From: Mobula hypostoma
Taxonomy: Eukaryota
Length of the DNA: 64,000 nucleotides
Assembly (NCBI RefSeq): GCF_963921235.1
Contig: NC_086108.1
Location: 82,648,001-82,712,000 of the forward strand
Reading direction: 5' to 3'
The notes under the pieces were generated by a model. The model was not told the DNA's origin and did no database searches. It worked only from the letters and a program-made list of their open reading frames with translations. Within the stretch, counting starts at the first letter, position 1. Each line of letters begins with the position of its first letter. The translations under genes and the position numbers were made by a program. This document shows positions 1 to 64,000 of the stretch, one piece after another.

Positions 1-74
1 GAAACCTACATTCCCACCTAAATTCTTAATATATAGTACAGAAGTGGAAAAGTAAATTATGAGAAGGACACAAA

Positions 75-330
75 CAATTTGCAAAGGAGAATAGGTTGAA
101 TAAATGGGTAAGAAGCCAACAAATTGAATGGTGAGGGGAATCGTGTAGGCATTCATCTTGGTAGGTAGAACAGAAAGTACTGGTACCACTTGATATAAGA
201 CAAGGCAATGTTAGTATTTAAAAACAATGTCCCTATGGAAGATACAGAAAGCTAGTGTATGGTTAAGACAAGCAATTAATAAATTATGCATTTGGAATGT
301 GGACCATTATTGCAAGGTGAGGGAAGGGGG
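75..330 (+). mobile_element. Highly decayed CR1 LINE fragment (C-terminal part of ORF2)
   Basis: Resembles the segment after the RT motif in better-preserved CR1 copies here (e.g. 'attcatcttggtaggtagaa' vs 'gttcatcttggtagatcaaa' near 48151). No ORF. Confidence 0.45.
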
Positions 331-360
331 ATTGGGTGCATAGGATATTTATTATATAAT

Positions 361-540
361 AAACATGAGATGTTACAGATACCGAAAACCCAGGGTAACA
401 CATAAAAGTACTGGTGGATCAGTAGGCCACTGAGTATCTATGGAAAGAAGTAAACAGTCAATGTTTTGGGTCGAGACCCTTCACTGTCCATAGATACAGC
501 CTGACCTGCTGGGGTCCTCCAGCATTTTGCACATATTGTT
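361..540. mobile_element. Penelope-type palindromic repeat, decayed
   Basis: Two inverted arms of the family also at 3076, 19554, 51946, 59775 and 62950. Minus-strand hammerhead-like relic 'gtgaagggtctcgacccaaaacattgactg'. Confidence 0.6.
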
Positions 541-799
541 CTTCATTATATAATATATTTAAATATCATAAAATAACAAAGCTTTGACTGTCATAATTGG
601 CCCATACCACACACTCTTCACTGCAAATGCACTTTGCTCTGAGGAATATTCTATAGACATAAACAAATAAGATCCCCATTATCTCTATAAACTTCTTACC
701 ATTTGCTTTTAGACTTGCTTGTTCTGTCATTTGGTTTTATTAGTACATTATTAGTTACTGGTCTAAAAGCTTTACTGACCATCATCTTGTGCCATGTCA

Positions 800-1120
800 T
801 TATGACATAGGCGTATAACCATGATTGTTTTTGGCCAGATTTTCTACTGGGCAGTGCCTTTACAAGATGGGTGGCTCCAGCCATTAACAATACTCTTCAG
901 AGACTGTCTGCTTGGCGTCAGTGGTCACATAACCAGGACTTATGATATGCACCAGCTGCTCATATGACCATCCACCACCTGCTCCCATGGGGTTATGTGA
1001 CCCTGAACGTGGTGAGGCAGGGAGCAAGTACCATACTTTGCTCAAGGGTGACCAGCAGGCTAGTGGATGGAAGGAACACCTTACTCCTCCTTTGGTAGAG
1101 ACAGATCTCCACCCAGCCAT
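800..1120. mobile_element. Interspersed non-autonomous retroposon fragment, possibly RTE-related
   Basis: GC-richer island in an AT-rich flank that resembles a repeat I recall from batoid genomes. No coding capacity; family tentative. Confidence 0.35.
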
Positions 1121-1779
1121 GTAGTTTTAAAAACCAGTTTGTATTGTTAATGTTTAAATTCAAATAACTTAAAAAAAAATGAATGAATCCCAAAAAGTGA
1201 AACTATTTACCTGAATTGCAACTACTATTCTTTTCAAGCATCATTTTTTTTGTGATTGAGAGTAATGACTTAAGTCTCAACTACATGGTTGAACTGCTGT
1301 CAAGGGTTAAGTTAATTGGAGGTTGAAATGAAAACTTAATAAAGCCTGGTGACAAGGACTTTTTCATTGGACAGGTATAATTTATGATTTGGGGGAGATA
1401 ACTATTGTGTTATATAAAGAGGTAGTATGAAGTTATGCAAATATCATGATTGATAAGTTGCTTACCCACTTTTTCAGGTTCAGTTGAGTGTAAACAAATT
1501 AAAGTCAGTGAACAATTTAAAAAGACTTCAGAATGTCTAATGGCCATTGAAGATTTAAATCGGTGCTTGAATTCATTCAAAGTCACGACATGTTTGATTT
1601 TGTAGATTGATTATATTGCTACTCATTGTTGCTGTACTTTCTAAGCAATAACAAAGCTGATATCAGCTGTAGAGTGTCACAATTTTATTCATAAGAATAT
1701 CTTGCAAAAGTATTGAAATTTATATAAAATGCAATTCTCAATAATTAGACTATGTGGAGAGAAGAACATTTTTTAAGCG

Positions 1780-1935
1780 ATGAACAAACTGCTGGAAGGA
1801 CTCAGCAGGCCAAGTAGCAATTGTAAAAACAGATGGAAGATTGACACTTCAGGTTGAAAACCTGCATCATGACTGAGAGATTAGAGAGGTGATAGCCAGT
1901 GTAAAGGTGATGGGATGCGGACTGGCAAGCACTAA
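1780..1935 (-). mobile_element. Old Penelope-type terminal repeat fragment
   Basis: 'gctggaaggactcagcaggccaagtagca' matches the family arm. The reverse strand gives a degenerate 'cagtc-atgatgc-aggttttcaacct-gaagtgtc' hammerhead-like core. Confidence 0.45.
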
Positions 1936-2219
1936 GTAGAAGTTCTGTTGAATATAGCGTCATCAACCATAATTACTATTGAAAAAATTGCTGGCTGAGC
2001 AAACTAATTTCAAATGAGTACTAATTCCATTAGAATAATCATTCCAAAATTCATCACTTTTATTAAATAATGTACAATAAGGTTTAAAGGAAGAGAAAAT
2101 GACAATGTAAAGGATTGGGTTTCCTACTCTTCAGCGGATCAGTACAATTGTACTTTTTAAGCTGCACAATGACCTTATGATAAAGAATTCATGGGAGACA
2201 GAGATGAAGGGAAGGTCAT

Positions 2220-2731
2220 TATGTGCAATTCTGATCACTCCGTTACAAGAGGAAGATGTGAAAACTTTGGAAAGAGTGCAGGAGAAGTTTACCAGGTCAT
2301 CGGCTGGATGAGAGGGTATGAGCTGTAAGGACAGGTTGGGCAAACCTGAGTTATTTTCTCTGGAGTGTTGGAGGCTGAGGAGAGACCTGATAGAAATCTG
2401 TGTGTAAAATTATGAGATGCACTGATAGGTAGAAAGTCAGAATCTTTTTTTTTCTCCAGGGTGGAAATGTCAAATACAAGAGTACATATAGTTAGGTGAG
2501 AGAGGAAAAGTTTAAAGTGAATGTGTGGATCATAAGAGCATGGAACAGGCTGTCAGGGATAATGGTGAAAGCGGGTATGATAGTGTGACACACAGGCACA
2601 TGAATATGAAGCAAAGGAGGGATATGGATCATTTGCAGGCAAAAGAGATTAGGTTTAACTTGACATCATGTTCTGCACAGACATTGTGGGCCAAAGGTCC
2701 TGTTCCTATGCTCTACTTTTCTATGTTCTAT
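2220..2731 (+). mobile_element. CR1 LINE 3' end, 5'-truncated
   Basis: Matches the CR1 ORF2 C-terminus ('...DVKTLERVQEKFTR...') and the 3' UTR ending 'ggccaaaggtcctgttcctatgctctacttttctatgttctat', as in copies ending at 47604 and 48924. Confidence 0.8.
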
Positions 2732-3075
2732 TAGTGCTTGGACTGATTCCATTCATTGGAAAACCATGAATATGCACACTGCAGCAGTTCAGTTAGTTAC
2801 TGTAACTTTGGCTGACTTAATTTTCCTTTCTCCTGGCTCAAAGTTTACTGTGGACAACTAGCAAAGCACGTCTTGTAACCACAGGATGAATCTACATCCT
2901 TATTCCCTATTTTCCCATGGAACAACAGATTCATGATTGAGCCATTGGAAGTGTTTGGTATCAACAATGTAATTGTGCTATTATTTAGTTATAATGACTT
3001 TGTAACTATGTATATAGATCTCCTAAATTGAAACAAGAAGACTGCAATAAGGAATGATTTGGATTTGCATCATAA

Positions 3076-3278
3076 TACACACAAAATGCTGGAGGAACTC
3101 AGCAGGTCAGGCAGCATCTAAGGAAAGGAATTAACAGTCAATATTTTGGGAATGAAGAGCCTTGGCCCAAAACATTGACTGTTAATTCCTCTCCTTATTT
3201 GCTGCCTGACCTACTGAGTTCCTCCGGCATTTTATGTGTGTTATTCTGGATTCCCAATATCTGCAGAATCTCTTGTGT
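3076..3278. mobile_element. Penelope-type palindromic element with ~75-bp inverted arms
   Basis: ~3077-3150 is the near reverse complement of ~3166-3240. The centre holds a CpG-decayed hammerhead-like core 'atgaagagccttggcccaaaacattgactg'. Confidence 0.75.
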
Positions 3279-3318
3279 GTAGGCTTACATTCCCATGTGA
3301 ACACTGATTGTTATAGAC

Positions 3319-3397
3319 AAGGATTCCAAACCGGTGGTCCACTCACCCCTTGGTTAATGGTATGGGTCCATGGCATAAAAAAGGTAGAGAAGCCTTG
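3319..3397. mobile_element. hAT/Charlie-like MITE with 8-bp target-site duplication
   Basis: TTATAGAC at 3311-3318 and 3398-3405 (nTnTAnAn pattern typical of hAT-Charlie targets); termini (c)aagg...ccttg. Confidence 0.6.
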
Positions 3398-4349
3398 TTA
3401 TAGACTATCATAAGGCAAATATTACTATAAATTGATATCTGGTCAGCATCTGAATTTAATTTATTGTTGATGAGTATTTAATCATTGCTTTGTATAGAAT
3501 AACGTTTATTTTAGTTAAGTTTACCTGTAACTTGGTTACCCGATATCTATAATATATGCATCTAACTATAAACTTCCAGGTAACCTCAGTTGAAATGAAC
3601 ACTAGACTTACCTTATTGCTTGGAGCACCCAACATAGACTGACTATATAAAGCATACTTGGAAATTCATATTCAAAGAAAGTGCAGGAGAGAGATCTGTG
3701 CAATGCAGTTGTAGGCCTTGTCTATTCATTATATAGAATCTGTAATGTAAATGATTAATTTCAGTATTTAAATTCAACCTGACTCTCCTCTAATTCTAAT
3801 TACATTTTTTCACATTGTATCTATATCCCTCAATTCCCACACTGTTTTATGTATGCACCAAACTTTCGCTTATCAGCACTGTCTGCTTCAACAACATTGC
3901 GTGGGTACAAATTCCAAATTATCAACATTCTGTGTAAAGAAATCCCACAAAAATTCTACTTGACCTATTAACTAAACTCTGTTTTTCTTAGTTTGGCTCC
4001 TGAATGTGGAGATGTTCTTTTTATTTCCAGCCAAAACACTTTTTAATTTTAAAAATTTCTATACGCACTCCTCAGAATCTTTTCGACTTGAAAAGCAACT
4101 CGTCAAAAATATGTGCATTCTTGTGCATTTTCCTCACTGCTTTTTTTTAGCAGAGATCAGAATTGCACACAGTTCTCTGTGCACAATCAAATCAAAGCTG
4201 TACTTAACATTGGGAATGACCCATTATTTGCAAAGATGTTAATTTGCTGCCACTTTTTAAACTGCCTTGTTTGCACAGATTACTATTTTATCCCGTTTAG
4301 CTTCCCTGGAATTTTGGAAATGATGAATTTTGTCCACGGATCCATCTGG

Positions 4350-4578
4350 TGGGTGATGAATTTGCTCAGTTCCTGTGCCCTCTGTAAGGAGTTCGTACAT
4401 TCTCCCCCTGACCATGGGGGTTTCCTCTGGATGCACCAGTTTGCCCCACCGGCCAAAGATGTACCAATTAGTAGGATAATGGTCACTGTAAATTGTCCTG
4501 TGACTATGCTAGTGTTAAATAGCTAGGCTGCTGACTGGCGCAGCTTGGTGTGTCAAAATCAATAAATATATAAATAAA
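4350..4578 (+). mobile_element. V-SINE (HE1/DANA-like) fragment
   Basis: V-domain-like 'gggtttcctctggatgcaccagtttgccccacc..ccaaagatg'; same family as the minus-strand copy at 39843-40135; ends in aataaa-rich tail. Confidence 0.65.
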
Positions 4579-4829
4579 CTTCTGTCACGTTTGCTCACTG
4601 CAAAGTGGAATGGACATTAAAGTGTAGGTAACTAGTAAGCATATTATTTGTTAAATGGGATAACATAGTAATAAGAATAGAGAAGAACGCTAAAAAGTAG
4701 TAACACAATTTATTACTAACACAGCAAATAATGGGCCATCCCAAATGTTAAGTGTAAGACGTCTTATACATGGGGCTATTCCAGATGTCTTCAATTGTCA
4801 AAATGGCGTTGTTTAATTCTAACCTGATA

Positions 4830-5170
4830 TGCTAAGCTCCAGTACCGACGGGCACTTAGCAGAAAGCAAAACGCAGTCCGATTCAATTTATTTCCCTTTT
4901 TCTGCCTAAATGGAGAGTGACCCACAGGGTGACAAAATGTTTCAGCAACAGTGTTATCTATTATTATCAAATTATCTGTTGGGGGAAAAGCCATTAATTA
5001 TGAACCAGGCGATTACAAAGAGGTAATTGGCATAATTACCTCCAGCCTCTTTAATGTAGTGTGACTGATGCGTTTTTTTGTCGAATTTAATCAGGCGATT
5101 TGTTTCGTGTTAAGAGACATAAATCCGGTTAAACTCAAACTTTAATTGCATAATTACTGAAGGATATCTA
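4830..5170. promoter_or_regulatory. Enhancer/CNE-like block rich in homeodomain cores
   Basis: Unique sequence with dense TAAT/ATTA cores (ccattaatta, tttaattgcataattac) and a perfect palindrome GAGGTAATT-ggcat-AATTACCTC at 5020-5042. Conservation cannot be tested here. Confidence 0.4.
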
Positions 5171-6545
5171 TGTCTCCTCCATTGATATTGATTCATTCTA
5201 CCCATCCACGATGACGTACTCCGTATGTACAGATTCTTGATATGAAACGTATTTCTCTACAGTGAGGATGTATTAAACTATATTTAATATAGAATATGTA
5301 TATATTCAAATTGTCCCCTATAAACATAACACCCCTTCGAGATTATGCCTTGTATACTTGTCTCTTAAACTGCCTTTTATTGATTCAGTAAATCTGCATA
5401 TAAATGGGTGCCGTTGCTGTGTCTCCCCAGGGGACTCGGGAGAGCGAACAAATTTAACCATAATCTTGGGTACTGAAATGTGGAACATCAATGATGTCAA
5501 ATAACCCTAATAGATTGTTAAAATGTTTCAGCACTAGCACTGCATATTCAAGGTGAAGCAATAATTTAGTTTAAGAGATTTCTCATGGAATTGGATCGCA
5601 AATAATTTCACCACTCCAAATTTGGGTCTCTGCAATGGAGATTTTACGTTTCTCTAGGTTAAGAGTTCCACAAAGTTCTTAAACCGAATACACATTCCGA
5701 TGTAAAATGCAGCTGAATTGTTTTTTAAAAAGTGGTTGAAGAAATTCGGTGGCAGAGGCGGGTTGACAGAGACAGGACTCGATGTCAAAAGAAAACGTGT
5801 AGCCATATAATAAGGGGAACGATACAGAGAGGCGGAGTGGGAAGGGTGTGGGGGTGGGATGTGGCGGGAGCACTGGTAGCAGAGATGATCAAAAACGCGA
5901 AAGATGGTGAAGCCTTGCAGTCGTTAACGCGTAAAGGTATTGTTTTGACAATTGCTGTCCCGGGAATTGTTTTAAACAGAACTGGCCGTGGAGGGGGGCC
6001 GGGCCCCGAGCAACTCCAGTAGTAGAATGACAACGTCCTTAAATCCATTAGTAATTAGTAGCACCGCAACTAATCCGAAATATCTACAGATAATCAGCAG
6101 ATAACTCGAATGAGACATCGAGTTTAGAGCTAATGTGAACATAGCGGATTCGACATAACTGAGAATTAGCGTAATAATTATCTGCTAAATTCATTGGAAA
6201 TGGAGATGGTCATTTTTACAACACGCCTATATATTTTAAAATAATGAAATACTTGGCATATAGAATTTGCTTTGCCATTTTATTCCTTCGTATGTCCCGG
6301 GTCAATTGTCCTTTGCACCGACTAAATAGGCTTCCGTGCTTCATTATGTATTTTCCGAGTGTTGTTCCCATAACAAACGAAAAAAGAAATAAAAGTTACT
6401 AGTATCCGCGTTTTCATCTTTAAGATGATCCGTTGCTGGTTTGTGCAGTGTTAAAAGTTTGGCATGGCGAAGCTGCGGGGAGGGATCCTTGCTCCGGGAC
6501 ATGATTATATATTTATTACTGTCATCTACATCTGCAAAGGCAAAT

Positions 6546-6746
6546 GTAACGGCTGCGACGATCTGGAACCAAATATACAGTAATCCTAATCGAACTGCAT
6601 AAATCAAATCGAGAGAGAAAAAAATGGTTGAGAAATGACACCGAAGCTGGAGAAATGTAAGTCTCTTTTTCAGGCAAAACACCCGACTTTTGACAGCCAA
6701 GGGAAGCGTTTCTGTAATATGTCTGTATCCGTTTTGTTATTTTAGG
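6546..6746 (-). pseudogene. Possible decayed homeobox exon (speculative)
   Basis: After acceptor ttcctgttacag, the minus strand gives in order KRIQTYY..L, EKETYIS, RFDL/AVRLGL and IWFQ/RRSRY. Needs two 1-nt frameshifts plus larger indels to align to a 60-aa homeodomain. Confidence 0.3.
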
Positions 6747-7774
6747 CTGTAACAGGAATATATTCATACGCTATATCTTGTCCTTCACTCAATCTCTTTT
6801 CGGGAAGTTCGGATACATTCTTATACAACATTCATTGTAATAGTGTGTTTTTGCTTTATTAAAATCACAGCAGATTAGGTAAAGTGTTTTTTAATATTTT
6901 ACAATGGAAGATAATAAAAGAACATACAAAACTTAGAAATACAGTTAAAGAGTTGTTTTACATTCCAAAGGGGTTTGTACACATAATTGGAACATTGGCA
7001 ACTTTAGTTTAAATAATTAACTTGTGATAATTAAATATTTTAGGGTGTAGCTTCAGGGCAAACAATATTCAAATGTGCTAATTATACTTAATTGAGATGT
7101 TTTCTCGCTGTCAAATTGCGCTAAAGAGTATGTAATTGTGGGCCGTCACTCCAAGTGAAATTGAACGCAATTAGATTCAGATGTAGAATTAAAACACGCA
7201 ACAGAATTAATTGTTTCTGATTTGTTGTTAATTATTAAATAAAGTCAAACGAGGTTTGGTTATTTACTGAGCAAACACGAACGCTGCTTCTACGTTTTAA
7301 ATCATGATTTATAGAACTGCCCTTGAATTAGATTAAATTCAAAACGCTAGGATTTGCCACTTACACTGGACCACTCTGTTCCTTAAGTCTTTGTATATTG
7401 GGACGAAAGTAATTATTTATGGACACTTGCTAAACAGTTTAAAAAATTCATTGAAATGAGATTTACAGCAGCGCCCAGGAATGGTGATTACTTCGACAGA
7501 GGCGATTCCTAAACATTTACTTTGCTACAAAGTAGGCCAGCGTTCAGCAGTCACCTCTGTATCGGGATCATCGCCGTAGGGGCGAGTTTGGCAAGATTTA
7601 TTAGATATTCCTTAAAATATGCATCCTGATCCCCATTTGGCTCAGGACCTAATAGAAGTGGAAATAGCTTTCGACTGCAGTGCCGTTCATTCATCATCCT
7701 CTCTGACACTAGGTTGATTCCATAACCACCTCCCCAACCCCCCACAAACCCTCGCATCACCCCCACATTATGTG

Positions 7775-7778
<4 letters not shown>

Positions 7779-7810
<32 letters not shown>
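7779..7810. repeat. (AC)16 microsatellite
   Basis: Read directly. Confidence 0.95.
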
Positions 7811-7812
<2 letters not shown>

Positions 7813-10214
7813 ATGTGCCAAGAGGACGCACCAGAGTTTTGTACAGTTTCAGGATTATCTGCTTCTTTCTCGTTATTTGCGCGGCACACTCCTTACTCCG
7901 TCCAGCTTTTTTTGTCTTTATTTTGTTTTCGTTTTCCTTCTTGCCATTGCCTGTCCAACTATTCCTTTCCTGGTTTCGCGTACGCCGTCCGATACGTGTA
8001 CGAATAACGCAACACCTACACACGTACCTACCCATGTTCAGGCATTGTGAATATTGGATCCAAGACGGCATATAGCCAATACCATAAATATTTGATGTTG
8101 TATAGATGTTTACTAAAATTATTCAGTCAAGTTTTACTGCGTGCATAATATGCTTATATACAGAGATGTCACTACTTTTATCCTCTCTTTTTTCACTGTG
8201 TATGTATTTATCTTAGAATGCTACTCATCTAACTTATAATTCGTTTCAGACGTTGGACCTCTAGTTATTTAGAAATTTGCGCAATTGTCTAGTTCCCTGT
8301 CGTATTCTCTTGTTCCTTGGTATCCTATCCCACAAACTAAATCTCGGTTTGCCGAACCTGTAAAATATACCCCACTGCTCTATTGTTGGTATCAGTTGCT
8401 CCCATCTTTCCCCATTACATGCATTTAGCTTGTGTGATACAGAGAGAGGAGTGCGAGAGTGCGAGATAGAGAGGGGAGGTAATCGGGGTGGGGGGGGGGG
8501 GACGCAGTGGGCAATTGGTTGATCATCAGGAAAGCAAAGGCCAGGTACATGACCAACCAGGGCAGATTTACCCGGTAATTAGAGGCGAAATCGGCAACAA
8601 GGCAGCTATAGATATTCTGAATAACGGCGAGAGCACTTTAAACTGAACCATACCGGCTTCATTTACAACTTCATCACACATTCGTGGCTAAATAATCTTA
8701 CGTATTCATGTTTTTGCAACAGTAATACCTGTTCACATTACCAGTTTGTAAGATCGATTTATCATCTATTCATCCAGCCACGCAAATTATTATTTAGTAA
8801 ATTCAAACTCACAAAAAGTCATTAATTTCTTTGAAATTCCGCGAAGAAAATTGGAACCGACCCACATCACGTCTGATTACTATTTAATTAAAGTTTCCCA
8901 TTTAATTACTAATTCGCAAACAACTGATCGCAAAGGCATTGCGACTCGGGAGGGAAGTATATCTCATCCAGAGAAACGCTTCAAAGTCCAGCTGAATTTA
9001 CCCAGATCTGTCCCATAAGTTAGCCGACTTCCCCCTCCACATCACTAGGGTTGCCTTAACCCTCCGCTTTTCAGTCTTTTTCTCCTCAAACGATCAGAGC
9101 CAAGTATTGTATAGTCTTCGCAACTTTCTGAGGAAAAGCGAATCGGGAACCAACCACCTTTTCCGTCATACCCGGGATCTCCCTTTCTGTCCAAAGCGTT
9201 TCAACAGAACACAGGAGGGGAGTTTAAGGGTGTATTGAAGATCTAGCATCAGAAAACAAGGCATTTGCCCTGAGTTGACGTCTCATGAACTCAGACAGTC
9301 TATAAATTTAAAATCGTAACACGCGCATCTGTATTCCTTTTCAAATCTTAAAATGTTGATAGTTGCCGGATACGTCAGAAAGCTTGGGGAAGGAAATGCC
9401 ATTCAAGGTTATTTTCTGAATGGGAGGTCTTTTTTTCAGAACTTGTCAGTTTATGAGAAGGTAGGCGCTGCATTTACAGAGCGTTCTAACTAGTTAGTTT
9501 TTCGGATGTCAGGTGGGACACCTTTTTTGTGAGGATGTGTTTGTCTTTTCAGGAATTTGGAGGGGGCGGGACGGTGGGAAACAAGGATAAGTGTACGAGG
9601 TGAGATACTCAATCCAAATACTTGAGATCATCCCATAGATAGCGTTTCAATGCTGGGGATCAGTGTACTTCGCTCATTTCATTCTTCAGTGCGCTGACCG
9701 CACGTTATGAACGGGAAAGTACATCAAGGAAAGAAGAAGGAGTCAAACGTTGGGACCCACGAACAACCAAAATGTTGCCATGGGACGAACACAAATTCAA
9801 CTTGTTACGAAGACAAACAAATCCCAGCTAGCAAGCCTGTAAGTGTACCAAAGAGCAGGGTTTCATTAGTCGGTGTACACGCATACGCAGGTTAAACAGA
9901 TTGCTTTAACGCGTTCCATATTCAAAGAAGTAAAATACAAACTAGTTTTGGTCAGTTCACATATACAATTTAGACTAAATTCTACACTTACCTTTCTAAA
10001 CCTCAATCTTTCCACTAGCCCACGGACGGTACACTCCTTTCAAGGGCCCTTGAATAAAAAGGCAGACAGAATACCTAACAGTTAGAATTCTGAATTGTTC
10101 AGTAAGACAGTTCTGTCGCTTTACTTCTGTCAGCGGACACTCCTGTCTCTCTTTTGGAATCGCTCTGCCTCTCTCTCGGACTCCGTTCCTGTAGTTTACA
10201 TTAGGAAGTTGTAG

Positions 10215-10244
10215 CCAATGATAGGGTATGTTGCCATCTGCTGG
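10215..10244 (-). promoter_or_regulatory. CCAAT box plus consensus CTCF core motif
   Basis: AGCCAATG with CCAAT at 10215-10219. The minus strand of 10232-10244 reads CCAGCAGATGGCA, matching the CTCF core CCASYAGRKGGCR and containing E-box CAGATG. Confidence 0.55.
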
Positions 10245-13200
10245 GAAGTAGGCTGATGCGGGAGTTTAAAACAGAACCACTGGCGTGCTTCAGGAGCCAA
10301 GAGCAAGTCTGCAGCATTTCAATGGTCCTTCAGCATGTCAATCAAAGCATGGTCTCTCCGTCTTCCTCTTACTTCTGCACAAACTTCTTATAAAACAACC
10401 TGCGTCACGTTCCTATGTGCACAGATCAAATCAGCTTCACACATTAAAACACAATAAAGATTTTCTGATATATTTTCGACAAGAAAGACCAACTTCTCCC
10501 CTCCCCGCAGAACAAAAAAAAAGCTCAGCATTTAAACGGGGAGTGTCTACTGTACACGGATATTATTTTCCTGTTAGGAGGGGGTTGTACTGCTTTTGGT
10601 ACAGGGTTGACGAACTCAACCGTTGATTTTATTTGCTTTTCAGATTTGTCATGCTTTTTCGCAGCAGAATGGACGGCTCTAACCCTCTGGATATTGCTAA
10701 TAGAGCCCCGGGTCCTTCCCATACAATGTCTCCCAGCCCTGACGGCTTAAACTGGGATTGGGGCAACACGACGCCATTCCACACACCAAAAAGCTGCCTT
10801 AAAATGACTACTGGTAAGAGGATTAAAGCAATAATGCCCGTCTCTTCTTGATGTGTGCTCGATAGCGTCTCCTTCCCATAGCGCTGAAGTAAACTTTGCT
10901 CCAATATAGGGATGGTAATACCTTTATTGAGTAATAGTTGAGACATTTCTCGGGAAAAGGTTGTTCTGTGAGGTTTGTGTCGAGTTATATAAACTACTTG
11001 TGTAGCTCTGGTTTAACATTGGATTCTTCTATCTTATAGCAGCGCTGAGCTCGGCTTTCCTGATATTGACCAACAGATGTGTTCAGTTTTTTTAAAACAT
11101 TATTTTGCATTTTCATCAAACCTCCTTTCATCTCTCCTTTATTTCTCTCACACCTTTTATTTTCCACAGAGTTCTCTTGTTTCCACGCTGCTGTTGCTGC
11201 CGTTGTTTGGAAATGCGCGCTAAAACACTGCCTGCTTATATGTTTAAGTTTCTGTCTAGCGGGCTCCCTTGTCTCAAGCCAACTGCGGGTCTGAAGAATG
11301 AAAGGGGATTAACTTGTGAACTGCTGAAAGTAGGGACTTAAATGGGCGCAAAATCTCTCAAATGAGTCATTGTGGGAGCCGTTCTAAAGCAATTAAACCG
11401 AGAATAAATTCCTCTCAGCTTTTCCGTAAAGCCAGCTTTCAGTGGGGCTTAATGCATACTAGCGTCCAGTCCATCAGAAGATTTGAAGTAAAATATTAAG
11501 AAGGTTGATTTCTCTAGAACGTGTCCCCCACTCCCTCTACCTTTTCTCACAGTTTTACTTAAAACGTTCAGGACAAGAGAGCTTGCTTGATTCCTTTTCC
11601 AAACTTAGCCCTTTTCTACTTTTTTTTTCCTTTTCTATCTTCACGCTCAGAGTTTCCCCACTTCTTTCGTCCTCTAGTACAAATAGAATAATTTTAGCAG
11701 CCCTACAATAAAATCTTTAATACTACTAACTTGATAGTTTTTCATAAAAATATGTAAAATATTAAAATAGAGAAATAAAAGGACCAACGAAACGCTTCGG
11801 AATTACTCCGAGATGTCTTAGAGTCATAGTCACGCCAACCCTGCTGAACTCTGTCCCCATCCCCCTCCCCCTCCTAAAACAACAACATCTGAAAGTAGAA
11901 AAAAGAATCTATTGGCGGCTGTCAACTAATTAATAGACCTAATCACTTTTACTTTATGAATACATTATGTTTTTCAGTCCTTTGCGCTTTTCTGTCTCCC
12001 GCCTCCTCACCACCCCCCCCCCGCCCAACTTTGCAACCAACCCGACCAAGGGTACCCAACAGATGCTCATTTAAAGGCAATTAATCATTTTGATGTATCG
12101 TTTAAAATTGACTGGTTTCTAGGGACCTCTTCTGACAAGAATAACAAAGCAATTTGCCAGCAGCCATCTCCACGACATGTTATTAGCGCTGGCTTCGTCT
12201 GAGCGGGGCTGTGGGAGAATTAGGCAGCAGGCTGTGTGAATAGATCTACCTGTTAGCGAAGATCTCCTCTCCTACACCTGTACTTCACACACCGACCAAA
12301 AGAAAATCGTTTTATTGATGACAAGAGCCGCCAATTCTCCTTCTAATCTCGTTTAAGAAAGTTTTAGGTGACTGGAATGTCATTTTCTTTCATTTTTTTA
12401 AACAACAGCCCAAAGAAGGAGTTTAAGGTGATTTGAATGTCACAAAGGCAGCGGTGTTCTACATTACTGAATTCATTCGCTCGCACTATCGGAGTAATTA
12501 ATTCCTTTAATGCCGATTTATTGTCAACTTTAAAACCAAATAATTTCCATCCAAATTAATGATCTAGAAACAGCAACAAAATATTATCAGATACTTTGTC
12601 ACGTATTAACACAGATCTTTAATTTACGATTGAGATTCCTATTCTTTAAGTCCAAAAGTGTAATTGCAGAAAATATGTCATAGTCCGACCTATTTTGACC
12701 CGACATCTTCGATGATATTTGCAACAAAGAAGAAAAATAATTTCGCTTTCCAGTCCAAAAGATCAGACAAGATTAGACAAGCCTAGCGCGTTATACTTGC
12801 GTTACAGAAGGGATTTATATTAAATAAATATATACAGCCAGTGCCATTGAATAGAACGTTTCACAATTCGCCGCAATAGGCAAATCATTATTAAAGTACT
12901 TTCCCCCCATAATAACATTTTATGTGTTACTAAATTATTAATTATGTCAGCACCTAAAATGCTCGGCATATATTTTGCATCTAGAAAGGAAATTGGTTGG
13001 CGTTTAGGCAGTGGAACTCTTCTATCCTGAGTCTGATCTTGTGATGATTTGAAACTTCTTCGTTTGAAACTTGACCTTTGCACTGAAAACACAAACTTGA
13101 AGGAACTTCCTGACATTATTTCCCATTTCAACACAATCTACCTTTAGCTCTAAATCAACCTGCCCCTCCAGTTTACACTCTATAATTGAATGAAAAGGAT

Positions 13201-16200
13201 GTTGTAGCGGAATCTTTACCTTCTCCGTAAAAGGTCATCAATTACACGAGATCATGCGTTTCCTTAAAGGTGTACTGTCTAATGTGTGCCTGCATATGTG
13301 AACATACTTGAGGAAAATCTAACCATTGTCTTTCCACTTTAAACATGTAATGCTTCGAAACAAAATAATTCTAAGCAAATAGGCACACGCTCGCGCAGTT
13401 TCTCAATAATAATACTTGTTTTTGTCCGCTGTGAATTGTAAGATAGTCATATGTTCTGTGTTGTACACCTTCTAGGGTCTCACTCGATTAAACACTAGCG
13501 CTGCGTAGAAGTAGATATGACCATATAATTTCACATTAGATCAAATTAGCACATCCACACTTCCAACATGAACTTATTCCTGCCGTGTATTGCTTCAAGT
13601 TACAATCAGCTCCTAGCAGAATTCCGCCGAGTTAGGGGATAATTCGCCCAGGCGTTTGATTCTCTGTTTTTGTGCGACTCCCTCTGTTTCGTAGGCTTCA
13701 TTGGCTGCCTTGCACGTCGAAATTCGCGTTAACCCTAATCCAGTAGATTACCTGAATCACACACACACTCCACTTTGTAATACATACATATTCTTATTTT
13801 CAATAGCGAACGCTTATTCTGTAATGGGGGATAGGAAAGCATCATCCTGTTTCTTGAATTGTGCAAATCGTCTGAATTAAGAGTTACACTTACAGAGAGG
13901 GCTCCCACAAATGGTGTTGTTGAAATCCTGTCTAAAAATTTAGTTTGTTTAGTTTTAAGTCATAAAAAGTGAAAATAATATCACATGACGTGAAAGTTCC
14001 ATACGTGGTAAAAGTTACTAAACACTAAACAAACTAAAATGAAAGATCTATAGAAGTTGGAAGATTAAGTAGTTAAAATGGTGCCTCAAAGTTTGTGGAA
14101 ATGGGATTCCATTAAATATTCGGACAAATGCTACAACAGGAATAGAACAGAATTCTTTCTAGTTTACGGGGCAATGGGTTCTTGCCGCTTACGCTTTGCT
14201 CTTCGCAAATGTATTCCTAAAAGAGGAAACATTTACTTTTCTAATTAGACTCAACCTTGATAATTAGGGGAATATTCGCAACTTGATGACCGGAGCCCGG
14301 GGTTAGAATTGCTCCCGATCAACAATAACCTCCTCTTTACTCGTCTCGTTTCAGTTGCAACAAGTGTTCAGATTTATACCAGGCGCAAATACATTTTAAA
14401 AGCCAAGCAAATATTAAAAAAAACAGGACGAGGGGTTTTAAATGAGCTGCGCTTATCTGAATTAACAGTAAATATATTTATCTCGGATTGTACTTGAATG
14501 GCAAACATGTGTACTCCAAACATATACGCATGTAAGTATTTGCCCTATCCTTCTGCCTCATTCACATCCCCATCGGACTACTGAAGTGCGCCACGAAGTC
14601 CCAGACTGACGAACAGCTGTTGGATTTTAATAAGACCGGAGGTATGTGTTTGATTTGTCTTAGAATTTCCACATCCTCTGCCAAAACACTTCCAACGTCA
14701 TCTAAGTTTGTTTTCCTAAATTGTTGGTAACTACTAGATGGACATATCTCATAGATACGGTGAACGTCTTTCTGTACCATAATGCAATTATGGGGAAAAT
14801 GTCTTTCATTTGAGTATTTTACTTCGTAAGAGGGAACAAGCAGCCTGTCGATCTGCTCGGTCTAAATGTTTGGCGTTTACCTTGGAGATGGAGTGGTGCT
14901 CCTAAGGCGGTTCAATCATACTCGTTGATATCCGGGTTATTTTCCAACCTGTACTAATTCTAGATCCAGTACAAATTTAAAGTAGGAATAATATATTCTG
15001 ACAAGCCTTTGAAAATATTCAGGATTGTGCGCTGTGTTTGTATGTGCATTTGCGTTTGTGCGCGCATTTGTCAACTTGTGTCTCAATACATGTGGCCTGC
15101 ATTTGGCTTGCGTTTGCCTAGGGGTCTTGATGCATTTTGGTGTTACGTTGTTCTGTTTTTTTTTTGCACAGAGGGCACTGTATTGTAAACAATCGTAGTC
15201 AACACACTTTGACAAGACTATGAAGGGCTAGCGACGTTAGTCCATGCCCCAATATCTTACAGATACGGCATAGTATAAGTTAAACAATTATGATAACATC
15301 AACAGCACCTCTGTGATTTCTCATAACAGTAGACGTAAAGCAATTTATGATGTTCTTAGGGGAAAAAAGCTAGTCCAGATACAAATGCCCGCTATCTAAG
15401 TGACATTTCTGATATATTAAAAAAGCGGAACGTTGGAAGGAAGCAACCGTCACTCAAACATGAACATAATATATAAAGGACGTTACAGAAACACTTCCTT
15501 GTGCACCGACGTCAAAAATTAATATATTCAACGTCGTTTACCCATTATTTTAATATTTGCATCAGTATTAAGTATTACAATAACATTATTCGTTCGTTAT
15601 GGCTATAATTACATAATTTAGCAAACTCTCCCTCAGAAACACATACAGCACAAACAGCTTTAAAAGAATGTGAATACAAGTAAAGACTTTCTTCCTTTGA
15701 TAAAGTATTAAGAAGCACTATCCCTGTTATACTTTGACTCGTACAGAATAAATTCTCGAGATCTTAACGGTTTAAAGAAGCATGTGAAGGACTTCATCAT
15801 ATAACAGTTTTTTTCTTCTAAACTTGACTATGGAGAAGAGAAAAATCCATATTGCTGGTCACTGGATTTGACGGCAGTAGAATTTACATGCGGATTTGTG
15901 GCTAGGAGCAACCTAGGCAAGCCTCCCATATCCATGGATTTGCACCTATCTGCCTCAGAGCAGCACAAGGAAGGTCTTTGTAAAACCCTAATCCTGAAGC
16001 AACACAGCTTTACCAACACGAAGGGATAAAAGGACGATAAAACCACAACGTTATGGTGGCAAATCTTCTCTAATCCTTCGATTTAGCAAAACAAAGCCTC
16101 TTGCTATAATCCGGTATTGCTTTAAAAAGCTCAGATTTTGTTTTGGTAAGAAGATGATCCAAACGACTAATTTTCTGAGAGACTAACGCACTCTGACAGC

Positions 16201-17160
16201 CTTAAAAAGACAAAAAAAAGAGAGAGAAAAAAATAAATGCAAACCTCATTCTTTTACTAGGTTTCAATTCAGCTTTTTGGAACTCTGCAACAGGGAAATA
16301 TCAACTTGTCAGCAATATGCGGCAAAGGGGTTTAAATGCCGTCACTAGGAAAATCTGCTCTTTCCCCCCAAACTCGGCTCTATGGCTTGAAACCCTTTTG
16401 ATCATTTTTAAAGCATCTTAAAAGCTGTTACAAATTACTGCCAAGAAATGGCAGAAAGAAAAAGAATCAATTATCTAAATGAAATGAGTTAAGACTGAGA
16501 ATAAAAGCGAATATCATCAATAAGTAATTTGATCTTTCCGTTTCGTGTAAAGTTGCACATTTCAAGACATATTTATAATTCTGCACACAGTTGACATTTG
16601 AACTATCTAACTCACGGTGAACTGTTCCTGTCGGTGCTGCTGGCCGAATGCCTCAGTTGGTACAATGCTACAGAAAGGCATTTTCCAAGGATATTTGTGC
16701 TTTATAAAATACATAATGCATATGCGCAAATTCTGTATCATTCGCTAATCTTGCAGGGTAGTGTTAGGACACATTTTATGTATCTACAGCGTGAAGGCAT
16801 TGCTTGCACGTTGGAGGCTTTTTTTTGTATAAATATTTGGCTATTTTTAGTGTGGATACATATCTGCGTGGTTGAGATACGCATTTATATGTATATGAAT
16901 AGAGAAACGTCTCCGCGCCTAGTGTCTGAATCTCTTTTTGCGCCAAGGACATATTAGAAAATCAAATATCTAGCACTGCAGCTTGGATAATTAAATTAAC
17001 GCTGCTGTTTAAAACTTCAAACTGTTTGGAACAGTTTGTGAAGCTATTGGAAAACCTAAAGCGCATTCGTCAAACTACAACGTCTGTGGGCTCAGAATAA
17101 CCTTATGTCAGACGTAGGTCTCATACACCACACGCAGACACAGACATAGATATACCCCCC

Positions 17161-17166
<6 letters not shown>

Positions 17167-17192
<26 letters not shown>
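17167..17192. repeat. (CA)13 microsatellite
   Basis: Read directly. Confidence 0.95.
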
Positions 17193-18900
17193 GTACCAGG
17201 GTACAGAAGCAGACACATAATTACAATCGGGGCACGCACGACAGACAGGCAGATATACAATCAAGAAAATATTTATGGTACATGTGTACAACAGAGGGAA
17301 CATGCATTGATTTCCGCTCACAAGAAACTGATACACTATAAACAAGTAGGTAAGGATATAAATATCGCTAAAGACGGGTTATCGAACGGACATCTTCCAT
17401 TTATCGGAATTGCAGTTAATATAAGATTTGTGTTATCAATAGAAATTGAGAGGAAAACACAAAAAAAAGATGAATATAAGTTTAAAAGAAACGACAGCAA
17501 TGATTACTTGGAAATTGCGTAATCTCTTGGAGAATGTATGAAAACTGCTGGTTTAACGTTTTTATTGTAGCAGATGGATTTTATAACAGCACAAATTTAT
17601 TATCAGTGCCTTTGTATTCATACACAGTGATATTCCATAGTTTACATTAGCTTTAAACGTGGGAACTTGAAGCACTACTCTCTAGATTGTTAGAAATTTG
17701 ATACAGCGGAGATTAGCAATTACCGTGTGGTTCTCTTTCATCTTTATTGTTGCACAAATACAATTCTGAGAAGGACAGGACGAATGCTCATACGTACAAG
17801 TACGTTTAACTGAGCACATATCACAATTCTCTTTTGTTTAAATCTCCACTGTGCTTTTTGACTTCAGCACCAACAATTCACCAACAAGGCCCACAAGGAT
17901 GTTTTTTGCTTGAGATAGATTTTTATAAGGCGACATTGAATCCTTCTTGAATGAGCCCACTTTCAGAACACAGACTTACGCTCTTTATTTTAATTCCCCA
18001 CCCATGTCTTTACTGACTGTAGGGCTGCCCTTGTTTTCCACTTTTAAAAAACTTTTCCACATTCTTTTCGTAGTTTTTGACTTCCTTGAGTATTTTGGTT
18101 CCTCTATTTCCTTTCTGTTCTCCATTCTCTTTTTCAGTCCCCTTCCATTCGGCACTCGTTCCTTGTAGGCGGATATCCACGCCGCCTGAATTTCTGGCAG
18201 GAGGATTTAAACTCCATCGTGGTTCACTATACCAAGCGTCAGAAGAAGGAACAAAACCGGCTTCTGGAATGCAGGACACGCCACCTCTTTATCTCGGAAT
18301 TAAAGCATGATTTTCAAGTGCTAACAAAAGAAAGTTAAAACCTTTCATTTCAGGCGCCAGATCGCTTTGAAACTTTAGGTTAACTTTATTTACTTAACGA
18401 CAATTTAGTTTGTGTAATTTCGTCGCAGTAGTTCTAATGCAGATGATGCTTCTAGGAAAGATGTATTTCTCCCTCCTAAAACCCTAATCCATTAAAAAGT
18501 TATTCATTGTACCGATTCTTATTCTAAGTCGGTTTTCTTAAACAATGACAGGCCTTCACGGCAGAGAGAGTCCGTTTACAAATCGTGCATATTCTCAGAA
18601 GGAGGAGGCCTTCGAAAACTAGATCCCTGCAAATGACAAAGGAGAACAGATGAAGGAAAAACAGGGGAAAGTTTAAAAATAGACTCAGGTAGAGAAGGAG
18701 GTGCCTGGACTAAGTAGGCATAGAGTGCAGGAGCAAAGGGAAAGGGGGATATGAAGGGGAAGGGTTACCAGGAAAAAATAAAGTAAAAGGAGCCCAGACA
18801 TCTTGCAATCATTTAACAAGTACAGTATACACAGTTAAAGGAATTGTGGAAATAGTTCGGAACACGCCTTCTGTAGGGAAGGGAACTGAGGCGGGGGGGT

Positions 18901-19204
18901 GGGGAGAGAGAGAGAGAGAGAGAGAGGAGAGGGGACAGAGAGGGGGAGAGAGGGGGGAGAGAGGGGGGAGAGGGGGAGAGAGGGGGAGAGGGGGAGAGGG
19001 GGAGAGGGGGAGAGGGGGAGAGGGGGAGAGGGGGAGAGGGGGAGAGAGGGGAGAGAGGAGAGAGGAGAGAGGAGAGAGGAGAGACAGAGAGACAGACAGG
19101 GGAGAGAGAGGGGAGAGAGAGGGGAGAGAGAGGAGAGAGAGGAGAGAGAGGAGAGAGAGGAGAGAGAGAGAGAGAGAGAGAAAGAAAGAGAAAGAGAGAG
19201 AGAG
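18901..19204. repeat. Polypurine low-complexity tract: (GA)n, (GGGGGAGA)n, (GGAGA)n
   Basis: ~300 bp almost entirely G/A on the plus strand; source of the spurious ER-rich and SPL-rich ORFs. Confidence 0.95.
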
Positions 19205-19479
19205 ATGGGGGATAAAACAAGGCAAAAATGTCAATTGAGCGTGATGTTACCTTTGTGGATTTGCGACTCTGGAATGGCGCAAATGTTAATATGAAAACAC
19301 TGGAGGATGGCAAATCTTCAAGCTCTGTCCAAAAATGAGAAAACGATAGATCTGGCAATAAGGACCAAAATACGTCACTGCTATGGAAACTACTAGAAAA
19401 ATTAGTCAAAATCAAAATTAGGTTTCATTTGGAGAAGCATAGACAACCAGCGCAGATTTGTTAAAGACAAGTATGTGTC

Positions 19480-20065
19480 ATAGAGAAATATAGTACTAAA
19501 GTACAGAAATCGGCCCTTCGGCCCACCCAGTCCATGCTGACCTGATATTCTGCCTGACGAAGGATCTCGGCCCAAAACGTCGACTGTTTGCTCTTTTCCA
19601 TAGATGCTGCCTGGCCTGCTGAGATTCTCCAGCATTTTGTGTGTTGCTTTCGATCTTCTGCTTAGTCCCGTCTACTGTAACTGGACCATATCCGTTCATA
19701 CCCCTCCCATCCAAACTCCACCTGTACAAATTTTTCTTCAATATTACAATTGAGCCTGCATCTACTACTTCCACTGGCAGCTAGTTCCACACTCACACCA
19801 CCCAGTGAGTGAAGCTTCCCCCTCAGATTCCCCTTAAATATTTCACCTTACACCGTAAATCTCTGACCTCTAGTTTTAGTCGCATCCAACTTGAGAGGAA
19901 ATGCCTGAGTCCATTCACCCTTTTTATTGCCCTCATAATTTTGTATACCTTTGTAAGATCGACCCTCGTTCTCCCGCGCTCCAGGGAACAAAGCTCTAAG
20001 CTATTCAATTATACTCTACAACTCTCGTCCTCAAGTGCCAATAACATTCTTGAAAATTTTCTCCG
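19480..20065 (-). mobile_element. CR1 LINE 3' end, antisense, nested in the older CR1
   Basis: 3' UTR 'acagaaatcggcccttcggcccacccagtccatgctgacc'. ORF 19823-20008 gives LELCSLERGRTRVDLTKVYKIMRAI, the CR1 ORF2 C-terminus. Confidence 0.8.
19554..19651 (+). mobile_element. Penelope-type terminal repeat with near-intact hammerhead core, inserted in CR1
   Basis: CTGACGA-AGGATCTCGGCCC-AAAACGTC-GACTG. Flanked by gatattctgc (19544-19553) and gatcttctgc (19652-19661), a 10-bp TSD with one mismatch. Confidence 0.7.
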
Positions 20066-21189
20066 TACTAACATGACTGGGTTGTTTGATGATTTTAAAG
20101 AAAAAATACGATTACTGTACAATAGAAACAGTCGTACTTTATGCTCAAGAAGTTTTTACTCTGTGGGAAAGCACTGATGTCATTTGCCTTCAGTATCTTC
20201 ACACTTACTTATATTTGGTAAACAAGAGTCTTATATTATTATTTCTTTAAAATACATGACCGTGGCTTAATTTAATGGACCATAGGCTTTTTGAGGGCTC
20301 TGGGTATTACCCCATTGATCAAAAGACAACATATATTATGGTGATGTTTAGTGTGAACTTCTTCCTAGTTCATGCTTAGTTCAAGTTCAAGTGTAATTGT
20401 CATTCAATCATACATAAGTACCGATGAATACAGCCAAACGAAACCGCATGCAAGCAGGGTGAGTTGAAAACCGACTGACAATAAAAATGAATTCTTCCAC
20501 CACTTCGATGACAAAGTAAGAAGGAAGGTGAACAAAGGCAGTGTAGCCGATGTATGTATGGAAAGGTATTTGATAAAGTGCCATCTAACAGACTTCAGGA
20601 AAATAGAAACATTTGATACGGAAACGACATGACCATTTGTGCATGTAATAGGGTAAGAGGTTGGTAGCTGAAAGCAATGGAAACCAATGCTTGGAAAGTA
20701 AAAGAAGGTTGCTTTTAATTCACTCACTATATTAGGAACCATTGCTCTTTGAATCTGTTCTTAAATATAGAGAATGAGACTTCAACATTAAGTGGGATTG
20801 AATTGGGAATAGTGTTAGCAGCCATTGATAAGCCAGTTACAAAAATCAATTTGAAATCAACAGCTTTACCGACCTTGGAAATGTATTGACTTTGTAAATA
20901 GGAACATCATATATATATAAACACTGCAGGCATGCCAAAACTTTACGAATCATTATTTAGACCTCACTTGCAATTCTCTTCAACATTAGGAAGACGTCAA
21001 GGTCTTGAGAAGTGCATGAAGGAACATTGCCGATGATACTAGTCCTAAGGGACTTCAGTGACTAGCGGACGTCGGATAACCCGTGTTTGTTGTCCTTACT
21101 GAATATCTAATAGATTTATTACTATTTTAATAGAAAAAAAGAGATGTAATATAAATATCGAAAATGTTGCATAGATAACATGGATGATG

Positions 21190-22170
21190 TAATTGACAGT
21201 TTTGTGGCCAAGTATGCGGATGGTATGAATATATCCGGAGGGCAGGTAGCGTTCAGGAAGCAGGAAATTTGCAGAAGGACTTAGATAGTTTGGAAGAATG
21301 GGCAAAGAAGTGGCAGATGAAATACAGCGTAGGGAAGTGTATGGTCATGAAATTTGGTAGAAGGAATAAAGGCATGGAGTATTTCCTAAATGTGGAGAAA
21401 TGCCAAAAATCAGAAGTGCAAAAAGATTCGGGAGTCCTTGTGCAGGATTCCCTAAAGTTCGCTGACAGGTTGAGTCAGTAGTAAGGAAGGCAAATGCAAT
21501 GTTGGGTTTCGTTTCAAGGAATATGAGAACACGGTTCTAATGCCGAGGCTTTAGGACGTTGGAATGCACTTGGAGTATCATGAGCAGATTTGGACATCTT
21601 ACCAAAGAAAAGATAAGCTGTCATTGGAGAGTGTCTAGAGGAGGTTCACGCCAAAGATTCCAGGAATGAAAGGGTTAATATATGAGGATATTTGATGGTT
21701 CTGGGCCTATACTCGCTGGAGTTTAAAAGAATGAAGTGGATCTTATTGAAACCTATTGAGACTTCAACATTAAGTGGGATTGAATTGGGAATAGTGATAG
21801 TAGCTATTGATAAACCAGTTACAAAAATCAATTTGAAATCAACAGCTATAGTGGGTGAGTCAAGGACCAAAGGCCACCGCCTCAGAATACAGGGACGCCT
21901 ATTTTGAACAGAGATGAGAAGGAACTTCTTTAGCCAGAGGGCGGCGACTCTGCAAAGTTCATTGGCGCAGGTGACCGTGGATTGGAGGCCAAGTCATTGC
22001 ATATGTAAAGATTGATTGGTGCTTGATTGGTCAGGACGTCAAAGGTTACGGGAAGAAGGCAGGACAATGGGATTGAGAGGGATAATAAATCAGCCATGAT
22101 GGAATGACGTTGTAGACTCCACGGGCCGAATGACCTAATTCTACTCCTATGTCTTATAGTTTTATGATCT
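21190..22170 (+). mobile_element. CR1 LINE 3' portion
   Basis: ORF 21269-21481 (QKDLDSLEEWAKKWQMKYSVGKCMVMKFGRRNK) and 21692-21907 (LGLYSLEFKRMK; SRTKGHRLRIQG); 3' UTR 'gggccgaatgacctaattctactcctatgtcttat'. Confidence 0.85.
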
Positions 22171-22796
22171 TGTATTAGACATTTAGAGGGGTGTTACTTA
22201 GAACTACCTGTAAAGAAGAATGGGAGGGGCGATAAAGTAACTTTCAACGTGCTGAGAAAGGTGTGGGCGGGGTAAAGGAAACCCCGCTTATGACAGAATG
22301 CGGAAAGTTATAATGTTGCAAGACAAAAGTGAGGGACGAATGAAACGGAGGGGTGTAGGCTAAGTATAAAAAAGGAAAAACGGAATAATTATCTGTAATT
22401 GTTGAGTCAAATGTTAAACTGGTTGTAACTTGCCTCGTTGAAAGATAACTTGCAGATCCATGACGTTATTTGGAAATCCATTGGAACAATGCAGGAGGTT
22501 CACAACTATAATGTCGTAACGTAAATTGGTTGGGTAATTAAGGGGCAACCGAGAGATGCTTGTACAGAAAATGGGGATGGCTGGCACAGAGGCCACTCTA
22601 TCACCATATTTCTCCTCCTGTACACCATGTGCCCGAACCAATGAATGTACCTGGGTTACATTATAACTGAAAAGAAGTACTTGGTTGACGGCCTTGGGCA
22701 GCATTTGCCTTTCATTCCATGTGCACTCAGTGGCCACTATATTGCACAGTCAGTTATCATTAACATTTTTGCCCTTTTCGAAGTCATCTTGAAATG

Positions 22797-23300
22797 CACC
22801 CAGTAGCCACTTTATTTGGTACACCTGTACACCTGCTCGTTAATGGCAATAGCGAATCAGCAACTCAAGTGACAGCAACTCAATGCATAAAAGCACGCAG
22901 ATCAATTGTTCGGACCAAACATGAGAATGGGAAAGAAATGTGATCTAAGTGACTGCCTGGTTTGGGTATCCCAGAAACTGCGGATCTCCTGGGACTTTCA
23001 CGCACGAGTCTTCAGAGTTTACCGAGAATGATGCGCAAAAAATAATCCAGTGAGAAGCAGTTCTGTGGGCGGAGACCCCTTGCTAATGAAAGAGGTCAAA
23101 GTAGAATGGCCAGGCTGGTTCAAGATGACAGAAAAGCGACTAACTCAGATAGCCACGCGTTACAGTAGAGGTGTTCGGAAGAGCATCTCTGAGCGTAGAG
23201 CACGTCGAACCTTGAGTTTGATGGGCTACAGCAGCAGAAGACCACGATCAAACACCCAGCCGCCACCACAAGAGGTGCCCAATAAATTGGCAACTGACTG
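22797..23300 (+). mobile_element. Internally deleted Tc1/mariner DNA transposon
   Basis: Imperfect TIRs 'cacccagtagccactttatttggtacacct' and 'aggtgcccaataaattggcaactgactg', followed by TA. Residual transposase TQIATRYSRGVRKSISERRARRTLSLMGYSSRRP (ORF 23050-23307). Confidence 0.8.
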
Positions 23301-25164
23301 TATATGATCGTGTCACGTTAAATCTCCATTCCACCCACACTCTCGCGTAACTGGCTGGGCCTTGCCTCCTAAGATGGTTCGTGAAACTCAGGTTAAGCGC
23401 AAAGGAATCTCACGGCATGTCTTTGGATTAGACATATCACAGTCATCCGGGTTCGACAATAAGTTCCACCATTTCACATAATAATTCCGCCAATCCTATC
23501 TCCTCCAGTTCTATTTCTTAATTCATTCCTTATCCCTTTGCAGTTTACTTCATTTTCTCTATTAATCACTTATCTTTAAGGATTACCCTTCTCCCTTTTT
23601 CTGTTCACCCTCTCTCTAGTTCTCTACATCTTTTCTCTAAATTTGATATCGAGAGACTTTAGTTCTGTTTCTCTGAGTATCGCGAGTAATTTCTGTTTAT
23701 ATCTCATTTGGGAAATGGATTGTTAGCCAGAGTCGTAGATTTAAAATAGGTGACACAAAAGCTTTAGGGAAATTGAGCGCATTTTTCCGAACCAAGTCTC
23801 GACAAATTTGGGATTTAGTACACGATGAAGTGGTAAAATCAGACTTGAATAGAATCTCTGGCGAAACTAGACATGCAATCGGAGGGCAGTAATTATAAAT
23901 TATTTATTGGTGGGGAGTGGATAGAGAATTGATCTTGAGATTAGAAGGGATTATTGTGTAAAACAACCAGGAGAAACGCAACGTGTTGAATGGTCTTCCT
24001 CCAAGCTGTTGGATTCCTCGATAACAGAACAAGGTAGCAAGTATTTAAAAGGTTAACAGTTAATTCCCCTCTCGATTTGTTTCTAAAGCCCTCTAATCTC
24101 TTGCACTTTATTTGAAACAGTGCTGTTCTGTATTTCAATGCAATCATGGTGACATTTTGCCTCGGCGCCATTTTCAGCACCAACCCCAAACTCTTTGTAC
24201 TACTGGTGTACACGAATCAATCGGTCACTGTCATGAGAATCTTCAGCGTCCTCTTGGGCACTGAGTCCGTTCAAGCTGCTGAGTTTGGGTCTTACGGCGC
24301 ACTTGGTTGGAGAATTCCAAGGATTCTCTGGGCGAGGAATGTCATCTTTAGCTTCTTCATCTTACGCAATTTAAGTTGTTCATCAGCATCTCTTCAATGA
24401 CAGCTCAGTTGTAGTTTACGCCAGAGGTCACGTCTAATTAGTTTTACCCACTATATGGTCCACGGAAATTTATTCAAAGATATACAAATACCCTTAAGAG
24501 ATGTTGTAAATAGAATCATGCGTCCCGTTGAGAGAATGCGTCCCTTTTAATTAACCCACAGACTTAGATATCATGATGGAGAACTTTGAACAGGACTACC
24601 TTACAAAAACGCCGTTTAGAGCATGAAAAGGACCACGTCATATTTTAATACCTTCATCCTTAATTCAGAATATGGTCATCCAGATTAGGAGGAGCAATTT
24701 ATATAATATACTCAAACTGTAGAAGTTATTGTCAGATTTCTCTCCGTCCCCAGCAGCAACTGAATTTAAATCAAATCTCGTTACTTTTTCAGCGTGCGAG
24801 AGAAAGCCGGGGGTGGTCGGGACGTTGGGAGGTCGCACAGGTAGAATTATACAGAGGTAACATAAAGGTCTGTGGCTCAGGTTCTCCTTGAATATTTAGT
24901 TATGTACGCGTGCATTGTCTAGGCATACATTGTCAGAGATTGCTCTTGCATCGGTTCTCTTTTATCACCCATCTGTGGTGAATTACTTCCCTTGGAAATT
25001 GGCCAAGGTTTAACGGTAGAAAGCGAGATCTCTAAATTTCTTCATTCAAGCTATTTGTTTCTAAGTTACATCATAGAACATTGCATTGCACGATGGTGAC
25101 AGTGTTAGGAGACAAGGAAGTAATGTGCGTGAACACCTAACATCTCCAAATGAAAATAAGAATT

Positions 25165-25360
25165 AAAATGCAAATACTGTAGGTATGAAGTCAAAGCATA
25201 ACAGATGGCAAGGTCACTCAGCAGGCCAGGTATCCTTTGTGGGTCGAGACAATATGAACATTTTAGAAGCGAGGTCCTTGGTCAGAACTGAAACATTAAT
25301 CGCTGTCCTTTCCACAGATGCTGCTGGCTTGGTGAGAGTTTTTCCCCGTATTTTCCGATC
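25165..25360. mobile_element. Old Penelope-type palindromic repeat
   Basis: Arms 'cactcagcaggccagg...tgtgg' and 'tccacagatgctgctggcttggtgagagtt' of the same family. Confidence 0.5.
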
Positions 25361-25786
25361 ATACAGAATAAGCCGAGTCCTACTGTATCCGATTGAAACA
25401 TTTGTGCAGCTTTTGGGAAACCCTTGCATGTTATAACAAGGATGCCACTTTCTATTGTTAGCAACCCACTTTTGCTGTCCCAGGACACTTTTTCGGTGCA
25501 GTATTCTTGAGGAAAGACAAACCTGACTTGCCTCATCTTCGGCGATCCCGAGAAAGTCAAATTTCTACATATTCAGCATTCCAATAAACATTTTCAAAGT
25601 CTCAGTTTAGCAGTGCGTGAATTCAGGCAATCTGTCTGTGGCCATGGCCCTAGATAAAGCATACGGTGGCATCAAAGCCACACAAATTCCAAGCGAAACA
25701 TTTAATGTTTCAATTGAAATAAAAGAAATAAGAGAAGTGTCGATGTTAGGGGTGGGCTGGTGGAGTGGAAAGCGAGAGAGCTGGTG

Positions 25787-25865
25787 TAGATAAATAGATA
25801 GATAGATAGACAGATAGAGATGGACAGACAGATAGACAGACAGACGGACAGTCAGACAGATAGAA
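25787..25865. repeat. (GATA/GACA)n tetranucleotide repeat
   Basis: Read directly. Confidence 0.9.
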
Positions 25866-27179
25866 AGAAAGAACGAAGAATGGGTGGATGGACGCAGTCA
25901 AAATAATGGGATATGTACGATCCCAACTTTAAAGGTTTCCTGATTCAGATGCAACGGCTATTTCATGATGCGACTCCGTTGATGACTTAGCTGCTGCCCA
26001 ATGGCATTGTTAATTACACAAACCAGAGCTTTAAACAAACAATCGGAGAGTTCCCCCTGTTTCTGACCTAACCTTTAGATTTGGCCTTCGCCTGTGTTCC
26101 AAATATTGTAAATTGAATAGCCCCGGGCTACGCACGTTTGGTTCAGAGTCGCTGCCTCCGACTCATCTGCATCAGCTCAGTAGGGGAGAGGTAAGAAAAT
26201 ATATCAAACATGTTAATCTTATTTAGGGATTGCGTTGAAGTATAAGTAATAACGGGCTTTTATAATTGGTTAATCATATTTTCCCAAAGACCTTATTTAT
26301 TATTTTAAACCTTTAATGCTTTAGCAAGAACACCGTCCTTGCTAATCGCTGCATAAATCTAGTCTGGGGGTTTCAGATTTATTTTCGAAACCGTGTCATA
26401 TTTAATTTTCCATCTAAAGTTATAGATCTAACCCAACTTTCACTCGGCGCAATGTAGTTTGGGATGTGGAAAGGGATGAGAGGCATGACATGAGAGGCCT
26501 GCCATTTACATTGAATCTTGGCGGCGACGCAGAGGTTGTCAAACACACGATGCTGTTTAACTCCAATCCGGAGTGAAGTCTGCTACATCCACTTCCCTGA
26601 TTATAAATTTATAATCAACTTGACAGGAAACATTCTCTCAGGTTGCCGCCCTTCTAACATTCCTAACATCTATGCTCAATTGAACTTTTGATTGCAGAAT
26701 GGCAGATACAGGGGCGAGTGGCAGGACCAGTCACGATTCAGCCTTGAATATTTCTGGATTTTCTATTTAAGTCAAGATACATATTCAGGGGGGATGTTTT
26801 TGCCATTGCCCCATTCGCATCAGATGGAACAATGAAAAGGTGGGAGGAACATGAATTTCAGATTTGATATATATATCACAACATGAGCGGAGTGAATTGG
26901 ACGAGGAAATCAAGTATACCTGTCGCTTTTAGGGCGGCATGAAAATTCTTTCAGAAGTTTTCTTTTGGTGTCCAAACTCTTCTAACATTCAAACGAATTC
27001 ACATTCCTGTTTAATAGTGCGAGAAATCAAATTGCTCCGAGATTGGACTTCACCAACTCAATTCGACTCAACTATCTCCGCTTTCCCATCAATTTGATAT
27101 AGTGTGTATACTCCCGAACGAATAATCTCGTGAACACGAGTTCAAATGTGAAAATATCACATTAGTGTTGAAATGTGCA

Positions 27180-27755
27180 ATCCAGTATGAGTTGAAATCT
27201 ATCCACGTCTAAACTTTATAAAACCTTGACTGAGCTGTGGCTCTTGTATTTTGTAGAGTTCTGATCGCCACACTATAGGGAGAACAAGATTCCTTTGAAG
27301 AATAAGTAGGAATACTGAGGATGTTACCTGGGATAGAGCTTTTCATTTCGGAAACTAGACTGAACAAGTTGAGTTTGGTGTTTAGTTTTCTTGCAACGGA
27401 AGTGGCTGAAGTGGTTCTAAATATACGAGAAGCAAACAGGCTAGATAATAGGAAACGTTCACCCATCGCAGAAAAGCTTAAACCAAGGGGCAATGGGTAT
27501 AGGGAAAAGTGGAAGAGTTTAACGGGGATATAAGAAACATTTATTTCAGCCAGAGGGTGGCAAGGTTCTGGAGCGCACCGCACGTGGAGCTGGTGAAGTC
27601 AGACATCCACAGGAATATTTAGAAGAACAATTGAATCCATGGGAAATAGAAGATTGCTGAGAAAGTGCTAGTGGAGGTAATTAATACTGATAGTTTATTG
27701 GTGGTTAGCATGGACACGATGGGCCGAAGGATCTGATTCTATACACTATGACTAT
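27180..27755 (+). mobile_element. Old CR1 LINE 3' end
   Basis: 'MLPGIELFISETRLNKLSL' and 3' UTR 'agcatggacacgatgggccgaaggatctgattctatacactatgact'. Confidence 0.7.
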
Positions 27756-28809
27756 AAGTAGTCATGAACCAGTCAATTTCTTGTGTTAAAAATCATAGCC
27801 ACGGGAAAGGAGAAGCACTGTGGTTATTCAGTCTTAGTTAAATGCAATTGCAGCCCCCGACCAAAACGATAACTCAATGGTCCCCTGAAATGGCTAGCAA
27901 ATCCCTCAACCGAATTAACCAGTCGAGAAGAAAGTCCGACATCAGGTTTCAGGGCATTTAACGACAGAAAATAAACAGTATTCTTCCTGGCAATGCCCAT
28001 ATCACTTATATAAACACTAGAACTAACAACAAAAATACCGAAGATATTTGTCGTGCTTCTTGCGACTGAATGGTGTAATAAAACTGTCATGGCACAAAAC
28101 TATAACCCAGATGCTGTAGGTTTGAAATTCAATTTTATAAAATAAATTGAATAAATCGAATAATTTGTGGATTGATATAAGCAAATTAAAAAAAAATGAA
28201 ATTCTTTACTGATATACTTCAAGGAAACAATCTGTCATCTAGTCCTGTAAATATTTGGTTGACAGTGCTGAGGACGTCCTTGCCAACGTTTGCCACAAGA
28301 CGTTTAAGGACGCATGGCCGCTTGCAGGACTAGGCCTAGCAGTAACATACCTCCGCCTGTTCACTGATATACGCTGTCATAAGTTCTTATTGTAGATGCT
28401 GAATCGTGTGCTGTCGGGAAACTGTGGTCTGGCCATGGAGATAGAGATTTGGTGACTAGAAAGGAACAAACATTAAAACTCTCTGAGGTGAAGAAGTTAA
28501 CTAAAGGCAACAATTAGTACCCGCAATACCGATGAAACAATTAATACCGCGGTGACAATGGGACATTGAAATGATGCAGAACCATAGAACAGCATCAGAG
28601 TGCCTTTATCTTCAGTACCTTAGAATGAATTGGCATTTGATGCCGTAATCTTTTCTTATTGTGCCGTTCAAAACAAAGGCTGCTTTTAAATTACAATTTC
28701 AAGTTTATATTTCCACGTACACGTTATTCACGGCGCACTGATAAAACATGCAGTGATGTAGCATGGAAAGATGGCCTTCGAATCAACTCATTCATGCCGA
28801 ACAAAATGC

Positions 28810-29020
28810 CTATTAAAAGTTTTTTCTATTTGCCTGCATTTGACCTATATCTCTCTAAAACTTTCTTATCCATGTACAAATATTTTAAATATTGCAATTG
28901 TACTCGCCATTACAACCTGCTCTGGCAGTTCCTTCTATCGACCCACCACCCTCTGTCGTACTCCCCTTTAAATCTTTTCGTCTCGTCTTAAACCTGTGCC
29001 AGCTAGTATTAGACTCCCCT
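28810..29020 (-). mobile_element. CR1 3' fragment, antisense
   Basis: 'acctgctctggcagttccttctatcgacccaccaccctctg...tcttaaacctgtgcc' parallels antisense CR1 copies at ~36240 and ~38820. Confidence 0.6.
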
Positions 29021-32000
29021 AACTTCGCGGATGAGTAGGCACTTTTTACTCGGATCTCTGCTGATGGCATTTCTTTTAAGTTAGAGTCTTCCCATACAGA
29101 ACTCTGGGACATATCTATTTGCCGCATAGGTCCTGTGCGCGGTTTCCGGGGACAGCAAGGCCTCTGAACCAATTAGTGTTCCATTCTGGGAAAGTGTCAT
29201 GTGTTGGCGGATTCACCTCACGACCCGAGCTGGGAACATATCATGGCTTTTACAGTTCAGTGAACCTTGCCACTTGCTGGATTTCATCGCCCCGTGGTAG
29301 TTAGACAGATTTGGAGAATGTAATCACATCCAAAGATTTGGGAATTTGAAAAAAAAAAGGCCCTCCAAGACATGACTGAAGAAAGTCACATAAAAATGAG
29401 AATCTCCCTATATTTTAACTAATGACCAAAAAGTTAGAAGTGATTTAGTTAGGTTATTGCTCACCAAGAAGAGTTAAAAGAGTATTTTAATAATACCATT
29501 TTGCAACCTATAAGATCACAGCTCCTTCGCAACTTTTCAGATTTAATTGAAAAGAGCATTTTATTCTTATCACTCTAAAATATCATAATTACATCTACAT
29601 TACGTACAAACAGGAGGACAGTAACATATGAGCCCTCTTCCACCCTGACATACCCGCAGTGGATTGTCGCCGATGTGTATGCGCATTGTCCATCCGCACG
29701 CAAAGGATTGTAAATGGTTTCACTGGTGCTGAAGAACAGATCCCCGTGAGCGGACGAACAGATTCTGTCTAAAAATATAGATACAATAATAATTATGCTG
29801 TTAGCAATTCCCATGATACATGTATTGTGTTAGCATCACCAAATATAATGGTTGTTCCTATGCTTTATTGTCAAGTTGGAGGACACAATAATAGAGGTTG
29901 GTGCATTTTTATTGACTATTTAAAAATCTGTTTCTATTTACTACTCCGTTTTATATAACTGCTATATTAGAAACTTGATACTTGCAGACTGCTGGAAAAG
30001 AAAATCATTCTATTGTTTGACAACCCAGCGCAGTTTTCGACTAGAAGTCAAATAATTGATATGTCATGGATTACTGCTCCTGCCTGGGCTCAGACCAAAA
30101 CGAGCCACCAGGGTGGAACTCTTCTAACCAGAGTCCCTTAAATCTGGTGGCTGGGGACGAGGACATTTCATTCGCAGTTGATAACAAGCGCCTTCCAGCT
30201 CTTATTTTCCACAAGTAATCTGCCAGTGCAGCCTGCGGACTGCTGAGGCCGTGTTCTTTCTCCGGCCATTGCAAACAACGGTCACCAGTGACCATACATC
30301 ACCTTCCCTTTTTGTCAGGGCGGCCTCCCGAAGGTCTTTTTTACTAGCTCCAAGTGTCGCTAAGGAGCACCAAATGCACATGTACGTGTCAATAATCTAG
30401 CCCCCAAGTCAAGTCAAATAGCTTTGTGAAAAGAGAGAGAGAGGAAAAATGAACAATGCCTCTGGCCCATCAATAGCTGAAAGTCAAGAGGCGTGATAAG
30501 GTATCGATCAAAAGGCAGTGGCGTTTGTTGCAATTTCGGCTCCTTAATGTATGAACATCAAGCAAGAATAAGACCTCATTTTAAACAGTATCATTTGTGA
30601 CAGGATGCTCTCTTGAACCTCGTAGACTGCTGAGTATTAGGACGGAAAATCGCATCAGAAGGTGTCCAGGTGCCTTCAGGGCTGTGCCTTTCTAAGTGCT
30701 GGCTCCCTACAGCACACTTATTCATCCAGTCTTTCGTAAGCTAGCCAGCACTGAAACTGCTATCAAATCGTTTCACTTGCTCCAAATTTCAGCATTGTAT
30801 TAAATATTTCATGCGCTTGTTTAATGCTAACTGGTGGCTTCGCCCGGTGTCAAAGTACTTTAACGCTATTTATTCCTTACCCTTTCGTTTGGGAAGAGCA
30901 GTTAGTCGAATGGGACAGGAAAAAAAACAGATGAGGATCAATTACTAGAATAGCGACGATGTAAAATCTTGCAGATTTCTATGCTTACAAGTTCATTTGC
31001 TCGAAAATATAAATAGAGGTGTTTAATCAATAACATTCTGCTGCCAGACATCAATGTGTTATACGCGTTGAATCAGAGTCGAATTAATCATTGCGGTGCT
31101 CTATTATGTGATCGCTCTTTCTTTTCAGATTATCGTGAACAGCCCTCAGACCCTCAACTATCTAATTGCGACACTGCCCACTGAAAAATAAATCATTCCA
31201 ACTAGTAATTAGACATCAAATCAGGGAATAGTCTACCAAAATAGATATTTAGATCTGTTGCTTTAAGTTGTAGCATATTTTGTTGGGGTTTTAATGAACA
31301 TGTTTAAGTAGATTTAATATGTACGCTCGTCATGAGATAGGAAATCACAAAAAATTATCCTGTGCAATTAATGCATTACAAAGCCTAATTTCATATTTTC
31401 GGTTTAATTTCAGAGAAAAGCGGTCCATTGACATTGGTACAGTTGCTACGTTAACCTTTTAAATGCTGGCGCGAACAGTAAGTTAGATTTGCTCCAAAGA
31501 CATTTGGAATTTAAGTTATCATTATTAAGTAATCCAAGTTACTTCTGTAGTTCTATATGCTAGAACTTAACAATTCTCATTAGACTCGGTAACTGCTTTT
31601 TGGCTTTAAACATATTTTGGCATTTTTAATAGTTTTTGGTGTCAGGCAATCAACTACATAATTCGTTAATATAATATTTTAGATTTTCTGTTCGCAATTT
31701 GAAAATAAGCTCCCAGTCCTTTTTCAAAGCGTGGCCGCGTATATCATCGATGCCAAAAATCTTTACTTTTAATCATTAACATCACAGTGTAATACTATGT
31801 TTGCTGCATTGTTCCAAAGTAAACTTTTCTTTAAAAAGAAGGGCCGGTCGGCAAGCCGGCGTGTGTACTTTTAATTATTATATTTTAATAGCTCGTTCCG
31901 AAGATCTACGTATATAACACAAAAAAAATCACTCACCAGCAAAAGCACTTCATCATCCTAATGAGCTCAGTGTTGTGTGAATCTGAATAAGCTCGCCGTT

Positions 32001-33565
32001 CTTGAATATTAATTGTCGGAAGAGGCTTGGGATGCTGGTTACAAATGGCCTGTCCTTATACAGGAGTCTTGGCCTGAGGGGGTGGAATGCTGGGCAAATC
32101 TTCATTTAGCAAGGTGGTGGTGAGCCTGTCTACGTACTCTTTTTTCTTTTGCTCCCTTGATATATTCAAAGACAACTGCCAGAAAGAGCGCAAAAAAAAA
32201 CTGGACGTGAAATTACAGCAAGAAAGAGCCATCTTGGTGGGCCCTAATCGAAAGGGAACAGGTTGAAATGGGTTAATTAACAGGATAATCACCCAACACG
32301 GCTTAATTTCTTTTCAATGTTTCAATGAGGATCTCATTACGAAGCTTAATGCAAGTTTACAATTCCAAGCATACAGAATGTGAATTGATCGCCAGCAGAG
32401 TGAACATTTACCCACAGACGTGTCTATTTCAGCTGGAGGCTCAGAGGAGGGTTACGGTTATAAAGTTGTGCAATAGAAACTAAAGCAAACAAAAACATGC
32501 TTCCTTTTCATCGGGGAAGGTCAATAATAATTAGATGTTCTTTAAAAAAAGATGCTCATTTTCTGAATGTACACACACTGTGGGTAATAATTCAAAATGT
32601 TGCAATTTTCGTGTGTTGGGTTAAAATCTTACTGCTTACCTACCAGATTGGATTTTTTTTTACCTCTTGTGATAATCGACTCCTTTTCTGGCCTGGCAAC
32701 GTTAAGGTGCTATTGGATTGGAGAATTAATTGGACTACTGGGAGAACAGTAAAACCTCCTTATTGTTTTTAAATAGCACCTCAGTCAAAAATAACCATTA
32801 TAGCATCGGATAAAATATATGGATGGAGCGACCTCCATAATATTATAGGAAATACAGCTGGATATTATTTCAATGTTAATTCCGTCAAATATATGGTTGT
32901 GTTTAATTGTTATTCGTTCGCCTTCTTAATAGACACAGGTGAGGGAACATGTAAGGTACCTGATATGCAAACTGACTTTTAATTATTAATAATCTGTCAA
33001 TCAGTAAGGTCGGTCCAGTTTCGGTGCTGAAATATACGTTAATCATAAGAAAATCGACTTGATAACTAAATAAACGGTAACTAGATAGGGGCAAGGTCTA
33101 TTTGAAAAGCCGACTTTACAAGGAAGGCTGACAGAGCAGGTGCGCGCAGAAGGCATCCCGGCAAGTAACGGCACTGGCACTAGCTGGGGAGATAAAGGGT
33201 CTCCCCTTGCGAAGAGTAGACCTGGATACTCTCCGCTCTGTCAGCTTTTCCGCTTATGAAACTATAAATCTTACAGTTTATAGAATTATCGACTGGCTGA
33301 GGCAGATTGTTTTATTTTGCTTTAATCCGGCGTTAACCCCTGCTTTACAAATTGCACTTAAAAAAAAAGACGTGTTCTCAGTTAAATATCATCCCCTATT
33401 AACCCGCTGCCCTGACCGTTTATCACGTACTGCCCTGGGGGACTCGTCTGATCCCAGCGAGAATGGTGTCACTCTTGATCGGAACAGTCTGGGAGTCATT
33501 TAAACTCATCCCAAATGCGGGTCTTTCTTCTCCCTTCCCCCTCCCCCGCCTCGGACAAAAAAATC

Positions 33566-33617
33566 GAGAGCGAGAGAGGGAGGGAGAGAGAGTGTGTGTG
33601 TGTGAGAGAGAGAGAGT

Positions 33618-33659
<42 letters not shown>
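33566..33659. repeat. Compound (GA)n/(GT)n microsatellite
   Basis: Read directly. Confidence 0.95.
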
Positions 33660-33662
<3 letters not shown>

Positions 33663-35239
33663 AGAATGAAAGAATGAAAGAATGAATTTTGGAGCGGACA
33701 GATTTTAAGCCGCAGCTGTAAGCTTCTATGTCTGCGGTAAAGAGTTTCTTGCTGGGCCCAAGTAGCCATGTAAATAGTTGGGCTGAACTCTCAGCGGTAG
33801 TTCCATAGCTCAGGGCTTCCCTTGTCTCTCTCCCAGAGGCTCTCATCAACTCCCTAATGTTTTCTTTTCGGGGGCCGCTCGGAGAAGAAATGGTGGAAAG
33901 CCGGGAAGGGAGGGTTCTGCGGGGAGGTAAATGGTCCCAGAGCAGCATCTGCCTCACTGGTACGACCACCTGGTTCACCACACTAGCACCAAATGACAGT
34001 GAACTCTCTACTGATTGGTGACGATGCCTTAATAAATGAGTGCAGGGAAATCTATTAATCGAGGGAACAATCTCAACTCGGGGGGAATTCAAGGCCGATT
34101 CTCCGGCCCTGGTGTGCGGATATAGGGGCCTAAAGACACTAAAGATAATGCAATAAAGTTTGCAAACAGAGCGGAGTTAACTCTGTTATGCCGCACAGTG
34201 CGATTCGTACACAACACGATGCCCCTCTTTTCCTGCACATGATATTTACCCTTGTGATTTTATACCCATAAAAATCGCTAACGTTGTGCTTCCCCCTACT
34301 TAGAACTTGTATATCGTCACTTATCTTCTGCTTATATAGCTTTATAACGCAGTGTAATGTTATAAACTGTTTTGTTTCAAAACATTCCCTTTAGTCGCCT
34401 ACACGAAGAAATATGATTGCAGTCTATAAAGTAAAATGTTCAACATCGTGTTAAATCTTTGTTCGGAACTGAAATTGCATGACTCGAGCAGCACAAATTG
34501 TTATTTAATGACATTAAAGACTGATATTGATTTTTTTTCAAATTCTGTTTATAATAATTGACAACGTACATTCAAGGAAAACTAAACGGCGAGATAGATA
34601 CTGTCTGTGACTCTTTGGAGAGACGCTTTTCTTCAACGTGTTACATGGCTCTGTCCCAGTATTTAGTTTTCTCTGTTTGTCGCGACCTACACTGCCTATA
34701 AAATTGCCTTCTCGCACTAGGGTGTTCCGACATCAGCTGTTCAGCACTTCATTTTGCGATCAATGGAACAAAATATGGTCTTATGACAAGCCCAGCAAAG
34801 CAGCGATAGATCAGAATAGGCTATAGTTAGGCTGAACATTAGAGAAGTCAAGGACATTTGACGCATTTGTCAAAGTCCTCATTGACCCTCGACCTTTAAG
34901 GTTCCAAAGTATTGATTCCCAGCGTCTGGACTCAATTGGCCTGAAGATATCAGAAGAAAAAGCAGAGCTGTTGGACTGACAAGACTTAATAAAAAGACTG
35001 GATCGATGAGAAATTATTTCGCTTGAAAAAAAAAACAACCGTAAGCCATGCATGAAACTTAAGCACAAATAGGGGTTTATGGAAGAAGAAAACGTGAGCA
35101 ATGTTCATTAACATTAACTGGGGATGGGTGATGGGAATGGTTTTCAAGATGGCCAAGTCAGATAGATCAATAATTATACTGCTGTAACTTCACATGGCAA
35201 ACAGATTAAGAGTTTACTTTACAGTGCTTTTAATGAAAT

Positions 35240-35810
35240 ACCAACACCCTTGAGTGGAACACTCTACAAAAAGTAATGGATATGGCCCAGTCCATCATGG
35301 GTGAAGCACTCTCCACCATTGAGCACATCTACATGAAGCACTGTTGCAGGAAGGCAGGGTTCATCATCAGGGAACTCCACCAGCCAGGTCATGCACTCTC
35401 CTTGCTGCTGTTGTCAGCAAGAATGTGCAGGAGGATCAGGACTCACACCACCAGATTCAGCAACAGTTATTACCCCTCAACCACCAGGCTCTTGAAACAG
35501 TGGGGACAACTCTACTTGCCCCCATCACTGAATTGTTCCCACAACCTATGGCCTTACTTTCAGGGACTCTTCATCTCATGTTCTCAATATTTATTGCTTA
35601 TTTATTTATTCTTATTATTTTCTTTTGTATTTGCACAGTTAGTTGTTTTTTGCACATTGGTTGCTTGTCCATCCCGTTGGGTACGGTCTTTCATTGATTC
35701 TATTATGGTTCTTGGATTTATGGAGTATGCCTGCAGGAAAACAAACCTCAGGATTATATATGGTGACATATGTGTACTTTGATAATAAATTTACTTTGAA
35801 CTTTTGAACT
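35240..35810 (+). mobile_element. Rex1/Babar-clade LINE 3' end
   Basis: ORF 35276: HQPGHALSLLLLSARMCRRIRTHTTRFSNSYYPSTTRLL, the Rex1 C-terminal motif; tail 'aataaatttactttgaacttttgaac'. Same family as 58035-59127. Confidence 0.8.
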
Positions 35811-36067
35811 TTGCTTTTAAAAGAGGTCAAAATAACTTAAATATTGTTAAAATTTTAGTTCATCTTCCAGTTTCACTCCAGTCACTGGTAACATCACTGA
35901 AACTGCTTGTTTATGTGCACAACCTGGTTTCAGGCTGCCCAGAGCCCAATGTAGCCTGTCACCTGAAAATACCTTGAAACTGGACCCTTTTCTTCTGATT
36001 TTTAATCAAAGTTTTAACCTGATTTCAAGTAAGGAATTCCTTGTATTAATATAAATTTGCTTTTACG

Positions 36068-38645
36068 AATCATAAAGTCAAAGAGTACCATAGCACCAAA
36101 ACAGGCCCTTCAGCCCATCTAGTTCCTGCCAAACTATTAATCTGCCTAGTCCCATTGAGCTGCACCAAACATGGCCGTCCATATCCTTCCCATCCATGGA
36201 TCTATCCAAATCTCACTTAAATGTTGAAATTAACCTCACATCCACCACTTGCACTAGCAGCTCATTCCACACTCTCACCACCCTCCGAGTCAAGTTCTCT
36301 CTCATGGTCCCTTTAAACATTTCACCTTTCGCCTTTAACCCATGACATCTAGCTCTAGTCTCACCTAACCTCAGTGGAAAAAACCTGCTTGTATTTATTC
36401 TATCTATAACCCTCATAATTTGCATAACTATCAAATCTACCCTCAGTGTTCTGAATTCTAGGGAATGAAGTCCTAACCTGTTTAACACTTCCCTATAACT
36501 CAGGTCTTCCAGTCCCAGCAACATCCTTGAGAATTTTCTCTGCACTCTTTTAATCTTATTTACATCCTTCCTGTAGGTTTGGTGACCAAATCCTCAGACA
36601 ATAGTCCATATTCTGCCTCACCAAAGTCTTAAAAAGTCTTATACAATTTCAACATAACATCCCAACTCCTGTACTAAGTACACTTGATTTATGAAGGCCA
36701 ATGTGCCAAAAACTGCCTTTACAACTGTCTCTATCTGTGACACCATTTTCAAGGAAATCTGTATTGTCAGATCCCTCTGTTCTACCACATTCCTCAGTGC
36801 CCCACAGCTCACCATGTAGGAGGCACCTTGTTGGTCCTCCCAAAGTGCAACACCTTACACTTGCCTGCATTAAATTCCATCTGCCGTTTTCCAGCCCATT
36901 TTACCTGCTTGTTCAGATCCTGCTACAAGCTTTGATAGCCTTCCTCACTGTCCACCACAACCCAATCATGGTGTCATCTTCAAATTTGCTAATCCATTTT
37001 ACCACAGTATCATCCAGATCATTGATATACTGTAGAGGGTAAACAATAACAGACCTAGCACTGATCCCTGGGGCACACCACTAGTCACAGGCCTGCAGTC
37101 AGAGGGGCAACCACCTACAACCACTCTCTGACTTCTACTGCAAAGCCAATGCCTAATCCAATTTACTTCCTCATCTTGAATACCAAGTGACCTTCTTGAC
37201 CAACCTCAAATGCGGGACCTTGTAAAAGGCCTTGCCAAAGTCCATGTAGACAACATCCACTGCCTTGCCTTCATCAACTTTGCTGGAATTTTCCTCAAAA
37301 AAACTCTATAAGATTGGTTAGACATGAGTTATCACATACAAAGTCATGTTGCCCATCTCTAATCAGTCCCTGAATATCCAAATACTTATATATCCGGTCC
37401 CTCAGAATACCTTCAAATAACTTTCTCACTACTGACGTCAGGTTTATCAGGCTGTAATTTCCTGGCTTATTCCTAGAGCCTTTCAGTAACAATGGAAAAA
37501 CATTAGCTATCCTCTAATCCTCCGGCACCTCACCCTTGGCTAATGATGTTTAAATATCTCTGCTACAGCCCCTGCAATTTATTCACTAGCCTCCCACAGG
37601 GTCCAGGGGAACACCTTGGCAGGCCCTGGAGATTTATCCACCTAATTTACCTCAAGACAGCAAACATTTCCTCCTCTGTATAGGGTCCATGACCTTGCTG
37701 CTACTTTGCCTCACACCTGTCAACTCAGTGTCCGTCTCTCGAGTAAATACAGATGCAAAAAATCAATTTAAGATCTCCCACATCTCTTTCAGTTCCATTA
37801 ATAGATTATCATTCTGATCTTCCAGAGCACCAGTTTCGTTCCCTGCGATTCTCTTGTTCTTAATATATCTGTAGAAGGCTTTAAGATTCTCTTTCACCTG
37901 GTCTGCCCCAGCAAGCTCTTTTAGCTCTCCTGATTTCCTTCGAAAGTGTCCTCTTGCAGTTCCTATACTTTTCAAGTACCTCATTTGTTTCTGCCTGCCT
38001 ATACCTGCTATGCATTTCCTTCTTTTTCTTAACCAGGACCTTAATATCTTTCAAAAACCAACGTTCTTTAAACCTGTTACCCTTGCCTTTTATTCTGACA
38101 CACTCTACTATCTGTTCTGGTACTCTGGTTCCCATCCCTGTACAACTGTAGTTTAACCCTCCTCCCTGTACAGCACTAGCGAACCTTCCCACTAGGATAT
38201 TAGTCCACCCCCCAGTTCAGGTGCAAACCGTCCCTTCTGTACATGTCCCACCTTCCCTGGAGGAAAGCCCAATGATCCAAACATCTGCCCTGCATCAACT
38301 CCATAGCCATGTGTTAAACTGTATGTCCTTGCTACAGTATTTCTGGCCTCACTAGCATGTGGCATGTGTAACAGTCCTGTGTTCACAGTCCTGGAGGCCC
38401 TGTCCTTTAACTTAGCACCCTGAACTCACTTTTCAGGACCTCGTAGCCCCTTCTACCTCATTGGTACTGAGGTGGACTACAACCTCTGGCTGCTCACCAT
38501 GCTGCTTAAGAATGCTGAGGACTCGATCTGAGATGTCCTGGCGCTCAGGAGGCAACAGACCATCTGCGCATCTCAGTTTCATCCACAGAACCTCCTTGCT
38601 GTTCCTTATCCATCCTTTCACTACACTTTCCCCTTCCTGCTGGCC
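36068..38645 (-). mobile_element. Long decayed CR1 LINE, antisense (ORF2 plus ORF1 remnants)
   Basis: ORFs 36213-36545 (C-terminus), 37295-37492 (KGSRNKPGNYSLINLTSVVRKLFEGILRD...CLTNLIEFF), 37763-37984 (KENLKAFYRYIKNKR), 38433-38711 (GEQPEVVVHLSTNE, esterase-like ORF1). Confidence 0.9.
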
Positions 38646-38646
38646 A

Positions 38647-39412
38647 CATAGAAACTTAGAAAACCTGCAGCACACTACAGGCCCTTCGGCCCACAATGTT
38701 GTGCCGAACATGTACTTACTTTAGAAATTACCTCGGGTTACCCATAGCCCTCTATTTTCCTAAGCTCCATGTACCTATCCAAGTGCCTCTTAAAAGACCC
38801 TATTGTATCCGTCTCCACCACTGTCACCGGCAGCCCATTCCATTGATTCACTACTCTCTGCGTAAAAAACTTGTCCCGACATCTCCTCTGTACCTACTTC
38901 CAAGCACCTTAAAACTGTGCCCTCTCATGTTAGCCATTTCAGCCCTGGGAAAAAGCCTCTGACTATCCACATGATCAATGCCTCTCATCATCTTATACAG
39001 CTCTATCAGGTCACCTCCCATCCTCCTTCATTCTAAGGAACAAAAGGCTGAGTTCTCTCATAAGGCATGCTCCCCAATCCAGGAAAGATCCTGGTAAATC
39101 TCCACTGCACCCTTTCTATAGTTTTCACATCCTTCCTGTAGTGAGATGACCAGAGCTGAGTACAGTACTCCAAGTGGGGTCTGACCAGGATCCTATATAG
39201 CTGTAACATTACGTCTCGGCTCTTAAACTCAATCCCACGGTTGATGAAGGCCAGTACATCATATGTCTTCTTAACCACAGAGTCAACCTGCATAGCAGCT
39301 TTGAGTGTCCTATGGACTTGGACCCCAAGATCCCTCTGATCCTCCACACTGCCAGGAGTCTTACCATTACTACTATATTCCGCCATCATATTTGACCTAC
39401 CAGAATGAGCCA
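38647..39412 (-). mobile_element. Younger CR1 3' end, antisense
   Basis: ORF 39033-39425 (QRDLGVQVHRTLK...LVRPHLEYCTQLWSSHYRKD); close inverted counterpart of 48131-48924. Confidence 0.9.
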
Positions 39413-39842
39413 ACATAGTTACCACTATCTTGTACCTCTAATAGTCAATTGTTCCAAATCTACCATTTACTACAAAAGAAGAACAAAATACTAGAAATAC
39501 TTTGTAGCCTAGGTAACATTTACAGAAAAAGTGAGATGCAAGAGGGTATCGATCTCCTGATCTTCCAGAGGACCAATTTTGTTTCCTGCCAAAGGATAGC
39601 AGGGAACAAAATTACTCGTCTGGAAGATCAGAGTGATATATTGGAACATTCCCAACATATTTTCTTTATATTACCTCGGTACCATCCACCATTCACTGCT
39701 TTTTGCTTTACGTTTTATGCCCCCCTTTTGTACTTTATCTGAACTGCAATTAATTCACAAGAAAACTTTTTTTCCTGGATTAGGAACAATCAAGGATCAA
39801 TGTTTATCTTTATTCAGCATGTACATTTGCATGTGTTAGGAT

Positions 39843-40135
39843 TTTATATTTATTTAGCGATCCAGTGTTGAACAGGCCCATCGAGCAGTACTGCCCAGCG
39901 ACCTACCTATTTAACCCCAGCCTAATCACAGGGCAACTTACAATGACCAAGTAACCTACCAACCAGCATGTCTTTGGTCTGTGAGTGGAAACTGGGGCAG
40001 CTGGAGGAAACTGGGGCACTTGGAGGAAACCCACATACTCACAGGAAGGACGTACAAACTTCTTACAGAGGACGGCAAAACTGAACTTCAAACTCTGATG
40101 TCCAAGCTGTAATAGCATCATGTTAACCACTACTG
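39843..40135 (-). mobile_element. V-SINE (HE1/DANA-like)
   Basis: 'gtctttggtctgtgagtggaaactggggcagctggaggaaac...ccacatactcacaggaaggacgtacaaact' V-domain with a short internal duplication. Confidence 0.75.
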
Positions 40136-42194
40136 TGGCACTCTAGTTTGGGGTGGTGTGTTGATTAGGGTGCACCATGCAACAGAAACAATAATAATGT
40201 ATAAAGTATTATATAAAAATGAAGAAATATATAGAAATAAAAAAATCATGCTGCAAATAATGGGAAGAAATCTTGCTTCAGAATTTTACTCACAGAGTTA
40301 ACATAAATTAATATTAGCATGCAGATTATTAATGTGTAGTCAGATTTCCATAGGAAAGAGAACATGCAGTGACAGGTGCCCATGAGTTTGTTCGTTGTTC
40401 CCAAGTACAATATTTGGCCTTTGCAGTTGCCGGTTCATGCCAGCTTTAATTATAAAACTGAACAATGAAAAATATATTTTGTGAATGTCACTCCAAATAA
40501 TTAAAATTTTTTGGAGGGAAATTCATCCAATGGAACAGTAAAACTGAAGATTCTTCTCCAACTGATTATCTGAAACTGCCCTAATTGAACACAAGAACTC
40601 GAGAAGCAAGAGCAACAGTAGATCACATGGCCCCACAAATCTGCTATATTAAATAAGATAATGGTTGATTTTATCCTTGGCCTTGTCTGCAATTCAAAAA
40701 TCTATCTGTTTCAGCCTCGAGTATGTTTGATGACTTGAGTGAGTGTCAACTGTTCTTTAGGGTAGAAAATTCACAACCTTCTTGGAGATAACATTCCACC
40801 TCATCTTCGTATTAGAATATCAACTACTTAACTGGAGTCTCTGCCTCCAGTTCCAGATATCCCCACCAACATTTAACCTGTCTGATAATTAAACTTTGAG
40901 CTATTCTTGAAGATTTCCATAGCATCTCATGGGATACCATTTGGAAAACCAATTGCACTACATCTATTTGCTTCCCATTCATTTCATTTCTTGCTGTATC
41001 CTCAAAAATTCTAATAAATGTGCTAAACATGATTTTTCTTTCACAAAACTGTATTTACTCTTCTTATATGTGTTAGGTATTTTTACATACTTCCATAATA
41101 ATGGTTTCTGGCATTCGCCCAGGAATAGGAAAATGACTGAAAAAGTAGAGGTTAACTGTTCAGAGTATCAAATGAAATCTAGTCAAGGAGGAAAAGTCTA
41201 GGAGTGAGCTACTAAGTATTAGTTATGTTCACAGGAGTAAAGGGGACTGCAGTTGATATTCAGGATGGTGTAAACATTGAAAAAGAAAAGACTCTTGGAA
41301 GGCTACGTGCAAAGGAAAGTGGATAAATCACCTGGCACAGATCAAGGATCGACTTTATTCATCATATACATTTACATGTGTTAGGAATTTGCTGTGATGA
41401 GATGGCATGCCATAAAGCACCATTCAACAATTACAAAGAATAACAAATCATATAAAAAGTTTGAGGTTAAAGTATGGATATGGAATAAATGTGCATACAT
41501 ACATTAATACCAGCACAAGGTGCATCCTAGTTTGCTGAAGGAAGTTCAATTGAATTTTTAGTCACGGTTAACTCAATTCCCTTCAACAATAGTGGGAAAC
41601 TTGGCAATCCTAATGTCAGTGAGCATCAAGGGTAAGTGGTTAGATTCTTTCTCAGTGCAGATGATTATTCCATTACTTTGCTGACAATTATGGGTAGATT
41701 GACTAAGAAGTGGTTAGTCAGAAAGGATTTGATTTTTTTTCTGTGAACAGTATGTGGCTGGGCAGTGTTTCGCATTGTCAGCTGTTTTCCAGTATTGTAA
41801 TTCTATTGCTAGACCAACTTCTCTGGAAACACAGCTGGTTTTGGAGTGCAGATCTTCAGCACTATGACTAGAACATTGCCGTTACTGTATCTAGTACCTT
41901 TAGCAGTTACCCGATATAATGTGGAGTGAATCGAGTTGGCTGAAAATAACTTGTGTGAAGGTTGGGATCGCAGGTGGAAGCTAATCATGATTGCAAAAGC
42001 ACAAACCTAGGCTTCTCCTGCATTGAGCTCAAGCATGGGATGTTCTTGGAGACTCTTCCGCTTATTGATGTTGAGTTGTTCACCCCTTTTCATTGACTGG
42101 ATGTAGCTTGACTGCAGATTTTTTGTCTGATCAGTTGTTTGTGAGCTGATTTACCTCTGCCCATTGAAAAGTTGTTCTTGATGTTTTTCACTAT

Positions 42195-42590
42195 GTTAGC
42201 ACCTCCCTCCTGATCTCTGTTCTAAAGGGTCGTCTTTCTACACTGAGGCTGTTCTCTCCGGTCCTAGATGCTCCCACGATTGAAAACATCCTCTCCATGT
42301 TCACTCAGTCAGCCTCAGTGAGGTCCCCCGTCATTCTTTTCAACTCATTGAGTACAGGCCCGGAGCCATCAAACACTCATCATACAATAACCCTATCTTT
42401 CTTGGGATCATTCTCCTAAGCCTCCTCTGGACCCTCTCCAATGACAGCACATACAGTACTCTCTTAGATATGAGGCACAACAACTACTGCACAAGGATTC
42501 CCAAATCCCTTTCACCTCCGATATCCAAATTTTCTCCTTGTTTAGACAATAGTCAATGCCCATATACATAAATAGTCTATATTTAGAGAA
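42195..42590 (-). mobile_element. CR1 fragment, antisense
   Basis: 'cactgaggctgttctctccggtcctaga...ctcattgagtacaggcccggagcc...cctcctctggaccctctccaatgacagc' is the reverse complement of the subfamily at 21600-21900. Confidence 0.75.
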
Positions 42591-42974
42591 TAGAATTCCA
42601 GAGGTATGGTGCAAGTGACTATCCTTACCTCAAGGCACTACTTAAATAAATATGGCATCACAAAGCTCTGGTAAAACTGAGGTGAAAATGCATCAAGGTG
42701 AAAATATTTCAATGGGCGAAAATCATCTCTTGCAGAAAGGTTAATATTTATGGTTATTGGAAGCCCAGTCTCAGGCAATCATTGCAGGAGTTCTTCTGAG
42801 TAGTGTCTGTGGCTCAACCATTTTCATTTGTTTGATTAATGACTGGTCTTCCACCAGTAAGTTAGAGGGAACCTCAGACCTCAATACTTCAATGCATCAG
42901 TGATGGGCAAAGGAAATAATGAAGAAGTCAGAACTGGAGAAACAAAGAGCACTTGGACCTATGCTCGGCTGGAC

Positions 42975-43350
42975 TTCCCCGTGGATCGTCACCTTGTGGT
43001 TGTGGAGAGACTTGTGAGTTCCTGAGGTCCGTCTGGAGTTTAGCTCCTGGTAGGGTCACCCATGGTGGGAAGGTCAAGGGGAAGGTTCAGACAAAGGTCA
43101 TTCCAACCAAGTCCGTAACAGTGGAGCAGGAGGAAGATGATGACAGATGAAAACACCAGTGAAGACAGAGGAAGGCTGCAGCAGTGAAGGGTCCTTAGTT
43201 GTATTACATTCCATGTCACTGGACCCTGACCCCAATCTGTCACGGAACATGTGGTGACCAGTGCATCAGCCTCCCCATGTTAAACAAAGTCGCGCACAGG
43301 CATTCTCCATTAAGGGAATAACATTTTACGAGAACATCATGCACAACTCG
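42975..43350 (+). mobile_element. RTE-like non-autonomous element / 5' region
   Basis: Begins 'tcgtcaccttgtggttgtggagagacttgtg...tagggtcacccatggtgggaaggtcaagggg', recalled as RTE/Expander-type 5' sequence. No ORF support. Confidence 0.45.
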
Positions 43351-43779
43351 AGTGATTGCACTACTACTATTGGAAGGCTGGAAGAGATTGTAGAAAGAGA
43401 TTGTCGAAGTTATGGTGGGGTTTGAACACATGGATTTTTAAAGAGTCAAGTTTTCAGAGTGGCTGTCATTGGACTCTGGGCAATATAAGTCACCAACCAC
43501 ACAGGTAATGAATGGGAACTCTGTTTTATTGAGGTTGAAAGATAGAAGGCTGCTCAAGAGAATATTTTAGATGCTTATTTCTGGAGATAGAAAATCTATA
43601 AATAAGCATTCCAGAGCAGATCCTTTGAATAAGCGATATAATACAAGACTGCTTGTAGACAGCTTTGGTGATAGTGAAGAAATAAAAATGAAAGCTTGTC
43701 TTGGGACTAAACAAGTCAGTGAAATTGCAGATCTTTTGTACTGGTAGAATACAAAGTCACTAAATTACAGCTAATTAAA

Positions 43780-46700
43780 TCAAGTAGGGATGATGCAAGA
43801 TCAGGTGACGTGGGAGCTGGTAGATCCCATTGTGGTTCCTGGCGACCACACCTGCAGCAAGTGTTGGCTGCTTGAAGAACTCGGGCTCGAGGTTAGCTTC
43901 CTCAAATTCGGTCTGAGGTCAGGGACAAGAGGGTGTGACTGCGAGTGGGGCAGTAGTGGGATCCAAGAGACAGTGCTGGAGGAGCCTCAGCCCTTGAGCT
44001 TGTCCAACAGATCTGTGATTTTTGCTCCCTGTGTGGATGACAGTAGGACTGTAGGAAGGATGTGCAACCTAACTGTGGCACCATAGTTCAGGGAGTCATT
44101 CAAGAGTTGGGTGGGGGGGCGTTGAGAAGAGAAATGTATTGATAATTGGGGATAGTATAGTCAGGGGAATAGACACGGGTTTGGGACATCTTATCTGACC
44201 TGCAGAGGATGTAGGTAAAATGTGGAAAGAGGTTCTACTGAGGCAATTTGAGCAGCTAGGGACTAAATTAAAAAGAAGAACCAAAAAGGTGGTAATCTCT
44301 GGATTACTACCTGAGCCATGTGAAAATTGGCATAGGATCAAGAAGATTAGAGAGTTAAGTGCATGCTCAAGGATTGGTGTGGGAGAAGTGGGTTTGAATT
44401 CATGGGAAATTGGCACAGTATTGGGGAAGGAGGGAGCTATTCCAATGGGACATGCTCCACCTGAACTGCAATGGGACCTGGATCCTAGCGAATCGCATAA
44501 CTAGGGCTGAGTATAGGGCTTTAAACTAACTAGTGGGGGGATGGTAGGGGGGGAAGTTCAACAGATTGGAGAAGTATGGATAAAGCAAAAGAGAAAAGTG
44601 TGGATAAAGATAAAGTAAAAGCAAAAGATAAAAAAGAACAACGTAAGAATGGAGTGAAGAAAAGTCAAGTGCAAAAGAGAAAAAGATTACAAGATTTTTG
44701 AAAGCACAATGAGTGTAAGGGCACTTCATCTGAATGCCCATAGTATTTGAAACAAGATCAGTCAAAAAGGGTATGATTTAGTGGCCATTACAGAAATGTT
44801 GTTGCAGGGTGGTGAGGACTGCGAATGAAATATCCAGAGATATACAGAGTCCTGGATGACTCAGGGGCAGGAATGTCTGCTGAGTGTGCGGGACTTTAGA
44901 TGTTTCAAAAAGGACAGGGAGGGAGGCAAAGGAGGTGAGGGAATGGCACTGATAATCAGGGGTAATATCACGGCTGCAGAAATGGGGAAGTCATGGAGGG
45001 ATTGTCTACTGAGTCAGTGTGGGTGGAAGTCAGAAAGAGGAAGGGGGCAATAACTCTACTGGGTGTTTTTTATAGACCAAGCCCCCAAAAGTAACAGAGA
45101 TATTGAGGAGCAGATAGGGAGGCAGATTCTGGAACAGTGCAATAATAATAAGAATGTTGTGAAGTGTGAGTTTAGCTTTCCCATTATTGACCAGCTTCTC
45201 CTTAAAGCAAGGGGTTTAGATGTGGTGGAGTTTGTTAGGTGAGTTCAGGAAAGCTTTCTTGACACAATATGTAGATAAGCCAACTAGAGGAGAGGCTGTA
45301 CTTGATCTGGTATTGGGAAATGAACCTGGTCAGGTGTCAGATCTCTCAGTGGGAGAGCATTTTGGAGGTAGTGATCACAACTCTATCTCCTTTACTATAG
45401 CGCTGGAGAGGGATAGGAACAGATAATTTGGGAAAACATTTAATTAGGGTGGGGGAAATAGGCAGGAATTTTGGAACATAAATTGGGAGCAGATATTCTC
45501 AGGGAAATGCACAGCAGAAATGTGGCAAATGTTCAACGAATATTTGCATGGCGTTCTGCATAGATATGTTCCATTGAGGCAGGGAAAGGATGGTAGGGTA
45601 AAAGAACCATGGTGTACAAAGGATGAAGAAAATCTAGTTAAAAAGAAAAGAAATGCTTACAAAAGGTTCAAGAAACTAGGTGCTGTTAGAGCTCTAGAAA
45701 ATTACAAGGGTGCCATAAGGGATCTCAAGAATGAAATTGGAGCTAGAAGAGGCCATGGGAAGGCCTTGGAAAGAAGGATTAAGGAAAACCCCAAGGCATT
45801 CAACAAGTATGGGAAGAGCAAGAGGATGAGCTGTGTGAGAATAGGACCAATCAGGGGTGAGAGTGGAAACATGTGGGGATGGAGGAGGTAGCGGAGGTAC
45901 GTAACGAATAATTTGCTTCAGTATTCACCAGTGAAAAGGACCTTGGCAATTTTGGGGATGACTGAAAGCGGACTGAAATGCTTGAGTGTAAAGATGTTAA
46001 GAAAGAGAATATGCTGGAGCTTTTGAAAGGTATTGAGTTAAATAAGTTACCGGGACTGGACAAGATAAACCCCAGGCTACTGTGGCAAGCGAGGGAGGAG
46101 ATTGCTGAGCCTCTGGCAATGATCTTTACATCATCAGTAGGGACGGGAGAAGTACCAGGGGATTGGAAGTTTGCAAATGTTGTTCCCTTGTTCAAGAAAG
46201 GGAGTAGACATAATGCAGGAAATTATAGACCAGTGAGTCTTACTTCAGTAGTGGGCAAGTTGTTGGAGAAGATCCTGAGAGGCAGGATTTATGAGCATTT
46301 GGAGAGACATAATCTGATTAGCGATAGTCAGTACGGCTTTGTCGAGGGCAGGTCATGCCTTACAAACCTGATTGAATTCTTTGAGGATGTAACAAAACAC
46401 ATTGATGAAAGTAGAGCAGTGGACGTCATGTATATGGATTTCAGTAAGGCATTTGATAAGCTTCCCCATGCGAGGTTCATTCAGAAAGTAATGAGGCATG
46501 GGATCCAAGGAGACCTTGCTTTGTGGATGCAGAATTGGCTTGCCCACAGAAGGCAAAGGGTGGTTGTGGGTAGTTCTTATCCTGCATGGAGGAGAGTGAC
46601 CAGTAATGTTCCGCAGGGATCTGTTCTGGGACCCCTCCTCTTTGTGATTTTTATTTATAACCTGGATGAAGAAGTAGAAGAGTGGGTTAGTAAGTTTGCT

Positions 46701-48130
46701 GATGATACAAAAGTTGGGGGTGTTGTGGAAAGATTGGAGGGTTGTCAGAGGTTACAGTGGGACATTGATAAGATGCAGAAGTAGACTGAACTGGCAGATG
46801 GAATTCAACTCAGATAAGTGTGAAGTGGTTCATTTTGGTAGGTCAAATTTGAAGACAATATAATATTAATGGTAAGACTCTTAGCAGTGTGGAGGATCAG
46901 TGAGATCTTGGGATCCATGTCCATTGGACACTCAAAGCTTCTGTGCAGGTTGACATTGCTGTTAGGAAGGCATATGGTGTGTTGACCTTCATGTGGGTTT
47001 GAGATCAAGAGCCGGGAGATGATGTTACAACTATATAAGACCTTAGTTAAACCGCACATGGATTATTGTGTTCATTTCTGGTCACCTCACTACAGGAAGT
47101 CAGGAAGTATGTGGATACTATAGAAAGAGTACAGAGGAGACTTACAAAGATGTTGCCTGGATTGAAGAGCGTGCCTTATGAGTATAGATTGAGTGAACTT
47201 GACCTTTTCTCCTTGGAGCGATAGAAGAAAAAGGTGACTTGATAGAAGTGTATAAGATGATGAGAAGCATTGATCAGGTGGATAGCCAGAGGCTTTTTCC
47301 CAGGATGAAATGGCTAACACAAGGGGGCATAGTTTTAAGGGCTGGGAAGTAGATACAAGGAGGTTGTCAGAGGTAAGTTTTTCACACAGAGTGGTGGGTG
47401 CATGGAATGCCAGCGAAGGTGGTAGAGGGGGATACATTAGGGTCTTTTAAGAGGCTCTTAGATAGGTACATGGAGCTTAGAAAAATAGAGAGTCATGCGG
47501 TAGGGAAAATCTGGGCAGCTTCTAGAGTAGGTTACATGGTCGGCACAACATTGTGGGCCAAAGGGCCTGTAATGTGCTGTAGATTTTCTATTTTTATGTT
47601 CTATCAGGTAACATGGAAAGATAGGCAGGAAGGTAAGGGAGGTGGGGTAGCGCTCTTAATTAAAGATGAGATCAGGGCAATAGTGAGAGGTGATATAAGA
47701 TCTAAGGAGCAGAATGTTGAATCCATCTGGGTAGAGATTAGGACTAGTAAAGGGAAAAAAAATCACTGGTATAAGTTGTCTGTTGGCCATGGAACAATAA
47801 CGTTACAATGGCACAGGCAATAAAAAGAGAAATATCTGAGGCATGTAAGAATGAAACAGCAGATGCCGTGGGGGACTTTAACATGCACATAGATTGGGTG
47901 GATCAAGTTTCGAAGAGGACTTCACAGGGTGCGTCCTTGATGGCTTTCTTGAACAGCATGTTACAGAACCTACAAGGGAACATGTTGTCTTAGATCTGAT
48001 CCTGTGTAATAAGACAGGTAAAATTAGAGATCTTGTAGTGAGGGATCCTCTTGGAAAGAGTGATCACAGTATGATTGAGTTTCTCATACAAATGGAGGGT
48101 GCAATAGTTCAATCTAAAACCGGTATATTA
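43780..48130 (+). mobile_element. Host CR1 LINE (ORF1 remnants and start of ORF2 endonuclease), interrupted at 44843/47605
   Basis: ORF1-like HTCSKCWLLEEL and KLKRRTKKVVISGLLPEP. Endonuclease DLVAITE...NIQRY resumes after the insert as QVTWKDRQEGKGGGVALLIKD...GDFN...LDLILCN...GKSDH. Confidence 0.85.
44844..47604 (+). mobile_element. Nested CR1 LINE with nearly complete but disrupted ORF2 (APE + RT)
   Basis: ORF 45978-46784 (268 aa) has NYRPVSLTSVVGKLLE, DFSKAFD, VPQGSVLGPLLF and KFADD. Upstream APE motifs LDLVLGNE and GSDHNS. Multiple stops/frameshifts; 3' tail 'ttttctatttttatgttctat'. Confidence 0.95.
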
Positions 48131-48924
48131 TGCCAAATAAGTGTGAAGTGGTTCATCTTGGTAGATCAAATATGATGGCAGAATATAGTATTAATGATAA
48201 GACTCTTGGCAGTGTGGAGGATCAGAGAGATCTTGGGGTCCGAGTCCATAGGACACTCAAAGCTGCTGCGCAGGTTGACTCTGTGGTTATGAAGGCATAC
48301 AGAGCATTGGCCTTCATCAATCATGGGATTGAGTTTAAGAGCTGAGAGGTAATGTTGCAGCTATATAGGACCCTGGTCAGACCCCACTTGGAGTACTGTG
48401 CTCAGCTCTGGTCACCTCACTACAGGAAGGATGTGGAAACTATAGAAAGGGTGCAGAGGAGATTTACAAGGATGTTGCCTGGATTGGGGAGCATGCCTTA
48501 TGAGAATAGGTTGAGTGAACTCAGCTTTTTCTCCTTGGAGCGACAGATGATGAGAGGTGACCTGATAGAGGTGTACAAGACGATGAGAGGCATTGATCAT
48601 GTGGATAGTCAGAGGCTTTTCTCTAGGGCTGAAATGGCTAACACAAGAGGGCACAGTTTTAAGCTGCTTGGAAGTAGGTACAGAGGAGGTGTCAGGGGTA
48701 AGTTTTTTACGCAGAGAGTAGTGAATGCATGGAATGGGCTGCTGACAACGGTGCTGGAGGCAGAAATAATGGAGTCTTTTAAGAGACTCCTGGACAGGTA
48801 CATGGAGCTTAGAAAAATAGAGGGCTATGGGTAACCCTAGGTAATTTCTAAAGTAAGTACTTGTTCAGCACAGCATTGTGGGCCAAAGGGCCTGTATCAT
48901 GCTGTAGGTTTTCTATGTTACTAT
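48131..48924 (+). mobile_element. Younger CR1 3' end
   Basis: ORFs 48130-48345 and 48352-48834 (LVRPHLEYCAQLWSPHYRKD...FFTQRVVNAWNGL) separated by one stop; 3' UTR intact. Confidence 0.95.
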
Positions 48925-50673
48925 CATCTGATTTAACCAGGGGGATCTGATCGAACCTATGGCCTGAAAATGCAGTTTCTGGCAGAGGCTGAAGCCATAC
49001 AGACCTGTTTTCAGCATATTTAATCCAGTATTTGGTATCAAACCGTGAGCATGACAAATCTGATACTGTGAAGTGCTTGAGAGAGGAGGTGTTGCAGTAG
49101 ACTTGCGTGCCGTCAGCTAACGTGCAGAATGTCACTGGATCAATTTTTTCTCCCTCCTTAGGAACATGATGAAAAGCGCATCTGATCCAGGAATATGTCA
49201 CGCTGACAATACATAAAGAAGCAGGGCATTAAAGTTTAATTTTCAAGATTCCCAGGAGTCACATACCTCAGCCTGAAGAGTACAAAACTCTGCCCCCGCT
49301 CAAAAGTATATATTACCTGTTTAGTTAAGGGATTAAGTTTTGTCAAATGCATTTGTAAAACTCCTGAAAACAAGTGTCTATAGAATAAGCCACTTGAATA
49401 AGTATGATCAATTTGCAACTGAATGTTCTTTTTCTTCTGAATGTCTGGAAGCAACCTGATCAAAACTTGGACATTTTGAAATAAACACAGGTACATTCTT
49501 CCTCCACCACCCCCACTCCTCCAGAAGGCTATAATCACATCAAACCATGTCATCTGCCAACAGGAGTTACTCTCTCTTCTTCACTGGTTCAGTTTCCAAT
49601 GTTATTGATGAATTTAATGAGAGATCAAATTTAATCTCTTTCCACATTGCAAAGGATCAGTCAGGCACTTCTCAAAACACTACAAGTGACACTAATCTGA
49701 ATAATCTCTTTTTTCCCCCCAAATTTTCTGCATTTCATCTGACTATTCTCTTTTCATAACTAGGATTGTCTCCAACTGATTTTGGTGACCAATATTTAAA
49801 GTATGTAGTGCTGGGACATTGGATCATTAATATTTAAAGAGGATTATCATTCTCCATTAATTGATTGAGTGTGCTTCTCATGTGGAATATTTATGTTTCC
49901 CCAGTGCTGGAGCCCCTTAAAATGCTTATTTATTCTGATGTTGGTATAAATATTTCAACACTTTTATTAAATCTATGTACTCGGAATAAAAATAATTGCA
50001 CTATTAAAGTAAAATTTCCCCAAATTTAGTAACTCCAGGTTTTTGCTTGAAACATCAATGAGGAATGATTTGGGGAAAACTGTTCAAGACTGCATATGCA
50101 TATCTTTTATTTATTTGCTGAAGATCCACTTGAACAGATTTATTCTTTATCTGTACGTGAAGTGACATTGAAAGGTCTGACACATTCTTAGTTTCTGAAC
50201 TCCTCGTTAATGAATCATCACTCTGATTGGTTATGGAGATGCACAGTTGCTTGACTTGTTCACACAGATCCCAGAACCCCTGAGAAAATGCTGTACCAAA
50301 ATGATTTTCTAATTATAGAGATTTCCAGCGCCACATACCACAGATCACCAAGTGGACAGAAGAAAAGATTCAAGGATGTAATCAAAGACCTACTGAAGAA
50401 AGGAATATCTTGCTGATTCCTGAGATGGGGGGGGGGAGGGGTGGGGGAGTGATGCTAACCCTGGCCCATGACTACACAAGAAGTGGAGAAAGAGCACTTA
50501 GGATCTCAGGTCCATTCGTTGGGAGCATATGGACACAGTACAAGAATGAAAAACGTCACTCCCTCTTCCATGTGACTGTCAAGGAGAAATAAGAAGGTGT
50601 TAAGAGCAGTTAGCACCACTTGTTTATCATTGGGAGCAAAACTCATCCATTGTTGATATCAGTGATACACTCT

Positions 50674-50920
50674 TTTTCAATATTTTTATTAATTACTTGC
50701 ATAGACGAATACAAAATACATTATGATATTATGGAAACAGAAACAAGATTGAAATGCCCCATAACTATGTATAGTAAGTTAACCATAATATTGAAAAGGT
50801 ATATTTTATCGCAATCTAAAGCAAAATCAAAACCGCATAACAAAACAAAAAAAAGAGAGAAAAAAAAACAACTGTTTGGTTAAAAGAAAAGAAAAAAAAT
50901 CTCTGACATATAATCATGAT
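50674..50920 (-). mobile_element. Short retroposed insertion (L1/Tx1-like 3' end) with target-site duplication
   Basis: Flanked by agtgatacactct (50661-50673) and agtgatatactct (50921-50933), 13 bp with one mismatch. Starts with a T-run and tttatt (antisense AATAAA). Confidence 0.55.
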
Positions 50921-51077
50921 AGTGATATACTCTGTACATTTAAATAGAGCATGTTAGGACTGATGTTTCTTACTAAATTAATTCACACAATATAATATGA
51001 GTATTAGTGTCTGTGGTTCACATTGTACATTAGAATCACAATAGCAATGGTTAATACTTCTAAAAAATAAATTCATC

Positions 51078-51200
51078 ACTGATAAGTCTTCAACCTGAAA
51101 TGTTCACTCTGTTTCCTCTTCCACAGATGCTGCCTGACCTGCTGAGTGTTTCCAGCGTTTCCTGGTTTATTGCATATTCTGCACATTTTTGATTTGTGAT
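51078..51200 (+). mobile_element. Penelope-type terminal repeat fragment
   Basis: 'ctgataagtcttcaacctgaaatgttcactc...ccacagatgctgcctgacctgctgagtgtttccagc'. Confidence 0.6.
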
Positions 51201-51945
51201 TAATATGGACATTATTAGTATAGTGGTGCACTAAGCTAATTCCATTTTATGAGCAGCAATAAAATACTTTAACATACAAATACATCCTGAGTCAACTCAT
51301 GGAGAGTAAGGCAATGCTGAATGTTGACAATGAAACAAAAATTTGGTACTGCAACTAAGAGTGTAGTCAACAAAACCAATCAGTTGCAATGTGTTTAAGG
51401 AAAGGGAGAGAGAGATATTTTGGGAAAGAATTCCAAAATGTGGGTTATAAATGCAATAGCTACTTTGTGTTAATAGGAAGAAAGGAGATGGGATACACTA
51501 AAAGGCCGAAACTGGAGGAATAGCGGGTGTTATTAAGTAGTGGTTTCGGTGTACACCATAGCAAAAGAGAACCGAAATGCGTCCTATCTGTTGATGTCTT
51601 TTTGATACAACTCCTGTAAAGCACATTTGGACAATGTTGTTTGAGACACATTTTAAATATATCTTGTATTGCTGTTGTTGCAAGTTAGTGTAGTGACACA
51701 ATGCCATACAACCCATTGTGCATTTTAATGCAGATATGGCAGTTGTATGCAATGTATGTTAATATGATTTTCACACATGGTAAGTGAAACTGTATGTTAA
51801 TTCAACATCTCTCCACCAATTCACATCTCACAATGCCGAGATTACAACATGCAAGTAAACTTCATTGTACCAACAGCTGCAATTTGGCAGATGTGAATAA
51901 AGATTTGTAGTGTCAAGGTGGCAGGAAGAACCATAAAAATAGATG

Positions 51946-52059
51946 ACAAACGAGAAAATCTGCAGATGCTGGAAATCTAAGCAACACACACAAAATGCTG
52001 GAGGAACTCAGCAGGCCAGGCAGCATCTGTGGAAAAAAGTAGTCAGCATTTCAGGCTGA
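51946..52059 (-). mobile_element. Penelope-type terminal repeat with 11-bp TSD
   Basis: Perfect AAAAATAGATG at 51935-51945 and 52060-52070; body matches the family arm. Confidence 0.75.
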
Positions 52060-52525
52060 AAAAATAGATGGGTTCAATTACACACATCCTTCCAGTGCAA
52101 ACAACAAGTCATTGTATTTACTTTGACACTTTTGACAAAGTGAAGCATCTGAAGGTACTTCACTAAAACACTAATCAAATAAAATTTGGCACTGAGCCTT
52201 TTGTGGTGAATTTGGGCAAATGATCAAAAGCTTAGTGGAAGAGGTAAAATTTAAAGAACATTTTAAAGGAGTGAAGAAAGAAGATGGTGAGGTTTAGTGA
52301 GGGAACTTCAAGGCTGTGTGTCTTTAACAGCTGTTGGCAGTGTTGTGTGGTTAAATTCAGGGATGATCAAATTTTGGAGGAGTAATTATAATCTTAACCC
52401 TTTATCACAAGCAATTGATTCATAAGAATAAAGCAGTCTTACTGCCATTACTGTATAAATAGCACTTGTTTTGTTTGGTCACCTTACCCAAGGAAAAATA
52501 TCCTTCTCTTAGCAGGCTTGCCATG

Positions 52526-55500
52526 TGTCAGGCCTACACTTGCAGGCTCCTCCCAGTATCCATCCATCCAGTCACTTGCCACTCGTTTCTGACTCATCGC
52601 CTGCAGCCTATTTAAACCCAGCTCTCATCCACAGCCCTTGTTCGCTCATCCAACCAGCCAGCCTCAACCAGTTGCTCTTAGCCTTCAGTTATCTTGTTAC
52701 CTTTAGTATCTGTGTGGCTTGTTATTTTGCAGTTTATTATTAAAGTGATTGCTTCCCACTAAATCATCTGTGCTGCTCTACTTTTGGGTCAATCCTCCTT
52801 CTCATTTCCGACTCAGCAGGAAACCATTAACCTTCTGCTCACCACTCTCAACCAACTCTCCGTCTTCATACAGCAACCCCACACCTGTCAACCTCCTCTC
52901 TCAGAGCACTGGATTCTAGTGGCAAAAACTTCGATGGATCCCAACCCAACTCTGCACCTTCCTGACCTGACCTAGTGAGTCTTACACTTCGAACTCCAGA
53001 TATCTCTATATTCGATGGACCAAGCTAAGATTGCCTTTATCATCTCTCACTTGACTGGGCAAACTCTGACTTGGGCTGCTGCTAACTGGGACAATAAAAC
53101 CACCATTTGCAATAAATATGAGGATTTCACCGCTGTGGTGCACTGGGTTTTCGACCATCCGGGAAGTAGAAGGGAGGCAGCAGGTCAGTGTATCAAGACT
53201 CACACTTTGTGCTGGAGTAAACCATGAAATTCAGGACCATCATGGCACAGTGTGGTTGGAATATGGAAGCACTGGTGGCCCATTATCGTCACTGTCTCTT
53301 GGAGCACTTGAAAGATGAGCTGTCTGTCCAGGAGATGCCCATTGACCTCATCACTCAGGCCCTCTGTGTTGACAAGTTTCTTAAGGAACGACCCTTCAGA
53401 TCATAAGCCAGCGCCCCAATTCTGTTTTGAGAACCATTTCAGGCTGTAGGACCCTCATCAGAACCAATGCAGTTACGGAGAACTCCCTTAACCCTCCAAG
53501 AGCGCCAGTGGAGAAACAACTAGTGCGCTTACTGCAGAGCAGACGATCACCACTACATCTGCCCACTACTGTAGTGGATCAAATGCCCACTACATCTGGG
53601 AAAAGGCACCACCAAGTAGAGACAAGGGGCCCTCTATCTAGTAAGCTTTCCTGAACCCTCCTTCTAGTACTATAGCTCAACTCACTCTCTTTATCCTCCT
53701 CCACAGTCCAATGGCTCTACGCGCACAAAAGGCTTTGCTGGATTCCACTGCAGCAGGCAACTTTCTGAACTGAACTTTGTGTGTGTGTAACTTGGACTGC
53801 CTACTGAGCCTATCTCTCACCCCTTCTGTATCGTGGCCATTGGTGAACTTCTCTTGGGGTCTGGGATCGTCAGGATGTGCACATATGAGCACCAGAGAAC
53901 ATTCAATTCCTCTTCATCTACTCACCCAACACTCTTCTCATCTTAGGTTGCTCTCACCTCTCCACTCATGATCCTCACTTCACCTGGTCATCTGGATTCA
54001 CTGCTGAGTTAGGGACCGAACTGCAGGACCACCTGCCTGTAACTTAGTTTGACTTCACCCTGCAAATCCATGGAGATGGAGGAAAGCCTTGACCTCACCA
54101 AACCTACACAGGAATACCACGACTTAGCCATTGCCTTCAGTAAAAGGGATGCCTGCACCCTGCTGCCACACAGACCACATGGCAACGTGATTGACATCCT
54201 CCTGGGCATGACCCCTTCCTGAGGCCGTCTGTTCCCTCTCTCTCCCCTTCTGAAGACTACTTTACCAAACTGCTACAGCACAGCTTTACTTGACCATCCC
54301 AGTCCCCAGCTGGTGCAGGATTCTTCTTTGCCTTCGTCCCTGTATTGATTACTGTGGACTCAACAAAATCACAGTTAAGAACCTCTACACTCTCCCCTTG
54401 ATGGGCAGTACATTTGAAACACTCTGCAGAGCCCAGATCTTCACCAAAATGGATCTACGGAGTGTCTACAACCTGATCCACTTCAGCCAGAGGAGGAGTG
54501 GAAGACAGTGTTCATAATATCCATAGCCACTATTTGGTGAAGTCTTTTGCACTTTCCAACAGTCCAGCCATTTCCTAAGCCTTCATTAACGAGATACTCT
54601 GAGACATACCACACAATTACGTGTTCATCTTCCACAATGATATCCTCATATTCTCCAAGACCATGTCTGTCATGTCCAATCAGTCCTTCAATAAACAACT
54701 GTAGTGCAAGTTAGCAAAATGCCAGTTCCACACCCCAGTCATTTCCTTCCTGGGCTACATCCTTTCACCCCAAAGCATGACCATGGATCCGGAGAAAGTA
54801 TGTGCCTTCATTGAAAGAGCCTGATCGCGTTTCCTCAAACAGCTACAATGCTTCTTGGCCTTCTCCAACATCTGCCACCGGTTCATCGGGAACTGTAGCC
54901 AGTTTGCTTCTCCTCTCAGCTCCCTCACCCAAAATCCTACCCGACAGATAACCTGATCTGCTGCTGCAAACCACGCTTTCAAGTAGTTCAAGGGACTGTT
55001 CACCAATGCTCCCGTTCTCTGCCATCTGAACCCCTCTGGACTTTTTGTGGTAGAGGTGGATGCACCTGACATGGACACTGGAGTCATCATCTCCCAGCAA
55101 GGACCGGATGGGAAGACACACCCTTGTGTTGTCTTCTTGGGCAAGTTTAACTCTACACAGTGCTATTATGGAGTAGGAGACAGGGAGCTACTTGCCATAA
55201 TACGGGCCTTGGAGGAATGGAAACATTGGCTGAAAATTGGGGAACATTGGCTGAACATTGGGGAAAAAGCAAGCCCTTCCTAATCTGGACTGACCACCAG
55301 AACCTTGTATCCATACAGCAGACCCATCAACTCAATCCATGCCAGGTTCACTGGGCCCTCTTCTTTGAGCAAATCAACTTCATCATCTCCAAGAACACCA
55401 AGGCAGGCACCCTGTTACAATAGTTCAGCCCATTTGAAACTGAGATTGACCCTCAGCCCATCATTCCATCTTCACAGACCCTCACCCTGGGACCTTGAGA

Positions 55501-55955
55501 ACTAGATTCTCCAGGCCCTGCAGCATGAGCCTGCTCCAACCGACTCACCTGACCACCGCAAGTACCTGTCGGTGGCCATGCGCTCTGAGGCACTCTAGTG
55601 GATTCACTCTTCACCCCTCTCTGCCCATCTAGGCTCATGGCCCACTCTGGATTTTCTATGACTGTTGATTCTAGTGGCCCACCATGGTCACAGATGTACA
55701 TCAGTTCGTTGCTCCCTTCCTTCAATGTGCTGAGTCCAATTCCTCCAGCCAGTGGCCCTCTTGTCTCCTGCAGCCCTTGCCAGACCCTCAAAGCCTGTGG
55801 TCACACATCACCATGGATTTCATCACAGTCTGATCAATCCAATCACTTATCATCTCCATCTGCCACCGTCCCTCTGGATCACAACTACATTTCACCTGTC
55901 CTGCCTCATGTCCATTGTACATTGAAACACTCAACTTCCTCTGCATTTCCTGACA
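52526..55955 (+). mobile_element. Decayed Ty3/gypsy LTR retrotransposon (sushi-like)
   Basis: Starts TGTCAGG and ends CCTGACA. 5' LTR ~52526-52815. Gag [43 protein letters not shown]...[14 protein letters not shown]; RNase H VEVDAPDMDTGVIISQ...DRELLAIIRALEEWKHWL; integrase remnant HITMDFIT near 55805. Many stops. Confidence 0.9.
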
Positions 55956-56129
55956 GGATGAGGGTTTGTCAAATTATATTCAAACAAGGAAAATAGGTAT
56001 TTCTCTAGTTGTAATTTCCTCATGATGATTTCATGGAAACATAATTTTTTTTTAAAGGGGTTTGAATGGAAGTTTGCTGGGGATATCTTAATAACTTGTA
56101 ACAAAAGAGTAAGTGATTTAGTTTATTAG

Positions 56130-56420
56130 ATCCATATCAACTCCTTAGAGATCAATCCCATTCATACTATTTCTGCTCTGTCTGTTTCCTTGTTTATACG
56201 CAATTTATTCTCTCTCACACCTGCTGGAAACCCATTTAATTTTTTAGCATAAAGGGGTAACATAACAATGAAGTAACTGGCCATCATGCTTTTGGGATGT
56301 GAGAGGAAACTAGTGTACCACATGGACATTCATGTAGTTATGGAGAGAACATGGAAACTCCAGATAGTCAGCACCTAAACCTTGGCTCCTTTGTGCCATG
56401 GGGTAACAACACTAACTATT
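56130..56420 (-). mobile_element. Old V-SINE fragment
   Basis: 'catgcttttgggatgtgagaggaaactagtgtaccaca...ggagagaacatggaaactccaga' V-domain-like. Confidence 0.55.
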
Positions 56421-57269
56421 GACTGTAGTGGCTCTGGATCTCAGGCTTTACCTCGGGATACATGACCAGTGTTTCAGGTCTAAGGGGGGGGGAAGACATT
56501 TTATTCACTCAAAAGGTTGTGAATCCTTAGATTTCCATCCAGCAACTCTTCTACTGTGTGATACCAGAGTTGTCAGCCTTCAGTGCTTTCAATGAACAGG
56601 GTAGGAAAGGAAATCAAGAGATATGGTGATAGTGTGAAAATTTATTTGGAGTAGAAGATCACCTGTGATGCTATTAAGAGCTATTGTAGATTTTAGAAGC
56701 TGGTTGCATTTTGTTCAGTGGTTCAAACTTACAGGGCATTTCAAAGTGCTTTGATACAAGATTTAAAAAATGAAGCAAAGGGACCTTTGAAGAATTACAA
56801 TTTTGGGAAACCTGGAAACTTAGGAAGAATATTTCAGGTTACATTTGAGGGATGACTGAGAGCCTTTCCTTAGAATTGCTGACAGTGAATGAGAAAATGC
56901 ATCGGTGACAACTGACGTTGAAGCTACAAGAGGCGTCAAGAATGGATAAATGGATGAGGAAGTGGAGGCAGTGGACAACAGTCGTGAAAAATATTTATTG
57001 AAAAATGTGGGTCGTGTGAAAACTTATGAGATTATTGGTCATGTAATAGATAAATGGGGCTTAGAATGGGATAAAATGCCAGTGACGATCATATGAGCGG
57101 AATTTTTTTTCATGTTGAAATGAAGAGTGGGTGGTGAGGCAGTAATAATAGAACTGGCAAATGAATACACAAATGAAAGTTGACATACATTTGGGAGTGT
57201 AGATTTAAGGATGAATATGTACAATATTTTGACGCAGAAACATTCATATTGATAGCTGAACTACTGAGG

Positions 57270-57832
57270 CCTCTGTCAGTCATAGTGGTCTATGGATATT
57301 GCACCCTAGCTGTCTAGATACCCAAGCCTGGCAGTACAATATGGAGAGCAAACTGTTGCCCATGTAGCAAGCTCCCCCTCTCCGTGCATCTGATGAACCC
57401 AAAGGAAAGGCAGAGACCAATGCAGCTTGGTACATCAGCATTGCAAGAGTTGCCAGACAGCATTAAACTCAATATAGGACTGCCTTAGGGACTCCAGCTC
57501 TGGATTTTTCCTTTGGGGTTTACTCCCGATGCCTTCCCCATGAGTGGGTATGGCCACAAGGCAGGGGAGGTTTGAGATCCGAGTTTTCCTACTCCTAGAT
57601 GAGCTGCCAATCACGGATGATGAGCCCCATCTGCCCAAAGTGACTAGTTTTAAGGTGCGAGTAACCTGGCTTTACCACTTCTTCTGTCCACTGGGCTTGG
57701 TAGCTAAGCCACACCGGTGAAGGGCAGGAGCTGGACTTAGTTGTCAGAGACTATTTGAGGCACACACCACTGGGAACATTTAATAGGTAGTGGGAGCTTA
57801 TCCCCATTACCACCCCCAGCTGTAACAACTTT
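57270..57832 (-). mobile_element. Non-autonomous RTE-related retroposon
   Basis: GC-richer block resembling a batoid repeat I recall ('gagagcaaactgttgcccatgtagcaagctcccc' ... 'gtgggagcttatccccattaccacccc'). Family tentative. Confidence 0.45.
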
Positions 57833-58034
57833 CAAGGAACCTTTTTGATAGACTAAATTGTAAATGGAGTGAAGTGAGGAAAATATAAGATATGAAATGA
57901 AGTGGAATGAAAGCAAGAACTGATTCTCAGTCACCCATGAAGTTGGCTATGTGGGTATGTACTGAATACACAAAGCTATGAGATAGATTTAGTATCAAGG
58001 ATTGAAATGTGACCCACTAACAATGTTATTTTCA

Positions 58035-59127
58035 ACATCTCCTTCACAATCACCATCAGCACAGGTGCACCACAAGGCTGTGTGCTTTGCCCCCTGCTCC
58101 AATTGCTTTATACTCATGACTGTGTGGCTAAGCACAGCTCCAATGCCATATTCAAGTTTGCTGATGGCACTACTGTTGTTGACTGAGTCAAAGGTGGTGA
58201 TGAATCAGCATATAGCAGGGAGATTGAAAATCTGGCTGAGTAGTACCTCGGCAACAACCTCTCTCTTAACGACAGCAAGACCAAGGACCTAATTATTGAC
58301 TACAGGAGGGGGAAACCAGAGGTCCATGAGCTTAGTCTTCATTGGGGGAATCAGACAACTTTAAGTTCCTTGGCATGATCATTTTAGAAGATCTGTTTGG
58401 GTTCAGCACATAACTGCCATTATGAAGAAAGCATGGACACATCTCTACCCAGGAGTTTGTACAAATTTGGCATGTCATCTAAAACTTTGACAAACATCTA
58501 TAGATGTGTGGTAGAGAATATATTGACTGGTTGCATCATGGTCTGATACAGAAACACCAATGCTCTTGATTGGAAAAGCCTACAAAAAGCACTGGATACA
58601 TCCCAGTCCATGGGCAAAGCCTCCCCACCACTGAGCATATCTACAAGGAGTGCTGTTGCAGGATAGCAACATCCATTGTCAAGGACGCCCACCAACCAGG
58701 CCATGCTCCGCTCTTGATGCTGCTATCAGGAAGGAGGTGGAGGAGCCTCAGGACCCACACCACCAGGTTCAGGAACTGTTATTACCCCTCAGCCATCAGG
58801 CTCTTGAATCAGAAGGGATAACTTCACTCAACTTCACTCACCCCATCACTGAACTGGTCCCACAACCTATGGACTCACTTTCAAGGACACTTCATCTCAT
58901 GTTCTCAATATTATTTATTTACTTATTTATTTATTATTTCTTTCTTTTTGTATCTGCACAGTTTGTCTTTTGCACATTCGTTGTTTGTCTATCTTGTGTG
59001 AAGTTTTTCATCGATTCATTGTGTTTCTCCGTATTTACTATTTTCTTCTCTGCCCACAAGAAGATGAATCTAAGGATTGCATATGGTGACATATATATAC
59101 TTTAATAATAAAATTTACTTTGAACTC
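58035..59127 (+). mobile_element. Rex1/Babar-clade LINE, RT to 3' end
   Basis: TGAPQGCVL...YTHDC...IFKFADGTTVV RT motifs; ORF 58570 HQPGHAPLLMLLSGRRWRSLRTHTTRFRNCYYPSAIRLLN; 3' tail as at 35790. Confidence 0.9.
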
Positions 59128-59774
59128 CGACTAGCAATATTGTTTTCAGTGATGGAAGCCATAGAGAAGTACCGTCAAACCATCACTTACCTATGCTGTA
59201 CATAGAACATAGAACAATGCATGTGTATTGCAGGAATGTATAAATGCACAACACAAACCAGCGACACTAGCTGTGATTCACTTAATGACTAGTGTAAATC
59301 CACCAGATCGATGTGGTATCAAGCTGAGGTCTCTGTTGAGGTCATGACTCAGTTTTAGTGCCTTTTTTTTAAATTAAAAGAATGATTTTGGGGATGGAGA
59401 GGGGTGTAGGGGTCAGGTTGTAGCTTAGGGACGGGGATGAGGAGTCAGAGAGACTGAAGTTTGTGGTCTGGAGTTCAGGGTCCTGTCATTGGCAAGTCCA
59501 GGTATTGATGCTGAAGATCGAGGCTTGAAGTTTGATGGGAAGTCTGGAAGTTGAAGCCCAGTGACTGGAGACCGGAGACTGGAATCTCAGCCCTTGCAAC
59601 TGTTTCCAGTAATGTTTTGGGTTGGAGATGCTCAAATCACAGAGATGAGTGATACTAATTGCAATAAGGGAAGATAAGGATAACTATATTGGAATAGACT
59701 TAAAATTATTGCATATCCATGCCCTTAATGTAAGCACATTAACATAAATGTTTATACATTATTTTCTTGTGGGC

Positions 59775-59922
59775 AACACACATAAAATACTGGAGGAAGT
59801 CGGCAGGTCAGGCAGCATCTAAGGAAAGGAATAAAGAGTCATTCATGCTACCTGACCTGCTGAGTTCCACCAGCATTTTGTGTATATTACTCTGGATTTC
59901 TAGCATCTGCAGAATCTCTTGT
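59775..59922. mobile_element. Penelope-type palindromic repeat
   Basis: Inverted arms 'aaaatactggaggaagtcggcaggtcaggcagcat' and 'atgctacctgacctgctgagttccaccagcatttt'. Confidence 0.7.
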
Positions 59923-60578
59923 GGTTTCTTGTGAAGTTAGTATTTAGCAGCTGCACAATCTCAAGATTTCTTTTTCGTAAGTCTTTCTTCAGGAAACCTT
60001 TGGCTGAGGTGACTGATTCCGTTTCTGGAATTGGGGTTCTAACCTTATTCATTCTTTGGGGCTTTCTTCTGTTTTGTGGATGTCTGTGAAGAGTAAGAAT
60101 TTCAGGTTGTATTCTGTACACATTCTCTAATATTAAATGGAACCATTGAACCACTGTGCTAACTCACCGTAATGGTATCACCAAAAGAAGTATGACAATA
60201 TTGGCTGGCAGGCTGATCAGTTCATTCTCCTGATTGTCCGAAGCAGCCTGGGGTTTTCCAATAAAGAATTATTACATGCTAAAACATGAACTGCATGAGC
60301 CAAAATGGCACCTCCCAGTTAAACGCTAACGTTTATGTTTTTTTCTAGCAGCAACATGCGGGAGGACTTTCTGGGATGCAACTATGAATGCTATCATTTT
60401 TAACAAAAGTAATAGAATAAAGAGATATCACTTTGGTGTTATAATACATTTTACATTGTGCTTATGATGCATTGGTTCCACCATCGTATGAACACAGATG
60501 CAGATATGAAGAGACTCTCGGGCTGCACTGAATTGGTTCATCTGAAGAATGGCATTCAGCTATGTAAAGCAACTAATA

Positions 60579-61260
60579 GATTAGATTATGAGAACTCTCA
60601 GTCCTCATTTATTGTCATTTAGAAATGCATGCATGCATTAAGAAATGATACAATGTTCCTCCAGAGTGATATCACAGAAAAACAGGACAAACCAAAGACT
60701 AACACTGACAGAACCACATAATTATAACAGATAGTTACAGCAGTGCAAAACAATACCATAATTTGATGAAGAGCAGACCGTGGGCACGGTAAAAAAAGTC
60801 TCAAAGTCCCGATTGACTCCCGAGTCCCCGATAGCAGGCGGCAAAAAGGAGAAACTCCCTGCCATAAACCTCCAGGCACCAACAACTGCCGATGCATTGA
60901 AAGCACCTGACAACAGCCGACACTGAGTCCATCCATCTGAAAACTTCGAGCCTCTGACCAGCCCATCTGATACAGCCTCCTGAGCGCCATCCTCTGCTAA
61001 GCGCCTTTGACCTAGCCCTGGCTGCCAAAACAAGCAAAGCCGAGGATTCGGGGCCTTCTCCTCCGGAGATTCCAGACCACACAGTAGCAGCGGCAGTGAA
61101 GCAGGCATTTCAGAAGTTTCTCCAGATTTTCCGCTGTACTCTCATGTCTGTCTCCATCAAATCAGAATTGTGCACAGTACCCTTCTTGACAGATTATAGA
61201 TATCATTCACCGGAGTGGTCGGGCGCGCTGCGTCGCGCCGCCATCTTCTCCTCCTCCTCC
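60579..61260 (-). mobile_element. Young non-autonomous retroposon
   Basis: Minus strand begins 'ggagaagatggcggcgcgacgcagcgcg' (retroposon-type 5' end) and ends 'aatgacaataaatgagg...ataatctaatc'. CpGs are retained in an otherwise depleted flank, suggesting recent insertion. Confidence 0.55.
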
Positions 61261-62714
61261 TTAAAAATATCCTTTAGTGATGGGCATAATTGGTGGTATA
61301 TTTATAAGCTATAACATGGAAATAACAACAGCCTTGTTCTAAATATGACATACTGTATGCTCATTAGCACAACTGGAATTGTGCTAATGGGCATAGGCTA
61401 ATGGTGTTTGAGTACAAATCAAACACTATCCTTGCAGTTTAAGTCTGAAAAGCAAGGCTGGTGCTGGAAAGATTTCAATTTACCCCAATCTAATGTATCT
61501 TCCGGCAACATTTTACAGAAATACTTAAGAAATGAGCTGTAAAGAGACTTGAGAATGGCACATATCTTTTAAAATTACTTAAGCAAAAGCATAATGAATT
61601 AAACTAGATTTAACAAATATTTTAACCGAGTGGATTTCAATTTTTGTTATGACCACACCTTTCCGAAATGAGATTGTCATTAAACTGTTGGAGTTGTCTA
61701 ATGGCCCAGAGGAACAGATCAATTGTGTTTAGAAACAGTCAGAGCTAGTTAGAGTCTGTCAAAGGGGCGGTTATTCTTGCATTAAATTAACATCTGTTTC
61801 TGTTGCAGATCTCTGCAGTGTGATGCCAACCAGCTGCCTTTTGGGCCCAGTAACCCCCTGCAAGTGCAGGTTTCACTAGACCAAACCTCTTGGGAGGGCA
61901 GATTAACTACTATTCTCAGGATGATCATAAATTATTTTTATATTATATAAGCACAGGGATTTTCACATCTATCTGTGAGGGCTAGAGCATCCAGCAGCAT
62001 TCTGAAGGCATTTATGAAAATAATTTGACAAATCTCTGTTTAAATAAAGGAAAAGATTTTTTTTTCATTCATTGACAGTAGCTATGCAGCTGTTCAGAAA
62101 AAAGGAAAGATATGGTAAAGGAACCTACGCTAATATGTGGAAGAAAGGCTAAAGACTCAATTACCACCAGGGGGAAAATCAATCTCATTTACTTATTAAA
62201 ATGAAATTTTCTCCATGTGTTATATATTTTCATTGATGCATACTGTCAGGTTCATAGCTTTGTTCTTTCTAATGTGTCACTTTATTTCTCAGATTACCCC
62301 CTTTTTTATCTGCTTCTGCCTCAAACATCCTGCACAGAATACTACAGGTGGAAATGCAAATGGGAAAACCATTTCACAAGAATATGCACTAACAGAATAG
62401 ACAATTCTTTATCTACAGCTCCTAGTTCATTTTATTGTTAAGTGTCTTCCCATCGCTAAATAAATGGTGTAGTAGATGCTCTGAGGGCACTGAACATTCC
62501 TTAAGCAGTGTTTTGAGTGACTTCCAGTAACCCTATTCAGAATCATTGTTTCAAAGTACATGCACTTCACCACTTGCACCAGAGACATCAATTAATATTC
62601 CCTTGATTGCACAGGATTTTCACATTCAGGTAGTTTTAGACTTGCTTTTGGCAGGTACATCTTTCGCCCACCAAAACTTGTATCAGATGAACATGGGACA
62701 TATCAATGATAAGG

Positions 62715-63100
62715 TCACACACATACAGGAATCTGGAGTAAAGAAAACATGCTGGAGGAACTGAGCAGGTCAATGCAGGGTGCTGATGTTGAGTATCAAC
62801 CTGAAATGTTGACAATTCCTTTTCTTCCACAGGTACTGCTCGGCCATCTTAGTTCTCCAGCAAATTGTTTGTTGCTCCGCAAAATAGGCATGTTTCCTTC
62901 TCCGTCAGCTTTCTCCGATTTTCTTGAAGGTATGGCACCCACAGCCAATGTATGAACACAAGATATGCTGGAAATCTAAAATAACACACACAAAAAAAAA
63001 CGCTGAACCCTTCCTGATGAAGGGTCTCGGCCCGAAGCATCAAGTATTTATTCCTCTTCATAGATGGCTCCTGACCAGCTCAGTTCCTCCACCATTTTCG
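62715..63100. mobile_element. Two adjacent Penelope-type repeats (~62715-62880 and ~62950-63100)
   Basis: Family arms. The second contains CTGATGA-AGGGTCTCGGCCC-GAAGCATC at 63014-63041. Confidence 0.65.
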
Positions 63101-64000
63101 GAGTAGCGAATGTAATGTATGATAATCTCTACCGACTTGCCCCTAGTCTCATTGATATTATCGACACTAACTTTTATTTTTTCAGTTAAACATTCCAGTT
63201 TGCTGTGGCTCTTTAGGTCTGTTGTTTGATTATTCAGAAGGGAACTGTGGGCATCAAACCATTCTAATGGAAGGAAGTACCAGACAGCTGTAAGTCCAGG
63301 ATATAGCAAATGACAGATGACGGTGCATTTTTCCTCCTTAAAGTCATCTTGATGGTGGTGACTTCATGTTCCTCATGCTTCAGTTTTGTCCAACTTTTTG
63401 AGGAGATGTATATCATACCTATAACATGGAAGTTCATTAACTCATCATTTCCAGGATTGTGTTTTAGCCTTTGTTAAAACACAATGTTTTGCTGCCTTTT
63501 CTTTAATCTAAGGCAATACTCTAGATTTCAGTGAGTCTCAAATGATCCCCATTTACCACCTACTTAGGTTTTCACATTTTCACTTAAAATGGCTTCAGGG
63601 CCTTTATTGTTTGTTCATTCTAATTCTGCTAAAATTTATCCCAGATTACCTAAAAATTTGCATGGCATTGCAAAAGCAGGGGAGTGAGATAAATTGGATA
63701 CTGTGAAAAATAAATGACACAGATACATTGAGCTGAACAGCTTCTTCCTTTACCATATTATTATATGAATGCTCATCTTCCATCCTATGGTCATGCACTC
63801 AATTAATCTTAATTTCCTCTTGAGAGAAAGGTTGACCCCAGGGCTGAGCTAATAAACCGTAAATCAGCAACTTATTTTACATGTTTGCTCCTATTTCTAT
63901 CTACAATTTTCTATTCTTAACATCTTTCTATCCTTAACATCTTTCTATCTTTAACAAAGAAGACTGACAGCTCTCTGGGAGTAAGAACAAGCTAGATTGT

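Follow-up and report, generated by a model that had tools for sequence, protein, structure and literature searches.

Why should some 30 kb of a ray genome keep its CpG dinucleotides when no gene is visible there? The question arises in a window of 64,000 nucleotides from Mobula hypostoma (the whole stretch of DNA that was analysed; positions are counted from its first letter). Within this window a first-pass annotation had described a CpG-retaining, transposon-poor domain and had left three options for it: an orphan regulatory domain, a long non-coding RNA (lncRNA) locus or the remnant of a lost developmental gene. Of the three, the orphan regulatory domain, which has a human precedent, fits best, above the lncRNA locus and above the lost-gene remnant, for which matches to transcription-factor motifs at shuffle level provide no support.

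CpG signature and edges of the domain

The domain and its two edges were placed as follows.

4530..35100, no strand: CpG-retaining domain of about 30.5 kb, candidate germ-line unmethylated canyon, from the CpG observed/expected (o/e) step and change points
4240..4840, no strand: left edge, gradual, likelihood interval of the change point at 4,530
35020..35220, no strand: right edge, sharp, likelihood interval of the change point at 35,100

By dinucleotide count, positions 4,760–35,100 contain 877 CpG, with a CpG o/e of 0.713 at a GC content of 0.40. The corresponding o/e is 0.197 in the left flank (1–4,759) and 0.222 in the right flank (35,101–64,000), so that domain and flanks are not equal and the enrichment reported despite an AT-rich make-up is borne out. 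Its extent had been overstated: CpG density is indeed higher, at 28.9 per kb versus 6.7 and 9.7 per kb in the flanks, but this is 4.3-fold and 3.0-fold, not the 6–13-fold first given, and a 5–8-fold contrast is reached only against the poorest adjacent stretches (5.5 per kb in 1–4,000 and 3.7 per kb in 35,101–37,000). TpG and CpA together have an o/e of 1.09 within the domain versus 1.31 in the left and 1.29 in the right flank. GpC o/e is about 1.0 in the domain and the left flank and 0.91 in the right flank, and this near-flat profile indicates that the effect is specific to CpG. Among the 16 dinucleotides a strong shift is limited to CG, TG and CA, and GC content is flat across the region (0.40 versus 0.37 and 0.42 in the flanks). 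CpG deamination is thus low relative to the surroundings, as in DNA methylation valleys, both in the dinucleotide profile and in the repeat fragments described below. With its overall GC of 0.40 the region is not a classical CpG island (GC ≥0.5 and o/e ≥0.6 over the region); 12 patches of 200–360 bp within it pass these thresholds.

Both edges had been called sharp, which holds for the right edge only, the left transition being a ramp spread over about 1 kb. Organism B (4,389–7,764) and organism C (4,495–5,524) each have a single contig that spans the left edge. A repeat at 35,235–35,802, with a second copy at 58,551–59,126, directly follows the right edge.

Two blocks around a repeat-bearing middle

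The interior of the domain is divided into two blocks, a simple repeat and a middle part.

4863..18850, no strand: block 1, a 14-kb stretch with no high-copy repeats, TAATTA-rich and slowly diverging (depth bins, motif count, divergence)
18904..19205, + strand: long GA-rich simple repeat separating block 1 from the middle (repeat scan)
19478..29026, no strand: repeat-bearing middle, with at least six old repeat fragments 58–87% alike to flank repeats
19478-20069, about 21190-22150, 25149-25340, about 27200-27779 and 28735-29026: old SINE/LINE-like fragments (likeness to flank repeats; some bounds by eye)
about 22790-23300: probable DNA-transposon remnant in the middle part
29027..35100, no strand: block 2, 6 kb, CpG o/e 0.72

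Two stretches had been said to lack transposons. In block 1 (CpG o/e 0.783 over 4,800–18,860), depth stays at the single-copy level (≤23) in all 23 bins of 4,863–18,850 for three DNA runs of other species at 80% likeness, whereas 6 of 7 flank bins reach depths of 345 to 766,000 in the same runs. Block 1 is thus a transposon-free region (≥10 kb) at 80% likeness, a level at which older, more diverged remnants would escape. For block 2 the statement stands in a narrower sense, as no repeat match was found in a comparison limited to the repeats of this window. The end of block 2 (33,000–34,200) is rich in GC and GA and promoter-like or enhancer-like, with a GC of 0.48 in 33,001–34,000 and (GA)47 at 33,566–33,659. 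Promoter-like GC/GA-rich patches lie at 5,741–6,040, 8,421–8,660 and 33,061–33,620.

The class names used for the middle part are tentative, the Pfam matches there (RVT_1 and HTH_33) being weak and below cut-off. Because of these fragments the full domain counts as transposon-poor, as first described, and not as transposon-free. The fragments inside the domain carry 82 CpG in 3,128 bp (o/e 0.56), and comparable repeats outside carry 57 CpG in 6,274 bp (o/e 0.19; odds ratio 3.5, p 4e-12). CpG is therefore kept in internal repeats and lost in outside ones, that is, the property tracks position and not sequence origin. A directional count in aligned repeat pairs was not significant (13 versus 9, p 0.52).

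Searches for genes and RNAs

No gene had been visible at first pass, and none emerged within the limits of the Pfam, Rfam, splice-site and transcription-factor tests. None of 247 reading frames of at least 45 codons, counted after removal of frames with an end in the GA repeat (18,700–19,300), reached the Pfam cut-off; for six the match had an E-value of 0.05 or less but stayed under the cut-off. Outside GA repeats the longest stop-free frames span 134, 129 and 170 codons (shuffle range 119–276), and blocks 1 and 2 contain neither long frames nor mobile-element domains. For 16 motifs of transcription-factor and signalling proteins, matches were at shuffle level, and among these motifs and frames of at least 45 codons there were no recognisable decayed exons of a developmental transcription-factor pseudogene. 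No Rfam family reached its gathering score, the only matches by E-value being weak and far below it. With a rough splice-site matrix, strong donors, acceptors and exon-like pairs were no commoner than chance on either strand (pairs: 5 and 2 versus 2.6 and 3.2 expected, s.d. about 2); isolated strong splice-like sites are present in the domain. Blocks 1 and 2 show no consistent strand skew, and a non-exhaustive scan of the right flank (29 kb) recognised no exon. Our best reading of these coding, known-RNA, splice-site and transcription-factor tests is that the domain is probably gene-free within the window.

Individual candidates were set aside. An exon candidate at 10,645–10,812 (+ strand) read as an RCC1-repeat exon scored 4.7 bits, with 1 of 40 shuffles higher and no second exon; the family was picked after the fact, there was no Pfam match, and PDB chains gave at most 6.4 bits per stretch. 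Its best 150 matches are multi-stretch at 31–52% identity, with RCC1-repeat proteins in 3 of the 4 checked, and were judged to be chance. For the frame at 33,667–34,176 (− strand), 0 of 58 candidate relatives scored, so that neither of the two frames searched has a relative. Hairpins with z of about −3.4 to −3.6 at three places, from 757 windows (both strands) or by eye, are within chance.

Runs guessed to be RNA were not counted as evidence of expression: in four of them the word share for 4,800–14,790 was 0.00, and in one compared with 600–18,850 all eight pieces listed fall in a flank repeat (842–1,006). Depth in a guessed-RNA run was 6–7 at bins 6,690–8,516, probably through short matches of deep contigs, and was likewise not counted.

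Motifs and divergence among relatives

Two elements within block 1 are considered here, the first of them extending slightly over the left edge.

4495..7762, no strand: most conserved part in organism C (3.2–3.7% different letters), candidate enhancer elements
10233..10244, − strand: candidate CTCF-like site, exact match to a presumed core consensus

Among the 14 motifs tested, TAATTA alone stood out, with 21 occurrences in block 1 versus 7.4 expected (2.8-fold; 4,800–18,860), 1.8-fold in block 2, and 14 versus 11.8 in the flanks; the rest were not consistently enriched, and other homeodomain-type motifs were below expectation in block 1 (TAATGA 0.45-fold, TTTATG 0.76-fold). The densest TAAT/ATTA clusters (about 4,800–5,300 and 6,800–7,400) lie inside 4,495–7,762, a segment that may have an enhancer role. 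CTCF-like matches to what we take to be the core consensus number 5 in the whole window versus 2.2 expected, without clear enrichment, since 7 of 100 shuffles reach 5.

The species comparison covers 600–18,850 in three aligned organisms (B, C and K) and is based on the eight pieces listed per run, among which well-conserved ones may be over-represented. In organism C, 523 of about 11,960 positions (4.4%) differ in the domain versus 104 of 1,310 (7.9%) in the flank (p 1e-7), the flank control being one contig piece. In organism K the counts are 97 of 1,649 (5.9%) versus 187 of 2,035 (9.2%; p 2e-4), with four pieces that match other repeat copies omitted from the flank. Organism B, the closest relative, showed no significant difference among the pieces listed (182 of 14,331 in the domain versus 50 of 3,305 in the flank, p 0.27). 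Conservation is thus higher than in the flanks, as in methylation valleys, significantly so in two of three relatives within 600–18,850. Transitions and transversions total 465 and 288 in organism C and 171 and 109 in organism B, flank and domain pooled. Ten other organism labels share 0.20–0.63 of the words of 4,800–14,790; the shares of 0.20–0.29 in organisms C–K are about those expected from a uniform divergence of 4–5%, and so do not point to conservation as deep as sharks or bony fish.

Interpretation

We favour, with somewhat more confidence than doubt, the explanation that the domain is a DNA-methylation canyon, unmethylated in the germ line and held by Polycomb and TET, that would regulate, from a distance, a developmental gene located beyond the window. 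The broad unmethylated domain of developmental type that the first-pass annotation had in mind agrees with the low level of deamination products, the CpG-keeping internal repeats, the slower divergence and the excess of one homeodomain-type motif; from such features we infer both the Polycomb state and the lack of methylation. In the proposed mechanism, methylated CpG would decay to TpG and CpA, and long-standing non-methylation in the germ line would let CpG stay or re-form in any sequence within the domain. Clustered transcription-factor sites under selection would exclude most insertions. Unmethylated CpG may recruit Polycomb and TET, as in published valleys, and the block may loop to a distant target gene, much as HOXA is contacted by the geneless canyon in human.

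The main competitor is a broad unmethylated promoter region, either of a lncRNA or of a gene with one or more non-coding or very short first exons and distant exons beyond a long intron. Nearly every large human canyon overlaps a promoter or an exon (10.1101/212928), and the prior therefore favours a hidden transcription unit; of the left flank, the window shows no more than 4.5 kb. Other published figures point the same way: 78% of zebrafish transposon-free regions ≥10 kb (PMC2241635), like the majority of canyons, overlap a gene, and 45–64% of lncRNA starts lie in non-methylated islands (PMC3583005). The GC/GA-rich patches and single strong splice-like sites would suit such a promoter, but splice-like signals at chance level on both strands, the missing strand skew and Rfam family, and the right flank in which our non-exhaustive scan recognised no exon leave it a possible but doubtful reading. 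That the domain is instead what survives of the regulatory and chromatin shell around a developmental gene, its coding exons decayed past recognition, is quite improbable. Its size and make-up resemble those of domains that as a rule cover a transcription-factor gene, jawed vertebrates are documented to have lost duplicated genes differentially (PMC10115646), and a repeat-bearing middle between repeat-free blocks could mark relaxed constraint; yet motif matches and stop-free frames stay within shuffle expectation, no Pfam match passes cut-off, and the two searched frames are without relatives.

Two further explanations would do away with a special chromatin state. An origin as foreign DNA, rich in CpG that had not yet decayed (a large mobile element in decay, an inserted virus or a chimeric assembly), would account for a sharp right edge, few host repeats and an AT-rich sequence with high CpG o/e. 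This is largely refuted and very unlikely: single contigs bridge the left edge in two other organisms, ten organism labels carry words of block 1, old host repeats inside also keep CpG, blocks 1 and 2 are without mobile-element domains, and CpG decay would raise divergence, yet the domain diverges less than its flank in two of three relatives. Equally hard to credit is an origin of the CpG excess in base composition or GC-biased gene conversion under equal methylation, which could draw on a few local GC-rich patches but meets a flat GC content, a GpC o/e equal to that of the left flank and a strong shift in CG, TG and CA alone. A bolder form of the favoured canyon reading would make the domain an ancient gene-free Polycomb canyon common to jawed vertebrates, perhaps left behind by a developmental gene that disappeared after the vertebrate genome duplications, with an unmethylated state that outlived the gene and was imposed on later transposons; this we consider unlikely.

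Comparison with known systems

Gene-free canyons are rare; they allow the effect of broad non-methylation to be studied apart from the gene that such domains mostly contain. The AT-rich, slowly evolving ray genome makes such a domain legible from its letters, and others could therefore be listed by scanning shark and ray genomes for CpG o/e; such a list could address their age and whether they originate from lost genes. In one cartilaginous fish the genome and its transposons are pervasively methylated (PMC5437953), and skate fin MethylC-seq is public (PMC10115646). Our literature search found no comparable domain described in a cartilaginous fish.

Methylation valleys span 5–60 kb (PMC8941758) and combine low deamination, conservation and homeobox motifs (PMC5806489), and fish non-methylated islands, as in zebrafish, have high CpG o/e at background GC (PMC3583005). 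The ray domain is alike in size, in signs of low deamination, in slower sequence change, in high CpG o/e at background GC and perhaps, through TAATTA as the one motif of 14 that stood out, in an excess of homeodomain-type motifs. Valleys and canyons mostly cover a developmental gene, however, and none is recognisable here; the sets of these three papers are without cartilaginous fish. Among zebrafish orthologous transposon-free regions ≥10 kb, 16% contain no exon; two of these lie in the gene desert beside ZIC3 (PMC2241635). Block 1 resembles them in its 14 kb devoid of high-copy repeats but is embedded in a larger CpG domain in which repeat fragments also occur. HIRE1 and HIRE2 of mouse Hoxa2, geneless long-range enhancer clusters that act over more than 1 Mb (PMC10241789), are gene-free regulatory regions of tens of kb, as the ray domain would be.

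The best-studied gene-free canyon is human, 17 kb in length, and lies 1.3–1.4 Mb from HOXA, to which it loops (10.1101/212928; 10.1101/2020.04.16.017533). Its low methylation, H3K27me3, looping and deletion function were measured, and HIRE1 and HIRE2 are defined by active chromatin and deletion, whereas the ray domain is known from sequence alone and its chromatin state and regulatory role are predictions. Like the human canyon, it is a large, probably geneless domain of canyon size (30.5 kb versus 17 kb), and where the human canyon contains CTCF sites, the ray domain has one exact CTCF-like match. The ray domain thus likely adds a case to a type of gene-free canyon that is already described and uncommon.

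Composition and boundaries of the domain

The window consists of vertebrate-like DNA with many LINE and SINE remnants, within which the CpG-retaining domain is real and well bounded. By direct count over 4,760–35,100, it contains 877 CpG, with an observed/expected ratio (o/e) of 0.713 at a GC content of 0.40, whereas the CpG o/e is 0.197 in the left flank and 0.222 in the right flank; the equal o/e in domain and flanks that the first-pass annotation named as a refutation is not seen. CpG density is 28.9 per kb in the domain versus 6.7 and 9.7 per kb in the left and right flanks, that is, 4.3 and 3.0 times the flanks. The CpG excess described earlier is genuine, but its proposed 6–13-fold size holds only when the samples poorest in CpG serve as the reference. 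Among all 16 dinucleotides compared, only CG, TG and CA were strongly shifted (TpG+CpA o/e of 1.09 in the domain versus 1.31 and 1.29 in the left and right flanks). The domain does not qualify as a CpG island of the classical kind: the thresholds for GC and CpG are passed by only 12 patches of 200–360 bp. Both edges had been described as sharp, which holds for the right edge but not for the left.

Edges of the domain
Left edge: change point 4,530 (interval 4,240–4,840), gradual, climbing over about 1 kb
Right edge: change point 35,100 (interval 35,020–35,220), directly ahead of a repeat

Repeat content and CpG retention

The domain comprises block 1 (4,863–18,850), a middle part (19,478–29,026) and block 2 (29,027–35,100). 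Contigs of three other organisms (B, the closest, C and K) were compared with positions 600–18,850 at 80% likeness, a test that is genome-wide for block 1 and that remnants less than 80% alike escape. All 23 bins of block 1, counted from 4,863, were at single-copy depth, and six of the seven flank bins had depths of 345 to 766,000. Block 2 had no match to the repeats of the window itself, which is a weaker test. Of the two stretches noted as lacking recognisable transposons, the one in block 1 is upheld at 80% likeness, and that in block 2 stands with respect to the window's repeats only. The middle part contains at least six fragments that are 58–87% alike to flank repeats. The proportion of self-matching sequence is 2.6% in the domain, compared with 17% and 22% in its flanks.

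Repeat features of the window
13,939–14,038 (block 1): perfect inverted repeat, 15-bp arms about 70 bp apart
20,750–20,868 and 21,732–21,850: duplicated locally, with 86% likeness over 119 bp and 95% over a 94-bp core
22,790–23,300 (inside the domain): CpG o/e 0.65, weak Pfam HTH_33 match; a probable remnant of a Tc1-like DNA transposon
44,000–48,924: stack of LINE copies, including a frame for reverse transcriptase at 45,966–46,781 (Pfam RVT_1, E = 5e-27)
About 52,500–55,900: decayed element, possibly an LTR retrotransposon by its look
60,700–61,260 (right flank): small CpG-richer patch (o/e 0.42 per kb; two patches meet island thresholds), probably a younger repeat

The CpG excess extends to the repeats themselves. 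Fragments within the domain have a CpG o/e of 0.56 (82 CpG in 3,128 bp) versus 0.19 (57 CpG in 6,274 bp) for comparable repeats outside (odds ratio 3.5, p = 4e-12), with some fragment bounds set by eye and the inside element at 22,790–23,300 having no counterpart in the outside set. In ten aligned pairs that do not overlap, CpG numbers 31 in the inside copies and 13 in the outside ones; in the directional count, an inside CG faced TG or CA 13 times and the reverse occurred nine times, which is not significant. Transposons are hypermethylated in one cartilaginous fish methylome (PMC5437953), and this, together with the CpG kept by the inside fragments, suggests that the domain escapes germ-line methylation. 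Judging from these mutation footprints, the domain is very probably hypomethylated in the germ line.

Divergence from relatives

Divergence was counted over eight listed contig pieces per organism, with gaps left out and short flank controls. Against organism C, the domain has 523 differences in about 11,960 letters (4.4%) and the flank 104 in 1,310 (7.9%; p = 1e-7); against organism K, leaving out four pieces that match other repeat copies, the counts are 97 in 1,649 (5.9%) and 187 in 2,035 (9.2%; p = 2e-4). The closest relative, organism B, shows no significant gap (182 of 14,331, or 1.3%, versus 50 of 3,305, or 1.5%; p = 0.27). The lower divergence inside argues against a decaying CpG-rich insertion, and single contigs of organisms B and C run across the left edge, evidence against a join made in assembly. 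The sequence occurs under eleven organism labels. Word shares of 0.20–0.29 in nine organism labels are close to the expectation under uniform 4–5% divergence; the conservation seen is that among close relatives only.

Gene search and regulatory signs

The absence of a visible gene, noted at first pass, is supported, as regards coding sequence and known RNA families, by frames, motifs and splice sites as well as by Rfam. None of 247 stop-to-stop frames of at least 45 codons exceeded the Pfam cut-off (six matched weakly), and Rfam returned nothing at gathering score, with weak matches by E-value alone and no match over 32,500–34,500. The longest frames fall inside the shuffle range, strong splice sites and exon-like pairs occur at chance level on both strands (rough matrix with approximate frequencies), and blocks 1 and 2 have no consistent strand skew.

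Candidate elements
10,645–10,812 (+): exon candidate, 56-codon open frame with splice-like ends and weak likeness to one RCC1 repeat
11,900–12,560: conserved-non-coding-element look by eye, TAAT clusters
12,501–12,640 (−): AT-rich unbranched hairpin, z about −3.4, not beyond chance given the windows scanned
33,115–33,260 (+): branched fold closed by a 16-pair stem, z −3.6, chosen by eye
33,667–34,176 (−): 170-codon frame, no relative found
34,541–34,680 (+): long unbranched hairpin, z −3.4

The exon candidate was judged to be due to chance: it scores 4.7 bits against the RCC1 repeat, with one of 40 shuffles higher even though the family was picked after the fact, and neither a partner exon nor a relative was found.

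TAATTA is the sole clear excess among 14 motifs in four regions, with 21 occurrences versus 7.4 expected in block 1, seven versus 3.9 in block 2 and 14 versus 11.8 in the flanks. The densest TAAT clusters sit in 4,495–7,762, where divergence from organism C is lowest. An exact CTCF-like site lies at 10,233–10,244, with no clear enrichment in the window as a whole, and long GA tracts start at 18,904 and 33,566.

Interpretation and comparison with known systems

Composition, repeat pattern, slower divergence and the lack of coding signal are observed, and on this basis we lean towards a gene-free regulatory canyon, that is, a broad unmethylated domain. The mechanism that we infer is that CpG would not decay because germ-line methylation is lacking, and that few insertions would be tolerated because clustered factor-binding sites are under selection. 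Polycomb and TET, reported to maintain methylation valleys (PMC5806489), would maintain the unmethylated state, and the domain would act on a developmental gene at a distance.

The strongest competing reading takes the domain as the promoter region of a non-coding RNA, or of a gene whose exons lie far away, and is rather unlikely; it keeps its weight because nearly every large human canyon overlaps a promoter or an exon (10.1101/212928) and because the window shows no more than 4.5 kb to the left of the domain. A lost gene is improbable, given that matches to a set of 16 transcription-factor and signalling motifs were at shuffle level.

A literature search, thin on subscription papers, found no description of a gene-free canyon in cartilaginous fish. 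Related systems are described in other vertebrates. Methylation valleys of 5–60 kb are conserved across vertebrates (PMC8941758), and zebrafish non-methylated islands, many of them intergenic, have a high CpG o/e at background GC (PMC3583005). A 17-kb geneless human canyon loops to HOXA, the expression of which falls upon its deletion (10.1101/212928; 10.1101/2020.04.16.017533; also mentioned in 10.1101/2025.10.30.685561). Transposon-free regions (PMC2241635) and enhancer clusters (PMC10241789) without genes are likewise known. In its sequence features, the domain resembles the valleys, the geneless canyon, the gene-free transposon-free regions and the geneless enhancer clusters, and is likely to be another member of this known but uncommon class.
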